64,000 nucleotides of DNA from assembly GCA_965215195.1 (NCBI GenBank), contig CBDCDC010000002.1, positions 4,256,001-4,320,000 of the forward strand, written 5' to 3'. Below, in pieces: positions 1-64,000 of the stretch. The translations under genes and the position numbers were made by a program. Origin of the DNA: Candidatus Latescibacterota bacterium (GTDB lineage Bacteria > Latescibacterota > UBA2968 > UBA8231). The notes beneath the pieces are model-generated. The model was given only the letters and a program-made list of their open reading frames with translations. It ran no database searches and was not told where the DNA came from. Within the stretch, counting starts at the first letter, position 1. Each line of letters starts with the position of its first letter.

Positions 1-1
1 G

Positions 2-1126
2 CAGGCTTTGGCGCGCTACAAGGCCGCCCTAGCAAAGGTGGCCCCGGAGCGCGCCTGGGCCGACCCCCGCTTGACCTACGGCTATTTCGCGCGCCCGGTG
101 GAGACGCGCACTGGCCCACAAAAGATGCGCTTTAGCGCGGCGCAAACCTTCCCGTGGAAGGGCAAGTTGGCGCTCAAGGGGCGGATCGCCCAGCAAGAGG
201 CCGCAGTCGAGGGCCAGCACTATGAGGCCGCCCGACGGTCGCTGATCTTCGCGGTCAAGGCCGCGTACTACGACTGCTACTTTTTGCAGCGAGCCATCGC
301 CGTCACTGAAGGCAACGTGCGGCTGTTGGCCCACTTAGAAGAAGTAGGCCGCGCCCGCTATCGCGGCGGCACCGGGGAGCACGCGGCCGTTCTCAAAGCG
401 CAGGTAGAATTGGGCCGCTTAGAGGACCAGGTGCGCAGCCTGCGCCAGCGGTGGCGGCCGGCCGCGGCCCGGTTAAATGCCGCGCTCGGCCGCCCGGCGA
501 CCGCCCCGGTAGCTGTGCCCGATTCGCTGCCCATGGCCGCGTTGGACCTAGACGAGGAGGTGCTAAAGGTGCGCTTGCAGGCCGCGAATCCAATGCTGCA
601 AATGCGGCAAGCGCAAGCGCGGGCGCAGTCCCTAGGCGTTGAGTTGGCCGGCAAGCAGTTTTACCCAGACCTGACCGTGAGCCTCGATTACATCCACATC
701 GGGGACCGCGGCGAGAATCCGCTGATGGCCATGGCGACCATCAACCTGCCCTTGTGGCGCTCGTCGTACGAGGCCGGAAAACGCGCGGCCAAGCTGAGCT
801 ATCAGGCCGCCTTGCAGGGAATTGCGGACGAGGAAAACAGGCTCGTTGCCGAGCTGGAGCTAGCTTTGTACAAACGGCGCGACGCCCAAAGCCGCAGCGC
901 CCTCTACCGAGACAGCCTGCTGCCCAAGGCCGAACAGATGCTCAACGTGACCCAACGCGCCTTTGCGGCCGACCGCAGCGATTTTCTCGCGGTCATCGAC
1001 GCCCAACGCACCCTGCTGGAGTTCCAGCTAGCGTACGAACGCGCGCGTACCGACCAAGCCCTGCATGGGGCCGAGATTGAAAAGCTGATCGGCGAACCTT
1101 CAACCACAGGGGAAATCCAACCGTGA
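2..1126 (+). CDS. TolC-family outer membrane efflux protein (CusC-like), 5'-truncated by the window edge
   Basis: The frame is open from base 2. OEP-type helical repeats (AVKAAYYD...; FLAVIDAQRTLLEFQLAYERA). Stop overlaps the start of the MFP gene. Confidence 0.88.
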   Translation, partial: QALARYKAALAKVAPERAWADPRLTYGYFARPVETRTGPQKMRFSAAQTFPWKGKLALKGRIAQQEAAVEGQHYEAARRSLIFAVKAAYYDCYFLQRAIAVTEGNVRLLAHLEEVGRARYRGGTGEHAAVLKAQVELGRLEDQVRSLRQRWRPAAARLNAALGRPATAPVAVPDSLPMAALDLDEEVLKVRLQAANPMLQMRQAQARAQSLGVELAGKQFYPDLTVSLDYIHIGDRGENPLMAMATINLPLWRSSYEAGKRAAKLSYQAALQGIADEENRLVAELELALYKRRDAQSRSALYRDSLLPKAEQMLNVTQRAFAADRSDFLAVIDAQRTLLEFQLAYERARTDQALHGAEIEKLIGEPSTTGEIQP

Positions 1127-2592
1127 AAGCGACAAAGCAAATGATAGCTACCGGCATCGCAGCCGGGATCGTGGGCTTGGCTTTGGGCTGGGGTTTGGGT
1201 AGCTCGGATACACCCCGCGGACCCGCACCCTCTGCCGTCGCCGAGCAGGCCGCGACGTGGACTTGCTCAATGCACCCACAGATCCGCCGGCCCGGCCCGG
1301 CCCAGTGCCCAATCTGCGCGATGGACCTAATTCCGGTGGCCGCGCCTGTTGTCGGCGACTCCTTGGGCCCGCGCCAGTTGCGCCTCTCGCCCACCGCGCA
1401 GCAGCTCGCCAGCATCCAGACCGCGCCGGTCGAGCGCCACTTTGCGCTGGTCGAGACGCGGATGGTCGGCAAGATCGCGGTAGATGAGACGCAAGTCCGC
1501 TCCATCACCGCTTGGGTAGCGGGCCGGATTGATCGGCTGTACGTGGACTACACAGGCGTCCGAGTCGAAGCGGGCGATCACATAGCCTATCTCTACAGCC
1601 CGGAGCTGTTGACCGCCCAAGAGGAGCTAATCCAGGCCCTACGCGCCCGCGCGCAATTGGGCGACAGGGGCACGGCGCTGGTTGCAGCCGCACGCGAAAA
1701 GCTGCGCCTGCTCGGGCTGAAGGAGGAGCAAGTTGAGCGCGTTGAGCGCGAACGCCGCGCCTCCGACCACCTGACGATCTACGCGCCAACCGGCGGCGTG
1801 GTCATAGAAAAGCACCTCAGCGAGGGCGCGTACGTGCAAACCGGGACGCCGCTTTACACCATCGCGGACTTGTCGCGGCTGTGGCTGGAGCTCCGCGCCT
1901 ACGAGTCGGACCTGTCTTGGATCCACTACGGCCAGGCCGTCGAATTTTCGACCGAAGCCTATCCGGGCGAGGTATTCAGCGGCCAAATATCCTTCGTCGA
2001 TCCAGTGTTAGACGAGCGCACGCGCACGGTGCGCGTACGGGTCAACGTGAGCAACGAGCAAGGCCGGCTGAAGCCGGGGATGCTGGTGTGGGCGGTGGCT
2101 CAGGCCGAGGCGGGTGCCCACGGGCGCGCCATGTCGCCCGCGCTCAGGGGCAAGTGGATCAGCCCGATGCACCCAGAGATCGTCCGCGACGCGCCCGGTC
2201 CCTGCGACATCTGCGGCATGGCCCTAGTGCGCGCCGAAGAGCTGGGCTATGGCGCGGGCGACGAGGCTGGACGCGAGGCACCGCTAGTGGTGCCCGCTTC
2301 GGCACCACTGCTGACGGGCAAACGCGCCGTGGTGTACGTCGCGCTCGGCGAGGGCCTGTACGAGGGCCGCGAGGTCGTGCTGGGGCCGCGCGCTGGGGAT
2401 TACTACTTGGTCCGCGAGGGCCTGCGCGAAGGAGAGGAAGTGGTGGTCAACGGCGCGTTCAAAATCGACAGTGCCCTCCAGATCCGCGCCCAGCCTAGTG
2501 CGATGTATCCAGCGGGCGGCGCACCGGCGCACGGGCACGATCGCGGCGCGCCCGCACCCTCCGCGCATGAGCACAGCCACGGAGGCCACTGA
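1123..2592 (+). CDS. cusB: CusB-like efflux RND periplasmic adaptor with heavy-metal-binding domains
   Basis: WTCSMHPQI...CPICAMDL and a second WISPMHPEI...CDICGMAL metal-binding motif; YSPELLTAQEE; LKPGM; His-rich C-terminus. Confidence 0.9.
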   Translation: MKATKQMIATGIAAGIVGLALGWGLGSSDTPRGPAPSAVAEQAATWTCSMHPQIRRPGPAQCPICAMDLIPVAAPVVGDSLGPRQLRLSPTAQQLASIQTAPVERHFALVETRMVGKIAVDETQVRSITAWVAGRIDRLYVDYTGVRVEAGDHIAYLYSPELLTAQEELIQALRARAQLGDRGTALVAAAREKLRLLGLKEEQVERVERERRASDHLTIYAPTGGVVIEKHLSEGAYVQTGTPLYTIADLSRLWLELRAYESDLSWIHYGQAVEFSTEAYPGEVFSGQISFVDPVLDERTRTVRVRVNVSNEQGRLKPGMLVWAVAQAEAGAHGRAMSPALRGKWISPMHPEIVRDAPGPCDICGMALVRAEELGYGAGDEAGREAPLVVPASAPLLTGKRAVVYVALGEGLYEGREVVLGPRAGDYYLVREGLREGEEVVVNGAFKIDSALQIRAQPSAMYPAGGAPAHGHDRGAPAPSAHEHSHGGH

Positions 2593-5500
2593 TGGAAGGG
2601 CAAAACTCGCTGCTCGCCCGCTTGGTGCGCTTCTTTCTCACGCGCAAGCTAGTCGCTGCGCTCATGTTGGTCGGTCTCGTGCTGTGGGGCCTTGCGGTCG
2701 CCCCCTTTGCTTGGGAATTGGAGTGGCTGCCGCGCGACCCGGTGCCCGTAGATGCGATCCCAGACATCGGCGAGAACCAACAGATCGTCTTCAGCGAGTG
2801 GCCGGGTCGCTCGCCGCAAGACGTGGAAGATCAGGTGACCTATCCGCTGACCGCGGCGCTTTTGGGCGTGCCGGGCGTTGAGACGATCCGCAGCTTCTCG
2901 ATGTTTGGCTTTTCGAGCATCTATGTGATTTTTGCCGAAGAAGTCGATTTCTATTGGTCGCGTTCCCGCATCCTCGAAAAGCTCAACAGCCGGCCGGCCG
3001 GCCTCCTGCCCGAGGGCGTCCAGCCGGCCTTGGGGCCGGACGCAACGGCCTTGGGGCAGGTATTCTGGTACACGTTGGAAGGCCGCGACGAACAGGGTGC
3101 GCCCACCGGCGGCTGGGACCTGCACGAGTTGCGCCGCATTCAGGACTGGCAGGTGCGCTATGCCCTGTTGGGTGCCGATGGCGTCAGCGAGGTGGCCTCG
3201 GTGGGTGGCTTTGTGCAGGAATACCAAATTGACGTCGACCCGGACGCGATGCGCGCCTACGGGGTGCGGCTCGACGAGGTCTTCCACGCGGTGCGCATGT
3301 CCAACCGGGACGTGGGTGCGCGCACCGTAGAGCTGAATCAAGCCGAGTACGTCATCCGCGGCATCGGCTTTGTCAAAGGATTGGCCGACCTTGAAAACGC
3401 CGTCATTAAGGCGCGGGACAACGTCCCGATTTACGTCAAAAACGTCGCGCGGGTCGGGCTGGGGCCGGCGCTGCGGCGCGGCGCGTTGGACAAGGAAGGG
3501 GCCGAGGTGGTCGGCGGCGTGGTTGTGGTGCGCTTCGGTGCCAATCCCCTAGCAGCCATTGAAAGCGCGAAGGCCAAGGTCGCGGAAATCGCCCCGAGCC
3601 TGCCCAAGAAAACCCTGCCCGACGGGCGGGTCAGCCAAGTGCAGGTGATCCCTTTTTACGACCGATCTGGATTGATCGAGGAGACGCTGGGCACGCTGGA
3701 GCGCGCCCTGAGCGAGGAGATACTGGTAACGGTGATCGTGGTGCTGGTGCTGGTGATGAATCTGCGCGGGGCCGCGCTGGTCTCCGGGCTGTTGCCGCTG
3801 GCCGTGCTCGCCTGCTTTGCTGCCATGAAGGTCTTTGGCATTGACGCCAACATAGTCGCCCTCTCCGGCATTGCCATCGCCATCGGCACGATGGTCGATA
3901 TGGGCATCGTCATCAGCGAGAACATCCTCAAGCACTTAGAGGATGCAGACGCAGAGGACGACCGCTTGGAAGTGGTCTTCCGCGCCACGCGCGAGGTCGG
4001 CGGTGCCGTGCTGACGGCCGTGCTCACCACGGTAGTGGGCTTTTTGCCCGTCTTTGCCATGGAAGGGGCCGAGGGCAAGCTCTTTGCACCGCTGGCCTTT
4101 ACCAAGACCTTCGCGCTGTTGGCCGCTGTGTGGCTGTCGCTGACGGCCTTACCGGCCTTGGCGCACTGTGCGTTTGCAACGCGACTGGGGCGTTGGGGCC
4201 CCGGCCTGTGGGCGGTCTGTGGCCTCGGAGTGGCCTTTGCCCTGTCGTGGTGGATCGGCCTGCTGCTAATAGCTATTGGGACGTATCACCTAGTCGCCGC
4301 TCGCGTGCCGGAGTGGGTGCGCTTGTGGGTGGTGCGAGGTGCGGTGGCGGCCGTGGCTTGCGGAGTGGTCGCCGCGCTAGCGGAACACTGGTTGCCCTTG
4401 GGCCCGGAAAAGGGCGGGTGGCGCAATTTTCTCTTCGCCGCTGGATTGATCGGCGGTCTGTTGGCGCTTTTTCGCGTCTTGCAAGGCGCATTTCCCAGCA
4501 TGCTGCGGTGGTGTCTGGATCACAAGGGCTGGGCGCTGCTCTTCCCCTTGCTCCTGACGCTGGCGGGCGCGTCCGCGTGGCTGGGTTTTGCCCGCGTCTT
4601 CGGCTTTGTGCCGCCCGCCCTGCGCAATTCAGCGCCCTTTGCCGCCCTCGCCGAGGCCCTGCCCGGGTTGGGCAAGGAGTTTATGCCGCCCCTCGACGAA
4701 GGTTCTTTCCTGTGGATGCCGACGACCATGCCCCACGCCTCCATCGGCGAGGTGCTCGATGTCCTGCAAAAGCAAAACGCAGCCATTTCGCAGATACCAG
4801 AAGTGGAGTCCGCCGTGGGGAAGCTGGGACGGGCCGAGACCCCGCTGGACCCCGCGCCGATTTCCATGATCGAGACCGTGATTAACTATCGCACGGAATA
4901 CCTCACCGACGCGACAGGCCGCCGCCTACTGTTCGCTTTTGACGAGCGCACCACGGACCTCTTCCGCGCCCCGGATGGTACGCCTGCGCCCGCCCCGGAT
5001 GGTGCGCCCTATAAGGTCTGGGGCCGCTATCGCCGCGACGCAGCCGGCCGCCTCGTGCCCAGCGCCGAGGGGCGGCCCTTCCGCTTGTGGCGTCCGCCCT
5101 TGGATCCGGCGCTCAATCCGGGGCGGGCGGCTTGGCCGGGGATACAGGAGGCCGACGATATCTGGGCGGAGATCGCCCGGGCCGGCCAGATCCCCGGCTC
5201 TACCTCGGCACCTAAGTTGCAGCCGATTGCCGCGCGGCTCGTCATGTTGCAGAGCGGGATGCGCGCCCCCCTCGGCATTGAGATCAAAGGCCCTAACTTG
5301 GAGGCCATCGAACGCGCCGGCCTGACGCTGGAGCGCTTGCTCAAGGAAGTGCCCGCGGTTGAGTCGGCGACCGTCAACGCCGACCGCATCATCGGCAAGC
5401 CCTACTTGGAGCTCCACATTGACCGCGAGGCCATTGCCCGCCACGGCATCGCCCTGCAGAAGGTGCAGGACGTAATTGAGATCGCCATCGGGGGCAAGCT

Positions 5501-6470
5501 GGTCACCACCACGGTGGAAGGCCGCGAGCGCTACCCCGTGCGGGTGCGCTACCTGCGCGAATTGCGCGACAGCGTCGAGGAACTGGTGCGAATTTTGGTG
5601 CCAGCACCCGACGGGGCGCAGATCCCCTTGGGCGAGCTGGCCGAGATCCGCTACGTGCGCGGCCCCCAGGTCATCAAGAGCGAGGATGCGCTTTTGCTAG
5701 GCTACGTGCTCTTCGACAAGAAGCCGGGGTACGCGGAAGTCGATGTGGTGGAAGCGTGCCGAGCGCATTTAGAAAGCAAAAGGGCCAGCGGCGACCTCGC
5801 GCTGGAGACCGGCGTTAGCTACGCCTTTGCCGGCAGTTACGAAAACCAACTGCGAGCGCAGAAGAAGCTCAACGTGCTGCTGCCGCTCGCGTTGGCCGCG
5901 ATCTTCCTCATCCTCTATTTCCAGTTTGGCAACGCCGCCACGGCTCTGCTGGTCTTTTCCGGGGTTGCGGTGGCTTGGGCCGGCGGCTTTGCCATGCTGT
6001 GGCTCTACGGGCAGGAATGGTTTTTGGATTTCTCAGTCTTAGGCACACAGATGCGCACCCTCTTCCACATCCGTCCTTTGAACTTGAGCGTGGCGGTGTG
6101 GGTGGGTTTTCTCGCGCTGTTTGGCATTGCCTCGGACAACGGCGTGATCGTGGCGACCTATTTGCGACAGGTCTTCCGCGAGCAAAAGCCAGTGACCGTT
6201 GAGGCAATGCGCCGCGCTGCGCTCGCCGCTGGGGTGCGGCGCATCCGCCCCTGCTTGATGACGGCGGCCACCACGATCTTGGCGCTGATCCCCGTGCTGA
6301 CGGCGAGCGGGCGCGGCGCGGATCTCATGCTGCCGATGGCCATTCCCACCTTTGGCGGCATGATTGCGGTGGTGCTGACAGTGCCGGTGGTGCCGGTGCT
6401 CTACTGCGCGGTCGAGGAGTGGAAGCTGTGGGTGGGGTTGCGGGCGGAAGAACCAGACCCCGTTACGTGA
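2592..6470 (+). CDS. cusA: CusA/CzcA-family heavy-metal efflux RND permease
   Basis: DAIPDIGENQQIV, VEDQVTYPL, GPDATALG, IAIAIGTMVDMGIV, EFMPPLDEG, RIRPCLMT; 1292 aa. Confidence 0.93.
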   Translation: MEGQNSLLARLVRFFLTRKLVAALMLVGLVLWGLAVAPFAWELEWLPRDPVPVDAIPDIGENQQIVFSEWPGRSPQDVEDQVTYPLTAALLGVPGVETIRSFSMFGFSSIYVIFAEEVDFYWSRSRILEKLNSRPAGLLPEGVQPALGPDATALGQVFWYTLEGRDEQGAPTGGWDLHELRRIQDWQVRYALLGADGVSEVASVGGFVQEYQIDVDPDAMRAYGVRLDEVFHAVRMSNRDVGARTVELNQAEYVIRGIGFVKGLADLENAVIKARDNVPIYVKNVARVGLGPALRRGALDKEGAEVVGGVVVVRFGANPLAAIESAKAKVAEIAPSLPKKTLPDGRVSQVQVIPFYDRSGLIEETLGTLERALSEEILVTVIVVLVLVMNLRGAALVSGLLPLAVLACFAAMKVFGIDANIVALSGIAIAIGTMVDMGIVISENILKHLEDADAEDDRLEVVFRATREVGGAVLTAVLTTVVGFLPVFAMEGAEGKLFAPLAFTKTFALLAAVWLSLTALPALAHCAFATRLGRWGPGLWAVCGLGVAFALSWWIGLLLIAIGTYHLVAARVPEWVRLWVVRGAVAAVACGVVAALAEHWLPLGPEKGGWRNFLFAAGLIGGLLALFRVLQGAFPSMLRWCLDHKGWALLFPLLLTLAGASAWLGFARVFGFVPPALRNSAPFAALAEALPGLGKEFMPPLDEGSFLWMPTTMPHASIGEVLDVLQKQNAAISQIPEVESAVGKLGRAETPLDPAPISMIETVINYRTEYLTDATGRRLLFAFDERTTDLFRAPDGTPAPAPDGAPYKVWGRYRRDAAGRLVPSAEGRPFRLWRPPLDPALNPGRAAWPGIQEADDIWAEIARAGQIPGSTSAPKLQPIAARLVMLQSGMRAPLGIEIKGPNLEAIERAGLTLERLLKEVPAVESATVNADRIIGKPYLELHIDREAIARHGIALQKVQDVIEIAIGGKLVTTTVEGRERYPVRVRYLRELRDSVEELVRILVPAPDGAQIPLGELAEIRYVRGPQVIKSEDALLLGYVLFDKKPGYAEVDVVEACRAHLESKRASGDLALETGVSYAFAGSYENQLRAQKKLNVLLPLALAAIFLILYFQFGNAATALLVFSGVAVAWAGGFAMLWLYGQEWFLDFSVLGTQMRTLFHIRPLNLSVAVWVGFLALFGIASDNGVIVATYLRQVFREQKPVTVEAMRRAALAAGVRRIRPCLMTAATTILALIPVLTASGRGADLMLPMAIPTFGGMIAVVLTVPVVPVLYCAVEEWKLWVGLRAEEPDPVT

Positions 6471-6601
6471 CTTAGCGCCTGACGTTACGCATCGGCCCCT
6501 TGGACGCTGAGTAGCTGTCTCGCCTAAAGGCAGGGTGAAGTTGGTGTGAACAAGGCGCAGTGAAGCGAAGCACCCCATACCTTCTAGTAGGCAAAACGGA
6601 A

Positions 6602-6639
6602 GAAGCGGGCAGCTCATACATAGACGCGCTGCCCGCTTC
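6602..6639 (+). terminator. GC-rich stem-loop downstream of cusA (possible terminator)
   Basis: Perfect 12-bp inverted repeat gaagcgggcagc (6602-6613) / gctgcccgcttc (6628-6639). No U-tract. Confidence 0.4.
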
Positions 6640-6881
6640 CGCGGCCGATCGCACCGAAATCCCCACCTGCCTGTCAAGCTTCACCATTCACTGATCCGCA
6701 TCCAAAACATGGCGCAGACATTCCTATCTGCGCTTCCCCGCCCCCGGCTGCCTCTCTACGTAAACACTCACCGCCCATTCCGCATCAACTACACCGTCAG
6801 ACGCTCCGAAAAAAATAAGCGGCGGAACCGTTTAACTGAATAGGCTTGCTCCGCAACCGACCGACATGTCCGTGCGATTTT

Positions 6882-7092
6882 TTGACGCACCAAAAGCAAT
6901 AATTCGACGCACTTGTGCGATATATCCGCGCACTTTTGGGGCGTCAAGCGAGCATCGCAAAGGGCCTGAGAGACGAGCGAGAAAATCAGCTTATTTTTTA
7001 TAAAGTATTGTATAACAGGTATTTGTGATATATCAAGTCAAAGGAATCGGCGTGATTATCGCCCGCTGGCCACTCATTGGCACGATAATTGT
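6882..7092 (+). promoter_or_regulatory. Putative sigma54 promoter with upstream inverted-repeat enhancer and IHF-like site
   Basis: TGGCACGataaTTGT at 7078-7092 (consensus TGGCACG-N4-TTGC, one mismatch at -12). IHF-like TAAAGTATTGTA at 7001-7012. Inverted repeat ttgacgcaccaaaag (6882-6896) / cttttggggcgtcaa (6933-6947), 14/15 match. Strong RBS aaggaggt before ATG 7144. Confidence 0.55.
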
Positions 7093-7143
7093 TTTTTAAG
7101 GCTTACTGAAGCAACAACCTATAACAGAAAGGAGGTAAGGCTT

Positions 7144-8019
7144 ATGAAGCACATCGTCTCAACTGGCTTGGGGCTTGCAGCCCTAGCAGCCAGTGCTTCA
7201 CCTCGGAGATCGCCTCCGAGAAAACTCAGTAAACCTACGTAAAGGAGCGCCGCCGAACCCAAAAGCCAGTACGGCGGCTTTTCATCGAACCCCGACAGCC
7301 TCCAGCCCTTCTACGACTACATCCACGGTCAGGAAATGATGAAGGTCGAAGCCGGTGCCGAGTTACGGCGTGCCATAGAGGCGATCCCCGTTAATCTGGG
7401 AACGGCTATTGATCTAGCGCAAGAAGCCGGACTGCGCGACTGGCTCTACGACTTGCTGGTCGCCTTTTCGGCTTCGGGCAACGACAGCCTCGCCGCTGCG
7501 TTTTACCTGCGCGAGGGTTTCAATAATCCCGACCTAGCAGCGCAGATGAAAAAGGAGGGCGAGCGTATGGGTCTCCTAAAAGGCGATACCAATACGCCCT
7601 TTGCCTTCTGCAAAAGCATGCACAAGTTCGCGCTCAATTTTTTGGCGGAGCGCGACTATTTCTTTGAAAACGTGTCTTTTTCTGATAGCGTGTTCAAAGT
7701 GTTCGAGATGCAGGGGGCGTACGATAGCTATGAGTCCTACCTCGAGACCCACGGCATGATTCCTAGAGGCATAGACTTCTTCGATCTCATCAAAATGCGG
7801 GAAGAAGTCGAGGAGCGACTGCAAGAGGGCACACCACTGGTCTTTGTCGACGTCATGTTCATCGTTGAAGAGCCTGAGCAGTTCTCGACATTCGAGGTGC
7901 CGGGGCGCACTCCGTCCTTTTTTCGGCTAGCCTGGGATCCAGAGAAGGCTATTTGGCGCCATGTAGAGATCTATTTTAGCCAAGGTGTGCCGCAAGATTT
8001 TTTATTTAACATCATGTAA
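7144..8019 (+). pseudogene. Probable secreted hypothetical protein interrupted by one in-frame TAA (7240-7242); the downstream part 7336-8019 is an open 227-aa ORF
   Basis: ATG 7144 has a strong RBS and a signal-peptide-like start (MKHIVSTGLGLAALAASA). It is in the same frame as ORF 7336-8019, and only one stop separates them. Confidence 0.5.
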
Positions 8020-8038
8020 TCAACTCAAGGAGGATACC

Positions 8039-8501
8039 ATGAAATCCTTGGCGAAAAGCATGCCGAAGCCCACCACAGGGCCGCGCAGGTGTGGAGGGAG
8101 TTCGATCAGGAGGTCACCGACCTCGCTCGGGCGCACGGCCAGACTAAGTACTTTCCCACGGATATGGTCAAGCGGCTTCCCCCACCGCATCGAACGGTGG
8201 AACGCCCAACTCCAACGCCTCCTGCCCGCCGGTGCTTACGCCCAAGCCGCTAGTCCAGCAGTTCGAGCAGACCATGCTCAACCTCGACCGCGGCGATCCC
8301 AAAAGCATGCACATCCACCTCGTCGCCCAAGGGCTGTCGCGGCAGAAGATTGACCCCGACACCTTACCTGTTTTTACCGAGGATCTGTCGGCGACGACCT
8401 TGCTGCGCCACGCGGCCGTCGATGTAATTGGGCTTTTCTTCTTTGCCCTTCTCACGTACATGCTGGCCTACCGGGCGTGGCTGCGGACCAGTATTGTCTA
8501 A
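8039..8501 (+). pseudogene. Decayed ABC-2-type permease (DUF3526-like) remnant
   Basis: RBS aaggagg plus ATG 8039. Fragments lie in different frames (QLQRLLPAGAYAQAA; DTLPVFTEDLSATTLLRHAAVDVIGLFFFALLTYMLAYRAWLRTSIV*). The last resembles the C-terminal TM end of such permeases, but the region is far too short for an intact gene. Confidence 0.5.
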
Positions 8502-9436
8502 AACGGTGCGCCCTTAATCGCCGCCATGTTGAGTAGAAGTTCGAGTTCGCCAATAATCGCGAGTGCCGACTGGGCCATTGGAGACGGAATGTCCTTTGTT
8601 TTTTCGACGCGCTTCCTTAGCCGTTCCAAGGCCGCCCGTGCTTGGGCATCGGTGGTGCTCTCTTGGAACATCTTTAAGAAATCTCGCCAGTAAGACGTTT
8701 TGATGCCGCAAAGCTGAACATCGTTGAGCTTTTCCATATACGAAGACATAAGGCCGGTACGCGCCAGCCGACCGAAGTTGCCACCGCCATCGGCGACCGG
8801 TTTGTCGAGAATCCGATCCGACTTATTCGGATACGGCGTCACGTTTTGCGGAACCTCGATCTCCCTGTTTTGCCGCGTCTGTCGGACATGTTGCCAGTGG
8901 TGATTGCGATGTTCCGCGGCAAACTTAGCGGACTCTACGAATGGTTCAAAGAGTACCGGGGAACCGCTGATGACGTTTCCCAACACCCATGGTACGACGA
9001 CGATCAAGTCCTGTACGGCACAAGCCGCCGACGTAGTTTGAAACCTCAAACTAGGCTCCGACTCTTTCGCCAATAAGTACCAGCCCTTGAGTTCGATGCC
9101 TAGTAGTACCTCTGCGTCCGATGACCGGCGCAATAGGATATCCGGAAATGTCTGCGCCTGTCTAACGAAACTGTAAAGGGCGTATTTTTCGTCGGGATCC
9201 CAAGTGCTTCGGGTTAGGTTCAACGTGCGAACGACCTGCTCTTCAATCGTCGCCCCAAGTACGGTATTTAGCGTGTGTAGATCCGTCGCCATCATGCCAG
9301 AAATGTGAGTTTCCGTGCGAAAGTATATTGGTAAGCTGGCGATGGCATCGCGGACATTCTCGTAGAGTTGAAAATGCTCCCACTCGGGGGTGGGAAGCGC
9401 CCTTGTGGGGTGAATTGGCGAGTTTCCTTCCGTCAT
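8498..9436 (-). CDS. Putative type II restriction endonuclease (PD-(D/E)xK)
   Basis: QTFPDILL...GIELKGW motif; translationally coupled (4-bp overlap) to the methyltransferase. Confidence 0.7.
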   Translation of the reverse strand: MTEGNSPIHPTRALPTPEWEHFQLYENVRDAIASLPIYFRTETHISGMMATDLHTLNTVLGATIEEQVVRTLNLTRSTWDPDEKYALYSFVRQAQTFPDILLRRSSDAEVLLGIELKGWYLLAKESEPSLRFQTTSAACAVQDLIVVVPWVLGNVISGSPVLFEPFVESAKFAAEHRNHHWQHVRQTRQNREIEVPQNVTPYPNKSDRILDKPVADGGGNFGRLARTGLMSSYMEKLNDVQLCGIKTSYWRDFLKMFQESTTDAQARAALERLRKRVEKTKDIPSPMAQSALAIIGELELLLNMAAIKGAPF

Positions 9437-10482
9437 AGCGATGCCAATCTATTGACCGCTGCCTTGTAGAAATCGGGATTTATTTCTGCCGCAGCGTATT
9501 TGCGGTTTAGAAGGTGGGAAACGACTGCGCCTGGACACAAACCGCCGAATGGTTCCCAGACCACGTCGCCTTTGTCGGTCGAAGATCTAACGAGCAGGTC
9601 GATGAACTTCAATGGTTTTTGGCTTCCGTGCAAGCTGCGGAATTTGTACTTCATTTCGCGTCGCATCCCTTGAATGCGCTCGGCACCGCTGACCTGCGGT
9701 TCGCGCCAAACGTTGGTAACGCCAATGTCGCATTTGAACTTTGCGCGCAGCTTGGCCCACTGGCGTCCCGATATGGGTGTGTTTGCATCCATGCTGAAAT
9801 ACGGCCGCCCGCCCGGGGCCCCGTGTTTATTCGCATACTCGACCAGTTTTACGAATGCTTCCACCGGAGGGTAGTACCAGAGGTGGTCGGCGGTCAGGTA
9901 TTTGCGCGTTGCCGCGTTTAGTACGCCGCACGCCTCGTTGGCTAGGCGGAAGGGCAAACCCGTGCGCTTCCACTCGTGGCGCAGCCACTCCTGCATGGTG
10001 AGCGAGTGACCGTTGGCTTGAAAACGGGCCGCTTTAACGTAATGCACGCACACTTCCGTCACCACGGGGAACTTCCTGAGCGTGCGCGTATTGGCATTGC
10101 CGGCAATGTGCCCGAGTCCCTTGTCCCAGACATTGCAGCAGCGATACTCCCAACCATTCGCTATCAAGACCGGATGAACCGTGGCCCAGCCTACTTCCGT
10201 ATTCCAAAACCACAGCGTCGTCTCGGGCGTAGAACGCCTGCTCCAAGCCTCAATATGAGGTTCATACCATTCGACGAGGGACTCCACGGTGTGGGCATCG
10301 CCCGGAAACCCATCCACCCCGTAGGGGCCATCGGAGATGATGCAAATCGGTGCCGGCCAGTCCGCATAGTGGTCTTCCGCTCGGCCATGGCAAATAGATG
10401 CTTGTCCGCGGACGTATTGCTGGCTTACCACAGGGTCCAAGTGGCGTGGCGGAGCGTCCGGGAAAAGTTGGGGCTGCTGCAT
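9433..10482 (-). CDS. Site-specific DNA methyltransferase (N4-C/N6-A, beta-class motif order)
   Basis: Catalytic-like IISDGPYG near the N-terminus, HGSQKP, and SAM-binding-like GDVVWEPFGG...AAEIN at the C-terminus. Confidence 0.85.
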   Translation of the reverse strand: MQQPQLFPDAPPRHLDPVVSQQYVRGQASICHGRAEDHYADWPAPICIISDGPYGVDGFPGDAHTVESLVEWYEPHIEAWSRRSTPETTLWFWNTEVGWATVHPVLIANGWEYRCCNVWDKGLGHIAGNANTRTLRKFPVVTEVCVHYVKAARFQANGHSLTMQEWLRHEWKRTGLPFRLANEACGVLNAATRKYLTADHLWYYPPVEAFVKLVEYANKHGAPGGRPYFSMDANTPISGRQWAKLRAKFKCDIGVTNVWREPQVSGAERIQGMRREMKYKFRSLHGSQKPLKFIDLLVRSSTDKGDVVWEPFGGLCPGAVVSHLLNRKYAAAEINPDFYKAAVNRLASL

Positions 10483-10507
10483 GTGGCTGCTTTGTCTCCT
10501 GCAAAAA

Positions 10508-10623
10508 TCAATCGTCGTCTCGCTCGCTGAGCAGCTCGCCGTGCTGGAGCCACTCGGCGTTTTGGGTTGACCAGAGGATGTTCTTCACCACCTTTTGCGC
10601 GGTGACGTAGCGGGTCGCCGCCA
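10508..10623 (-). repeat. Diverged duplicate of the last ~39 codons and stop of the Rieske gene (11979-12097)
   Basis: 116 bp align with 11979-12097 with about 7 substitutions and a 3-bp indel. Encodes AATRYVTAQKVVKNILWSTQNAEWLQHGELLSERDDD*. Confidence 0.95.
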
Positions 10624-10673
10624 TGTCGTAGAAGTTCGAGTTCGCCGACTTCATATGGGCTAGCGGCAAAAGA

Positions 10674-11855
10674 TCACTTTGCTTCATAGCCGGGATTCCG
10701 ACAAAATTGTGCGACCGCATCCTGCGCCGCGCCGAGTAAGCGCAATGGCACGACATGGACCTGCGCGTTGAGGGGGTACGACTTCTGGCCGGGGTACACG
10801 ATAATGACCCGTTCGAGCTTTAGATCGTCGAGGGCAATGCGGATGGAGCGCGTCAGGCGCGGCGCGTCCGTGCGCTTGCATTCGACGCCTAACCAGCGGC
10901 CGTTCAGGCGCAGCACAAGGTCTATTTCGGCCCCTTGATGTGTGCTCCAGAAAAATGCCTCCTCCGGCTGCAGCCAAGCGAGTAACTGCTCGATGACAAA
11001 ACCCTCCCACGACGCGCCAAGGCTAGGATGATTCATCAGTTCGCCCTCCGTCCGAATGGCGAGCAATTGGTGCAATAGGCCGCTGTCCCGCAGGTAAATT
11101 TTAGGAGCCTTGACTTGCCGCTTGGCGATGTTGGCGTAGTAGGGCTGCAATTGGCGAATCATGAACGCATCTGTCAGCAGATCGAGATAATGCCGCGTAG
11201 TAGATGCGCTCACGTCTAAGGCGCGGGCCGGCGCGGCAGCGTTCCAAGTCTGCCCATGATAGTGGGCGAGCATGGTCCAGAAGCGATGCAGAGCAACGGC
11301 CGGGACCCTCGCCCCCCATTGGGGTATGTCGCGTTCTAGCAGGGTCTGTATGAAGTCCTTGCGCCATTGGTGGCTTGCCGCGTCGCTGGATGCGAGGTAC
11401 GACCGCGGCAGACCGCCGCGCAGCCACAGAGTACCGGTCTGGTCGGTGCTCACCTCGCTTAGCTGAAAGCCGCCGAGGGTAAGGTGCTCAACCCGTCCGG
11501 CCAAACTCTCCGAAGACTGGCGCAACAAGTCGCCGGATGCGCTCCCCAAGATGAGGAATTGGGCCGGTGAGTCGCGGCGATCCGCTAGCACCCGCAGAAT
11601 CGGGAATAAGTCGGGTCGCCTTTGCACTTCGTCTATGACGACAAGGCCGCGCAGCGTCTCTAGCGCGGTCATTGGCTGATCGAGCCGAGCGAGGCTGACC
11701 GGATCCTCCAAATCGAAGTAGTTCGCCGAATCCTCCCGCACGAACTCGCGAGCGAGTGTGGTTTTGCCGCATTGGCGCGAGCCGACGAGGAGCACCACCG
11801 GGCTTCTGGAGAGGGCTGTACGCAAACGATCAATGGGCTGTGGGCGAGGAATCAT
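10674..11855 (-). CDS. AAA+ ATPase with DUF4143 C-terminal domain
   Basis: Walker A GSRQCGKTT, Walker B VVIDEVQ, ILGSAS, ESLAGR, KAPKIYLRDSG, GASWEGFV, EIDLVL...GVECK. Confidence 0.9.
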   Translation of the reverse strand: MIPRPQPIDRLRTALSRSPVVLLVGSRQCGKTTLAREFVREDSANYFDLEDPVSLARLDQPMTALETLRGLVVIDEVQRRPDLFPILRVLADRRDSPAQFLILGSASGDLLRQSSESLAGRVEHLTLGGFQLSEVSTDQTGTLWLRGGLPRSYLASSDAASHQWRKDFIQTLLERDIPQWGARVPAVALHRFWTMLAHYHGQTWNAAAPARALDVSASTTRHYLDLLTDAFMIRQLQPYYANIAKRQVKAPKIYLRDSGLLHQLLAIRTEGELMNHPSLGASWEGFVIEQLLAWLQPEEAFFWSTHQGAEIDLVLRLNGRWLGVECKRTDAPRLTRSIRIALDDLKLERVIIVYPGQKSYPLNAQVHVVPLRLLGAAQDAVAQFCRNPGYEAK

Positions 11856-11978
11856 AAGTAGAAATATAATGAAAATCGACGGTGCAAGAACCGATTTTCA
11901 TGGTTGAAGCACGTCCCGGAGTTCGTTTAGGGCACGGGTCAATAGGTTTCGTCGCGGCGATTCCCGGCAATCACTTTC

Positions 11979-13799
11979 TCAATCGTCGTCGTCGCGCTCG
12001 CTGAGCAGTTCGCCGCGCTGGAGCCGCTCGGCGTTTTGGGTGGACCAGAGGATGTTCTTCATCACCTTTTGCGCGGTGATGTAGCGGGTCGCCGCCAACA
12101 GGTGGACGCGCTTTTCCTCCGGGTCGCTGCTCAAGTCGTAGTGCCGGAACGCGGCTTCGAGCACTTGGAACATGTGCAGCTCGGCGTCTTCGCGGAGCAT
12201 GATGTGGGCCAAGGCGTGGCGGAGCTTGGCCACGTCGCGTCCTTCTTCGAGATACTGGCTGACGAGGATTTCGGCCTCAAAGACTTTTTGGAAATCGGCC
12301 AATTCGCCGAGGTGCTTGAGCATGTCCTCGCTGGAGGCGAAATGATCGTCGAGCTTCTGCCCGTGCTGGGGGACGCGGGCGGAGGGCATGTTGAGCCAGC
12401 GCAGGTAGGTGAGGAAGACCGCGCCGTGGAAGATGGCGCGCAACAGCTCTTTGCTGGCGGCGTAGTGGAAGGTGCAGTAGAGTGCGTGGGCGTAGGAATA
12501 AATGTTGGCCACGTCGTGCCAATCGCCCTCGTTTTTGAGGTGAAAGCGCAGGGTGCGCAACGCGCTGGCATAGGTCATGGCGCGGCAAAGCTGGGTCGGC
12601 GGCACGCCCGCGCGCAGGGCCGCTTCAACGCGGGCGAGAATGGGTTCAAAGTCGTCGCCGAGCATGACTTGGGCAAAGGCCGAGACGTCGAGAGTGGCTT
12701 CATTGCGCTGATTGTCCTCCCAGATCTCGTCTAGGCGCGAGAAGATGCTTTCTAAGACCGGCCGGCTGTCGGCCCAACGCGAGGTCTCTTCGTGGCGGGT
12801 GCGGCTCACCAAATCGACGGCGATCGGGCGGAGAATCTCGTGTGCGCCGACCCATTCCACGTAGTCGAGGGCCTCGAACATCTTGTTGGCAAAGTCGAGG
12901 GCGTGCCCGTCGCCGGTGAAGTAGAAGTCCGTGGCCGCAGTGAAGACGAAATCCGCGAGGGTTTCCTTGCCGCAATCGCGGTCGTGCAGGGTGAGCAAAA
13001 TGCGCTCGGCCGCGCCGTGGTGCCGCTGATCGACAAAGGTGCGAAACCAGCGCTTGAGGGTGGCTAAGTCTTGGTCGGCATTGGCGCGGGGAAAGGGGAA
13101 GCGCTGGCGGCGCGACGATCCCGAGGTGCGGTGCGCGATCTGGGTCAGGCCGTGGACGAGAAAGAGATTTTGATCGGCCTCGGCAATGTCGTCCCACAAA
13201 TTCGCTGCGAGGGTTAGGATGGCGACGCCCGAGGACCAGCCTTCGCTGGTTTTGTGTGCGCCGTAGTAAAGCCCTTGCTGGATGATTTCCTGCGGGGTGG
13301 CACCTGTCTGGCGGAGCGCGGCGACCGCTTTGGCGATGAGAAAGGAACTGCGGTCTTTAAGCCCCTGTTCGAGTGTGCGCTTGCCGCGCGCCACGAGCCG
13401 CAGGCGGGCCTCTTCCCTCTCGCCGGGCGGGATGCCGACCCACGCGCAGCCGTCGTCGCGCACCTCCACGGGAAAGGCTTTCAGGTCGTCGCCCGAAGTC
13501 AGCAGGCAGCCGCCGGTCTTCAGGTCGAATTCCCAGTGGTGCCAGTGGCAGATCAGCACTCCGTCGCGGATGCTGCCTTTGGACATGGGGTAGCCCATGT
13601 GCGGGCAGCGATTGTCAACGGCGTGGAAGGCCCCCTCGTAGAGAAAGACGGCGAGGTGAATGCCTTCGACGGTAAAGGGCCGGCCCTCGCCGGCGGCAAA
13701 TTCGCTGGCCGGTGCGAGCCGGTGATAGACGCAGGTCGCTGGATCGACATCAATCGGCGGCCGCGCTTGGCTTAGGTCGAGACGTTGAGCAGTGGACAT
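11979..13799 (-). CDS. Rieske (2Fe-2S) domain protein with a large helical C-terminal region
   Basis: CPHMGYPM...CHWHHWEFDLKTG Rieske motif; His-rich helical C-terminal region (GHALDFANK, WHDVAN, ELHMFQ); RBS aggagg. Confidence 0.85.
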   Translation of the reverse strand: MSTAQRLDLSQARPPIDVDPATCVYHRLAPASEFAAGEGRPFTVEGIHLAVFLYEGAFHAVDNRCPHMGYPMSKGSIRDGVLICHWHHWEFDLKTGGCLLTSGDDLKAFPVEVRDDGCAWVGIPPGEREEARLRLVARGKRTLEQGLKDRSSFLIAKAVAALRQTGATPQEIIQQGLYYGAHKTSEGWSSGVAILTLAANLWDDIAEADQNLFLVHGLTQIAHRTSGSSRRQRFPFPRANADQDLATLKRWFRTFVDQRHHGAAERILLTLHDRDCGKETLADFVFTAATDFYFTGDGHALDFANKMFEALDYVEWVGAHEILRPIAVDLVSRTRHEETSRWADSRPVLESIFSRLDEIWEDNQRNEATLDVSAFAQVMLGDDFEPILARVEAALRAGVPPTQLCRAMTYASALRTLRFHLKNEGDWHDVANIYSYAHALYCTFHYAASKELLRAIFHGAVFLTYLRWLNMPSARVPQHGQKLDDHFASSEDMLKHLGELADFQKVFEAEILVSQYLEEGRDVAKLRHALAHIMLREDAELHMFQVLEAAFRHYDLSSDPEEKRVHLLAATRYITAQKVMKNILWSTQNAERLQRGELLSERDDDD

Positions 13800-14048
13800 G
13801 AGCGTTGCCTCCTGTGAAATGTTACGAGAATATGCGCGATTTGGCGGTGTTAGGCGAGGGGCCTATGTTGACTTGTAGTGGTGCGCGTGGGCATGTTCTG
13901 AGGGAGAGACTCCAGCGGCGCATGATTTACGATGGACACTAGCAGATGCTTCGCTTCACCGCGCCTTTAGGTGTGACCTCACGAGGACGGGTGGCAGGGC
14001 AGGGAGAAGCAAGCGAGACCATCAGCAACAAGGAAAGGAGATGTTCTT

Positions 14049-14492
14049 ATGACTTGGCGAATTTTGCTGGTAGCCGTGCTCTTTTTGGGCGGCGTGGTCG
14101 TCGACGAGGCGGCTGCGCGCAGCAAGCGCGTACGACAGGTTCCCAACGGCGCCACGTTTAGCTGCAACGCCTGTCACGTGGCCGGCGGCGGTTCGCCGCT
14201 CAATCCGTTTGGCCTAGAGATCGCAACCAATTTTCTCACCGCGGCCGGGCCAGCCGGCGACGTGGTTTGGGGAGCGGAGCTAGCGGCGTTGGACTCCGAT
14301 GGCGACGGAGCGTCCAATGGCGCAGAACTGGGCGACCCCGATGGCACTTGGGCGGCGGGCGACGCCAATCCAGAAAGCGAAGTGTTCCACCCCGGCGACC
14401 CAGCGAGCACTCCGCCACCCGAACCAGAAGATACGGCGGTTGCGGAGACGACTTGGGGGCAGATTAAGCAACTGATAGGTGCGCTCGACTGA
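14049..14492 (+). CDS. Secreted temptin-like protein with a CxxCH motif and a C-terminal TWGQIK motif
   Basis: Signal peptide; VPNG...SCNACHV...LNPFG...W...LDSDGDGASNGAELGDPDGTW; Pro-rich linker; ends TAVAETTWGQIKQLIGALD; RBS aaggag. Confidence 0.7.
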   Translation: MTWRILLVAVLFLGGVVVDEAAARSKRVRQVPNGATFSCNACHVAGGGSPLNPFGLEIATNFLTAAGPAGDVVWGAELAALDSDGDGASNGAELGDPDGTWAAGDANPESEVFHPGDPASTPPPEPEDTAVAETTWGQIKQLIGALD

Positions 14493-14591
14493 GGCGGAGC
14501 GGATGGCTTGGCGCGGCGGTTTTCAACGTCGTTATGGGATTGAAAACTGCCGCGCTGAGCGGGTTCGCCGGTCGAATTGCGAGGTTGTAAC

Positions 14592-16820
14592 ATGACGGAA
14601 AGCAGTAGAGAGCAGCAGTTTGCCATTGAGGGCATGCACTGCGCTGGCTGCGTGCGGCAGGTGGAGCAGCAGGTGTCCGGTTTGGTAGGCGTTGAAAAGG
14701 CTGACGTGAACTTGGCGACCGAGCAGATGGCCGTGCGCTTTGATCCGGCCGCAGTAGATGAGGCAAGCATTGCCGCGGCCGTGGCAAAAGCCGGGTTTCG
14801 GGCGCGGCTGCAAGCACCCGCAGCCGCAGGCGCGGCTAGGCGACAGGAGCGCAAGCAGGCCGAACTAGCCGCGCAGGCGGGTGCGTTTCGCTGGGCTGTT
14901 GCGTTTTGGCTGCCGCTCTTCGCGGTGGAAATGGCCGAGCAGATGGGTGCGCCCGTTGCCGCGGCCCTGTCCTTGGCCCAGCATCCGCTGCGGGTGGGCG
15001 TTTTGCACCTGCTGTTCGCGCTGCCGGTGCTGTGGATTGGCCGCCAGATCTACGCCGAGGGCGGGCAGGCTCTGTGGCGGGGTCGGCCCAACATGTTTTC
15101 GCTAATCGCCATTGGCACGGCTGCGGCTTGGCTCTACAGCGCTTGGGGCTTGGGGTCGGTAGCCGTGGGTGCGACCGCGGCGTTTGACTCCTATTTCCCG
15201 TCGGTTGCGACGATTGTCACTTTCATGCTGATGGGCCGCTATCTCGAAGCGCGCTCGCGGTTGCGGGCCGAAGAGGCCATAGGGGCCCTGCTGCAACTTA
15301 AGCCCGACAAGGCCGCGCTGGTGACCGGCACTGGAGAGCGGGAAATCGCAACCGACGCCATTGAGGTGGGCGACTGCCTGCGCGTGCGCCCGGGCGAGCG
15401 CATCCCAGCCGATGGCCAAGTCGTCGAAGGAAATTCTACGGTGGATGAATCGCTGGTGACCGGCGAGTCGCTGCCGGTGGCCAAAGCCCCAGGCGATGAG
15501 GTGACCGGCGGCAGCCTCAACGGCGCGGGTGCGCTCATAGTCCGCGCAACGCGCGTGGCCGGGGACGCGCTGCTGATGCAGATGGTGCGCTTAGTCGAGG
15601 CCGCGCAGGCGGGCAAAGCGCCGATTGCTCGCTTGGCCGATGTAGTGGCCGGGTATTTCGTGCCGGCCGTGCTGGCCCTAGGCGCGGTGGCCGCGGTGGG
15701 TTGGCTGTGGGCCGGGGAGGGCCTGAGCTTTGCGTTGCAGGTTTTCGTGGCCGTGTTGATCATCGCCTGCCCGTGCAGCTTGGGCTTGGCCACGCCAGCC
15801 GCCATCATGGTCGGCACGGGCCGCGGAGCGCATTTGGGCATCCTGTTCAAAAGCCCAGAAGTGTTGGAAACGGCGCACAAAGTAGATGCCGTGGTGCTGG
15901 ACAAAACTGGCACGATCACCGAGGGACGCCCCCAGGTCGCAGCGGTAGAGCCGTTCAACGGACGCCGCGCCGACGAAGTGCTGAGCTTGGCCGCGGCCGT
16001 AGAGCGCGGCTCAGAGCATCCGCTGGCCGCGGCGATTGTGGCGGCCGCGGCCGAGCGCGGCCTTGTCGTGCCGGAGGCTAGCGAAGTTGTGGCGAGTCCG
16101 GGCAAAGGTGCGCAGGCCGCGGTGGAGGGCGAGGACGTGGCGGTGGGCAATCGCGCCATGATGGCCGCGGTGGGAGTCCGCGTGGACGGGGACAGGGACC
16201 CGGCGGCTGGTGCTACTGTCGCGTGGGTCGCGGCCGCCGGGTCGCTGGTCGGCCGCGTGTGTTTGGCCGACCGCCCCCGCCCGCAGAGCAAGGACGACGT
16301 GGCTCGGTTGGGCCAATGCGGTTTGGAGGTGGTGATGCTCACGGGCGACAGCCGTGCGGCCGCGGAAGCGGTGGCGCGTCAAGTGGGGATTGAGGCCGTG
16401 TGCGCTGGTGTCTTGCCGGCAGACAAGGCGGCGGTTGTGCAGGCCTTGCAGGCCGAGGGCCGCTGCGTGGCCATGGTCGGCGACGGGATCAACGACGCGC
16501 CGGCGCTGGCCGCCGCCGATGTGGGCATGGCCTTTGCCACCGGCACGGATGTGGCGGCCGCGTCTGCTCCGGTGGTGCTCATGCACAGCCGATTGGCGGA
16601 TGTGGCGCGGGCTATTGAGCTGAGCCGAGCGGTTGTGCGGACCATAAGGCAGAATTTGTTCTGGGCGTTTTTTTACAATGCCGCGGGCATTCCGGTGGCC
16701 GCGGGTGCGCTCTACCTGTTCGGCGGCCCGCTGCTCAATCCGATGCTGGCGAGCCTCGCAATGGCCTTTTCGTCGGTGTCAGTGGTGATGAACGCGCTCC
16801 GGTTGCGGCGCTTTGGCTGA
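14592..16820 (+). CDS. copA: Copper-translocating P1B-type ATPase
   Basis: N-terminal GMHCAGC metal-binding domain, TGES, CPC, DKTGT, SEHPL, GDGINDAP, FYN and MAFSS. Confidence 0.92.
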   Translation: MTESSREQQFAIEGMHCAGCVRQVEQQVSGLVGVEKADVNLATEQMAVRFDPAAVDEASIAAAVAKAGFRARLQAPAAAGAARRQERKQAELAAQAGAFRWAVAFWLPLFAVEMAEQMGAPVAAALSLAQHPLRVGVLHLLFALPVLWIGRQIYAEGGQALWRGRPNMFSLIAIGTAAAWLYSAWGLGSVAVGATAAFDSYFPSVATIVTFMLMGRYLEARSRLRAEEAIGALLQLKPDKAALVTGTGEREIATDAIEVGDCLRVRPGERIPADGQVVEGNSTVDESLVTGESLPVAKAPGDEVTGGSLNGAGALIVRATRVAGDALLMQMVRLVEAAQAGKAPIARLADVVAGYFVPAVLALGAVAAVGWLWAGEGLSFALQVFVAVLIIACPCSLGLATPAAIMVGTGRGAHLGILFKSPEVLETAHKVDAVVLDKTGTITEGRPQVAAVEPFNGRRADEVLSLAAAVERGSEHPLAAAIVAAAAERGLVVPEASEVVASPGKGAQAAVEGEDVAVGNRAMMAAVGVRVDGDRDPAAGATVAWVAAAGSLVGRVCLADRPRPQSKDDVARLGQCGLEVVMLTGDSRAAAEAVARQVGIEAVCAGVLPADKAAVVQALQAEGRCVAMVGDGINDAPALAAADVGMAFATGTDVAAASAPVVLMHSRLADVARAIELSRAVVRTIRQNLFWAFFYNAAGIPVAAGALYLFGGPLLNPMLASLAMAFSSVSVVMNALRLRRFG

Positions 16821-16872
16821 AGCTGCCATAGCTATCGGCGAATAGGCCCCATCCCGACGAGGAGACCCCACG

Positions 16873-18453
16873 ATGCGCTTTTTTAACACGAGCGGTCCGG
16901 TGGTGGCTGAGGATCACTACTGCATCCCGCCCTTAGAGCGGCTGAGTCTTGCCGAGGTGCGTCGGCTCATCCGCGACAAACGCTACTTCGTGCTGCACGC
17001 GCCGCGTCAGACGGGCAAGACCTCGGCCCTGCTGGCCCTGCGCGACCTGCTCAACGCCGAAGGGGCCTATGGCTGCGTGTACGTCAACGTGGAGCCCGCC
17101 CAAGCCCTGCGCGAAGATGTGGAACAGGCCACTCAGGTCATCTTGGGCGAACTGGCTTCTCGGGTGCGCTTGACGCTAGGCGACGAATTTCTAACCCAGA
17201 CGTGGGCCGCTATTTTCGCCGAGTTTGGACCGGGGGCCTTGCGCGAGGGGTTGACGCGCTGGTCGGAGGCCAGTCCCAAGCCGCTGGTGCTGCTGATCGA
17301 CGAAATCGATTCCTTGATCGGGGATTCGCTGCTGTCGGTGCTGCGTCAGTTGCGCGCGGGCTACGATTTGCGGCCGGAGGGCTTTCCGCAGAGCGTGGTG
17401 CTGTGCGGGGTGCGCGATGTGCGCGACTACCGCATTCAATCGACCGCGGAAAATGCGATTATCGCCGGCGGCAGCGCGTTCAATATCAAAGCGCGTTCGT
17501 TGCGCTTGGGCGACTTTTCGCGGGAGGAGGTGCTCAAGCTGCTGGGGCAGCACACCGAAGAAACGGGCCAGCAGTTTACCGCCGAGGCACTGGACGTAGT
17601 CTGGACGCAGACGCAAGGGCAGCCGTGGCTGGTCAACGCGCTGGCCGACGAAACCTGTTTTGCCGGCGAATTTGCCGAGGCGTGGCATCGTCCGGTCGCG
17701 GCCGAGGCCATCCATTCCGCTCGCGAGCAGCTCATCTTGCGGCGCGAGACGCACTTGGATCAGTTGGCCGACAAGCTGCAAGAGGAGCGGGTGCGGCGAG
17801 TGGTTGAGCCGCTGTTGAGCGGCCGTGGGGCCGCCGAAAAGGTGCCCGACGACGACCTGCAATACACGCGCGATCTGGGACTCGTGCGCCGCGAGGGCCC
17901 CGTCGCCATTGCCAATCCGATCTATCGAGAAATCATCCCTCGGGCGCTGACCTATACGACCCAAGAGATGACGATCTCTCACGATCCTACTTGGTACGTC
18001 GATTCAAATGGCAATCTCGAGGTCGCCAAGCTGCTATCGGCCTTCCAAGGGTTTTTCCGCGAGCATTCGGAGCACTGGGTGGAGCGGTTCCAGTACAAGG
18101 AAGCCGGTCCGCAACTGCTACTACAAGCGTTTTTGCAGCGGATTGTGAACTGCGGCGGACGCATTGAGCGGGAATATGGCTTGGGTCGGATGCGGACGGA
18201 TTTGCTGATCGTGTGGCCGCAAGGGCAGGAGACGCTTAAAGTGGTGATCGAGTGTAAGGTGCTGCACAAGAGCTTGGAGCAGACGATGGCCGCAGGATTG
18301 GAACAGACGTCCGAGTACATGGATCGTTGCGAGGCCGAGACGGGTCATCTGGTGATTTTCGACCGGCGCGAAGGTCGGCGATGGGCCGACAAAGTGTTTC
18401 ACAGCCGCCGGGTATCGGACCAAGGTGTCGAAATCGACGTTTGGGGGATGTGA
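16873..18453 (+). CDS. AAA-like ATPase with C-terminal PD-(D/E)xK-like domain
   Basis: MRFFNTSGP start, HAPRQTGKTS, LLIDEID, TQGQPWLVN, and GRMRTDLLIVW...VVIECK. Confidence 0.8.
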   Translation: MRFFNTSGPVVAEDHYCIPPLERLSLAEVRRLIRDKRYFVLHAPRQTGKTSALLALRDLLNAEGAYGCVYVNVEPAQALREDVEQATQVILGELASRVRLTLGDEFLTQTWAAIFAEFGPGALREGLTRWSEASPKPLVLLIDEIDSLIGDSLLSVLRQLRAGYDLRPEGFPQSVVLCGVRDVRDYRIQSTAENAIIAGGSAFNIKARSLRLGDFSREEVLKLLGQHTEETGQQFTAEALDVVWTQTQGQPWLVNALADETCFAGEFAEAWHRPVAAEAIHSAREQLILRRETHLDQLADKLQEERVRRVVEPLLSGRGAAEKVPDDDLQYTRDLGLVRREGPVAIANPIYREIIPRALTYTTQEMTISHDPTWYVDSNGNLEVAKLLSAFQGFFREHSEHWVERFQYKEAGPQLLLQAFLQRIVNCGGRIEREYGLGRMRTDLLIVWPQGQETLKVVIECKVLHKSLEQTMAAGLEQTSEYMDRCEAETGHLVIFDRREGRRWADKVFHSRRVSDQGVEIDVWGM

Positions 18454-18462
18454 CCGGCTGGG

Positions 18463-18614
18463 CTTACTACACGATACCAGCCCTCAGCCGGTCAAGGATC
18501 GAGGGCCTCTTGCCCTCGGCGAGGGCGGGACGCCCTCGATCCCGCACCCAGCGGAAACCGCAGAAAAGGCGTACTCAAAGTAAGGGGCGCCTACTTTAGG
18601 GGTCGTGTACTAAG
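18463..18614. mobile_element. 152-bp MITE-like element with 12-bp TIRs and a 9-bp target-site duplication
   Basis: TIRs cttactacacga (18463-18474) / tcgtgtactaag (18603-18614), 11/12 match. Exact flanking direct repeat ccggctggg at 18454-18462 and 18615-18623. Internal 47-nt hairpin at 18496-18542. Confidence 0.75.
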
Positions 18615-18660
18615 CCGGCTGGGATGCGAAGAGATAGCCTATATAATAGGAAGAGGACGC

Positions 18661-19890
18661 ATGGCTGCGATTATGATGGTTGGGGCGTTTGACACCAAAG
18701 GCGTGGAATACGCCTTCTTGCGCGAGCAGATTTTGGCCCGCGGCCACGAAGTTGTGGCGGTGAACACGGGCGTTATGGGCCGGGCCGAAGCCTTTGCCGT
18801 GGACGTGGATGCCAGCGCGGTGGCGGCGGCCGGTGGCGCGTCCTTAGAGTCGCTGCGCGCGGCTAGCGACCGCGGTGCTGCCATGAAGGCTATGGGTGCG
18901 GGCGCGGCCAAGGTGGCCGAGCAATGGTACGCCGAGGGCCGGATTGACGGCATCGTCGGCATGGGCGGGTCCGGCGGCAGCAGCGTGGTGACCGCGGCCA
19001 TGCGCGCCCTGCCGGTGGGCGTACCCAAGGTCTGCGTTTCGACCGTGGCGTCTGGCGACACCGCGCCTTACGTCGGCAGCAAGGACGTGGTGCTCATTCC
19101 GTCGATTGTGGATGTGGCTGGAGTCAATCGGATTTCGCGGGTGATTTTTACGCGGGCCGCTGGCGCGATCTGCGGCATGGTCGAGGCCGAGCCGGCACCG
19201 GCTGGCGACGACAAGCCGATCGTCGCAGCGTCGATGTTTGGCAACACCACCGAATGCGTCAGCGCGTGCAGCGAGGCCCTGTCGGCGAGCGGGTACGAGG
19301 TCTTGGTCTTTCACGCCACCGGCACCGGCGGCCGCACCATGGAGTCGCTCATCGACGAGGGCTTAGTGGATGCGGTGCTGGACATCACCACCACCGAGTG
19401 GGCCGACGAAGTGTGCGGCGGCGTCTTCAGCGCGGGGCCAGACCGCTTGAGCGCGGCGGGCCGAGCGGGTTTGCCCCAGCTCGTGGTTCCCGGGTGCGTG
19501 GATATGGCCAATTTTGGCGGCATGGATACGGTGCCGCAAAAGTACAAGGACGGCACGCGGCTCTTTTACGAGTGGAACCCGGAGGTGACCTTGATGCGCA
19601 CTAATGCCGAGGAGAATGCGCAGATGGGCCGGATATTCGCCGCAAAGCTCAACGCCGCCCAAGGCCCGGTCGCCGTTCTCATTCCGCTCAGAGGCGTGTC
19701 GATCCTCGATGGCGATGGCGAGCTGTTTTGCGACCGCGAAGCCGACCGCGCCTTGGGCGACGCCCTTAAAGCCAACTTGGACGAGGGCATCCTCGTCCGC
19801 GAAGTTGATCACAACATCAACGATCCAGCATTTGCAGCCGCCGCAACCGCGCTGCTACTGGAGCTAATTGCCGAGAAAGCAGGAGAGTAA
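18661..19890 (+). CDS. Tm-1-like ATP-binding domain protein (UPF0261)
   Basis: FDTKGVE, GGSGGS, MRALPVGVPK, SMFGNTT, FHATGTGG, DITTTE, TLMRT, HNINDP. Confidence 0.9.
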   Translation: MAAIMMVGAFDTKGVEYAFLREQILARGHEVVAVNTGVMGRAEAFAVDVDASAVAAAGGASLESLRAASDRGAAMKAMGAGAAKVAEQWYAEGRIDGIVGMGGSGGSSVVTAAMRALPVGVPKVCVSTVASGDTAPYVGSKDVVLIPSIVDVAGVNRISRVIFTRAAGAICGMVEAEPAPAGDDKPIVAASMFGNTTECVSACSEALSASGYEVLVFHATGTGGRTMESLIDEGLVDAVLDITTTEWADEVCGGVFSAGPDRLSAAGRAGLPQLVVPGCVDMANFGGMDTVPQKYKDGTRLFYEWNPEVTLMRTNAEENAQMGRIFAAKLNAAQGPVAVLIPLRGVSILDGDGELFCDREADRALGDALKANLDEGILVREVDHNINDPAFAAAATALLLELIAEKAGE

Positions 19891-20303
19891 TGAGCGAGAA
19901 AAAGACATTCGTACAATGCGCCGACGTAGAGACCCAAGTCTTTGACTGGGGCCGGCTGAACTGGCTTTCCGAGCCGCTGGTGACCGCGGCCGAGCACTTT
20001 AGCTGCGGCGTGGTGGAGCTGGCGCCGGGCAAGGGCCACGTGCGCCACAACCACCCGTATAGCGAGGAGATTCTCTACGTGCTAGAGGGCACCGGGATCC
20101 AGACGGTGGAACTGGAGTCGGGCATGCTAAAAAAGGAGATCGGCCCGGGGGAGCTGGTACACATTCCGACGGCCGTGTATCACTCAACGGTCAATAATGG
20201 AGACAGCCCAATGAAGTTGATCGCCATATACGCGCCGTTTGGGCCGGAGGCCGAGCTGCGGAAGATGGAGGGGGTGCGGATAGAAAAGGCTCTCAACGGA
20301 TAG
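19890..20303 (+). CDS. Cupin domain protein
   Basis: GHVRHNHPYSEEILYVLEG...IPTAVYHSTVN cupin metal-binding motifs. Confidence 0.88.
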   Translation: MSEKKTFVQCADVETQVFDWGRLNWLSEPLVTAAEHFSCGVVELAPGKGHVRHNHPYSEEILYVLEGTGIQTVELESGMLKKEIGPGELVHIPTAVYHSTVNNGDSPMKLIAIYAPFGPEAELRKMEGVRIEKALNG

Positions 20304-20309
20304 GCGGCC

Positions 20310-21137
20310 ATGGCTTTTACAAGAGAACAGGTACTCGCGCGGTTGCGGAAGAACATCGCCGCTGGGATTCCCATTATCGGCGCGGGCGCCGGCACCGGGA
20401 TCAGCGCAAAGTTCGAGGAAGCCGGCGGGGTTGACTTGATTGTGATTTACAATTCCGGGCGTTTTCGCATGGCGGGCCGGGGGTCGCTGGCCGGGACCAT
20501 GCCCTATGGGGACGCCAATGCGATTGTGATGGATATGGCCGGGGAGGTGTTGACGGTGGTGGAGGATACGCCGGTGCTGGCCGGCGTGTGCGGGACGGAC
20601 CCGTTCCGGCAGATGGATGTTTTCTTGCGCGAGGTTGCGGCCATTGGGTTTTCCGGCGTGCAGAATTTTCCGACCGTGGGCCTGATTGACGGGTTGTATC
20701 GGCAGAACTTGGAGGAGACCGGAATGGGCTATGGGGTGGAGGTGGAGATGATCCGCACGGCGCACGAGATGGGGTTGTTGACGACGCCTTATGCGTTTAA
20801 TCCCGCAGAGGGCGAGCTTATGGCCGCGGCCGGTGCCGACATTGTGGTGGCGCATACTGGGCTTACCACCAAGGGCGCGATTGGCGCGACGACCGCCCTG
20901 ACGTTGGAGGAATCGGTGGGGGTTGTGCAGGCGATATGCGACGCAGCGCGGGGGGTGTCCGAAGAGGTGATTGTGCTGTGCCACGGAGGGCCGATTTCAG
21001 AGCCGGAGGACGCCGAGTACGTGTTGCAAAATGCGACGGGCGTCAATGGCTTCTACGGCGCGTCGAGCATGGAGCGGTTGCCGGTGGAGGTGGCCATTAC
21101 CGAGCACGTAAAGAAGTACAAGGCCATCCGCTTTTGA
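20310..21137 (+). CDS. Phosphoenolpyruvate-hydrolase-like TIM-barrel protein
   Basis: [56 protein letters not shown]. Confidence 0.9.
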
Positions 21138-21703
21138 GCGCGCTGCGCCCCTTGCGCAAGGTTGAGGTGAGGCGGCTCTTTGCGGGCGCGGCGCAGCGCT
21201 ATCCGCCCAAGGCCGAGCTATCCTTTCTGTTGCAGAGCGTGGAAGACCCGCTCAATGTCGGCGCGATCTTTCGCATTGCCGATGCGTGCGGGGCGCGGGA
21301 ATTGGTTTTTACGGGCGCGACGCCCGCGCCGCCGCACGAGGATATTGAGCGCACGGCGCGGGGCCACGAGCGGCGGGTGCCTTGGCGGCGGATCGGGCGC
21401 ATGGACGAAGCGGCCAAGGCCCTGCGGGACGAGGGGTATCACTTGGTGGCGTTGGAAATGGTGCAAGGGGCCGCGTGCTATTTGGAATACGATTTCCCGG
21501 ACAAAGTGTGCTTGGTGCTCGGCAACGAGACCAAAGGCGTCTATCGCCAGACCTTGGCGCTGTGCGATGGCGCGGTCTATATCCCCATGTACGGCAAGGG
21601 GCCGTCGATGAATGTTCACGTGGCCGGTGCGCTGGTGGCGTACCAAGCGTTGCTGGGGAAAGGCAATATCCTTCAGGTTTGCCGGAGTCGCCATGCGGAT
21701 TGA
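21134..21703 (+). CDS. TrmH/SpoU-family RNA methyltransferase
   Basis: [39 protein letters not shown]; TTG start overlaps the upstream stop. Confidence 0.85.
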
Positions 21704-21777
21704 CCCCAGTGCCATAGATGCACACCCTCGACGGCCGATTTTTACGCCGCCTTGGATTCACAGGAGCGTACCGCACT

Positions 21778-22695
21778 ATGAATGAACCAGTCGTCTATCT
21801 CAACGATGGCTTCGTCCCCGCTTCCGAGGCCCATCTCAAAATTTACGATTTGGGGATTGTACTGGGGGCCACCCTGACCGAAATGACCCGCACGTTCAGA
21901 CGCGAGCCGTTCCGCTTGGAGGAGCACGTGCGGCGGCTCTTGCGGTCGTGTAAATACGCCGGTATTGAGCTGGCCTTGGACCACGAGGAGTTGGTCGAAT
22001 GTACGCGGACCTTGATCCAGACCAATAGCAAGCTGATCGGTCCCGAGCAGGATTTGGGCGTCGTCCACTTTGTAACGCCCGGGGAAAACCAAATTTACGC
22101 TGGCAGTGCCGGGAAACCGGCGCGCCTGACGCCCACGTTGTGCATCCACTCCTTCCCGCTGCCCTTTGCCGTGTGGCGCTCCTATTTTGAGCAGGGCGTC
22201 CACGCGGTCACGCCCTCCATCCGCCACGTGCCGCCCCAATGCGTTGATCCCAAGACCAAAAACCGCTCGCGCTTGCACTATTGGCTGGCCGACAAGCAAT
22301 CGCAGGCGGTTGATCCCGCTGCTACCTCGCTGCTGCTCGATTTGGACGGCAATCTCACCGAGTGCTCGGGGGCCAACTTTGTGGTGGTGGAGAACGATGC
22401 GATCTTTACGCCCACTAGTCGCAACATACTGGAAGGGGTGAGTTTGGTGACGCTGCGGGAATTGGCACCCGAGTTGGGGCTGAGGTGGGTCGAAAAGGAG
22501 TTGCAGCCCTACGACGCGGTCAATGCCGACGAGGCTTGGTTGACCAGTACGCCCTATTGTCTAGCGCCGTGTACGCGCATCAACAACGCGCCGATTGGCG
22601 ACGGGAGACCCGGCCCCCTGTTCCATCGGGTGATGGAGGCGTGGAGTCGGCGGGTGGGGATGGACATTCTGGCACAGCTTAAAAACGCGGATTGA
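21778..22695 (+). CDS. Class IV aminotransferase (IlvE/D-amino-acid aminotransferase-like)
   Basis: VYLNDGFVP, FRLEEHVRRL, KTKNRSRL, ECSGANF, ILEGVS, ADEAWLTST. Confidence 0.88.
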   Translation: MNEPVVYLNDGFVPASEAHLKIYDLGIVLGATLTEMTRTFRREPFRLEEHVRRLLRSCKYAGIELALDHEELVECTRTLIQTNSKLIGPEQDLGVVHFVTPGENQIYAGSAGKPARLTPTLCIHSFPLPFAVWRSYFEQGVHAVTPSIRHVPPQCVDPKTKNRSRLHYWLADKQSQAVDPAATSLLLDLDGNLTECSGANFVVVENDAIFTPTSRNILEGVSLVTLRELAPELGLRWVEKELQPYDAVNADEAWLTSTPYCLAPCTRINNAPIGDGRPGPLFHRVMEAWSRRVGMDILAQLKNAD

Positions 22696-22697
22696 TC

Positions 22698-23969
22698 ATG
22701 CTCGACAAAACCCAACTCATGTCATCGATCCAAGCGGGTGAAGACGCCAAGCTCGAACTCAAGGAGGTCGTATTTCGGGGAGACCGGATTGGGTTTGCCA
22801 GAGAAGGGGGTCGCGCCGCGTCGAAACTCGCCGAGGTATTCGTCAGCATGGCCAATACGGAAGGAGGCACGGTCGTGATGGGCGTCCGCGACTCGGATCG
22901 CATCCCGGTTGGTATCCCCCCGGACAAGCGCGACCTCTTAGAGCAATTTATCGTCAATGTGGCGGCCCACAACTGCAATCCGCTGATCGTCCCGGCGTTG
23001 GATTGGGAATACTTGCCCGGAGAAGGTGAGCGCCCCACACTGTGCTTAATCGTTGAAATCCCCCCGTCCAAGTTCGACGTACACCAGACGAGCGATGGGC
23101 GATTCCTCCAGCGCGTCAGCAGCCACCGCCAGTTGATCCCGGCCGAACGACTGGCCCGCATGTTGACGGAACGTCGCTTGGCTAGTCCGCTTGAGGAACG
23201 ACCCATGGTCGGCAGCAGTCTCGACGATTTGGACAAAACCCGACTTGAACAGTACTTCCGTCGGCGCTTCCCGGACTGGTCCACGCCAGAAGACTGGGCT
23301 CCTACGCTGGCGGCGCACAAGCTGGCGGCGATCTTGGATGTGGGCGCAATTCCGACGCACTTGGGCATCCTGCTCTTTGCCGAGCAGCCCGAGCAGTACA
23401 TTTCCGGCGCGTACATCGATCTGGCCGTGTACCACCACGACATTCCCGACGGCAACACCGTGGATAGCCGACAAATCACCGGGCCTTTACCCGAGCAAAT
23501 CGCCAAGGTCGTGTCGTATTTCCAAGCCTCTCCTTTGACGCCGATCCTATCGCGGAAAAGCGGCGATGGTCGGCGAGATTATCCCAGCTATATAGACGCC
23601 GCACTCCAAGAGGCCGTCGTAAACGCCGTCATTCATCGGGACTACGGAATCGCCGGATCGCAGATCATCATTCGCATGTTCCCCGACCGCATTGAGTTCC
23701 AAAATCCCGGGACACTCTACAATACGTTGACCATTGAAAACTTGTACGCTGGGTGTCAGCCGGTGCGCCGGAATCAGTTTCTCACTGGCTTCATGCGCTA
23801 CTACGAAAGCCCGGTTACGGGATCTAGTTTTCTGGAAGCGCGGGGTGAGGGGTTTTTGAATTTGGTCCGCGACAGCCTGCGCCTGTCTGGGCGACGACCG
23901 CAACTGGAACAGATCGGGGAGGCGACGAAGTTGACGATCTACGCGGCGCAATACCCGGAATTGGCATAG
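22698..23969 (+). CDS. AlbA_2 (Schlafen-like) plus HATPase_c_4 (RecG-C-like) protein
   Basis: GEDAKLELKE...SMANTEGGTVVMGV; ALQEAVVNAVIHRDY, IEFQNPG, RRNQFL. Alternative TTG start at 22692 overlaps the upstream stop. Confidence 0.85.
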   Translation: MLDKTQLMSSIQAGEDAKLELKEVVFRGDRIGFAREGGRAASKLAEVFVSMANTEGGTVVMGVRDSDRIPVGIPPDKRDLLEQFIVNVAAHNCNPLIVPALDWEYLPGEGERPTLCLIVEIPPSKFDVHQTSDGRFLQRVSSHRQLIPAERLARMLTERRLASPLEERPMVGSSLDDLDKTRLEQYFRRRFPDWSTPEDWAPTLAAHKLAAILDVGAIPTHLGILLFAEQPEQYISGAYIDLAVYHHDIPDGNTVDSRQITGPLPEQIAKVVSYFQASPLTPILSRKSGDGRRDYPSYIDAALQEAVVNAVIHRDYGIAGSQIIIRMFPDRIEFQNPGTLYNTLTIENLYAGCQPVRRNQFLTGFMRYYESPVTGSSFLEARGEGFLNLVRDSLRLSGRRPQLEQIGEATKLTIYAAQYPELA

Positions 23970-24051
23970 GGGTTTGGTGCTTGAAGGATAAAACTGTGCC
24001 CAAAGCTGCGATGTCTTGGGTAAAATTTGCGTTCTATCCCATCTAAATTGT

Positions 24052-24258
24052 ATGAATGGAAGGGAATTCATCAGGCGTGCCAGACGCTATGCTAGAAAGA
24101 CCAGAAAGGGCTTCCGCTTCGATCCGCGTCATGGCAAAGGCAGCCATGGGACGCTCCATGTGGGAAACCGTCGCACTACCGTTCCGTATAAAGAGATTGG
24201 CGCGGGCCTGCTAGCTGCTATGCTAAAAGACTTGAACATTGACCAAAAGGATTTCTAA
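24052..24258 (+). CDS. hicA: HicA-family toxin
   Basis: Small basic protein with GKGSHGTL...TTVP...GLLAAMLKDL; directly upstream of hicB. Confidence 0.8.
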   Translation: MNGREFIRRARRYARKTRKGFRFDPRHGKGSHGTLHVGNRRTTVPYKEIGAGLLAAMLKDLNIDQKDF

Positions 24259-24261
24259 TTC

Positions 24262-24690
24262 ATGCGCTATATCTATCCGTGCATCCTCACGCCAGAGGAA
24301 GAAGGCGGTTTCTTCGCGTCCTTCCCCGACGTTCCTGGTGCCTTGACCTGTGGTGATGACCGCGTCGAGACGCTTGAACTGGCCGAAGACGCTCTCGTCG
24401 CCATGCTCTCTGTGTACGTCCAAGAGCAACAGGACATCCCAACGCCAAGTCCCGCTACCGATGGTCGGGAACTCGTCGCCGTGCCTCCTGTTGCCGCAGC
24501 CAAGTTGGCTCTCTATACGGCCCTGCGCACACAGGGCATCACTTGGGCGGCGCTCGCTGACCGCTTGGATCTGAGCGAGTCTGCTGTCCATAAGTTGCTC
24601 AACCCAGACCACTACTCCCATATCAGTCAGGTCGTGAAAGCCCTCCGGGCTGTCGGGCGCAACTTGGTAATAGAAGACCGAGCGGCCTAG
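24262..24690 (+). CDS. hicB: HicB-family antitoxin with C-terminal HTH
   Basis: YPCILTPEEEGGFFASFPDVPGALTCGD...AEDAL...IPTPS, followed by an HTH (ALADRLDLSESAVHKLL). Confidence 0.88.
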   Translation: MRYIYPCILTPEEEGGFFASFPDVPGALTCGDDRVETLELAEDALVAMLSVYVQEQQDIPTPSPATDGRELVAVPPVAAAKLALYTALRTQGITWAALADRLDLSESAVHKLLNPDHYSHISQVVKALRAVGRNLVIEDRAA

Positions 24691-24736
24691 ACCCAACGGT
24701 CCGCCGGCCCTGTTTTTCGCAGAACGACTAAACCTG

Positions 24737-25579
24737 TCACCCCTTCATTCCCGTCATCACCAGCCCGCGCTCGAAGTAGCGCTGCCCCATAAAAAAGACC
24801 AGCAGAATGGGCACGGTCGCGGCTACGGAAGCGGCCATGAGCAGATGCCACTGTGTGCCGTACATGCCGGCAAAGGCATTCAGTCCCAGCGCCAGTGTGC
24901 GCTTCTCATTGCTGTGCAGGTATATGAGCGGCCCCATAAAGTCGTTCCAGATACTGAGAAAGCTGAGAATGGCCAGCGTCGCCAGCGTTGGCTTGGCCAG
25001 TGGCATGGCAATCGACAGGCAGATGCGCAAATTCGAGCACCCGTCTATGCGTGCGGCGTCGATCAAGTCCAGCGGCAGGGTCTTAAAAAACTGGCGCAAA
25101 AAGAATATCTGGAAGGCGTTGCCCGTACAGGCCGGCACCAAAAAGGGGAGAAATGTATCTACCCAGCCCAGCTTCTGGAAGAGTACAAACGTAGGGATCA
25201 TGGTCACCGCGGCCGGCAGCATCATGGTCGATAGCACGGCGACGAACAGCACGTCGCGGCCAAAAAAATTCAGCCGGGCAAAGGCATAGGCCACAACGGA
25301 AGAAGTAAAAAGACTCGCCCCGGTGCCAAAAACCGCGAGGATCGCGCTGTTGAGGAAATAGCGCCCGAAGGGCAACGTCGGCTGAGTGAAGATCTCCACG
25401 AAGTTGGTCAGGCGCAGCATGGAGGGCAGGAGGCGGGAAAAGACCTCGTCCGGCGTCTTGACCGAGGTAATGAGCATCCAGGCAAAAGGCACCAGAAACC
25501 AAAACGCCAGAAAGGACAGCGCGGCGTAGAGGACGAGTTGGCGTCGCAGCGACAGGGCGTCTTGCGAATCACCGCTCAT
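24737..25579 (-). CDS. Carbohydrate ABC transporter permease (MalG-like)
   Basis: FLNS, AYAFARL, FLRQFF, DAARIDG (EAA loop), WNDFMGPL. Confidence 0.92.
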   Translation of the reverse strand: MSGDSQDALSLRRQLVLYAALSFLAFWFLVPFAWMLITSVKTPDEVFSRLLPSMLRLTNFVEIFTQPTLPFGRYFLNSAILAVFGTGASLFTSSVVAYAFARLNFFGRDVLFVAVLSTMMLPAAVTMIPTFVLFQKLGWVDTFLPFLVPACTGNAFQIFFLRQFFKTLPLDLIDAARIDGCSNLRICLSIAMPLAKPTLATLAILSFLSIWNDFMGPLIYLHSNEKRTLALGLNAFAGMYGTQWHLLMAASVAATVPILLVFFMGQRYFERGLVMTGMKG

Positions 25580-26475
25580 TGGTAGTGAACCCACTTCTTG
25601 CCCATGGCCAACTGGATCAGGGAGACGATCAGGGTGAGGATAAAGAGGACCAAGGCCATGGCGCAGGCATAGCCCATCTCGAAGCGCTCGAAGGCCGTTT
25701 GAAAGAGATACAGGACGTAGAACAGGGTCGCGTGCGCCGGCCCGCCTTGGGTCATGACATAGGCTTGGTTAAAGATCTGTAGTGAGGCAATCACCCCGAC
25801 CATCGTCAAGAAAAAAATCGTCGGGGTCAGCAGCGGCACGGTGACGTATCTAAAGCGCTTCCACGGCCCGGCCCCGTCCAGTTCTGCCGCTTCGATCAAC
25901 TCGCGCGGGATATTCTGTAGGCCAGCCAGAAAGATCATCATCGATCCGCCCAATCCCCATATACTCATAAAGATCATGCCCGGCATGGCCCCTGTCCGCG
26001 ATGAGAGCCACTGGGGCCGGCCCATACCGATCCACTCCAACACCGCCATCAACCCGGTCCAGTCGAGGAACAGGTTGATCAAGCCAAAATTGGGATCGAA
26101 GAGCCATTTCCACAGCAGCAGCATCGCGATGCCCGCCACGACATTGGGCAGAAAAAAAGCCGTGCGAAAAAAATTGACGCCGCGCAGGCGGTGATTGACC
26201 AGCATGGCCAGTCCCAGCGCTAGCACGAGTCCCAGCGGCACGGCAAAAACCGCGTAGTAGATCGTATTAAACACTGATTTGTAAAAAAGCGGGTCGTGCG
26301 CCAGCTTCTGAAAATTGGCCCATCCCACGTACTCCGGCTCGGTAAAGAGGTTCCAGCGCGTAAACGCCAGACCAAAGCTGGCCAGTATCGGCCCGAGGGC
26401 AAAGAGCACCATGCCCAAAATCCACGGCGATATGAAGAGATACCCTTCTAGGTGTTCTCGCAGGTTTAGCTTCAT
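25576..26475 (-). CDS. Carbohydrate ABC transporter permease (MalF-like)
   Basis: YLFISPW, VGWANF, FRTAFFLP, LAGLQNIP..LIEAAELDGA, GYACAMA. Confidence 0.92.
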   Translation of the reverse strand: MKLNLREHLEGYLFISPWILGMVLFALGPILASFGLAFTRWNLFTEPEYVGWANFQKLAHDPLFYKSVFNTIYYAVFAVPLGLVLALGLAMLVNHRLRGVNFFRTAFFLPNVVAGIAMLLLWKWLFDPNFGLINLFLDWTGLMAVLEWIGMGRPQWLSSRTGAMPGMIFMSIWGLGGSMMIFLAGLQNIPRELIEAAELDGAGPWKRFRYVTVPLLTPTIFFLTMVGVIASLQIFNQAYVMTQGGPAHATLFYVLYLFQTAFERFEMGYACAMALVLFILTLIVSLIQLAMGKKWVHYQ

Positions 26476-27830
26476 CCATTTGCCTCGGTCTTGTGCAGGG
26501 CCATGTTGTCGCGAATGGCTTGGTTGATTTTTCTGGCGGCATCTGCTAGGGCCTCGGGCACGCTCTTTTCGCCCAGCAGGACCAGTTCCCACTCTGGGTT
26601 AAACAGCAGATTGTATTCGGCGGGATTGATATAGGGGCTGCGGTGAAATAACTCGGTGCGCTCAGCGGCCTTGAGAAAAGTCTGGGTAATTTCCGCATTT
26701 AGATTGGGATTTTCCACGAAAACAGGGCTGTACGCGGTTGCCCGGCGGCCGGGGATATTCCAGCCGATCTCGGCAATGGCCTCCTGACCTTGGGGGCCGA
26801 CCAGATATTCCATAAAGCGCCACGCCTCTTGCGGGTGTTTGGTGTGGGCGTATATGCCATAACCGACCATGCCGCCGGACAGATAGATATCTACTTTGTG
26901 GCGCGGCGGCGTCGCGACTCCCCACGCAAAGCTCTTGATGGTTTTGCGGAACTGGGGCACGAACCACTGGCCGTAAAAACACATGGCCACGCGCCCGGTC
27001 TCGAACATCACGTTTACCGGACTCTGCGCCTGCTCGGCGTAGCCCGGTGCCACGTGCCAGCGGGTAGAAAGATCGGCGGCAAACTGCAGTGCCTCGATCA
27101 CTTGCGGGCTTTCGAGCAACACGCGCGTCCGATCTTCGGAGAAGATGCGCCCGCCCGACTGCCAGATCCACTGCTCTGGATTGGCGTTGTTGTACACGCC
27201 AAACTGTACGATGCGCCCCTGCTCGTCGCGCTTGGTCAAGCGCCGGGCAATTTCTACGAACTCTGCGCGCGTCCAACTGCCGTCTGGGTAGGGAATACCG
27301 GCCTCGTCAAACAGGTTCTTGTTGTAGAAAATCAAAAAGTCCGGCGACCAGTCTTTGCACAGCCCGTAGATCGGCCCTTGGCCAAAGCGCTTGCCGTCCC
27401 AGCGGTACGGCTCAACCGTTTGCGGAAAAAAGTCCTCAACGCCAACGACCTCGCTCTTTGCCAGATAAGGCTCTAAGTCGAGGAGCACTCCTTTGGACAA
27501 CATGCTGCCCAAATTGCTCGGTGCCACGTAAAAGATGTCGGGCGAGCGTCCCCCGGCCATCATGGTCAGCAGCACGGTATTGAAATTCTGCTGGATGTGG
27601 ATGAACTTGACCTTTATATCTGGGTTGCCAGCTTCAAAATCGGCCATGAGCTGATTGAGCATGGCCACTTCCTGCGTATTGCCCCAGCCAGCGAGGACGA
27701 TCTCGGTGCGCCCGCTCTCCTTTTGTGCGGGCGTGTCGAGCCCCAGTAGCAGGGAACGCGCCGTGGGTACGCTGAGCAGGCCGACAACGCCGAGGATACA
27801 GAGGCTATAGAACAGAGTAGAGCGGTCCAT
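26472..27830 (-). CDS. Sugar ABC transporter substrate-binding protein
   Basis: FEAGNPDIKV, AGGRSPDIF, FYNKNLFDEAG, FETGRVAM, EAWRFMEYL. Confidence 0.9.
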   Translation of the reverse strand: MDRSTLFYSLCILGVVGLLSVPTARSLLLGLDTPAQKESGRTEIVLAGWGNTQEVAMLNQLMADFEAGNPDIKVKFIHIQQNFNTVLLTMMAGGRSPDIFYVAPSNLGSMLSKGVLLDLEPYLAKSEVVGVEDFFPQTVEPYRWDGKRFGQGPIYGLCKDWSPDFLIFYNKNLFDEAGIPYPDGSWTRAEFVEIARRLTKRDEQGRIVQFGVYNNANPEQWIWQSGGRIFSEDRTRVLLESPQVIEALQFAADLSTRWHVAPGYAEQAQSPVNVMFETGRVAMCFYGQWFVPQFRKTIKSFAWGVATPPRHKVDIYLSGGMVGYGIYAHTKHPQEAWRFMEYLVGPQGQEAIAEIGWNIPGRRATAYSPVFVENPNLNAEITQTFLKAAERTELFHRSPYINPAEYNLLFNPEWELVLLGEKSVPEALADAARKINQAIRDNMALHKTEANG

Positions 27831-27836
27831 AGCTCA

Positions 27837-28748
27837 TCATTGCTCCGGCAATAGCGGAAACGACTCGATATCCCCCGCAATGGTCTCCAGCAGGGTGGCG
27901 ATCTCTCGCTTGTCGCCCTCGTCCAGCGCTAGCTTGCCGGCCGGTGCCCGTTCCACCAGCGTGCTGAACACCCCGCGGCGCTTGAGGATATAGCGCATAA
28001 AGGGGTGGTTCTCGAGAAGTATCAACGGCAACAGGCGGCGGTGCATGGCGCGCGCCTCCTCCTCCTGCCCGGCCCACCACAGCTCGGTGATCTTGGCCAG
28101 CACATCGGCCAGCTCGCAGGCGGGCATATTGCCATTGGCGCCGCGGCGCATCTCGTCGGGCAAAAACTTGCCCGCCGCCCCGCCGAAGATGCACTTGACC
28201 CGGTCGCCGACCATCTCGGCCACCTCGGCGATGTGCTTAGGGCCGGGCTGCCGCTCCTCCTTGACGTATTCGACCTGCGGGATCTCGTCGATTAGTTGCG
28301 CCACCTGCTCGCCGCGCAACGGCGCGTACATATCGGCATTCTGCACCATGATCGGCCCGTCAAACACTCCAGCCAACCGCCGGTACATGTCCATGGCCGT
28401 GGCGGCGTCGGTGCGCGCCGGCGTCATGGCGATAATCGAATCTGCCGCGGCTTTTTGCGCCGCCCGCGCATAGAGCAGCACCTGCGGCAGCGAGAGCCCA
28501 GAACAGCCAAAGACCACGGGCAGGCGGCCGTTGACCTCCTCCAGCACCGCGTCCAGCCCCCGGATCCGCTCCTCCTCGCCCAAAAACCAGAACTCCCCAA
28601 CCATCACCGGCCAGACGATGCCGTGCTGGCCGCTCTCGCAGCAGAAATTGGCCACCTTCTTCAGGTCGTCGATGTGGATCTCGAGGTCGTCCCTGTACGG
28701 CGTTGGCAGCAGGCCGAAGACCCCCTTCATGTCGTCAAATCGCGCCAT
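27837..28748 (-). CDS. DapA/NanA-family (DHDPS-like) aldolase/dehydratase
   Basis: KGVFGLLPTPY, GEFWFL.EEER, GRLPVVFG, Schiff-base Lys in YVKEE, GNMPAC. Confidence 0.85.
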   Translation of the reverse strand: MARFDDMKGVFGLLPTPYRDDLEIHIDDLKKVANFCCESGQHGIVWPVMVGEFWFLGEEERIRGLDAVLEEVNGRLPVVFGCSGLSLPQVLLYARAAQKAAADSIIAMTPARTDAATAMDMYRRLAGVFDGPIMVQNADMYAPLRGEQVAQLIDEIPQVEYVKEERQPGPKHIAEVAEMVGDRVKCIFGGAAGKFLPDEMRRGANGNMPACELADVLAKITELWWAGQEEEARAMHRRLLPLILLENHPFMRYILKRRGVFSTLVERAPAGKLALDEGDKREIATLLETIAGDIESFPLLPEQ

Positions 28749-28777
28749 GGTTCATCCTTTCCCGTAATTACTGGTAG

Positions 28778-29071
28778 CTACTCAACGGCCATTATATAGG
28801 GTTCGATTTGCTTTAGGCGCTGCTGATCAATGCCCTTTACGTTGAGCAAGCCCTTTACATTGGAATAGGGGCGGCCCTCGATTATCCTCTGAGCCGTTGC
28901 CGGCCCTATCCCGGGCAGCGTTTCTAGCTGTGTGCGCGAGGCCGTATTGATATCGATGCGCTTTGCCTCGAGTTGAGACAGCGTCGCACAGCTAATCCAT
29001 ATCAGGGCCATGAGTACATAGCCCACAAAATTCCAGCGTTTCACAAGCACCTCCAGTGCGGCAATTTCCAT
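28778..29071 (-). CDS. ComEA-like helix-hairpin-helix protein
   Basis: IDINTAS..QLETLPGIGPATAQRII..RPY....LLNVKGI; hydrophobic N-terminus. Confidence 0.85.
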   Translation of the reverse strand: MEIAALEVLVKRWNFVGYVLMALIWISCATLSQLEAKRIDINTASRTQLETLPGIGPATAQRIIEGRPYSNVKGLLNVKGIDQQRLKQIEPYIMAVE

Positions 29072-29199
29072 AGTTTTTTCGGCTTTTGGACGGTAGGGAA
29101 CGGATCGGTCACATCGACATACCGGCGCAGCGCGGGCCGCTGCGACTTCTGTTCACCGCGCCCCATCCACATAAGTGCAGCGGCCGCAACGCGCCCAGT

Positions 29200-30711
29200 T
29201 CACCGGGTGCGCTCTTTTTGCCTGCGTGCGAAAAGGCGCATCTGTTGCTGAGCCGCAAGTGAGTCGCCCACTTCTCGGTAGGCCACGGCCAAACTATAAT
29301 GGGTGCCGACATAGGTAGAATCGGCCCGCAAAACCGCCTTAAAATCGTCGATGGCCTCCCGGGCCTGGCCCTCGCGCAATTTGGCATTGCCTAGGCCGTT
29401 TATCGCGTCGATGTAGTTTTCCTTTAGCGCCAAAGCGCGCTCATAGGCCGAGCGCGCCTGCACCGGATAGTCTTTCATCAAATAGGCGTTGCCGAGATTA
29501 AACCACGCCAGCGCATAGCCCTCGTCTAACGTCAGGGCTTGGCGATAGGCCGCGATGGCATCGTCAACCCGCTGTAGCCGCAAATAGGCCGTGCCCAAAT
29601 TCTGCCAAGCCTGTATCTGGGCGGGGTTGATCTTCAGGGAGGCTTTGTACTGTTGAGCAGCCGCTTCAGCAAAACCCAACTTAGCGTAGATCACGCCTAA
29701 GTTGTAGCGGGCTACGGCATCGTCGGCGTGGCCTTTTAGGCGCAAACGCTGCTCGCGAATGGTATCGAAATGCGGATCAAGGCGCTTGAACATCTCGATC
29801 TGCCTCTGGCCTTCCTCTGACTTGCCCTGCTTCACATACACTTTGGACAGGGTCAAGTACGCTTCTGGATAGGCCGGGTCTAGGGCGATGCTTTGCTCGA
29901 GTACCGCGGCCGCCTCGGTCTCTTTGCCCTGTTGGGCGAGTACCATGCCCAGCCCATTGAGCGCCTCTACAGCCGCCGAATCGCGCTCAATGGCCGTGCG
30001 AAAGGCCGCCTCCGCTTCTTGGTGGCGATTCAACCGCATGTAGATGCGCCCTAGCGCCGTGCGGTACCGCGCACGCCTAGGCTCTATTTCGACGGCTTTT
30101 CGCGCCATATCCAAGGCCCGTGCGCATTGCCCCATCTTGGCACAGTACATCTCTCCCAAGCTGTAGTACACCAGCGCGTACTCGGGGTCTATTTCCAACG
30201 CTCGCTGCATGTGCTGGGCTGCGGTCCCGTAGTCGTGATCGCGGGCGTGCGCCACGCCTAAGTTGTAGTGGGCCGGAGCGCGATCGGGTGCCAATTGCAA
30301 GGCCCTTGCAAACGCGGCCCGCGCCTTGGCATCGTCGTCCGTGCGCAAATAGAGTTGGCCGAGCTGGCGATAGGCCGCGGCGCTGTCGGGCGCGAGCGCA
30401 ATGGCCTTGCGATATACGGCCAACGCCCGTTCCAACTCGCCCTGCCGGGTCATGACCTCTCCGGCCCCCAGCAGCGCCCCTAGGTGCAGCGAGTCGATGC
30501 GGAAGGTCTCGCTGAAATATCGCAGTGCTTCCCCATACACGGCGTGTTTTAAGTAGAACGCCCCCAGTTCGTAGTGCGCCGCTACGTCGCTGGAATCGGC
30601 GCGAATGCGATTCAAATAACTCAGCTCTATCGCGTGCGGGTCTTCTAGGGCGCCGCCGCAGCCAAAAGCCGTTATCCACGCCAGCCATAGCGCACCGTTA
30701 AACCGCTTCAC
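29200..30711 (-). CDS. Tetratricopeptide-repeat protein, probable lipoprotein
   Basis: Many TPRs (AHYELG, AYRQLG, AHYNLG, ALNGLG, AWQNLG, AWFNLG); N-terminal signal ending AFGC. Confidence 0.88.
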   Translation of the reverse strand: MKRFNGALWLAWITAFGCGGALEDPHAIELSYLNRIRADSSDVAAHYELGAFYLKHAVYGEALRYFSETFRIDSLHLGALLGAGEVMTRQGELERALAVYRKAIALAPDSAAAYRQLGQLYLRTDDDAKARAAFARALQLAPDRAPAHYNLGVAHARDHDYGTAAQHMQRALEIDPEYALVYYSLGEMYCAKMGQCARALDMARKAVEIEPRRARYRTALGRIYMRLNRHQEAEAAFRTAIERDSAAVEALNGLGMVLAQQGKETEAAAVLEQSIALDPAYPEAYLTLSKVYVKQGKSEEGQRQIEMFKRLDPHFDTIREQRLRLKGHADDAVARYNLGVIYAKLGFAEAAAQQYKASLKINPAQIQAWQNLGTAYLRLQRVDDAIAAYRQALTLDEGYALAWFNLGNAYLMKDYPVQARSAYERALALKENYIDAINGLGNAKLREGQAREAIDDFKAVLRADSTYVGTHYSLAVAYREVGDSLAAQQQMRLFARRQKERTR

Positions 30712-30747
30712 GCTCGCCTTGCCCTTTCGCGGATTCTGGCACGGGTC

Positions 30748-32448
30748 CTATAGCTTTTCCGGCTCTTGGACCGCGAGGAACTGATCGACTGCCACGTCTT
30801 CCAACACCTGCTCCACCCCACTCGGCCAGCGAATCTCCACCCGATCCACCCGCGTGCGAGTCCCCAAGCCAAAATGCACCCGCAGCGCATTCTGCGACAG
30901 ATACGAACTGCCCGAGCGCACTTCTTCGACCTGTTTTAAGTCGCCGGCGACCACCCGGATCCGTGCGCCGATGCCGTCGCGGTTGCTCTGCGTACCTATT
31001 GTGTGCACTGCCAGCCAGTGCTGGCGGTTGCCCCCGTCGTTGCGCAGTAGCTGGCCGCGCTGGTTGTTGTTGGCCACGAACAGGTCGAGATCGCCATCGT
31101 TGTCGTAGTCGGCGGTAGCCGCTCCGCGTCCGACCGCGGCGGCGGCCAGCCCGGGCGAGGCAGTGCTGACGTCGGTGAACGTGCCATCGCCGTTGTTGTG
31201 AAATAACTGATCCCGCTGCGCGTAGGAAGGTCCGGCGCGGTCGATAATTTCTATGTTCGGTTCGACGTGCCCGTTGGTTAGGAACAGGTCGAGGTAGCCG
31301 TCGTTGTCGTAGTCGAGCAAGTCCGTGCCAAAGGTCAATGTCGAGAAAGTCGGTTCGTCCAGTTTGGACTCGTGTATCCGGTCCTTAAACACACCGCCCC
31401 GCTCGTTTTTTAACAGGCGACAGTGCTCCCACTGGAAATTGCAGACGACGAGGTCGAGGAGTCCGTCGCGGTCGTAGTCGCCAAAGTCCGTGCCCATGCC
31501 GGCCTCGGGTTTGCCGTCTGGGCTGAAGGCGACGCCAGAACTCAGCCCAACATTGGAAAACCGCGTCCCTCCCTCGTTGCGAAAGAGGAAGTTCGGGGTC
31601 ATATCGTTGGCGACAAACAGATCCGCATCGCCGTCTGCGTCGTAATCGCCAAATACCACGCCGAGCTGACGACAGCGGTCGTTGTAAACGCCCATTGCTT
31701 TTGTCGCGTCGGCAAACGTCCCATTGCCCTCGTTGCGGTACATAATCCCCGACGCGCCCTTGTACTGACCGGGACCGCAGTAGATGCGTGTGGAACCGTG
31801 CCGGCACTCTTTGTGGTTTGCGAGGGTAAAATCGGTATTGTTGGAAACGTAGAGGTCGAGATCGCCATCGTTGTCAATGTCGGCAAAGGCCGCGCTCATG
31901 CTCAAGCGCTCGTCGCCGATGCCAGCGGTCTTGGTCGCATCGACAAATGAACTGTCGCCGCCATTGCGATACAGCACATTGGCACCAAAGTTTGTGACGT
32001 AGAGATCTACGCGACCGTCGTTGTCGTAATCTCCCGCGCAGACACCCATGCCATATCCTTCATCGCCGACGCCTGCTGCCGCGGTTATTTCTTCGAACTT
32101 CCCATTGCCTCGGTTGCGATACAGGGCGTTTTGCGGTACGCGCCGCTCCAAAAAGCCCGGCAATGCGGCCCCATTGACCAAGTAGAGGTCTTCGTCGCCG
32201 TCGCTGTCGTAATCGACAAAAGCCGCTCCCGAGCCATAGGTCTCCACGTAATAGAAGCGACCGCTGCCGCCGTTCACATGCACAAAGTGGATGCCGGCCG
32301 CGGTCGTGGCATCGACGAATTTCGGCAGGGCCTTTCTAGCCAACTTGGGCTTGGGCGCAGTGGCTTTGGTCGCTGGAGCGGGAGTTTCATTTGAGCACCC
32401 CGCGATCAGGGCCACACCCCAGCTAAAGAGAACCGCAACGATGGGCAT
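30748..32448 (-). CDS. CRTAC1-family lipoprotein (FG-GAP/VCBS repeats plus ASPIC/UnbV)
   Basis: Repeated DYDxDGxxDLYV, SNRDGIGARI, SGSSYLSQN..VHFGLG, IRWPSG; lipobox LIAGC. The ORF can extend to 32484. Confidence 0.9.
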   Translation of the reverse strand: MPIVAVLFSWGVALIAGCSNETPAPATKATAPKPKLARKALPKFVDATTAAGIHFVHVNGGSGRFYYVETYGSGAAFVDYDSDGDEDLYLVNGAALPGFLERRVPQNALYRNRGNGKFEEITAAAGVGDEGYGMGVCAGDYDNDGRVDLYVTNFGANVLYRNGGDSSFVDATKTAGIGDERLSMSAAFADIDNDGDLDLYVSNNTDFTLANHKECRHGSTRIYCGPGQYKGASGIMYRNEGNGTFADATKAMGVYNDRCRQLGVVFGDYDADGDADLFVANDMTPNFLFRNEGGTRFSNVGLSSGVAFSPDGKPEAGMGTDFGDYDRDGLLDLVVCNFQWEHCRLLKNERGGVFKDRIHESKLDEPTFSTLTFGTDLLDYDNDGYLDLFLTNGHVEPNIEIIDRAGPSYAQRDQLFHNNGDGTFTDVSTASPGLAAAAVGRGAATADYDNDGDLDLFVANNNQRGQLLRNDGGNRQHWLAVHTIGTQSNRDGIGARIRVVAGDLKQVEEVRSGSSYLSQNALRVHFGLGTRTRVDRVEIRWPSGVEQVLEDVAVDQFLAVQEPEKL

Positions 32449-32489
32449 GTACAAAGGGCACCTATCGCGGGAATCAGACTGCACAGGCG

Positions 32490-35144
32490 TTATTGCAATC
32501 CGGCAAACATGCTCAGAAACAGCACCAGATCCGTCGTCGTCTCGTCGCGGAAATCGCGCCGCTCCCAGCGCCCGCCGATGTTGGTCATCAGGCGATAGCC
32601 CAGATAGTCCGAGCGATTGGATAGCTGTGCAGCAATCACGAACTGTTCAAAATCATCTACGTATCCGGCGGGCAGCGGATCGGTGCGTGCAACCCTGTTC
32701 CTAAAAATCTCGTACTCGATGCCAGACTCTAAGCGCATCGCGTTGATCAGCTCCTGCTGCCACACGAAGAAGAAAATTTCCGCCAGCTCGTCGTTCGCCA
32801 GCTCGCTTTTATCCGTGGGCGAGCGCCGCTTGTAGAGTTGTTTCCACTTGGGCCACAGCACGTGTCGCCCCACCGGAATGGGCAGATCCGCCTTGGTGAT
32901 CAGGGCGAAGAGCGTCTCGTCCTGCCAGTTTGTCGGCTGCTGGTCGCCGCGCTGGTGATAGATCTCGTACTTCAGCTTGGTCTCCAGATTGAACGGGGCG
33001 TATTTGCGCGTCCGCGCACTCAGAAAGGTGGTGTTGATCAGGGCATCCCGCGCGATCATGGGATCGGCAAAGGGGCGCATATCGCCCTGCGTGCGCGGAC
33101 TCTGCACCCACACAATGACGTCTTCGGGGATATTGTCCTCAACGCTGCGCAGGCCGTTGTAGAGCTGCATCTGCAAACCGTGGCGCGGCACCTCGTGCGT
33201 CAGGGTCAGCAAACCGTAGAGCGACTTGTTGCGGCGATTGCTGCTCAGCAGCCACTCGCGCATGCGACCGACCATTATGCGGCTGCCCGGCTTGATTTCA
33301 GCGCCGCCGTAGAGGTTGTAACCGCGGTGGTCGCGCGGATATGGATAGTCCGCTTCCTCGTCGTTCTCAAAGCGGTCGATCACCGTGTTGTTGTTCATGT
33401 CAGTGCCGTAGAGAAACTCCAGCGGATCGACATCGTAGCGCACAAAAGGCTCCAGATAGTCCGGCATGCCGTTGTCGTTTTGGTTGAAGTCCGACACGAG
33501 GTCGTTGTTTTCGTCGTAGCCGGGAAAGACCGCCACGTCAGCCCGCTGGATCAGCAAGCGCTCGGACGAGGAGCTGCTGAAGGTGCGCCGACGCCAGTCG
33601 GGAAAGCGGTCTTGGTCGTCGTTGTCGTCGACGAATTCATAGACGTTGTTTACAGAACTTTCGTAGTTAATGCGCCCGTTGCTGTCGGGCACGAACATAA
33701 AGGTCTGATAGCCCGGGTCCATGCTAAAAATTTCGCCATAGGCAAACCACGGGTACACATTGTGCGACGCCGTTGCGTAGTAGCCCTCGGCGCGCTCTTT
33801 TCCCAGCGCCTGATTGTAGGTGAAGTTCTGGTTGGGAAAGCGGCGGTATTTGCGGTTGATATTGTATTCGGCGCGCAAGTTAAACCCGCCGAAGAGGTCG
33901 TCGATTTCCATGGTGAGACCGGCGACTTCGTTGGCCGTCGGCAAGCCGTAGCTAAAGCGCACCACGCGCTGGTTGGAGCCGTCCTTGATATTCTTCTCCG
34001 CGCGGGCGACGGGCAAAAATACGGGCTCGCCCGTGTTGTTGACCTGCATATTGGAAGTGACTTCAACGGCGTAGTCGTTGGCCAAGACCAGCTCGATCTC
34101 GATCTTTTTGATTTCCTTGAAGTCGATGATTTCGTCTTCGTCGGGAATGGGCGTGAAGTCGCGCTCAATGTCGTAGGTAATGACGATGTTGTTGCCGCCG
34201 CTGGCCTCCCAGCGACCCTGCCGCCGAATGCCGCCGTCAACCAGCGCCCGGTCGGAAATTTCGGGATGCTCTACGCCATTTATGTACACGCGGTGCAAAA
34301 AGAGCAACGCCCCCCCTTCGCCGTCCTCGGGCGAATCGTCGGACAGACGCACCAAGAGGCGCTGCACGTTGCCCGCCTGTAGGTTGCCGCCGAGTGTGCC
34401 TTTGAGAGAGTTGTTGCCAAAGCTCTCCGAGCTGTTCCAGTGGCCGGCGTTGACGTAGGTGGTGCCCAGCTTGATAAAGTCGCCAACTTGGGCCGTGCCG
34501 CGCAGGCCGATCAGATTGGTGAAAATCGTGCGCACCGTGGCTCCTTGGTCGCGGTTGGTCGCCGTGGCTGCCAGAGCGGGGTTATCCGTGCGTGAGGCGA
34601 TTAGCGTCAGGGCGTATTTGTCGGAGAGGAAATCCCACTGCACGCCGTTGAACAGGGGTTTGGAAAAGGTCATCGGCGTCAGCGTCGTCCTCAGTTGCTC
34701 GCCCACGGTCAGGGCCATGTGGTATTGGCCTTGCGACGCCATTGAAATGACTAGGTTGTTGAACCAGTTGTTGAACTCCACGGACTTGTCGATCGCGCTG
34801 CCCGTTTCCGTGGGGTGCTGTTGCGCCCACTCGTAGATCTTCCAGCCGCGCGTGATGTAATTTCCGTAGATGTCGTAAAAGCGCTGGCCCTGCAGCACGA
34901 TGTCGGTATAGCGCTCGTAGCGATCTCTGGCGTAGTTGGTGTACTCCCAGTTTTTCCATCCGTAGATATCGTAGAGCGTCTGGGGCAGATACCATTTCCG
35001 CATAGTCGGCGCGATGGTCTGGGGCGATATCCGCACCCCACTGGTGACATAGGGGTTGAGAAAACCCGATTGCAGGCCTTCGGCTAACGCTCCACCTGCC
35101 AAAAGGCAACCCGTTAGCAGAGCACCGAAAAACTTCCGGCCCAT
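32490..35144 (-). CDS. Large secreted hypothetical protein (884 aa), probable outer-membrane beta-barrel with Ca-binding-like loops
   Basis: RBS agggagg; signal peptide (LLAGGALA); aromatic-rich N-terminus; acidic loops DDNDDQD, DENNDLVSD, DMNNNTVID; alternating-pattern strands at the C-terminus. Confidence 0.6.
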   Translation of the reverse strand: MGRKFFGALLTGCLLAGGALAEGLQSGFLNPYVTSGVRISPQTIAPTMRKWYLPQTLYDIYGWKNWEYTNYARDRYERYTDIVLQGQRFYDIYGNYITRGWKIYEWAQQHPTETGSAIDKSVEFNNWFNNLVISMASQGQYHMALTVGEQLRTTLTPMTFSKPLFNGVQWDFLSDKYALTLIASRTDNPALAATATNRDQGATVRTIFTNLIGLRGTAQVGDFIKLGTTYVNAGHWNSSESFGNNSLKGTLGGNLQAGNVQRLLVRLSDDSPEDGEGGALLFLHRVYINGVEHPEISDRALVDGGIRRQGRWEASGGNNIVITYDIERDFTPIPDEDEIIDFKEIKKIEIELVLANDYAVEVTSNMQVNNTGEPVFLPVARAEKNIKDGSNQRVVRFSYGLPTANEVAGLTMEIDDLFGGFNLRAEYNINRKYRRFPNQNFTYNQALGKERAEGYYATASHNVYPWFAYGEIFSMDPGYQTFMFVPDSNGRINYESSVNNVYEFVDDNDDQDRFPDWRRRTFSSSSSERLLIQRADVAVFPGYDENNDLVSDFNQNDNGMPDYLEPFVRYDVDPLEFLYGTDMNNNTVIDRFENDEEADYPYPRDHRGYNLYGGAEIKPGSRIMVGRMREWLLSSNRRNKSLYGLLTLTHEVPRHGLQMQLYNGLRSVEDNIPEDVIVWVQSPRTQGDMRPFADPMIARDALINTTFLSARTRKYAPFNLETKLKYEIYHQRGDQQPTNWQDETLFALITKADLPIPVGRHVLWPKWKQLYKRRSPTDKSELANDELAEIFFFVWQQELINAMRLESGIEYEIFRNRVARTDPLPAGYVDDFEQFVIAAQLSNRSDYLGYRLMTNIGGRWERRDFRDETTTDLVLFLSMFAGLQ

Positions 35145-35185
35145 TTGTTCCCTCCCTTTTTTACTGCTGCACAACGCGTACTGGT

Positions 35186-37504
35186 TTAGTAGGCTAAACT
35201 AATGATGCGATATACCGACTGGTCGCCAGAGTCGGCTGCCATCTCGATGTGGCAGATGTACACACCCGGCGGCAAAACCGCTCCCGCCTCGTCCCGGCCA
35301 TCCCACGCGAAACCCGCGCTGCTCTGGTCGAGCGTCCGCAGGAGCGATCCGGTCAGATCGTAGATCGCCACGTTGGGATGGCCCTCAACTTGGACTACGA
35401 TAAAGTTGATTTGCGCTTCGTCGTTTACTCCATCGCCGTTGGGCGTAACGACCGGCGTCACCTGCACATGGCGCAGCAAACTCCCACCGGCTACATCGGG
35501 CACAAAAACGATCATCGAGCGCGGCTCTAAGGGTTCGACGCCTTGGCGCACATCCTGCTGGCTGTCCCCTGCCCAGGCCTCAAAGAGGGTGGCGTTGGTC
35601 GTTACCTGCGCAGTAAACTGCACTTCCACCGAGTCCTCCCGCACCCGCTCTGGCAGTCCGACTCGCAGCAGCCCGTCCGCTAGTTCAACTTCCTTCGGCT
35701 GTACGCGCTGGCCGCCGACTCGGACGCCAACCTCTTGCACAGCCCCCGGCACTTGGATAAAGACCTCGTCAAAGCCTTGGTCGTTGCGCGCCGAGGTCGG
35801 TTGCAGCAGATATGTAAAGCGTTGCAGCGAATCGAGGCCGACCTCGCGTGGCAATATGCGTGCGGCAATGCCGCCGCTAACGAGCGGATCGTCGAATGCT
35901 AAGGTCAGGGAGCGCAGCACCGGCGTTAGCTGCGGGTCGTCGTTGGCTAGGCGAACCTGTAGTTGCAAGAATTGTCTGGGCGTAGGCGAGAGGAATGCCT
36001 CTGCGGGAAAATCATAGGGCTGGCTCCAGCCGCTCCAATCCGGCCCTTTGAGCTTGAGGGTGTCGATGCGCCCGCGCACGCTCTTGGGCAGCTTACCAAA
36101 ACGGGCCGAATCCAGTTCGGTGCCGTTTTTGTGGTAATACTTCTTCTGGAGCTCAAAGGTATTGCCCGTCTGTGAGCGAATTTCGATCTGCGTACCGGCG
36201 GGTAGATCGGCGTCCCACGACAGCTTGCGCACGCTCTTCATGGAGCCTAGGTCGATGAAATCCGACACCATTTCCGTCGCCGCTACGTGCCCCTCGCCGT
36301 AGAGGATGTATTCAAAAATCGACTGGCGGATCTGCAAGCGCGTTGGAATGCCGCTGCGGTGGTAGAAGATGTAGCGGATTTTCCGCAGTGGGAATGCAAA
36401 GTGATACGACTGTTGGTTGGGGAATCTATCGTTGAATACGTCGCTGAGTTCCTCGTAGTCGAAATTGCTGCGAATGCGGTCGCTGGTCAGGCCGCTGGCC
36501 GGCGCGCCATCCGAGGTGGTGAGGATAAATAGCTTGGCCCCGTGCCCGTGGGAACCACGAGACCCCTCTCCGGCTCCGACAGTCAGGTCTAGGTGGGAAA
36601 GGTGATCCACCCAGAACGTGGTGCCCAGATCCCATTCGAACCAATCGCCGTCTTCGACGTAGGTCCTGAGATTGCCCTCCTTGGCTTGGTCGCCACCGAC
36701 GGCAACTCGCCAGTTGGTATTGACATCCCCGTCGAAGATCGTACCGATTTTGTCTGCGCTGCGCCCCGCTCGCACCGACCCGCCCCGTTCCACTGTACCT
36801 AGGGCGAGATTATCTCCGAGGGCATCCACTTCGATCTCAGCCAGTGCCGCGCCCGGATTCTTTTCCGTGGGTACTAGGCGCACGTGGTGGACGAGGTTAA
36901 AATTTAGCGTATCCCGCTCTATGAGATGTTCTCCGCTGGCCAGACCGAACTCAATTCGCTTCAGATCGACCTCAAAAACGCGCTCCACATTGGGCGTGGT
37001 GGTGACGGCGACCGGGTGGTAGGTTACGCCAAAGCGCGTATCGACACCGTTGCTTATGTACGTCGTGAAATTGCGAAAGGGCTTGGCGTCGGGTGTGTCC
37101 GGAAAGACAAAGCGCAACTTGTGCGCCAATACCGGCCGGCCGAGGTCGATTTCGATCCACCAATCGTCCAGCGGATCGTCGGCGGATGGCTGCCAGTAGG
37201 TCGATGGGTCTTGGTCAATGATATTAGCCGCATCTTGGGCGTTTGAATGGACTTGGCGGATGCCACCAAAAACCTGTTTCTTGCCCTCGCTGTGGGAAAA
37301 CTCTGCGGCATTGGCCACGGCGTTTATATTGCGGCGCATCCACGCTAGGCTGATGCTGCCGTCGTCGGCAATTTCCAGCGTACCTTGGGGAATGGTCCAC
37401 GTCTGCCAGTCCGCCGGGCTGCTCAGGCGCAGTTCGTCGGCATGGGCACCTGCTGTACACAGGGTGGCGACGAGCAAAATGCGAATCGCAGCGAATTTTC
37501 TCAT
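35186..37504 (-). CDS. Secreted protein with discoidin/F5-8-like modules and C-terminal FlgD-Ig domain (paralog 3)
   Basis: Signal peptide; IIDQDPSTYW...WIEIDLG; IFDGDVNTNW; WSGWSQPY; TPNGDGVND...IYDLTG...WDGRD..G..LPPGVY; ends IISLAY. Confidence 0.75.
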   Translation of the reverse strand: MRKFAAIRILLVATLCTAGAHADELRLSSPADWQTWTIPQGTLEIADDGSISLAWMRRNINAVANAAEFSHSEGKKQVFGGIRQVHSNAQDAANIIDQDPSTYWQPSADDPLDDWWIEIDLGRPVLAHKLRFVFPDTPDAKPFRNFTTYISNGVDTRFGVTYHPVAVTTTPNVERVFEVDLKRIEFGLASGEHLIERDTLNFNLVHHVRLVPTEKNPGAALAEIEVDALGDNLALGTVERGGSVRAGRSADKIGTIFDGDVNTNWRVAVGGDQAKEGNLRTYVEDGDWFEWDLGTTFWVDHLSHLDLTVGAGEGSRGSHGHGAKLFILTTSDGAPASGLTSDRIRSNFDYEELSDVFNDRFPNQQSYHFAFPLRKIRYIFYHRSGIPTRLQIRQSIFEYILYGEGHVAATEMVSDFIDLGSMKSVRKLSWDADLPAGTQIEIRSQTGNTFELQKKYYHKNGTELDSARFGKLPKSVRGRIDTLKLKGPDWSGWSQPYDFPAEAFLSPTPRQFLQLQVRLANDDPQLTPVLRSLTLAFDDPLVSGGIAARILPREVGLDSLQRFTYLLQPTSARNDQGFDEVFIQVPGAVQEVGVRVGGQRVQPKEVELADGLLRVGLPERVREDSVEVQFTAQVTTNATLFEAWAGDSQQDVRQGVEPLEPRSMIVFVPDVAGGSLLRHVQVTPVVTPNGDGVNDEAQINFIVVQVEGHPNVAIYDLTGSLLRTLDQSSAGFAWDGRDEAGAVLPPGVYICHIEMAADSGDQSVYRIISLAY

Positions 37505-37522
37505 GGCACATCCTCGAAAGCG

Positions 37523-39472
37523 TTAGTAGGCCACCGCAATGGTGCGCGTGCGCGTGAAATCACCCGCGTCCGTCTCGACGGCAAGTCGGGCGAGGTATAG
37601 GCCCGGCGCCACGCGCCCCGTCCCCTCTCCCCGCCCATCCCACTCTTCGACATAACGCCCTTCGCTCCTCGAATCGGCCACTAGTGTGCGCACTTTGCGT
37701 CCGCGCAAATCGCAGATTGCAAAGACCACCCGGCTGGCCTGTACGCCCAGCAGTGAATAGGCCAGTTCAAGCGCGTCGTTGCGCCCGTCGCCATTCGGCG
37801 TCACTACGGCCGATCCCACGTCTAATGCGCTCAGCACCTCTAACCCCTCGCTCGGTGCCAGCACCTCGATGGAATTGGTCGATACCTCCGCGTTGGCATC
37901 TCCGGGATCGATAGATTGGGGCTGTCCTGCTCCCCCGACGACAAACACCTCGCCCTGAAACAGGGCGTTGAAACTGAAGATGCCCGTTTTGAACAGCAGC
38001 CGCAGGGGCCTGTTGTCTGCGGCCGCGATGCGATTGGACGGAAAATAGACGATCAGCTCGCTTTGTCTCTCCGCAATGCTGTCGGGCGCCACAGGGACCA
38101 AGGGGTCGCCCATTTCCAGTCCTATAAACTGGACGCGGGCCGGGGTGTGCAGCCTCAAGGCGTCAAAACCCGACTTGGTCGCCGACTCAAAGTCGGCCCG
38201 CACGTCAAAAGTGAAAATGCGCTCCTCGCCCAAGGGCACTTCCGTCTTGCGCCCGAGCGGCTGGGGTTCGTCCTGTAAGGCGACCTCCCCGACGACCGCA
38301 TCGACCAGCAGAGGCGAGTATTCTACGACCAGCGAATCCATCTGACCGTAGGTAAACAAATCCTCGCTCTTCATTGTGAAGTTGATTTTGAGATACTGCC
38401 GATTATCCGGCGAAAGGATCTCTAGGCCCTCGCCGCCGGACGCTTCTTGCGGCACCGACCAGAAGCTCCAGTTGTCCACGTCGGGCCGCTCCGGCCCCCG
38501 GGCTCTAGGGCGCACATAATCGTCGCGCGGCGCCTTATCCCATTCGGCAAAACTCACTTCGCGCTCGGTCCTCAGCTCGGTGTATATGCTGTAAATCTGT
38601 GGCGTATCGTCCCGGCCGGTCTGCGTTTCTAGCGAAAAGGAGATGGGATTTGCTGGCAAAAGTTCGGGTTCGCTGTCTATGCTCTCTTTGGAAAACCCGT
38701 TGAAATAGGGTATGGCCCGCCCGAAGTTGACCGGCTCGCCGATGTCGATCACCTTGGAGATGTATTGCGATTTTTGCACAAAACCCTCGCCGTAAAACTC
38801 CACCTCGGCGATGACGCCCAGTTGCGGGAAGTTTAAGAAAATGAACTGCAGGGGCTGGGTGGGAAAACGGGCATTGGCGATGCGCGTGGTCTGGTTGAGA
38901 TTCTGCTCCAGCAAAAGGTCAAACTGCCCTTGCTTAAAGCGCTCGCCATCAATGGCAGCCCAAACTTCATACAGCTTGGGATAGGCATTTTTGAGCGGCA
39001 AACCCGGCGTGATCCGCTTGCGGTCGTCGGTCTGCGTGCGCCCTTCGGCTGGAGCAAAAAAGCGGATGCGATTGATGGGCAATTCCCAACCTAGGTTGTA
39101 GTAATAAAAGCCGGAGACAATGGCTACTGACCGGGTCGTGTCGCCATCTACTGTATATATAAACCCATTATCTCCGAGGACCTCGGGCTGGCCGGGAATG
39201 AGGCGTGCGGCGTGCGGCCCAGCCCGTTCTCCCCCCCAGGGGTTGCCGAAGACATCCGCGCGCGAGCTGCCCTTCTTCTCGCCCAGCGCGATATTGACCG
39301 CTGGGTCCAATTCGTAGGGTTGCAGACTGCCGCCCACGACCCACATGCCGCCCATCAACTCGGCTAGTTCTTCCCAGCCGTTATCTCCTGTCCCCAGCAC
39401 CCATCGCTCTACCTGTGCCTCTGCAAAGCGAGGGGCCAATAGCAAAAGAGCTAGTGCCACTAGGTGCTTCAT
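37523..39472 (-). CDS. Secreted protein with C-terminal FlgD-Ig domain (paralog 2)
   Basis: Signal peptide; EVEFYGEGFV, TQTGRDDTP, WSFWS, GFDA, TPNGDGRND...WDGRG...APGLY; ends TIAVAY. Confidence 0.75.
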   Translation of the reverse strand: MKHLVALALLLLAPRFAEAQVERWVLGTGDNGWEELAELMGGMWVVGGSLQPYELDPAVNIALGEKKGSSRADVFGNPWGGERAGPHAARLIPGQPEVLGDNGFIYTVDGDTTRSVAIVSGFYYYNLGWELPINRIRFFAPAEGRTQTDDRKRITPGLPLKNAYPKLYEVWAAIDGERFKQGQFDLLLEQNLNQTTRIANARFPTQPLQFIFLNFPQLGVIAEVEFYGEGFVQKSQYISKVIDIGEPVNFGRAIPYFNGFSKESIDSEPELLPANPISFSLETQTGRDDTPQIYSIYTELRTEREVSFAEWDKAPRDDYVRPRARGPERPDVDNWSFWSVPQEASGGEGLEILSPDNRQYLKINFTMKSEDLFTYGQMDSLVVEYSPLLVDAVVGEVALQDEPQPLGRKTEVPLGEERIFTFDVRADFESATKSGFDALRLHTPARVQFIGLEMGDPLVPVAPDSIAERQSELIVYFPSNRIAAADNRPLRLLFKTGIFSFNALFQGEVFVVGGAGQPQSIDPGDANAEVSTNSIEVLAPSEGLEVLSALDVGSAVVTPNGDGRNDALELAYSLLGVQASRVVFAICDLRGRKVRTLVADSRSEGRYVEEWDGRGEGTGRVAPGLYLARLAVETDAGDFTRTRTIAVAY

Positions 39473-39487
39473 GCTCAGTTTTCCGCG

Positions 39488-41380
39488 TTAATAGGCTACG
39501 TGGATTAGGCGCATGCGGTTGACTTCGTCGGCAGCCGCCTCTATCGAGGCTCTTGCGATATAGGTCCCCGGTGGCACCACAGCGCCGGCATTGTTCGTTC
39601 CGTCCCAGTGCCACTGGGTATAACGTCCGGCGGTTAGGGCATCGGAGAGCACGTTTTTTATTAAGCGACCCGAAAGATCGTATATGAGCAGTTCGGCCGC
39701 GACGGGCTGCACCAAGTGGATGAGCACAAAAGAGAAGATGGACGAATCGTTTATGCCATCGCCATTGGGCGTTATAGCCGGCGGAGAAACGGAAAAGGAC
39801 TGCAGTACGCTTTCGCCGCTGGCGAGGAAAATTACCTCCTGCGAATCCGTGCCCACTTCCCGCGTCGCGTCGCCTTCGGCAATGCGCTGGGGAAGGCTGC
39901 CGGTCGTATCTAGAAGTTGTCCCGTAAACTGGGTGGCAAAGAGCAGGGCTTGCGAGCGAAACGTAATCCGCAGACGCATGTCTTCTCCGGTGCTAATGCG
40001 CCGGGACGGAAAGTAAACGCGCAAACCCGTATCGTCCACGCGCACGCTATCCGGCTGTATTTCCGTTAATTCGTCCCCCATTTCGAGCTTGAGAAACTCG
40101 GGCTGTATCAGCGTTGAGATGCGCACGCCGTCAAAGCCCGTTCCCGCGCCCAAGTCGGCCTTTATGTCGTAGGTAAAAACCGTATCCCGACCGGCCGGAA
40201 CGGACGCGCGCCCACCGGCCGGAAAGGGATCGTCCAATAGAGCCACTTCGCTCCATGCCCGCGCGGCCAGCGGCGGCGTATGCACGATGGCTAGGCTATC
40301 GACCTGCATGCTCGCGGAGGTATTGCCCTCAAAGCGCAGGCGCACTTGAAAAAAATCGCGCGGCCCCGGCAGATCCAGCGGAATGGAGAACGCGCCGCTG
40401 GAGTCGGCGACGAGCGGCTCCGTCCAGGAGGACCAGTGCGTGGCGTCCGGGCGGATGCTGCCCTTGAGGACTGACGGTAGGTCGTCGTACTCTTCTTTGC
40501 TGACCAGCACTTCCGACTGGGTCTCTACGTCGGCGATCTGGTAGTAGTCGAGAGGCGTTTGGTCCGTGCCGTTGCGCATCTGCACGATCACCCGCACTTG
40601 CTCGTCGGCACCCGCGCTGCTTTCGCCTTCCTCGGACAGCGAAACTTTGCGCGCGCGAAAAGTCAATGCGCCGTAGTTGACGGGCTGGGCAAACTGGATG
40701 AGCTGGGTTTCGTAGAGCCCACGCGGCACAAAGCCTTCGCCGTGGACCTCGATTTCCGCCAGCTCAAAGGGGTTGGGTGAAAGCACTCTGAGTTGAATAA
40801 AGCGCACCAGTTGCGTTGGGAAGCGCGCATCCACTCTTGGATCGCGGTTGATCGTCACTTGGCGCACGGCCTCGTAAACGGGCGAGTCATTGGCGTCGAA
40901 AGTGCGCCCGTCATTGAGTGATATTTCGTAGCCAGCGACGAACTCATCCTCTCCTGCACGCGGGTAAAATACAATCTGGCTAACTGGGAACGAAGCCCCG
41001 AGATCTAAGAAAAAAATGCGTCCGCGCTGATTGACCCCCACTTCCTTAAAGCGATTTTCCGTGCTGGTCGTGCCATCTCCGTCCACCAGAACCTCAGACC
41101 CTGCAATGCCCCGCGCCGAATTGTTCCACACCCGTCCGTTGCCCTCGGCGATAAAGCTGCTGGGTGCGCCGACCCCCCAGACGATGAACTGAGTTATATT
41201 CTGATCGAGTGAAAAGCTGGCCGGCCCCAAGACTTGTCCTGCGCCTACTACTACCCCCGCCATAGTCTGCGCCGGCTCGGCCCAGTCTTGCCCGCCCAAG
41301 CCGACCCCCCAGACATCGGCTCGCAGGTCCGCCGCCCCAATACAGAACGGCAGGATTAGCCCGACCAAGGAAGCCCTCAT
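39488..41380 (-). CDS. Secreted protein with C-terminal FlgD-Ig domain (paralog 1)
   Basis: Signal peptide; EIEVHGEGFV, MRNGTDQTP, WSSWT, GFDG, TPNGDGIND...IYDLSGR...WDGTN..G..VPPGTY; ends LIHVAY. Confidence 0.75.
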   Translation of the reverse strand: MRASLVGLILPFCIGAADLRADVWGVGLGGQDWAEPAQTMAGVVVGAGQVLGPASFSLDQNITQFIVWGVGAPSSFIAEGNGRVWNNSARGIAGSEVLVDGDGTTSTENRFKEVGVNQRGRIFFLDLGASFPVSQIVFYPRAGEDEFVAGYEISLNDGRTFDANDSPVYEAVRQVTINRDPRVDARFPTQLVRFIQLRVLSPNPFELAEIEVHGEGFVPRGLYETQLIQFAQPVNYGALTFRARKVSLSEEGESSAGADEQVRVIVQMRNGTDQTPLDYYQIADVETQSEVLVSKEEYDDLPSVLKGSIRPDATHWSSWTEPLVADSSGAFSIPLDLPGPRDFFQVRLRFEGNTSASMQVDSLAIVHTPPLAARAWSEVALLDDPFPAGGRASVPAGRDTVFTYDIKADLGAGTGFDGVRISTLIQPEFLKLEMGDELTEIQPDSVRVDDTGLRVYFPSRRISTGEDMRLRITFRSQALLFATQFTGQLLDTTGSLPQRIAEGDATREVGTDSQEVIFLASGESVLQSFSVSPPAITPNGDGINDSSIFSFVLIHLVQPVAAELLIYDLSGRLIKNVLSDALTAGRYTQWHWDGTNNAGAVVPPGTYIARASIEAAADEVNRMRLIHVAY

Positions 41381-42111
41381 TGCCTATTCACTAGTTCGGG
41401 CGGTGGCTGAAACCCCTTAAACACCTCGCGCTGAAAGTGAAAGGTCAGATCCTTGGTCTGCACGGGCTCGTTGCGGTAATTGTAGCGCAGTGCAATGCCT
41501 CGGACGTGGATGGAAAACTCCGTCACGTCCGGGGCTAGGCTCGGAAAAACGACAAAACCCTCTGCCTCTTGGCCGCTGAAGATGATCTGCTCCTGAAACA
41601 TAGTGCGCTTGAGCACGTCCTCGCGCTCGTTAAAGCGCCGGTATTCGTTGCCGGCATATCCCTGAATAAACGAATAGTAGTATTCTAGGAGCTGCAGTGG
41701 TTCTAAGGGCGCGTACTTGCGATACCCATCCTTTGAAACCAGCTCGATCTCGAGGGGATCGACGCCGACTTTGGGGTAGGCGTAGTTTTTAACTTTTAGC
41801 AGCCACACGCTGTGTTTGGGCGGCGTCCACTCTTCGCCCATGCGCTTCCAGTCGCCGAAAGTGTAGGGATTGGTCGATACGGGCCCCTGGGTGGAGTGCT
41901 GGGGGAATTTGCGGTTCAATTCGGCGTCGGTCATAGGGCGCAGACCGATCTCCAGCCGCTCGAACGAATAGGTGATCAAGCCATCGTCTTTAATCACCAT
42001 ATCGGCCTCCTGTTGCCCTTGCGGGGCTGGCTGAATTGGCCCGTCGAAATAACGCCCACATCCTGCCAACATCGCTAGGGAACAAAGCCACGAACCACAC
42101 CGCACCATCAT
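41377..42111 (-). CDS. Hypothetical lipoprotein
   Basis: Lipobox MLAGC; stop overlaps the start of the next gene; the ORF track extends to 42150. Confidence 0.7.
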   Translation of the reverse strand: MMVRCGSWLCSLAMLAGCGRYFDGPIQPAPQGQQEADMVIKDDGLITYSFERLEIGLRPMTDAELNRKFPQHSTQGPVSTNPYTFGDWKRMGEEWTPPKHSVWLLKVKNYAYPKVGVDPLEIELVSKDGYRKYAPLEPLQLLEYYYSFIQGYAGNEYRRFNEREDVLKRTMFQEQIIFSGQEAEGFVVFPSLAPDVTEFSIHVRGIALRYNYRNEPVQTKDLTFHFQREVFKGFQPPPELVNRQ

Positions 42112-42136
42112 GTTAACCTCGGGAAGTATAATTGTA

Positions 42137-42164
42137 TTGGGCGGCGGCATCTGCCGCCGCCCAA
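42137..42164 (-). other. Intra-operon stem-loop after the CBM9-like gene
   Basis: Perfect 13-bp inverted repeat ttgggcggcggca / tgccgccgcccaa; no U-tract. Confidence 0.6.
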
Positions 42165-42187
42165 CCTGTGGTCAAAGGACCGTTCAG

Positions 42188-43114
42188 TTAGTCGTTGAAG
42201 GTCGCTTTGATTCTTGCCCAGCTCTCGGATTCCACGGCGGTGCCTCCGCCATCGGCGCGATCGTACTCGTCCGCGCCGAGCAGCGTGTATTCCGAGCAGA
42301 CATCGCAGTTGCCCGAAGCGCCGTCCTCGCCGGTTGTTGCTAGCTGGTGCGTACGGCGATCTTCGGGATTATCCGCTTCGTTTAGCTGATAGGTCAGGCG
42401 GATGATCTGCCCGGCCTCGTTGTCGTGGCGGATGCTGTTGTCCGCACCGTCCAACGACGCAAAATCCCAAAGGGGAATGCTGTATTCGTAGTTGACCGTG
42501 ACGTTGGTCGAACCGGTGGTTGCTCCCGGAGGATTGGTCGTCACTCTGGACTCGGCGAACTCGTCCATCCAGTGGATTTCCTCGACCACCTGCCAGCGCA
42601 ACCACCACGAGCCATCGCCGCCATAGGGCGTTTCATACACGCCGGGAACCGGCAGGTGCATGGTAAACTGCTGCCCCTCGGCGCGTGTGCCCGACTCGCC
42701 GTCGCCGTCGTGCGGACCGCCGCTGGCATTGGCGTCGGTGATGATCTCGAGATCGTCGTCGCGCCAGCCGTCGTCAAAGACGTCCGAGGTGACGACCAGC
42801 GTGTCGTCGGTGGCGCGCACAAATCCGTAGAGCTTGTTGTCGCGGTCCGTGCCCGTCCACGCCGTCATGATGGCCACGTCGAGGTCGCTCTTGTCCAGCA
42901 CTTCGGCCTTCTGGATTTCGTACATCTCGTCGGGACCAACGGTGAAATTGGCGTCGAACCACGCCCAGTCGCCATCGTCGCCATCAATGGTGATGGTGAC
43001 ATCAGCAGGCACCTCTAAGGCAAAGTAGCCAATGCCGTTGGCATTGGACTGGCCGTAGGCGAAGCTCGCCAAGGCCACGGACAACACTGCTGCTATGAGT
43101 GCGTTCTTGTGCAT
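42188..43114 (-). CDS. Secreted CBM9/DOMON-like acidic protein with C-terminal SWARIK motif
   Basis: Signal peptide (SFAYG-Q); ITIDGDDGDW, LYGFVRATDD, WRDDDLEIITD, YEYSIP; ends GGGTAVESESWARIKATFND. Confidence 0.65.
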   Translation of the reverse strand: MHKNALIAAVLSVALASFAYGQSNANGIGYFALEVPADVTITIDGDDGDWAWFDANFTVGPDEMYEIQKAEVLDKSDLDVAIMTAWTGTDRDNKLYGFVRATDDTLVVTSDVFDDGWRDDDLEIITDANASGGPHDGDGESGTRAEGQQFTMHLPVPGVYETPYGGDGSWWLRWQVVEEIHWMDEFAESRVTTNPPGATTGSTNVTVNYEYSIPLWDFASLDGADNSIRHDNEAGQIIRLTYQLNEADNPEDRRTHQLATTGEDGASGNCDVCSEYTLLGADEYDRADGGGTAVESESWARIKATFND

Positions 43115-43240
43115 ATTTTTCTCCTTATTTGGATAGGGTAGAGATGTTGCTCTTCTCTGCTTCTGCAGTTGCGAATGCTGTATCCATTCACCTCCTTCCG
43201 CATTTAGAGTAGGGCGATCTGGGCTCGTCTATGGGTAGCG

Positions 43241-45004
43241 CTACTGCTCTAGGTTAGACAGGGCCTGTTCGTCAATAACTATCTCAGTCCTGTACTTATG
43301 CTTCAACTCATCTAGATAGCTATCAAAGTATTCTTCAATCGCGTGCCGATGGGCGTAGCGCAATTGACGCCATATTCTGGACTGCACCTTGGGGGCAGCA
43401 AAAGAGAGGGTCTTTTCCGGGCGCAGTGCCAGCACTTTGAGCACGAGGTACCCGGTCATAGCGCCGCTCAACTCAATGGGGAGCGGTCCCTTGATGCCGC
43501 CAACCGGCATATCCCGCACGGCTTGGATCATGGTGGCCATAGCGCCTTGGGCTGTCGCCGTGTCAGCCAGCGCGAAGTTAAATACGTCGAACTGACGTAC
43601 GCGCCCCTTAAATGCCGGATACGTGCGCATGATCTCGGCCATATCCTCGCCGGCGCGTACGCGCCGGGCGATGGCGTGCGAAGCCGTTTCCGAATCGACC
43701 AATGCACCGGCAAAAAATGTGCGCACCGGCAGGGTGAATTCCTCTGTTAGGTCCCGATATAGAATGCGCTGCTGTTCCTCTGTGACGAAGTGCGCTTCTA
43801 CTTCCATGCGCCGCAGCATCTCGATCATGGCCTCTTCGCGCGTATCCCGCACGAACTGAAGCACGGCCTCCTCGCGGTCCAACCCTTGTTGCTGGGCCAG
43901 CAGCGGTAGCAGGATTTTGCGCAACGCTTCGTGCTGGGCAAATTCGACCACCGCGCTGCTGTCTATGGCGTGGGGGCGACGCTTGGGTTCGGCCTCCTCT
44001 ACCAAAGCCACATACGCGTTCAGGTCAATGCGCCCTCCGCTATGGCGCAGCAGGATGCGCCCGTGGTCTCCTGCCTCCAGCACGGGCACACCGCCTTCGG
44101 CCAATCGCCCCCGTTGCAGCAAAACGCCCAATACCTGTGCATCTACTGAAAGACCAAAGTGCGCTTTCTGGTCGGCTAAGTATTTGGACCAGCGCTCTTT
44201 TTTTTGCTGCTTTTCCAGCGCTTGGCGCAGCGTTTTCTTTTGGCTCGCAAAACTGACGTAGCGCTCTTCATCGGCCCTGATCAGGTGGTACGTTCCCTGC
44301 GAGTCGCGGTACGGTTCGGACACCTCGCCGATCGGCAGGCGAAAAAGCTCGGCGACAAACCCGCTGTGCTGTGCTTCTTCCTCCTGCCAAAACCCCGTGT
44401 CTCCACCCTTGGCCGCCGATGTGCGATCGAGGGACTGCTCGCGCGCCAGTAGCGCAAAATCGGCACCTTGCCGCAACTGCTCCTGCACGGCCCGAGCTTC
44501 TTCGAGGCTGCCTACCTGAATGTGACTCGCCCGCAGCTCCCGCTTTTTGTGCAATCCGCTCTGGTGGAAATGCGACCGGAGTTCCTCTTCCGCTATGGAA
44601 ACGTCTCCGGTGACTTCCTCGTACAGACGCTCGACCAGCCTCCGGTCGTGCGCCTGTTGTACGCTTGCGACCACGTCGGGATGCTGATCCAAACCCTTCG
44701 CCCGGGCCTCTAAGACCAGCATCTTGCGCTCGATAAAAGGCTGTAGCATTTCCCGCGCATTGCCCGCTGTAAAGCGGCGCATCTTGCGCTCGGCGCGGAG
44801 CAAGTCATCTACCAGAATGACTTCGCTCCCGACCCTGGCCAGCACGACCGAATTCACAGCCCAGGCACCGCCGGCCATCAGCCCGACAATCGCCATCGCG
44901 GCCCAGCAGGTAGCCATCTGTCCAGCGCAAACCAGTGCTCTCTTTGCCGCTGCTAACTCAATGCTCATAAAGCAGTTATGTTCCATTGCAACCTGTGAAA
45001 GCAT
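43241..45004 (-). CDS. PpiC-type peptidyl-prolyl isomerase (SurA/PrsA-like)
   Basis: VLARVG, EARAKGLD, RASHIQV, GADFALLAREQSLD..SAAKGGDTG, GEVSEP; second degenerate parvulin unit. True start uncertain. Confidence 0.82.
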   Translation of the reverse strand: MLSQVAMEHNCFMSIELAAAKRALVCAGQMATCWAAMAIVGLMAGGAWAVNSVVLARVGSEVILVDDLLRAERKMRRFTAGNAREMLQPFIERKMLVLEARAKGLDQHPDVVASVQQAHDRRLVERLYEEVTGDVSIAEEELRSHFHQSGLHKKRELRASHIQVGSLEEARAVQEQLRQGADFALLAREQSLDRTSAAKGGDTGFWQEEEAQHSGFVAELFRLPIGEVSEPYRDSQGTYHLIRADEERYVSFASQKKTLRQALEKQQKKERWSKYLADQKAHFGLSVDAQVLGVLLQRGRLAEGGVPVLEAGDHGRILLRHSGGRIDLNAYVALVEEAEPKRRPHAIDSSAVVEFAQHEALRKILLPLLAQQQGLDREEAVLQFVRDTREEAMIEMLRRMEVEAHFVTEEQQRILYRDLTEEFTLPVRTFFAGALVDSETASHAIARRVRAGEDMAEIMRTYPAFKGRVRQFDVFNFALADTATAQGAMATMIQAVRDMPVGGIKGPLPIELSGAMTGYLVLKVLALRPEKTLSFAAPKVQSRIWRQLRYAHRHAIEEYFDSYLDELKHKYRTEIVIDEQALSNLEQ

Positions 45005-45144
45005 GAATAGCTTAAAAAAGACCCTGTGTCAAGTGGCCTCTTCCACGTCGATATTCATGGCCGGTGCTCGGCGACTCCCATCTTCCAGCACCTATTTTAG
45101 ACGCCAACGGGCCTAGCATCTAACCCGATCTTTTTTGCCGCGCC

Positions 45145-46713
45145 CTAAGTGTGTGATTGTTCTAAGGCGGCGTACAGGCCGATAAGCTCGTCGTACGCGG
45201 CTACGGCCTTTGGCTCCGGTTCGATGGTCGATCCGGCGACCGGCTGGGCGAATGGCTCGACAACTTCCGCCCACGAAGGCGCGTGGCCGGCTGTGGATTG
45301 GTGGGCGTGGGCGGCGCGCAAGGCCGCGCCTAGAGCCGCCGAATTGGTCGTCTCGAAGCGGTGGACCGGGCAGTTGTGGACATTGGCGAAGACGCGCAGG
45401 ATTGCGGCGTTGGCCGACGCGCCGCCGGTGACGTAGAGCGAGGAAATTTCTACGCCCATCCAGCGCGCGTGGATGCGCGAGGAAAGGGCTTGGGCCTCGA
45501 TGACGGCGCGGACATTGGCCGGCGCGTCCTCGGGGTCGAGGTTGGCGCGGACGACGTTGGGCCGGGGGACTTTGGGGACGATTTCCGGGGCGAAATAAGG
45601 GAGCATGAGTGCGCCGTTGTTGCCCGGCGGCGTGGTGTGCAAGGCTTGGGTAAACTGCTGCCAGTTCATGCCGTATTGGTCGCGCACGGCCTCGCGGGCC
45701 AAGCTGCCGTTGAGATAGCAAGTCAGGGCCATGTAGTGGGTGCCGTCGGGCGAGGCAAAGACCGCGCCCTCGCCGGCCGCAGAAGTGCGCGGCTGGTCCA
45801 TGCAGGCGAACAGGGTGTCCGAAGTGCCCAAGCTCAGGGCGACTTGGCCCGGGGCGACGAGTCCGAGGCCGATTAGGCTACACGGATTGTCGCCGGAAAA
45901 AGGCAACACGAGGCAGTCTCCTGCAAAGCCGTAGCGATCCACGTAATAGGGGCTGATAGGGCCGACGGGCTGGCCGGAGGGAGCGATGGGCAGCAGTTTG
46001 GCGGCTAGGCCGGGGGCGGTGGCGTCGAGCGCGAGCGCACTCCACTGGCGCGCGGCAATATCCATCATGTTGGTGCCGCTGCCGTCGCCGGGGTCAACGC
46101 CGACGAGCCGTCCCGCGAGCAGGCTGGCGATGTATGAGCTGACCAAGCCGATGTACGCAGTGTCGGCGTACGCAGCGGGTTCGGTCTGGTAAAACTTGCG
46201 GATCTGCGGGCCGCTGAAGCGCTCAAAGGCCGCGTTGCCCGTGAGCGCGAGCAGGCTTTCGCGCCCGCCGAGGCCCGCTTCGATCTCGGCGCATTGCGAG
46301 GCCGTGGAAGTGTCCATCCAGATGGGAGAGGTCGGGCGGGAGAAGATGGCGGCGAGCTGGTCTTTGAGCGGCTGACCGGGCGACAGACGCGCCAAGGCCG
46401 GGCCGGCGCGGGCGTTGAGATAGACGGTGCCGTGCTGCTGGCCGCTGCCGGCGACAGCCCGCACTGCGCTGAGATCGTGCCCTTGGTCGGCGAGCGTCTG
46501 CAGGAGCAGGTCCAGTGCTTCGGCCCACATCAGAGGTGCGCTGTGGATCGCGCCCGCGCCGAGATCGAAGACGCCGTTGACGACCTCATAAGCGGCTTTG
46601 AAGTGCTCGTCGAAGTTGATGGACGCTTCGGCGACGATGGTGCGCTGGTCTGCGTTGATGAGCAGGCCGGTGATGGACTGGGTGCTAGCGTCAATGCCCA
46701 AATAGTTGCTCAT
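45145..46713 (-). CDS. xylB: FGGY-family xylulokinase (eukaryote-like subtype)
   Basis: LGIDASTQS, GSGQQHG, PIWMDTST, ERFSGPQIRK, GDNPCSL, SLGTSDT, VTGGAS. Confidence 0.78.
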   Translation of the reverse strand: MSNYLGIDASTQSITGLLINADQRTIVAEASINFDEHFKAAYEVVNGVFDLGAGAIHSAPLMWAEALDLLLQTLADQGHDLSAVRAVAGSGQQHGTVYLNARAGPALARLSPGQPLKDQLAAIFSRPTSPIWMDTSTASQCAEIEAGLGGRESLLALTGNAAFERFSGPQIRKFYQTEPAAYADTAYIGLVSSYIASLLAGRLVGVDPGDGSGTNMMDIAARQWSALALDATAPGLAAKLLPIAPSGQPVGPISPYYVDRYGFAGDCLVLPFSGDNPCSLIGLGLVAPGQVALSLGTSDTLFACMDQPRTSAAGEGAVFASPDGTHYMALTCYLNGSLAREAVRDQYGMNWQQFTQALHTTPPGNNGALMLPYFAPEIVPKVPRPNVVRANLDPEDAPANVRAVIEAQALSSRIHARWMGVEISSLYVTGGASANAAILRVFANVHNCPVHRFETTNSAALGAALRAAHAHQSTAGHAPSWAEVVEPFAQPVAGSTIEPEPKAVAAYDELIGLYAALEQSHT

Positions 46714-46787
46714 AAAAATGACCTTCTTTATTGTTTTTTTTATTCAGGACTACAACGTAACCAATTTGCCAAAGGGGAAGCAACGCA

Positions 46788-48107
46788 ATGGAGGCATGGG
46801 CGGAACAGCCTGCAACCGAGGAGACGCTGGCCACAGTGGACCCGGAAGTCGAGGCTATCATTCGCGCTGAAAACAGGCGTCAGCACCACAAAATTCGCCT
46901 GATCCCATCTGAAAATTACGCCAGTCGAGCCGTACTCGAAGCCAGCGGTTCAATCCTGACGAATAAGTACTCCGAAGGATACGCGGGTGCGCGCTACTAC
47001 GAGGGCCAGCGAGAGATCGACAAGATCGAGCGGCTCTGCGTCGAGCGCGCCAAGGAGGTTTTTGGAGCCGAGCACGTCAATGTGCAGCCCTATTCGGGCT
47101 CGCCAGCCAATCAAGCCGTGTACGTCGGCTTGTGCGAGCCGGGCGACGCGGTCATGGGCTTGGCGCTGGCGCACGGAGGCCATCTGACGCACGGCGACCG
47201 CGTCAGCATCTCGGGGATGCACTACAAGTCCGTGCAATACGGAGTGTGCCGGGATAGCGGCCAGATCGACTTCGACCAAGTCGAATCGCTGGCCAAAGAG
47301 CACCGGCCCAAGCTGATCTTCTGCGGGGGCACGGCCTATCCGCGCATCATCGACTTTGCGCGCTTTGCCGAGATCGGGCATTCCGTGGGAGCCATTGTGG
47401 TCGCCGACATCGCGCATATTGCCGGGTTGGTGGCCGCCGGGGTGCATCCCAGCCCGGTGCCGCACGTGGATGTAGTAACGACTACAACTCACAAGTCGCT
47501 GCGGGGGCCGCGCGGCGGGATGATCTTGTGCCGGGCGCAGTACGCTGCGGCCCTCGATAGAGCGGTGTTCCCAGGCTTGCAGGGCGGGCCGCACAACAGC
47601 ACCACGGCCGCGATTGCCGTCGCGCTCAAGGAGGCGATGAGCGAGGCGTTTGCAGTGTATGCCCAGCAGATTGTCGCCAACGCTCAGACCTTGGCCGCCG
47701 CTCTGTCGGCGCACGGTTTTGCCCTCAGTTCGGGCGGGACCGACAACCACCTTATTCTCATGGACATGACCGATAAAGGCATTGCTGGTTATGCGATGGC
47801 CAAGGCCCTTGACGCATCGGGCATCGTCTGCAACTTCAATTGCGTGCCCTTTGATCCGCGGCCGGCGCGCAAGCCCAGCGGCATCCGCATTGGCACGCCG
47901 GCGATTACCAGCCGGGGCTTTGGTGCCGAGGAGATGAGGCAGGTGGCCGAGTGGATGGAGCGGGTCGCCCGAGTCCGCGCCGACAAACGGCTGGAACTCA
48001 ACGACCGGAAAGTGGAGTACGCCGAGGTGGCGGCTGAGGTGCGGGCGCTGTGTGCTCGCTTTCCAGCACCTGGTTTGCTCTACGATGGCGAGGGAAGGCC
48101 GATTTGA
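46788..48107 (+). CDS. glyA: Serine hydroxymethyltransferase
   Basis: LIPSENY, NKYSEGY, NVQPYSGS.AN, GGHLTHG, TTTTHKSLRGPRGG, SGGTDNHL, SGIRIGTPA. Confidence 0.96.
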   Translation: MEAWAEQPATEETLATVDPEVEAIIRAENRRQHHKIRLIPSENYASRAVLEASGSILTNKYSEGYAGARYYEGQREIDKIERLCVERAKEVFGAEHVNVQPYSGSPANQAVYVGLCEPGDAVMGLALAHGGHLTHGDRVSISGMHYKSVQYGVCRDSGQIDFDQVESLAKEHRPKLIFCGGTAYPRIIDFARFAEIGHSVGAIVVADIAHIAGLVAAGVHPSPVPHVDVVTTTTHKSLRGPRGGMILCRAQYAAALDRAVFPGLQGGPHNSTTAAIAVALKEAMSEAFAVYAQQIVANAQTLAAALSAHGFALSSGGTDNHLILMDMTDKGIAGYAMAKALDASGIVCNFNCVPFDPRPARKPSGIRIGTPAITSRGFGAEEMRQVAEWMERVARVRADKRLELNDRKVEYAEVAAEVRALCARFPAPGLLYDGEGRPI

Positions 48108-48154
48108 CCTACGTGATTGAAAAAGGCCCGGTACGGGCGTAAAAAAGGCTTCTA

Positions 48155-49354
48155 ATGAATATATACGACGAACTAGGCGTTGATCCCATTGTCAACGCCG
48201 TGGGACCGGCGACGCGGTTGAGCGGGTCAATTATGCATCCGGACGTGGCCGAGGCCATGCGGCAGGCTTCGGAGTGCTGCGTGGATATAGCGCAGATGCA
48301 GGCGCGAGCCGGAGAAGTGATCGCCGAGATCACCGGCGCGGAGGCCGGGTACGTGACCAGTGGGGCGGCGGCGGGCTTGTTGCTGGGGACGGCCGCTTGT
48401 GTGACCGGCTTGGACCCGGGGAAGATGAACCGCTTGCCGGATACGTCCGGGATGAAGAACGAAGTGATCATGGCGCGCAGCCACCGGAACTTCTACGACC
48501 ACGCGGTGCGCTCGGTGGGGATTGAGCTGGTGGAGGTGGGGATCGCCGATCGCTTTTCCGGGGCGGGTGTGCGCGATGCCGAAGGATGGGAGATTGAGGC
48601 GGCGATTAGCGAGCGGACGGCCGCGATAGTGTACGTGGCGTACGCGCATACCCAGCCATCGCTGGAGGGGGTGGTGGCCGCCGCGCGCAAGGGCGGTGTG
48701 CCGGTGATCGTGGATGCGGCCGGGCAGTTGCCGCCGGCGAGCAACTTGCAGCGCTTCATTGCGGCCGGGGCCGATCTGGTCGCCTTTAGCGGCGGCAAGG
48801 CCATAGGCGGGCCGCAGGCTTCGGGAATTTTGTGCGGCCGGCGGGATTTGATCGCCGCGGCCGCCCTGCAACACCAGGACCTCGACGTGATGCCCGAGCT
48901 GTGGGATCCGCCGGCGAGTTTGATCGACAAGTCCCAGCTACCCGGTGCCCCACAGCATGGCATTGGGCGGCCCTGCAAGGTCGGCAAGGAGGAGATCGCG
49001 GGGTTGGTGAAGGCGCTGCGTCTTTTTGTGGCCGAGGACCCGGCCGCGCGGCGGCGGCACTGGTCTGCGCTGATGGAGGAACTAGTCGCCGCGTGTGGCG
49101 TGCTGCGACACGCCGAGATTGCGGTGGTAGCCGACCGCAAGCGCACCGAGATTCCGACCGCGCGGCTGGTGCTCGACGAGGAAGCTGCGGGCACGACGGC
49201 GCTGGAACTGGTCAAGGCGCTACAGGAAGGCCGACCGCCGATTGCCGCCAACCCCACAGAAGTCCACGAGGGTGTGGTGATTTTTGGGCCGATGTGTCTC
49301 AAGGAGGGCGAGCCTGAACAGATCGGCCGACGGCTCAGGGAATTGCTCGGCTAA
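48155..49354 (+). CDS. SelA-like PLP-dependent enzyme (DgaE-like family)
   Basis: IYDELGV.PIVNAVG..T.LSGS, TSGAAAGL, IVDAAG, FSGGKAIGGPQASG, GIGRPCKVGKEE. Confidence 0.82.
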   Translation: MNIYDELGVDPIVNAVGPATRLSGSIMHPDVAEAMRQASECCVDIAQMQARAGEVIAEITGAEAGYVTSGAAAGLLLGTAACVTGLDPGKMNRLPDTSGMKNEVIMARSHRNFYDHAVRSVGIELVEVGIADRFSGAGVRDAEGWEIEAAISERTAAIVYVAYAHTQPSLEGVVAAARKGGVPVIVDAAGQLPPASNLQRFIAAGADLVAFSGGKAIGGPQASGILCGRRDLIAAAALQHQDLDVMPELWDPPASLIDKSQLPGAPQHGIGRPCKVGKEEIAGLVKALRLFVAEDPAARRRHWSALMEELVAACGVLRHAEIAVVADRKRTEIPTARLVLDEEAAGTTALELVKALQEGRPPIAANPTEVHEGVVIFGPMCLKEGEPEQIGRRLRELLG

Positions 49355-49386
49355 AACTGCGCTCCGAGCGCGAGCTAAAAGGCCAA

Positions 49387-49418
49387 AAGCCCCGCCGGGT
49401 ATAGTCTCGGCGGGGCTT
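49387..49418. terminator. Stem-loop, copy 1 (aagccccgccg...cggcggggctt)
   Basis: 11-bp perfect stem just after the SelA-like stop; related to 49749-49790. Confidence 0.6.
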
Positions 49419-49631
49419 GCTGAGTTAAAAGCAATCTTAAAGGATGATATTGCGCGGGTTGAGAGCGATCTTAAAGCCGATATTGCGCGGGTTGAGAGCA
49501 GTTTTAAGGACGACATTGCGCGCGTACAAGCCGATATTGCCGAACTCAAGGGTAGCGTCAAAATTTTGCTTGTAGTGATGACTTCCGGTTTAGCTCTGCT
49601 CAATATCGTTTTGCGATTCTGGCCTTCGTAA
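49416..49631 (+). pseudogene. 5'-truncated copy of the coiled-coil/TM gene at 51876-52139
   Basis: Near-identical to 51957-52139, with one extra 33-nt (11-aa) repeat and no start codon. Confidence 0.85.
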
Positions 49632-49748
49632 GCGGCGCTGCCGCCTTATTCATAGACTAGCTCCATCACGTAACTCTTACTATGGCCTTTGGATGATTCT
49701 AAACCTGCGCCCGGAAAGGCCGGCCGCCGATTGCCGCCAACCAAAAGA

Positions 49749-49790
49749 CAACAAGCCCCGCCGAGACCATTTGCTCGGCGGGGCTTGTTG
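49749..49790. terminator. Stem-loop, copy 2 (probable terminator)
   Basis: 17-bp perfect stem caacaagccccgccgag / ctcggcggggcttgttg. Confidence 0.65.
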
Positions 49791-49901
49791 GTGAAGAGGC
49801 CGGACGCGGATTTTCCTCGGCTCAGCGTCAGGGCCGAGGGATAGGCGCGAAATGTTGCGAGCGACTTATCCGGCTGTTAGCTTCCAATCTGCGCTGCCGC
49901 C

Positions 49902-51713
49902 TTACTGACAGCTTCCCAGAAGGTCCATTACGTAAATGTCAAGATTGTCGTCATTGCCGTCGCGCCGAGACAAAAAGGCTATTTTTCGTCCGTCGGGCGA
50001 CCAAGCGGGAGAATGGTCGTAATCGCTGTTGTTGGTCAGCCGGCGCTGATTAGATCCATCCGCGTCCATTACGTAAATGTACCTATCGTCCGAATCGTCG
50101 CTGTCGCGATTAGACACAAAGGCGATCTGTGTTCCATCGGGCGACCAAGCGGGAAAACCCTCGTAATTCCAAGTGTAGGCCAGCCAGCGCTGGTTAGATC
50201 CGTCCGCGTCCATCACGTAAATGTCCGAATCGCCGTCGCGATTAGACTGAAAGGCGATCTGTGTTCCGTCGGGCGACCAAGTGGGCTGCCCGTCGTATCC
50301 ATCGTTGTTGGTCAGCCGGCGCAGGTATTCGTCTTCGCCATCCGCATCCATTACGTAAATGTCCCAATCGCCGCTGCGATTAGACACAAAGGCGATCTGT
50401 GTTCCGTCGGGCGACCAAGTGGGCTGCCCGTCGTATCCATCGTCGTTGGTTAGCCGGTGGAAAATATCCTCCTCTATATCCAGCAAAAGAATGTCCCGAT
50501 TGCCGTCGTGCTCAGAGTCGAAAGCGATATACCGTCTGTTGGGTGACCAAACGGGATTTGCTTGGTCGGCACTGCCGTGGATCGACCGGGACACGGAAGA
50601 TCTATCCGCTGCCGCCACATAATAAATATCCCGATTGCCGTCAATCTCAGAGCTGAAATAGATATACTGTCCGTTGGGGGACCAAACGTTTGTGCCGAGT
50701 CCAACTTCAATATCGTTGGTCAGCCGGCGTATCGGCCCAGCCACCCAGTTCACTCTCGTTGCCGCTTGCCCGATCCCCGCCGACAGGGACGCATCCGACG
50801 GATTCGTGACATACGTCATAATCGCCAATAAGTCGTCCAAGTTGACCGTCCCATCGTCGGTGACGTCGCCCAAGCCCATATTGCCGTTATTCGGAGCCGT
50901 AATAGACGGATCGATGTTGAATACCACCACCAGTAGCGCGTCGGCCAAGTCAACCTGCCCGTCGTTGTTCACATCACCCAACATACCGCAGGTCAACGCC
51001 TTGCCCCGCGGCAGTTCCTCCACCGATTCAACCACGAACTCCACCGGAGCCATCCCCGCCCGGACGCCAAAGGCCGCATCCACATAGGGCACCACGCCCG
51101 CGCCCGAAACGACGATACCATAGGTCCGCTCCGCCGGTTCAGAGGTCGCACCGACCGCCGGTTCGAGCGCCTCGCTGACCGATACCGGACGCTGCCCGGC
51201 CTGCCCGTCAATGAGCACCATCCGCCGCGTCAACTCCACCCCGTCGCCGAGCAGCCGGTAGATATACACCCCGGCCGCCACGGCCTGCCCGGCCGCATTC
51301 GTCGCGTCCCACAGCGCCGTGTGAAACCCGGCTGGTCGCTCCTCATCCACCAGCGTCGCAAGGTGCTGTCCCAACACGTTGAATACTTCCAGCCGCACGT
51401 GCGCGGCCGTGGGGAGCTGATACGGAATAATCGTCGAAGGGTTGAACGGATTGGGATAGTTCTGCCCCAGCGCAAACCCCTGCGGCCGTGCAGGGCGACC
51501 CAACGACGCCAGCGGCAGCGCGAAATAGCCGTCCGCGTCGGTCGTCGCCCGCGCCACCAAGCGCAAATCAGCCAAGTCGAATACCATCACTTGCGCTGCC
51601 GCCGCTGCTTCACCGGAAGAAAGGCGCACACGCCCCTCTACCAGCGGCTCGGCCACCAGATGGGCCGCCAACACCAGTCCGACGAACGCGACGATGAATG
51701 TTTTTTGCATCAT
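49902..51713 (-). CDS. Secreted multidomain protein: FlgD/T9SS-CTD-like domain, dockerin, TolB-like PD40 beta-propeller
   Basis: Signal peptide; ALGQNYPNPFNPSTIIPY...WDATNAAG..VAAGVY; dockerin GDVNNDGQVDLADAL...GDVTDDGTVNLDDL; repeated PTWSPDGTQIAF.SNR.G..DIYVMDADG. Confidence 0.85.
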   Translation of the reverse strand: MMQKTFIVAFVGLVLAAHLVAEPLVEGRVRLSSGEAAAAAQVMVFDLADLRLVARATTDADGYFALPLASLGRPARPQGFALGQNYPNPFNPSTIIPYQLPTAAHVRLEVFNVLGQHLATLVDEERPAGFHTALWDATNAAGQAVAAGVYIYRLLGDGVELTRRMVLIDGQAGQRPVSVSEALEPAVGATSEPAERTYGIVVSGAGVVPYVDAAFGVRAGMAPVEFVVESVEELPRGKALTCGMLGDVNNDGQVDLADALLVVVFNIDPSITAPNNGNMGLGDVTDDGTVNLDDLLAIMTYVTNPSDASLSAGIGQAATRVNWVAGPIRRLTNDIEVGLGTNVWSPNGQYIYFSSEIDGNRDIYYVAAADRSSVSRSIHGSADQANPVWSPNRRYIAFDSEHDGNRDILLLDIEEDIFHRLTNDDGYDGQPTWSPDGTQIAFVSNRSGDWDIYVMDADGEDEYLRRLTNNDGYDGQPTWSPDGTQIAFQSNRDGDSDIYVMDADGSNQRWLAYTWNYEGFPAWSPDGTQIAFVSNRDSDDSDDRYIYVMDADGSNQRRLTNNSDYDHSPAWSPDGRKIAFLSRRDGNDDNLDIYVMDLLGSCQ

Positions 51714-51875
51714 TAAGACTCCTTGAGATGTAGGGAAAAATTGAACCGTTGACCCCGTTACATTAAGGCGATTTTAGACAGCAAGCAAAAAGTAGATTTT
51801 TCATTGACGCCGCTCTATCTCGTCCTATATGTTCACAGTACACCCCCAAACCCCAACGAAAGGAGCGCAACGACG

Positions 51876-52139
51876 ATGGCGACTATACCTCCAACTATTG
51901 AGGAGCGGTTAGCACGGCTCGAAGGCGTGTACGATCATCTCGCTTCCAAAGGAGACCTTGCTGAGTTAAAAGCAATCTTAAAGGATGACATTGCGCGGGT
52001 TGAAAGCTATCTCAAAGCCGATATTGCGCGCGTACAGGCCGATATTGCCGAACTCAAGGGTAGCGTCAAAATTCTGCTGGTAGCGATGACTTCTGGTTTA
52101 GCTCTGCTCAATATCGTTTTGCGATTCTGGCCTTCGTAA
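51876..52139 (+). CDS. Small coiled-coil protein with C-terminal TM helix (DUF1640-like)
   Basis: RBS aaggag; HLASKGDL, 11-residue repeats (LKDDIARVESY/LKADIARVQAD), hydrophobic C-terminus. Confidence 0.7.
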   Translation: MATIPPTIEERLARLEGVYDHLASKGDLAELKAILKDDIARVESYLKADIARVQADIAELKGSVKILLVAMTSGLALLNIVLRFWPS

Positions 52140-52369
52140 GCCATGCCTAAACTGAAAGGGCAATTCCACTACGCGGCGGTCTCCCCGACAAAACGCTACT
52201 CCGACGACAGCTAAATCCGCACTGCCGCCTCATTCATTAAAAGACTCGCTCCAAATTCACAAGGTGATCCGCAGGTGGACGCAGATAGACGCAGGATAGG
52301 ATGCATAAGACGATCCACCGCTCGAATCGTTCAAATCATTCTGGATTGCTATAGTGTCTTTGGATGATT

Positions 52370-53340
52370 CTAAAACTGCGCCCCCCAATAGGCCGCACCG
52401 AGCAGCGCGGTCTTGTCGTTGAGCACGACGTGGACGGGCATGGCCGCGAGGGGTGCGCCCATGCGGCCCTTGTCCATAAAGCCCTCCATAAAGCGGCCGT
52501 CGCGCAGCTTGGCGAGGACCTTGGGCGCGATGCCGCCGCCGACGAAAACCCCCCCCGAAGACATTAGCTTGAGCGCCAAGTTCCCGGCTTCGCGGCCGTA
52601 GAGGAGCGCAAAGAGGTCGAGGGCCGCTACGGCCAGCGCAGAGTGGCCTTCGAGGCCGGTGCGAGCAATGGCGTCGGCGCGGTCGGGCTGTGTGGCCTCT
52701 GGAGCCAAAGAGGCATCGGCGCGGTCGGGATGCCGTGCGCAGAGAAAGTCGTAGATCGCGGCCAAGCCCTGGCCCGAGACGACCCGTTCCCAGCTAACGT
52801 GGCCGTAGCGCTTGTTGAGAAAACGCCAAAGTTCGATTTCGAGCGACGAACTTGGCCCGAAGGTCGCGTGGCCTCCCTCAGAGGCGATTGCTGCGTAGCG
52901 GCCCTCGGCCCAGCACAAGCCCCCCTCGCCCAACCCGGTGCCAGCGGCAATGACGGCGATGTTGCCCTTGGGGTCGCGTGGCCCTTGGTTGAGCGGACAC
53001 AGGTCGTCCGGCTCCAACGCCAAGGTGCCGTAGGAAGTCGCTTGCAGGTCGTTGAGTAGGTGAACTTCGCTGCCGTTGAGCACCGCGGAAATTTCGCTGG
53101 GGTCGATGAGATAGGGCAGATTGACGGCGCGGACGGGAAGCTGATGGACCGGGCCAGGTACGCCTAAGACCGTGCGGCTGGGGTCGATCTGCGCCTCGTC
53201 GGCGAAGGCCTTGAGCAGCGCACCAGCGCTAGGGTAGGACGCAGTTTGGTAGCGCCGCTCGACGAAGGGGTCAAAGCCTTGGGCGGCTGGGTCGAAAGCG
53301 GCGAGGTACGTTTTGGTGCCGCCGACATCACCGGCGATGA

Positions 53341-53344
<4 letters not shown>
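52370..53344 (-). CDS. glk: Glucokinase
   Basis: IAGDVGGTKT, GVPGPV, LLNDLQA, AAGTGLGE, SEGGH, ERVVSG, GGGIAPK; GTG start overlaps the zwf stop. Confidence 0.92.
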
Positions 53345-54825
<1,481 letters not shown>

Positions 54826-55168
54826 AGTGTGTGATCTTAAGTACACGACCTAAGGTTTCCGCCGGGTGCGCGGGCAGCCTGCCCGCCGACAGAGGTTCTT
54901 GTTTATCATTTTTATCAATTTTTATGACTATATAATTGATAACGCATTCGCATTCAAGGGCGTCTTACCATCGAGCACGAACGGACCCACAGGAGGGTGT
55001 ACTTAGGTATAGATAATAAAAAAGGCCACAGCGCACGCCATGGCCTCCCACACCGCCTCGTGTGAGTTTTGCAAATATACAAGAGCGGGCGCATATCAAC
55101 AAGTTGAGGCGTTGTGTGCGGCCGCCCTGCTGTTGATATTAGCGCGGCCAACTTTGATGCGAGGAAAT

Positions 55169-56116
55169 ATGGGTCGGTATTTGGTCACAGGTGGGGCCGG
55201 GTTTATTGGTTCCCACCTATGTCAGCGCCTGTGTGCAGAAGGGCACGTAGTGCGGGTCCTAGACGACTTGAGCACCGGGCGGCGCGAAAACTTGGCCGCG
55301 CTCCTAGGCGAGATAGAGTTCGTGGAGGGCGATATCCGCGACGCGGCCTTGCTCGCCGAGGTAGTGCAGCAGGTTGATTGCGTCCTGCACCACGCAGCCT
55401 GGGTGTCGGTGCCAGCTTCGGTCGAGCAGCCCCTCGTCGAGCAGGAAGTCAACGCCGTGGGAACACTGCGGCTTTTGCACGCGGCGCGGCAGGCCGGGGT
55501 GCGCCGCGTGGTTTTTGCCAGTTCGGCCGCGGTGTATGGCAACAACCCGCAAATGCCCAAGCGCGAGGACATGCCGCTCGAACCCGAGTCGCCCTACGCC
55601 GTTTCCAAGGCCATGGGCGAGCACTACGCCCGAGTGTACAGCCGGCTCTACGGTTTGGAGGTGGTTGGCCTGCGCTACTTCAATGTCTTTGGTCCGCGGC
55701 AAGTGCCGTCTTCTCCGTACTCGGGCGTCATCTCGATTTTTGTCGCGCGGATGCGGGCGGGCAAGTCACCGACCGTTTGCGGCGACGGCCACCAGTCGCG
55801 CGATTTTGTCTATGTCGGCGATGTGGTAGAGGCCAATATGAGGGCCAGTACTACTCCGGGAGTTGCCGGGCGGATATACAATATCGGCTGCGGCCGCAGC
55901 GCGTCGCTGCTGGAATTGATCGCCGCGCTCAACCAGATTTTGGGGACCGAGTTGGCCCCGGTATTCGCCCCGCCTCGGGCTGGCGACATCCGCTTCTCAT
56001 CAGCCGACATATCGCGCGCCCGGGCCGAGTTGGGCTACGAGCCGAGGGTCGGGTTTGCCGAGGGGTTGGAGCGGACGATAGCGGCGTGGGAAGACGCCCG
56101 CGCCGCGAAGCAATAA
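55169..56116 (+). CDS. NAD-dependent epimerase/dehydratase (UDP-glucose/GlcNAc 4-epimerase-like)
   Basis: VTGGAGFIGSH, ASSAAVYG, SPYAVSK, RYFNVFGPRQ, SRDFVYV. Confidence 0.9.
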   Translation: MGRYLVTGGAGFIGSHLCQRLCAEGHVVRVLDDLSTGRRENLAALLGEIEFVEGDIRDAALLAEVVQQVDCVLHHAAWVSVPASVEQPLVEQEVNAVGTLRLLHAARQAGVRRVVFASSAAVYGNNPQMPKREDMPLEPESPYAVSKAMGEHYARVYSRLYGLEVVGLRYFNVFGPRQVPSSPYSGVISIFVARMRAGKSPTVCGDGHQSRDFVYVGDVVEANMRASTTPGVAGRIYNIGCGRSASLLELIAALNQILGTELAPVFAPPRAGDIRFSSADISRARAELGYEPRVGFAEGLERTIAAWEDARAAKQ

Positions 56117-56131
56117 AAAGTACCGCTTATT

Positions 56132-57307
56132 GTGGCAACCATAGTCGATGGCAAAAAGCGCATCCCCTTTATGCGCGGGATGCTGGTACACTACCTAATT
56201 GAGCGCGGCTTCGGCTACGAAGACGCCCGCGCCGTGGCCAATGAGGTGCGTGCGTCTTTGGGCAAAGTGGAGCTCGTGCGCAAAAAGGACATGGTGCAGC
56301 TCGTAAACAGGGCCATTCGCAAGGGGTTCGGCAAATACGAGGCCGGCGACCTCATTTTCTGGGAACGCCAGCCCACCACCATCATCGTCGAGCGCAAAAG
56401 CGGGTCGCGGCCTTTCTCCAAGGAGTTGCTGTCGGATTCCATTCAGGCGTCCGGGCTGCCGCCAGACCAAAGCTACGAGATTGCGCGGGCGATTGAAGCT
56501 CGCTTGATAGACCAGCGCCGCCAGCACATCGCGCACTGGGAACTGGAGGAGCTGGCGGCCGAGCTGATCGAAAAGTCCTTTGACAAGTCCTTTGCCGAGC
56601 GCTACTGCCTGTGGCGAGCTTGGGGCGATGTAGATAAACCCCTGATCATCCTCATCGGCGGTGCCAGCGGAGTTGGCAAGACCACGTTGGCGATTGCGCT
56701 GGCCAATTTGCTCGATATTCCTCGGGTGGTAGCTACTGACGATTTGCGCCAAGTCATGCGCCTGACGCTTGCACAGGAGCTGATGCCGGCCCTGCACGCC
56801 TCCTCGTACACTGCCTATAAGGTCGTTCCTGCGACCGGGCACCTCGACGCGGTCGTCGCCGGGTTTCGCGAGCAGGCACGCAGCGTCTGCGTTGGGGTCA
56901 AGGCCATCATCAGCCGCTGCATCGAGGAAAACACCAGCGTCATCATCGACGGCGTGCATCTAATCAGCGACATGCTGGACTTAGAGGGATATGCTGGCGA
57001 TGCCTTTATTACGCCGGTCTGTCTGGAGCTTCCTGGCCGCGATGCCTTTGAGAATCGCTTTGCCCAGCGCGCCAGCGAGGCTCCGTCGCGCTCGGCCCAT
57101 CGCTATATGGAGCACTTGGAGGACATTCTCAAAATTCAGAACTATCTCATCGAAACGAGTGCGGCCCACGGCATTCCGGTGATTACCACAACCTCGGTTG
57201 AGAGCCTGACGAGCGAGGTCTCCATGGTGGTCAGTGAGCAGCTACAAGAGCAGGAGGAAATCCGCAAGGCCCTGAGTGCCTTCCGCAAAAAGCGCGCGGC
57301 CAACTGA
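56132..57307 (+). CDS. 2-phosphoglycerate-kinase-like protein with two ATP-cone-like domains
   Basis: PFMRGML and PFSKELL cone starts; IILIGGASGVGKTT, TDDLRQVMR, LHASSY, IIDGVH, ILKIQNYL. Confidence 0.75.
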   Translation: MATIVDGKKRIPFMRGMLVHYLIERGFGYEDARAVANEVRASLGKVELVRKKDMVQLVNRAIRKGFGKYEAGDLIFWERQPTTIIVERKSGSRPFSKELLSDSIQASGLPPDQSYEIARAIEARLIDQRRQHIAHWELEELAAELIEKSFDKSFAERYCLWRAWGDVDKPLIILIGGASGVGKTTLAIALANLLDIPRVVATDDLRQVMRLTLAQELMPALHASSYTAYKVVPATGHLDAVVAGFREQARSVCVGVKAIISRCIEENTSVIIDGVHLISDMLDLEGYAGDAFITPVCLELPGRDAFENRFAQRASEAPSRSAHRYMEHLEDILKIQNYLIETSAAHGIPVITTTSVESLTSEVSMVVSEQLQEQEEIRKALSAFRKKRAAN

Positions 57308-57410
57308 CGGGGCGCATCGCTTGTTGATTCGCCCGACGCTGGATTGTATTGTATATTGCAAAAATCGCGGCTAAGGGGCCGTGAAAACGCGCAACCAAGT
57401 TGGGATATAA

Positions 57411-57851
57411 ATGCTGGGCAACAAAAAAAACAGAAGTGCTTCCACGTCTAGCAGCGGCCAGGCACTCAATACGATTATCGGCCGCGGTAGCTGCTTTGAA
57501 GGCAAGCTGACGGTCGATAACAGCGTCAGAATAGACGGCGTATTCAAGGGCGAACTGGCCTGCACTGGGGAGCTGACGATCAGCCAGTCGGGCGAGGCCG
57601 AGGCCGATTTGCAGTGCAAAGACGCGTACATCGACGGCGTCGTGAGTGGCACTGTGCGCGCCGATAAGGTGCGGTTGGATACGCAGTCGCGCTTTACCGG
57701 CGAAGTGTACACCGACTCGTTCACGGTCTCCGAGGGCGCGATCTTCCACGGCTCTTGTTCGATGGAAAACCACGAGAAAAAGAGCGAGTCGCCCCCAAGC
57801 GGCGAAGAGGCAAAGCCCCCCTCGCCCAAACCCCAAGCCAAAAAGCAATAG
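57411..57851 (+). CDS. Bactofilin (polymer-forming cytoskeletal protein)
   Basis: TIIGRGSCFEGKL....VRIDG.FKGEL....LTISQSG...IDGVVSG..VSEGAIFHG. Confidence 0.9.
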   Translation: MLGNKKNRSASTSSSGQALNTIIGRGSCFEGKLTVDNSVRIDGVFKGELACTGELTISQSGEAEADLQCKDAYIDGVVSGTVRADKVRLDTQSRFTGEVYTDSFTVSEGAIFHGSCSMENHEKKSESPPSGEEAKPPSPKPQAKKQ

Positions 57852-57916
57852 CGCTTTCCCATCTCGTTTTGCGCGAAAAATCCATCTGCCCCGCGGATGG
57901 ATTTTTCTTATTGCCG

Positions 57917-59674
57917 ATGAGCCAACGCGACCATACCGCGTCCAAGCGCCGCCGTCACCGCCGCTCGGCTCCAATTTCGAGTGCGCGGCAGCGGCCGGCA
58001 AAGGGCGCGGTGCCTATCGGCGGCTGGCGGCGCTGGCCGCGCGGTGCCCTAGCCAACTTGGGCGCGTCGCCGGTTTTCCGCGCGTACATCTTTCTCGGCA
58101 GCATTGCCGCTATTTTGGCCTTCCTGCTCTACAACGAGTCGATCATCGCCGAATTGCGCGAACACGAAAAGAACCGGGTCGATCTCTATGCACACCTGAT
58201 CTCGTTCGCGCCGCAGGCATCGGAAGGCCAGATTCCCACCCTTTTCACCGAGGTGATTACCAAGGTCGATTTCCCGCGCATCATCACCAACCACCGCGGC
58301 GAGATCATCCAGGCCGAGGACATCGATACTGCGAGCTTCTTGGACACTTGGGCCTTTTGGCGCAGCGAAGCGACGGACGCGCACGCCGTATCGACCGCTC
58401 AGCTACACAGGCTGATCGAGGAAATGGACGTTCAGAATCCGCCTATTTCCTTTTATTGGTCGCCAGAGACCTTGGGGCGGCTCTACTGCGAGGACGGCCG
58501 CGTCGTCATCGCGGATACCCAAGGGGCCATCGCGGCTTGGCAGGGGACGGGCCTGCCAGCGAGCAGCGACACTTCGGCGGCTGCGCTCGCCGAGGTGCAA
58601 CGGGCGTTGCAGGAGATGGAGGCCGGAAAACCGCTGTCCTTCAGCGCACCGGCCGCTAGCTTTAGCTATCTGCACTGGGACGGGACCAACGCGATCATCG
58701 CGGATGCCGAGGGCCAGTTTAGGGCTTGGGTGGGGGCTGGGTTGCCGCCGGCTAGCGACGATTCCAGCAAAGCGGTTCAAGATCAGGTCCGAGCCTTTGT
58801 CGATAGCTTGGCCCGCCAACGCCCGCCCCTAGAGTTCAGGATCCCGGCCGAGCACTATATCCACTACGGCGACACGAGCTTGGTCGGCCGCATTTCCCTC
58901 GCCCCTTTCGTGCAGATCGGCGTATTGTTTCTCTTTCTGCTCGTCGGCTATATCGGCTACCGCAACATTAAGCGCAGCCAGCAGCGCTCGCTTTGGGTGG
59001 GCATGGCCAAGGAGACGGCCCACCAGCTTGGGACCCCGCTCTCCTCCCTGTCCGGGTGGCTGGAACTGCTGCGCGGCGAGGTCGCCACCGCCCCGAAGCC
59101 GGACCGAGACGAGCGCTGGGAGCGCGTCGATCAGATGATCGGGGAGATCCAGCAGGACATGCGCCGCCTCGACCAAATTGCCTCGCGCTTCAGTCAGATC
59201 GGCTCGGTGCCCGAACTAGAGGAAAAGGACGTAGCTGCCGTGCTGGAGGAGACGATTGAGTACTTCCGGCGTCGCGTTTCGCAGTTCGGGCGGCAGGAAA
59301 TCGAACTGGAGTGCCTAGGCGAGTTGCCTCCGGTGCCGGTCAACGCCGAATTGATGAGCTGGGCGTTTGAGAATCTGTGCAAGAACGCCATCGACGCCAT
59401 GGATGGCCAGACGGGCCGCTTGTGCATCCGCATGGAGCTTTTGCCCGAAGGCCGCGCCGTGCAGGTCGCGTTTCAGGACGACGGGCGCGGCATTGAACCC
59501 GAGCACGTCAAGCGCATCTTCGAGCCGGGGTTCAGCACCAAGAAGCGCGGCTGGGGGCTGGGGTTGGTGTTTGTCAAGCGCATCGTCGAAGAATACCACA
59601 AGGGCAAGATCAGCTTGGTGCATAGTGCGCCGGGCGAGGGCACGACCTTTGAGGTGGTTTTGCCTCTAGGATGA
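57917..59674 (+). CDS. Membrane sensor histidine kinase with a triplicated periplasmic module
   Basis: Two TM helices; GMAKETAHQLGTPLSSL H-box; ENLCKNAIDAM, DDGRG, GFSTKKRGWGLGL. Confidence 0.9.
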   Translation: MSQRDHTASKRRRHRRSAPISSARQRPAKGAVPIGGWRRWPRGALANLGASPVFRAYIFLGSIAAILAFLLYNESIIAELREHEKNRVDLYAHLISFAPQASEGQIPTLFTEVITKVDFPRIITNHRGEIIQAEDIDTASFLDTWAFWRSEATDAHAVSTAQLHRLIEEMDVQNPPISFYWSPETLGRLYCEDGRVVIADTQGAIAAWQGTGLPASSDTSAAALAEVQRALQEMEAGKPLSFSAPAASFSYLHWDGTNAIIADAEGQFRAWVGAGLPPASDDSSKAVQDQVRAFVDSLARQRPPLEFRIPAEHYIHYGDTSLVGRISLAPFVQIGVLFLFLLVGYIGYRNIKRSQQRSLWVGMAKETAHQLGTPLSSLSGWLELLRGEVATAPKPDRDERWERVDQMIGEIQQDMRRLDQIASRFSQIGSVPELEEKDVAAVLEETIEYFRRRVSQFGRQEIELECLGELPPVPVNAELMSWAFENLCKNAIDAMDGQTGRLCIRMELLPEGRAVQVAFQDDGRGIEPEHVKRIFEPGFSTKKRGWGLGLVFVKRIVEEYHKGKISLVHSAPGEGTTFEVVLPLG

Positions 59675-59744
59675 GGTAGAAGTTGAGGAACGGGCGCGAG
59701 CTTAGATCGTCATCTTAAGAATGAAATTTTACAAAAAGGCGGGC

Positions 59745-61307
59745 ATGGAAGGGGACAAGCGAAAGATACTCTGGGCCGACGACGAGATCGACCTGTTGCG
59801 GGCGCATCGGCGCTTTCTCGACGAAAGGGGTTACGCGGTGACGCCGGTGAGCAACGGCAAGGACGCCATCGCCCTGATTGCCCAAGCGCCCTTTGACATC
59901 GTGCTGCTCGACGAGATGATGCCGGGGCTGGACGGGCTTTCGACCTTGGAACAGATCAAGATGACCGATCCCAACGTGCCGGTGATTATGATCACCAAGA
60001 ACGAAGAAGAACACCTGATGGACGAGGCCATTGGCCGCCGCATCGACAACTATCTGACGAAGCCGGTCAATCCCAGCCAGATTTTCATGGCTTGCAAACA
60101 GCTCCTCGACGCGCGGCAGATTCGCCAAAGCCAAGCCGGGCAGCACTACGTCGCTAGGGCTGGCCAGATCCGCGAGCAGCTCGCGGGCGCGGTCACTTGG
60201 CAGACTTGGGTTGACGTACACCGGCAGCTCTGCAAGTGGGACATCGAAGTGGCGCGCTTGGGCGACGCGGGTCTCGGCCAGATGATTGGGGATCAGCGGC
60301 GCGAGTGCAACCGCGAGTTCGGGCGCTTTGTCGAACAGCATTACGCGCGCTGGATAGCGGACGAAGATGATTCGCCGCCGCTATCGGTGGATGTGGTGCC
60401 CGAGTTCGTGGTGCCCTATCTCGAACAGGGCCGGCAGGTATTCTTTATCGTGGTCGATTGCCTGCGCTTGGATCACTGGATGGTGATGGAGCCGCAATTG
60501 GCCGAGTACTTCAACATCAAGCACTCCTACCACTACTCGATTTTGCCTACGGCCACGCCCTTTGCGCGCAACGCGATCTTCAGCGGGCTTTTCCCCAAAG
60601 AGATCGCCGACAAGTATCGCACCACGTGGCGCGAGGCCCAAGACAACGAATACAGCCTCAACCGGCACGAGCACCAATTCATCGACGACTTGGTCTGCGA
60701 CATGGGCGTCGCGCTCAAGCCGGGTTCGCACTACGTCAAGGTGCTAGACACCAGCGAGGCGCGGAAATTGACCCGCAAGATACCGTCGCTGGGCAAGTGG
60801 CCGCTCGTGTCGGTGGTGTACAACTTTCTCGACATGCTGGTACACAGTCAGGCGCAGTCGGACCTGCTCAAGGAAATGGCCCCTAACGAGGCGGCATTTC
60901 GCGCATTGGTGCAGACGTGGTTTGGCAATGCGTCGCTCTTTGAGACCCTCAAGGGCATTGCCCGCACCGACGCGGTGGTAGTGCTGACGACCGACCACGG
61001 CTCAACGCGCGGTACGCGCGCTTCGGTGGTGCATGGGGACCGCAGCACGTCTTCGAGCCTGCGCTACAAGTATGGCCAGAACCTCCGCTGCGAGAAAAAG
61101 GACGCGCTGCTGATCGCCGACCCGGAAGCCTACGGGCTGCCTTCGACCGGCCTCGGGCACAGCTTCGTCATCGCCCGCGAGGACTTTTACTTCGTCTATC
61201 CGACCCAGTTCAACAAGTACCAGCGCCGCTATAAGGGCAGCTTCCAGCACGGCGGCATCTCTCTGGAGGAAATGATTTTGCCCGTGGCGATTATGGAGCC
61301 TAAGTAG
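59745..61307 (+). CDS. porX: PorX-like response regulator (REC plus PglZ/alkaline-phosphatase domain)
   Basis: ILWADDEIDLL, LDEMMPG, MITKNEEE, KPVNPSQ; DCLRLD, SILPTATPFARNAIFSG, TTDHG, SFQHGGISLEEM; followed by tsaE. Confidence 0.85.
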   Translation: MEGDKRKILWADDEIDLLRAHRRFLDERGYAVTPVSNGKDAIALIAQAPFDIVLLDEMMPGLDGLSTLEQIKMTDPNVPVIMITKNEEEHLMDEAIGRRIDNYLTKPVNPSQIFMACKQLLDARQIRQSQAGQHYVARAGQIREQLAGAVTWQTWVDVHRQLCKWDIEVARLGDAGLGQMIGDQRRECNREFGRFVEQHYARWIADEDDSPPLSVDVVPEFVVPYLEQGRQVFFIVVDCLRLDHWMVMEPQLAEYFNIKHSYHYSILPTATPFARNAIFSGLFPKEIADKYRTTWREAQDNEYSLNRHEHQFIDDLVCDMGVALKPGSHYVKVLDTSEARKLTRKIPSLGKWPLVSVVYNFLDMLVHSQAQSDLLKEMAPNEAAFRALVQTWFGNASLFETLKGIARTDAVVVLTTDHGSTRGTRASVVHGDRSTSSSLRYKYGQNLRCEKKDALLIADPEAYGLPSTGLGHSFVIAREDFYFVYPTQFNKYQRRYKGSFQHGGISLEEMILPVAIMEPK

Positions 61308-61312
61308 GAAAA

Positions 61313-61792
61313 GTGAAAAAGGTTTTCACCACGCACTCGGCCGCCCAGACCCACGCGTTGGGCGCTGCGCTGGGCCGGCTTTTGGCACCGGGCGATGTAG
61401 TCGCCTTTCGCGGCGACTTGGGCAGCGGCAAGACCTGCATGATCCAAGGCGTGTGCGAGGCCCTGCAAGTGGCCGATTACGTCACGAGCCCGACCTTTAT
61501 CCTGATCAACGAATACGCCGGGCAATACCGGGGCCGCGATCTGCCCGTCTATCACTTTGATCTCTATAGGCTGAGGAGTGCTGACGAGCTTGAGGAATTA
61601 GGGGCAGAAGAGTACTTTTACGGCTGCGGCGTCTGCTTGGTTGAGTGGGCCGAGCGCGCCGATGGCTCGTTGCCCGCTAGGTGCTGCCACGTGTGGCTAG
61701 AGCACGGCGAGGCTTCGGCCCGAGCTCAGCCGAGGGCTTGCGAGCGGCGGATTACCTTGCAGGGGGATGGGGTCGGCGAAATAGAGTTCTGA
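61313..61792 (+). CDS. tsaE: tRNA threonylcarbamoyladenosine biosynthesis ATPase TsaE
   Basis: GDLGSGKT, VTSPTFIL, YHFDLYRL, LVEWA. Confidence 0.95.
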   Translation: MKKVFTTHSAAQTHALGAALGRLLAPGDVVAFRGDLGSGKTCMIQGVCEALQVADYVTSPTFILINEYAGQYRGRDLPVYHFDLYRLRSADELEELGAEEYFYGCGVCLVEWAERADGSLPARCCHVWLEHGEASARAQPRACERRITLQGDGVGEIEF

Positions 61793-61813
61793 GAAATTGC
61801 CAAAGGGGGGACT

Positions 61814-62542
61814 TTGCAGCGGCTGATACTGTGTCTTTGCGTTGCCGCTGGACCGGCAGCGGCCGACCGGGCCGAGCTGACGAGCTTGGTCGATAGCCCG
61901 ACGGCCGGGCTGGTCAACAAGGGGCACTATGCGGTGAATGTTCGCCTGTTTGCCGACGGGGGGGCTGTCGCCCGCTTGCACCTTGGCGTGCTCAAGCGTC
62001 TGAGCGTGAGCGCGTCTTTTGGCGGCGAGCGGCTCATTGGCACGGGTGCGGTCAATTGGTACCCGCGAGTGGGATGGGCCACCCGCTGCCGAATCCTCGA
62101 AGAGGGCTACACGTGGCCGGCGCTGGTCGTGGGCTTCGATAGTCAGGGCGTCGGGCCGTATAGAGGCCAGCGCTACCAAGTCAAATCCAAGGGAATCTAC
62201 TTGGTACTGAGCAAGAATTACACCTCAATGTTAGGGGAACTCGGCGTCCACGCGGGTGCCAATCTGTCGCGCGAGGATGCCGACGACAGCGACTGGTCGG
62301 CGTGGTTGGGCATAGACAAGAGCTTGCGGTTTATGGCCCTGTTCGCCGAGTACGACTTGGGCCGCAGCAACGGCCTACCGAGTCAAGGCGTGGAAGATGG
62401 CTATTTGAACGTCGGAGGGGCGTGGACCGTATCGCCGCAGCTAAAATTCGCGTACTACGTCAAAAACGCGCTAAAAAGCGATCACTTCGGCTCCCAATCC
62501 ATTCGGGAGTTGTCCGTCACGTACAGGAGGAAATTCCGATGA
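61814..62542 (+). CDS. Outer-membrane beta-barrel protein (YjbH-like)
   Basis: Signal peptide; LVDSPTAG; PALVVGFDSQG; YLVLSK; amphipathic strands. Confidence 0.6.
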   Translation: MQRLILCLCVAAGPAAADRAELTSLVDSPTAGLVNKGHYAVNVRLFADGGAVARLHLGVLKRLSVSASFGGERLIGTGAVNWYPRVGWATRCRILEEGYTWPALVVGFDSQGVGPYRGQRYQVKSKGIYLVLSKNYTSMLGELGVHAGANLSREDADDSDWSAWLGIDKSLRFMALFAEYDLGRSNGLPSQGVEDGYLNVGGAWTVSPQLKFAYYVKNALKSDHFGSQSIRELSVTYRRKFR

Positions 62543-63906
62543 AGCTACTGGCTATTGCTTTGCTTGGCGTTTGGGTTGGTGGCGCAGTGGCCCAAGAGGA
62601 GCGGGCCATCGACAACTTTGCCGGGGTCGGGGTGCGGGCCATGGGCATGGGCGGTGCTTTTGTGGGGGTGGCCGACGACTTCACGGCCATGTACTGGAAC
62701 CCGGCGGGCTTGGCCCAGATGCAGCGGCGCGAGGTGCAGGTGTCTTTTCTGCGCAATAGCCGCGCCAACGACTCGATTTTCAACGGCACCCCGGGGAGCA
62801 GCGAGCTGACCAATACGCGCTTTGGCTCACTCGGCTTTGTCTATCCCTATCCGGTCTATCGCGGCAGCTTGGTCTTGGCGGCCGGTCTGACCCGCATCAA
62901 GGACTTCGACTGGAGCCTCAATCACAAAGGCGACGAAGACGGACTTGCTGCCGACCACGCCTTCCAGCACGAGGGCGAGTTGGCTTTGGCGGGAGTGTCC
63001 GCGGCCATTGACGTGTCGCCGGCCGTTTCGCTGGGCGCGACCCTCGGTTTGGTAAGCGGCGAAAACGAGGCCGTCAATGAATTTGACTGGGCCGATCCGC
63101 AGGACGAATTCTTCGAGCAGCGATTTCTCGCGCGCGACACCTTTACAGACGAATACCAGTGGACTCCGTATGCTGTCTTGGGCGCGATGCTGCGCACGCC
63201 GCGCGACAAGCTCCGCTACCGATTGGGCGCGACGTTTGCCACCGGGGGGACGCACAAAATTCGCTACGTCTTCCGCGGAGCCTCCTCCTATGGCAAACAA
63301 GACCCTTGCCAACACTTGCTCCCGGAAGCTACTCCAGACTCATTCCTTGAAGGGGATTACAGCTCCATTACGTGCGACGACGGGACCGTAGGGGAATTCC
63401 CGGAAGCGGTTGTGCGTAGCGCGTACGAACTGTCGCTGCCTTTTGAGTTTGGCGTGGGTGCTTCGGCCGAGGCCCTGCCGGGCCTGACACTCGCGGGCAG
63501 CCTGCACTTGGCCGAGTGGTCGCAGAGCGAGTACAAGGGGGCCGATGAGCATGGCTTGCGCGCTGATACCTCGTTTGAGACTCAGTACAGAGACGTCTTG
63601 CGCTATCACTTCGGCGTCGAGTACCAAGTGCCGATCGTCGCGCTGGATCTGCGGGCAGGCTACTTTGTGGACCCGATCCCCTTTGTCGGCCCGCGCGACC
63701 CCGGCTCCGACGATCCGCCCCTCCGCATTGAGGAGGACCGGCGCTTTATCACCCTCGGAGCCGGGATACTGCTCGACGAGGCCGTACAAGTCGATCTGGC
63801 TTGGGTGCGGGGTGCGTTTAAGCAAGTAGAAGAATACTCGGGCAATGAACTCAGCGAGGACTACGCGATCAATCGCCTAGTCGTCGGCGTGGGCTACAAC
63901 TTTTAG
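62539..63906 (+). CDS. FadL/PorV-like outer-membrane barrel
   Basis: RBS aggagg; signal peptide; GVRAMGMGGAFVGVADDFTAMYWNPAGLA; C-terminal GVGYNF barrel signature. Confidence 0.78.
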   Translation: MKLLAIALLGVWVGGAVAQEERAIDNFAGVGVRAMGMGGAFVGVADDFTAMYWNPAGLAQMQRREVQVSFLRNSRANDSIFNGTPGSSELTNTRFGSLGFVYPYPVYRGSLVLAAGLTRIKDFDWSLNHKGDEDGLAADHAFQHEGELALAGVSAAIDVSPAVSLGATLGLVSGENEAVNEFDWADPQDEFFEQRFLARDTFTDEYQWTPYAVLGAMLRTPRDKLRYRLGATFATGGTHKIRYVFRGASSYGKQDPCQHLLPEATPDSFLEGDYSSITCDDGTVGEFPEAVVRSAYELSLPFEFGVGASAEALPGLTLAGSLHLAEWSQSEYKGADEHGLRADTSFETQYRDVLRYHFGVEYQVPIVALDLRAGYFVDPIPFVGPRDPGSDDPPLRIEEDRRFITLGAGILLDEAVQVDLAWVRGAFKQVEEYSGNELSEDYAINRLVVGVGYNF

Positions 63907-63986
63907 GATTCTTTTTTTTGCTGCGATTGCTGGTTTGTGTATATTCAGGTCGAGAGATGAGTTTAACGCTCCTCAAGGAGGTAGTC

Positions 63987-64000
63987 ATGAAAATGAAGGC
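63987..64000 (+). CDS. Start of the next gene (truncated by the window end)
   Basis: RBS aaggagg followed by ATG AAA ATG AAG. Confidence 0.5.

What the first reader, a model, noticed from the sequence alone, without database searches (positions are those of the whole stretch)
28778..45004. Candidate undescribed outer-membrane carbohydrate-capture/secretion operon with no SusC/SusD
Seen: ten co-oriented, closely spaced genes, nearly all with signal peptides or lipoboxes. In transcription order they are a PPIase chaperone, a CBM9-like acidic protein, a lipoprotein, three paralogous discoidin-like/FlgD-Ig proteins, an 884-aa putative barrel, CRTAC1/ASPIC, TPR and ComEA-like. They run straight into a DapA-like aldolase and a sugar ABC transporter (24737-28748), with xylulokinase immediately upstream. 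No TonB-dependent receptor, SusD or recognisable glycoside hydrolase is present. Inference: a dedicated surface complex (barrel, three lectin-like subunits, lipoprotein, folding chaperone) that binds or imports a sugar ligand, functionally analogous to a polysaccharide utilisation locus but with a different architecture.
Basis: partly seen in the sequence, partly recalled or inferred. Interest (0 to 1): 0.85.

Follow-up and report, generated by a model that had tools for sequence, protein, structure and literature searches.

The report
Repeated outer-membrane barrel and lectin cassette
This gene cluster is one of about 37 copies, in a single Latescibacterota genome, of an undescribed cassette that pairs a new large outer-membrane barrel with three secreted lectin-like proteins, probably to capture and take up sugars.

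Summary
Ten co-oriented, tightly spaced genes at 28778-45004 (minus strand) nearly all encode exported proteins. No TonB-dependent receptor, SusD or glycoside hydrolase lies among them.

The 884-aa protein has no Pfam or NCBIfam family. It folds confidently (pLDDT 84.8) as a large beta-barrel that resembles only outer-membrane barrels.

The three paralogs ("PAR") carry tandem discoidin/CBM32-like domains and a type IX secretion (T9SS) C-terminal sorting domain.

This is not a one-off operon. The genome holds about 50 barrel paralogs in 37 loci, 119 PAR genes, 37 CBM9-like genes and 40 parvulin genes, together 8.5% of its DNA. In 80 related loci from other MAGs, 67 have enough upstream DNA to judge. 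A PAR gene sits directly upstream of the barrel in 58 of those 67.

Sugar-type ABC importers and a 44-copy membrane family (DUF6785) lie near these loci more often than chance. The DapA/ABC link of this particular locus holds only within the genus.

Best reading, with the mechanism inferred: a PUL-like surface capture and uptake module built on T9SS-displayed lectins and a new barrel. The main rival is a surface adhesin display platform. My searches of the held paper library found no description of it.

The parts
43241..45004 (-). Parvulin-type peptidyl-prolyl isomerase (PrsA/SurA/PpiD-like foldase), 587 aa, with an N-terminal hydrophobic anchor or signal. It is a frequent cassette member.
   Evidence: Pfam Rotamase_2, Rotamase and Rotamase_3. 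NCBIfam PPIase models score below their cut-offs. There are 40 paralogs in the genome, 29 of them within 10 kb of a barrel. It is present in 45 of 67 related loci.
42188..43114 (-). p308: acidic exported protein with a type I signal peptide and no lipobox or sorting domain. CBM9-like by language-model features only.
   Evidence: No Pfam hit at E 5. Atlas neighbour clusters carry CBM9_1 in 13-94% of their members. There are 37 paralogs, 28 within 10 kb of a barrel. Present in 55 of 67 related loci.
41377..42150 (-). Lipoprotein of an unnamed family (lipobox LAGC after an internal Met).
   Evidence: No Pfam or NCBIfam family. Atlas neighbours are unnamed lipoprotein clusters of Gemmatimonadota and Latescibacterota. 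There are 18 paralogs, 16 with a lipobox-like motif and 14 within 10 kb of a barrel. Present in 50 of 67 related loci.
39488..41380 (-). PAR-A (630 aa): signal peptide, beta-sandwich domains and a T9SS-type C-terminal sorting domain.
   Evidence: FlgD_ig 29.7 bits (cut-off 27) and CHU_C 24.0 bits (cut-off 27). It is 30% identical to PAR-B over the full length. Its core region defines a family of 119 genes in the genome.
37523..39472 (-). PAR-B (649 aa): same architecture as PAR-A.
   Evidence: FlgD_ig 22.2 and CHU_C 21.6 bits, both below cut-off. Paralogy shown.
35186..37504 (-). PAR-C (772 aa): discoidin/CBM32-like domains (resembles tandem discoidin pairs), then Ig-like sandwiches, then a T9SS sorting domain closest to type B. 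It is always the gene next to the barrel.
   Evidence: CHU_C 33.5 bits (cut-off 27), F5_F8_type_C 28.3 (cut-off 28.2), TIGR04131 29.7 (cut-off 35). AF2 model pLDDT 91.6, pTM 0.84. Foldseek hits: ZmpB CBM32-1/2, F-lectin, galactose oxidase, and neuropilin b1b2 with target-normalised TM 0.46-0.50.
32490..35144 (-). 884-aa outer-membrane beta-barrel of a new family. About 22-24 long strands by my count, a beta-rich insertion at about 240-400, and an acidic loop region at 500-605 with three EF-hand-like motifs. Its N-terminal 44-130 segment is conserved and aromatic-rich.
   Evidence: No Pfam or NCBIfam family, whole or in segments. A profile search of PDB sequences gave 0 hits. AF2 pLDDT 84.8, pTM 0.81. 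The Foldseek matches below E 0.001 and the top VIA matches are membrane beta-barrels. Invariant D/N/E columns are listed and the segments.
30748..32484 (-). FG-GAP/VCBS + UnbV_ASPIC (CRTAC1-like) lipoprotein. A loosely linked accessory.
   Evidence: Pfam. Lipobox IAGC. Only 25 of 81 genome copies lie within 10 kb of a barrel. Conserved after the barrel in the orthologs.
29200..30711 (-). TPR lipoprotein (503 aa). A recurrent accessory, usually paired with ASPIC.
   Evidence: Pfam TPR families. Lipobox AFGC. Similar 400-620-aa TPR proteins sit in many of the loci.
28778..29071 (-). Small HhH (ComEA-like) exported protein. A neighbour, not a cassette member.
   Evidence: HHH_3 63.5 bits. It is the only BLASTP hit of its kind in the genome. 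It follows the TPR gene only in same-genus orthologs.
24737..28748 (-). DHDPS-family aldolase or dehydratase, then a CUT1-type sugar ABC importer (binding protein and two permeases). A neighbouring catabolic and import unit.
   Evidence: Pfam. The order is kept in L067, L070, L071 and L072 but not in L073, L074 or L065. Genome-wide, 7 of 12 such permease loci lie within 15 kb of a barrel, against 2.56 expected.
45145..46713 (-). FGGY carbohydrate kinase, closest to xylulokinase. The upstream neighbour.
   Evidence: FGGY_N and FGGY_C domains; TIGR01312 XylB scores 226 bits, below its 380 cut-off.

Best explanation
Shown. The locus is one copy of a conserved, highly multiplied envelope cassette of Latescibacterota. 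Its core is [parvulin foldase] - CBM9-like exported protein - lipoprotein - PAR-A - PAR-B - PAR-C - 884-aa barrel, often followed by ASPIC and TPR lipoproteins. The barrel belongs to a new outer-membrane beta-barrel family. The PAR proteins are lectin-like (tandem discoidin/CBM32 folds) and end in a T9SS sorting domain. The genome has the T9SS translocon SprA. Inferred. After Sec export, the foldase chaperones its locus's clients. The barrel is inserted into the outer membrane. The three PAR proteins leave through the T9SS and stay on the surface at the barrel encoded next to them, in the way Bacteroidota type B cargo is held by its neighbouring PorP/SprF barrel. Their discoidin domains capture a glycan or glycoconjugate and the barrel lets it through. 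The CBM9-like protein, predicted to stay in the periplasm, and the lipoprotein help at the barrel. A nearby inner-membrane importer completes uptake: the CUT1 ABC system here, DUF6785 or ABC systems at other loci. The many paralogous loci would then be a substrate-specific repertoire, functionally analogous to polysaccharide utilisation loci but built from unrelated parts.
For: Barrel: AF2 pLDDT 84.8, pTM 0.81. The Foldseek matches below E 0.001 and the top VIA rows are membrane beta-barrels: SlpA/SDBC, MtrB, FimD, LptD, TBDTs, Omp85 and porins. Foldseek E reaches 1.9e-7 and VIA Z reaches 13.7. PAR-C: pLDDT 91.6, with CBM32, F-lectin and neuropilin b1b2 matches; F5_F8_type_C and CHU_C score over their Pfam cut-offs. 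T9SS: SprA at 499 bits in the genome. Multiplicity: 50 barrel genes in 37 loci, 119 PAR, 37 p308, 18 lipoprotein and 40 PPIase genes, together 264 genes or 8.5% of the genome. 92 of 119 PAR genes lie within 10 kb of a barrel. Gene order elsewhere: of the 67 of 80 related loci with at least 2.5 kb upstream, a PAR gene is directly upstream of the barrel in 58, any PAR is present in 65, p308 in 55, the lipoprotein in 50 and PPIase in 45. Phyletic co-occurrence: the barrel is found in 95 of 151 genomes of the phylum and the PAR core in 75 of 151; both are in family f1 (64/64 and 61/64) and neither in f2 (0/30) or f3 (0/18). Link to import: 30 of 44 DUF6785 genes lie within 20 kb of a barrel, against 11.5 expected and a maximum of 22 in 1000 randomisations. 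DUF6785 is polytopic. 7 of 12 CUT1 permease loci and 4 of 5 binding-protein loci lie within 15 kb, against 2.56 and 1.06 expected (P 0.005 and 0.011). The cargo-next-to-its-barrel syntax is established for type B CTD/PorP-SprF pairs (abstracts of PMC9143113 and PMC12618676).
Against: No plug, TonB box or other energising element was found in the barrel, so active uptake is unexplained. Without model coordinates I could not tell whether the lumen is open. Glycoside hydrolases are nearly absent from the loci: 1 GH5 among the 160 neighbour proteins scanned, out of 164 listed. That is unlike PULs. The most conserved parts of the barrel are the acidic loop region and the N-terminus, which points to a shared structural or machinery contact rather than substrate specificity. 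A foldase per locus is unusual for uptake loci and fits assembly of a surface structure. The function of DUF6785 is unknown: no paper holds the word and it has no PDB relative. Some barrels are followed by PMT_2+TPR glycosyltransferase-like proteins, so the membrane partners may modify proteins rather than import solutes. The sorting domain is only borderline type B: PAR-A and PAR-B are below the CHU_C cut-off and TIGR04131 is below its cut-off. The ABC/DapA link of this locus is missing in the 65%-identical ortholog of another genus. No binding or transport has been measured.
Confidence: 0.45

Rival explanations
1. Surface adhesin display platform. The barrel is only the outer-membrane anchor or shuttle for its three T9SS-exported lectin-like PAR proteins, as a functional analogue of PorP/SprF. 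The complex binds host (for example sponge) or particle glycans for attachment. The many paralogous loci provide binding diversity or surface variation, not transport.
For: The sorting domain is closest to type B (CHU_C 33.5 bits). The PAR-then-barrel order holds in 58 of 67 loci. No PorP_SprF match was found in the genome, so another anchor would be needed. Discoidin and F-lectin folds are classic adhesion modules. Glycoside hydrolases are scarce in the loci. A foldase per locus and PMT_2+TPR glycosyltransferase-like neighbours suit a decorated surface structure. Relatives occur in contigs of RNA libraries recorded as 'sponge metagenome'.
Against: An 884-aa barrel of about 22-24 strands is far larger than an anchor needs; the Pfam PorP_SprF model is 273 positions long. 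The enrichment of two kinds of inner-membrane protein loci near the cassettes is not explained. Neither is the CBM9-like protein, which has no surface-sorting signal. In one search the control genomes also gave no PorP_SprF match, so its absence from this genome is not established.
Confidence: 0.27
2. Dedicated export or assembly machine. The barrel is an usher- or secretin-like pore that exports or polymerises the PAR proteins, or a polysaccharide, with the parvulin as its dedicated chaperone.
For: FimD/PapC ushers, the PgaA/PelB/BcsC barrels and LptD are among the fold matches. Locus-specific periplasmic chaperones are typical of chaperone-usher systems. TPR proteins accompany exopolysaccharide porins.
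Against: The PAR proteins already carry a T9SS sorting domain and the genome has SprA, so a second export route would be redundant. No polysaccharide synthase or polymerase genes appear in the loci. TM-scores to ushers are only about 0.2. The parvulin is not a PapD-like chaperone.
Confidence: 0.08
3. Structural envelope element. The barrels are abundant SlpA-like proteins that tether or organise the outer membrane and a proteinaceous coat made of PAR proteins, with no ligand-specific role.
For: The best Foldseek hits and the longest structural alignment are to Deinococcus SlpA/SDBC: E 1.9e-7, and 413 residues aligned at Z 11.4. The calcium-type loops are the most conserved part, as expected for a structural lattice.
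Against: There is no SLH or peptidoglycan-binding domain. Fifty divergent paralogs at 25-63% identity, in loci with different accessory genes, are hard to reconcile with a single structural role. Linkage to importers also argues against it.
Confidence: 0.07

Closest known systems
Bacteroidota polysaccharide utilisation loci (SusC/SusD pairs with surface glycan-binding proteins)
   Same: Both are many paralogous loci per genome, each with a large outer-membrane barrel plus surface carbohydrate-binding-module-like proteins and a lipoprotein, placed near inner-membrane importers and sugar-catabolic genes. In both, ASPIC/FG-GAP proteins are frequent neighbours (for Bacteroidota this is recalled, from no call).
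   Different: The barrel has no Plug or TonB_dep_Rec domain and no sequence relation to SusC, and there is no SusD. The binding proteins reach the surface by T9SS sorting domains rather than as lipoproteins. Each locus has its own parvulin foldase. CAZymes are nearly absent: 1 of 160 neighbours. No sigma/anti-sigma or hybrid two-component regulators appeared among the neighbours scanned.
T9SS type B CTD cargo with cognate PorP/SprF-like outer-membrane shuttle or anchor (SprB-SprF, PG1035-PorP)
   Same: In both, cargo genes with a CHU_C-like C-terminal domain lie directly upstream of an outer-membrane barrel gene. Multiple cognate pairs occur per genome, and the T9SS translocon is present (abstracts).
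   Different: The barrel is 884 aa and is not PorP_SprF (no PF11751 match). There are three differentiated cargo proteins per barrel. Extra conserved partners are present (CBM9-like protein, lipoprotein, foldase). The sorting domain is only borderline type B. Binding of the sorting domain to the barrel is not shown.
Large outer-membrane barrels that enclose or carry partner proteins (LptD-LptE, MtrB-MtrA/C, Deinococcus SlpA)
   Same: Similar barrel size class and fold-level resemblance. A lipoprotein is encoded beside the barrel.
   Different: There is no sequence similarity: the profile search of PDB sequences gave 0 hits and TM-scores are about 0.2. There are no cytochromes, LPS-transport genes or SLH domains. 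The EF-hand-like acidic loops and the copy number are unique.

Membership tests
SusC/SusD-type PUL | SusC-like TonB-dependent transporter (Plug + TonB_dep_Rec barrel) | tested here: not met
   No such Pfam or NCBIfam hit in any of the ten proteins. Barrel segments gave no hit even at E 5. The genome's 21 Plug-domain matches all lie elsewhere.
SusC/SusD-type PUL | Adjacent SusD/RagB lipoprotein | tested here: not met
   No SusD family hit. The 257-aa lipoprotein has no family.
SusC/SusD-type PUL | Co-localised glycoside hydrolases or lyases | tested here: not met
   None in the window cluster. One GH5 among 160 neighbour proteins of the 37 loci.
SusC/SusD-type PUL | Many paralogous loci per genome with conserved core gene order | tested here: met
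   37 loci with 50 barrels in this genome. Order kept in 58 of 67 related loci.
T9SS type B cargo / PorP-SprF pair | Cargo ends in a type B sorting domain (CHU_C PF13585 / TIGR04131) | tested here: inconclusive
   PAR-C scores CHU_C 33.5 bits (cut-off 27), but PAR-A scores 24.0 and PAR-B 21.6. TIGR04131 scores 29.7 against a cut-off of 35. FlgD_ig hits overlap.
T9SS type B cargo / PorP-SprF pair | Neighbouring barrel belongs to PorP_SprF (PF11751) | tested here: not met
   The barrel has no Pfam family. PF11751 was not found in the genome (95.2% complete), but the control genomes gave no match either.
T9SS type B cargo / PorP-SprF pair | T9SS core machinery in the genome | tested here: met
   SprA (TIGR04189) scores 499 bits at C1:253818-258179.
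T9SS type B cargo / PorP-SprF pair | Physical binding of the sorting domain to the barrel | not testable with these tools
   This needs co-purification or cross-linking. The one complex job gave no verdict (see Tried and rejected).
Outer-membrane beta-barrel protein (general) | Closed antiparallel beta-barrel fold with an N-terminal signal peptide | tested here: met
   Model pLDDT 84.8 with about 22-24 long strands by my count. The matches are membrane barrels. Signal peptide read.
Outer-membrane beta-barrel protein (general) | C-terminal aromatic beta-signal | tested here: inconclusive
   F876 is invariant in the last strand, but the protein ends ...FAGLQ rather than on an aromatic residue.
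Discoidin / CBM32 (F5/8 type C) domain, for the PAR proteins | Family profile match and fold | tested here: met
   PF00754 scores 28.3 against 28.2 in PAR-C. Foldseek finds CBM32 tandem domains, F-lectin and neuropilin b1b2. Ligand-binding residues were not examined.
CBM9, for p308 | Match to the CBM9_1 profile | tested here: inconclusive
   No Pfam hit at E 5. Atlas feature neighbours carry CBM9_1 in 13-94% of members at scores 0.93-0.98. This is a lead only.

The most novel reading that the evidence does not exclude
Latescibacterota have their own, previously unseen class of outer-membrane nutrient-acquisition machine. A new barrel of about 22-24 strands (my count) and calcium-type loops serves both as the dock for three T9SS-delivered lectin subunits (A, B, C) and as the channel. 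It is assembled by a locus-specific foldase and coupled to a new inner-membrane transporter family (DUF6785). It has multiplied into dozens of substrate-specific copies, as a convergent, TonB-independent counterpart of SusCD. A tandem triple-barrel form may be the older version.
Probability: 0.3. Interest if true: 0.9.

Novelty: new variant of a known kind. Interest (0 to 1): 0.8.

Why it matters
If the reading is right, a widespread uncultured phylum that includes sponge-associated lineages devotes about 8.5% of a genome to an envelope system made of families without names. It would be a second, independent solution to what Bacteroidota do with SusCD. It would also show T9SS sorting domains being used to build multi-subunit surface complexes on a new kind of barrel outside Bacteroidota. 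It gives provisional roles to at least four unnamed protein families (the barrel, the PAR core, the lipoprotein and DUF6785). It also supplies a marker, the number and types of loci, for comparing the substrate range or surface diversity of Latescibacterota across habitats. Even under the adhesin rival, it identifies the likely anchor for a large share of the 205 T9SS cargo proteins in a genome where no PorP/SprF match was found.

Tried and rejected
(1) Complex prediction with barrel residues 44-884 and the PAR-C sorting domain 672-772 gave no verdict (score 0.00 against a mark of 0.32). It says nothing for or against binding. The lipoprotein or p308 with the whole barrel exceeds the 1000-residue limit and was not tried.

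(2) The promoter and terminator scan of 27500-47000 found no more sites than in shuffles (4 against 6.3 promoter-like; 25 against 18.7 terminator-like). No minus-strand terminator-like site lies in an intergenic gap, so operon boundaries are not resolved.

(3) RNA evidence. Only assembled contigs of four RNA libraries from two studies were available. Two of the libraries are recorded as 'sponge metagenome' and two as 'metagenome'. The contigs come from a roughly 92%-identical relative. One 11,255-nt contig (X4) spans 32047-43231, from the start of ASPIC through the barrel, PAR-C, PAR-B, PAR-A and the lipoprotein to p308. Separate contigs cover the ABC genes. Such contigs prove neither transcription nor a single transcript, and depth cannot rank genes. 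Bins at about 29100-30400 have no cover in X2 and X4 and next to none in X3, which is not evidence of a break.

(4) PorP_SprF was searched in the genome and not found, but the control genomes gave no match either, so absence is not established.

(5) Pfam on barrel segments 40-135, 238-400 and 478-606 at E 5 found nothing. A profile search of PDB sequences also found nothing.

(6) The search for 'DUF6785' found 0 papers and phmmer against PDB found only chance hits.

(7) Positional orthology of PAR-A, -B and -C. The best hit in another locus has the same position in 103 of 108 cases, but only in 67 of 108 when restricted to hits under 45% identity. The A/B/C split is therefore old but not strictly kept.

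Strand count, lumen occupancy and loop sidedness were therefore read only from the secondary-structure string.

(11) Considered and rejected: that the cluster is a chance run of co-oriented genes. Recurrence of the order rules this out.

Full report
**1. What is at the coordinates**

The minus strand carries an unbroken row of genes from 46713 down to 24737. By my arithmetic from those coordinates, gaps range from a 4-base overlap to 140 bases. Pfam and NCBIfam give the following.

| Coordinates | Product | Evidence |
|---|---|---|
| 45145-46713 | FGGY kinase | closest to XylB, below its cut-off |
| 43241-45004 | 587-aa parvulin PPIase | Rotamase families |
| 42188-43114 | 308-aa protein ("p308") | no family |
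| 41377-42150 | 257-aa protein | no family |
| 39488-41380, 37523-39472, 35186-37504 | three paralogs of 630, 649 and 772 aa | see below |
| 32490-35144 | 884-aa protein | no family |
| 30748-32484 | FG-GAP + UnbV_ASPIC | Pfam |
| 29200-30711 | TPR | Pfam |
| 28778-29071 | HHH_3 / ComEA-like | Pfam |
| 27837-28748 | DHDPS family | Pfam |
| 26472-27830 | SBP_bac_1 | Pfam |
| 25576-26592, 24737-25594 | two BPD_transp_1 permeases | Pfam |

The three paralogs are 27-30% identical to each other. N-termini read show type I signal peptides for p308, the three paralogs and the 884-aa protein. They show lipoboxes for the 257-aa protein (LAGC), ASPIC (IAGC) and TPR (AFGC). No Plug, TonB_dep_Rec, SusD or glycoside-hydrolase family is present.

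**2. The three paralogs are T9SS cargo with lectin-like heads**

All three end in a domain that hits FlgD_ig and CHU_C, the T9SS type B sorting-domain family. PAR-C scores 33.5 bits against a cut-off of 27. PAR-A (24.0) and PAR-B (21.6) fall below it. TIGR04131 scores 29.7 against a cut-off of 35. The genome encodes the T9SS translocon SprA at 499 bits.

An AlphaFold2 model of PAR-C, built on 72 paralogs, has pLDDT 91.6 and pTM 0.84 and is all-beta. Foldseek finds the tandem CBM32 domains of ZmpB, an F-lectin, the galactose oxidase lectin domain and the neuropilin b1b2 discoidin pair, the last with target-normalised TM 0.46-0.50. PF00754 just passes its cut-off in PAR-C. I call these proteins PAR-A, PAR-B and PAR-C.

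**3. The 884-aa protein is a new outer-membrane barrel**

It has at least 758 homologs in the 90% cluster database. All are 'hypothetical' and none has a Pfam domain. They come from MAGs labelled Latescibacteria/-ota or Gemmatimonadetes/-ota. A profile search of 1.84 billion representatives finds 1239 at E up to 0.001. A profile search of PDB sequences finds none. Pfam finds nothing, even for segments at E 5.

The AF2 model, built on 77 sequences, has pLDDT 84.8 and pTM 0.81. By my count of its secondary-structure string it has about 22-24 long antiparallel strands and a beta-rich insertion at about 240-400. Foldseek and the independent VIA search return membrane barrels: SlpA/SDBC, MtrB, FimD/PapC, LptD, TBDTs, Omp85/TamA, PgaA/BcsC and porins. 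None is close (Foldseek E 1.9e-7 with TM about 0.2; best Z 13.7).

The best conserved block across paralogs is 561-600. It lies in an acidic loop region with three EF-hand-like motifs (506-517, 544-565, 582-593) whose D/N/E columns are invariant or nearly so. The calcium-binding reading is mine, from the motif pattern, and is untested. The aromatic-rich N-terminal segment 44-130 is also conserved.

**4. It is one of dozens of copies**

The own genome (6.13 Mb, 95.2% complete) has 53 BLASTP-detected ORFs or 50 HMM-detected gene calls of the barrel. They group into 37 loci. The other families count as follows.

- PAR genes: 119
- Genes with this sorting domain: 205
- p308 genes: 37
- Lipoprotein genes: 18
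- Parvulin genes: 40
- ASPIC genes: 81

The five core families make up 264 genes and 8.5% of the DNA. Within 10 kb of a barrel lie 92 of 119 PAR, 28 of 37 p308, 14 of 18 lipoprotein and 29 of 40 parvulin genes, but only 25 of 81 ASPIC genes.

The exact order p308 - lipoprotein - PAR - PAR - PAR - barrel recurs at several other places on contig C2, for example at 1172338, 3072348 and 3681042. Other sub-architectures exist:

- parvulin - PAR (about 1020-1110 aa) - barrel - TPR;
- tandem double and triple barrels.

**5. Conservation elsewhere**

The scan of GTDB genomes returned 519 relatives. The 80 best loci come from MAGs titled Candidatus Latescibacterota or Latescibacteria, Gemmatimonadetes/-ota, and one Handelsmanbacteria. 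I annotated them with HMMs built from the own genome. Of the 67 with at least 2.5 kb upstream, counts were as follows.

| Feature | Loci of 67 |
|---|---|
| PAR gene directly upstream of the barrel, same strand | 58 |
| Any PAR gene | 65 |
| p308 | 55 |
| Lipoprotein | 50 |
| Parvulin | 45 |

These loci are not independent, because many are orthologs in close relatives.

PAR size follows position: median 775 aa at position -1, 686 aa at -2 and 628 aa at -3. In 36 triad loci, the best hit in another locus has the same position in 103 of 108 cases. Among hits under 45% identity this falls to 67 of 108.

In a sample of 151 genomes of the phylum, the barrel is found in 95 and the PAR core in 75. 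Both occur in family f1 (64/64 and 61/64) and in f6, f9, f11, f12 and f13. Neither occurs in f2 (0/30), f3 (0/18) or f4 (0/2). A profile search shows that families f5, f7 and f10 have strong barrel matches, often as tandem runs, although the PAR query did not find PAR there.

**6. What surrounds the loci**

I listed the 164 unlabelled gene calls of at least 170 aa in 20-kb windows around the 37 loci, and scanned 160 of them with Pfam. The other four are window proteins already scanned.

Recurrent neighbours are:

- DUF6785+DUF6784 proteins of about 650 aa, at 10 loci;
- TPR proteins;
- CUT1 and Opp ABC components;
- GFO/IDH/MocA oxidoreductases, PhyH dioxygenases and GDSL esterases.

Only one is a glycoside hydrolase (GH5).

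DUF6785 is itself multiplied: 44 full copies plus fragments. It is polytopic, with at least 10 hydrophobic segments. It lies within 20 kb of a barrel in 30 of 44 cases, against 11.5 expected and a maximum of 22 in 1000 randomisations. ORFs of DUF6785-like length occupy fixed positions in some locus subtypes of other genomes (not Pfam-scanned).

CUT1 permease loci lie within 15 kb of a barrel in 7 of 12 cases, against 2.56 expected (P 0.005). Binding-protein loci do so in 4 of 5 cases (P 0.011). DapA-like (1 of 5) and XylB-like (1 of 2) genes are not enriched.

For this particular ortholog, the HhH - DapA - SBP - permease tail is kept in L067, L070, L071 and L072. It differs in L073 and L074, all of which are 94-95% identical in the barrel. 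In another genus (65% identity, L065) the row PAR-C - barrel - ASPIC - TPR is followed by two further sorting-domain proteins and an enolase-superfamily enzyme, with no ABC system.

**7. Expression**

Only contigs of RNA libraries were available. In two studies, relatives of about 92% identity are present. One 11,255-nt contig spans the stretch from p308 through the barrel into ASPIC. This shows presence in RNA libraries, not transcription or co-transcription.

**8. Mechanism**

*Shown:* the parts list, the barrel fold, the lectin folds, the sorting domains, T9SS presence, copy number, gene order, phyletic co-occurrence, and enrichment of two membrane-protein families nearby.

*Inferred:* the PAR proteins leave through the T9SS and stay at the neighbouring barrel. 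This follows the rule, established in Bacteroidota, that type B cargo is handled and anchored by the PorP/SprF barrel encoded next to it (abstracts of PMC9143113 and PMC12618676, and passages of the latter). The barrel here is not PorP/SprF. The lectin heads would bind a glycan and the barrel would pass it. p308 and the lipoprotein would assist at the barrel. A nearby importer would finish uptake.

I put this at 0.45. Weaknesses are:

- no plug or TonB element;
- almost no CAZymes in the loci;
- a foldase per locus;
- conserved rather than variable loop regions in the barrel;
- the unknown role of DUF6785;
- PMT_2+TPR glycosyltransferase-like neighbours in one subtype.

The main rival (0.27) is a pure adhesin-display platform. 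Export or usher roles (0.08) and structural roles (0.07) are less likely.

**9. Known or new**

Full-text searches found nothing on this cassette.

- 'Latescibacter' + 'polysaccharide utilization' + 'outer membrane' found 1 paper.
- 'Latescibacterota' + 'type IX secretion' found 0.
- 'T9SS' + 'Latescibacter' found 0.
- 'DUF6785' found 0.
- 'Latescibacter' + 'sponge' + 'secretion system' found 9 papers.

The passages I read assume non-specific porins for outer-membrane passage (PMC4454575) or do not mention the system (PMC7081726 and PMC8163846). Supplements were closed and could list these orthogroups.

By membership tests it is neither a SusCD PUL nor a PorP/SprF pair, although it works like parts of both. 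I rate it a new variant of a known kind, meaning surface capture/uptake or cargo-anchor loci. There is a fair chance (0.3) that it is a distinct class of machine.

Noticed in passing
own genome, e.g. L031:6740-8677 (-), L053:772-2754 (-); list: DUF6785+DUF6784, a polytopic membrane protein family of unknown function, has 44 full copies in this 6.1-Mb genome. It clusters near the barrel loci (30 of 44 within 20 kb). No paper in the library mentions it.
   Followed up: partly
L029:5679-14325, L059:5596-14407, L050:4783-15214; also G001 contigs C59, C68, C224: A divergent barrel subfamily occurs as tandem doublets or triplets. In L029 and L059 the triplet is followed by DUF5683, fn3 and DUF4159 genes, and in L029 also by a 1080-aa TPR/YfiO-like gene. 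At L046 a barrel is followed by a 1090-aa TPR/YfiO-like gene and ExbB/ExbD. Tandem barrel runs also occur in other families of the phylum and may be the older form.
   Followed up: partly
L054:11313-13547, L056:11283-13607, L062:6393-8642: In the subtype 'parvulin - PAR - barrel', with a PAR of about 1030-1090 aa in L054 and L056, the gene after the barrel is a TPR protein. In L056 and L062 it also carries a PMT_2 (GT-C glycosyltransferase-like) domain, which hints at glycosylation of envelope proteins.
   Followed up: no
own genome: 205 gene calls, 7.5% of the DNA, carry the FlgD_ig/CHU_C-type sorting domain. That is an unusually large predicted T9SS secretome. No PorP_SprF match was found, though the controls gave no match either.
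   Followed up: partly
genomes G060, G086 (genus g5) and G148 (genus g18): Three genomes of the same family have 46-68 barrel candidates but only weak best matches (E 1e-50 to 1e-79), and no PAR core match with this query. This may be a divergent expansion with different partners.
   Followed up: no
window 8-6470 and 14577-16820: A CusCBA-like heavy-metal efflux set (OEP, HlyD with a heavy-metal-binding domain, ACR_tran) and a heavy-metal P-type ATPase with an HMA domain.
   Followed up: no
window 6001-12000: GC content drops to 0.55-0.59, against 0.57-0.66 elsewhere in the window. The stretch holds a DNA methylase (9433-10482), an AAA_14/DUF4143 ATPase and two ORFs without a family. It may be an acquired island.
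   Followed up: no
window 62302-63906 and 59721-61307: A FadL/Toluene_X-family outer-membrane protein, which is the family PorV belongs to (recalled, from no call), and a response regulator fused to a PglZ domain.
   Followed up: no
L065:5528-6685 and window 27837-28748: Orthologous cassettes in two genera are followed by different enzymes: an enolase-superfamily MR_MLE enzyme versus a DHDPS-family enzyme. Both families are known from sugar-acid catabolism (recalled), a weak hint at the substrate class of this ortholog group.
   Followed up: no
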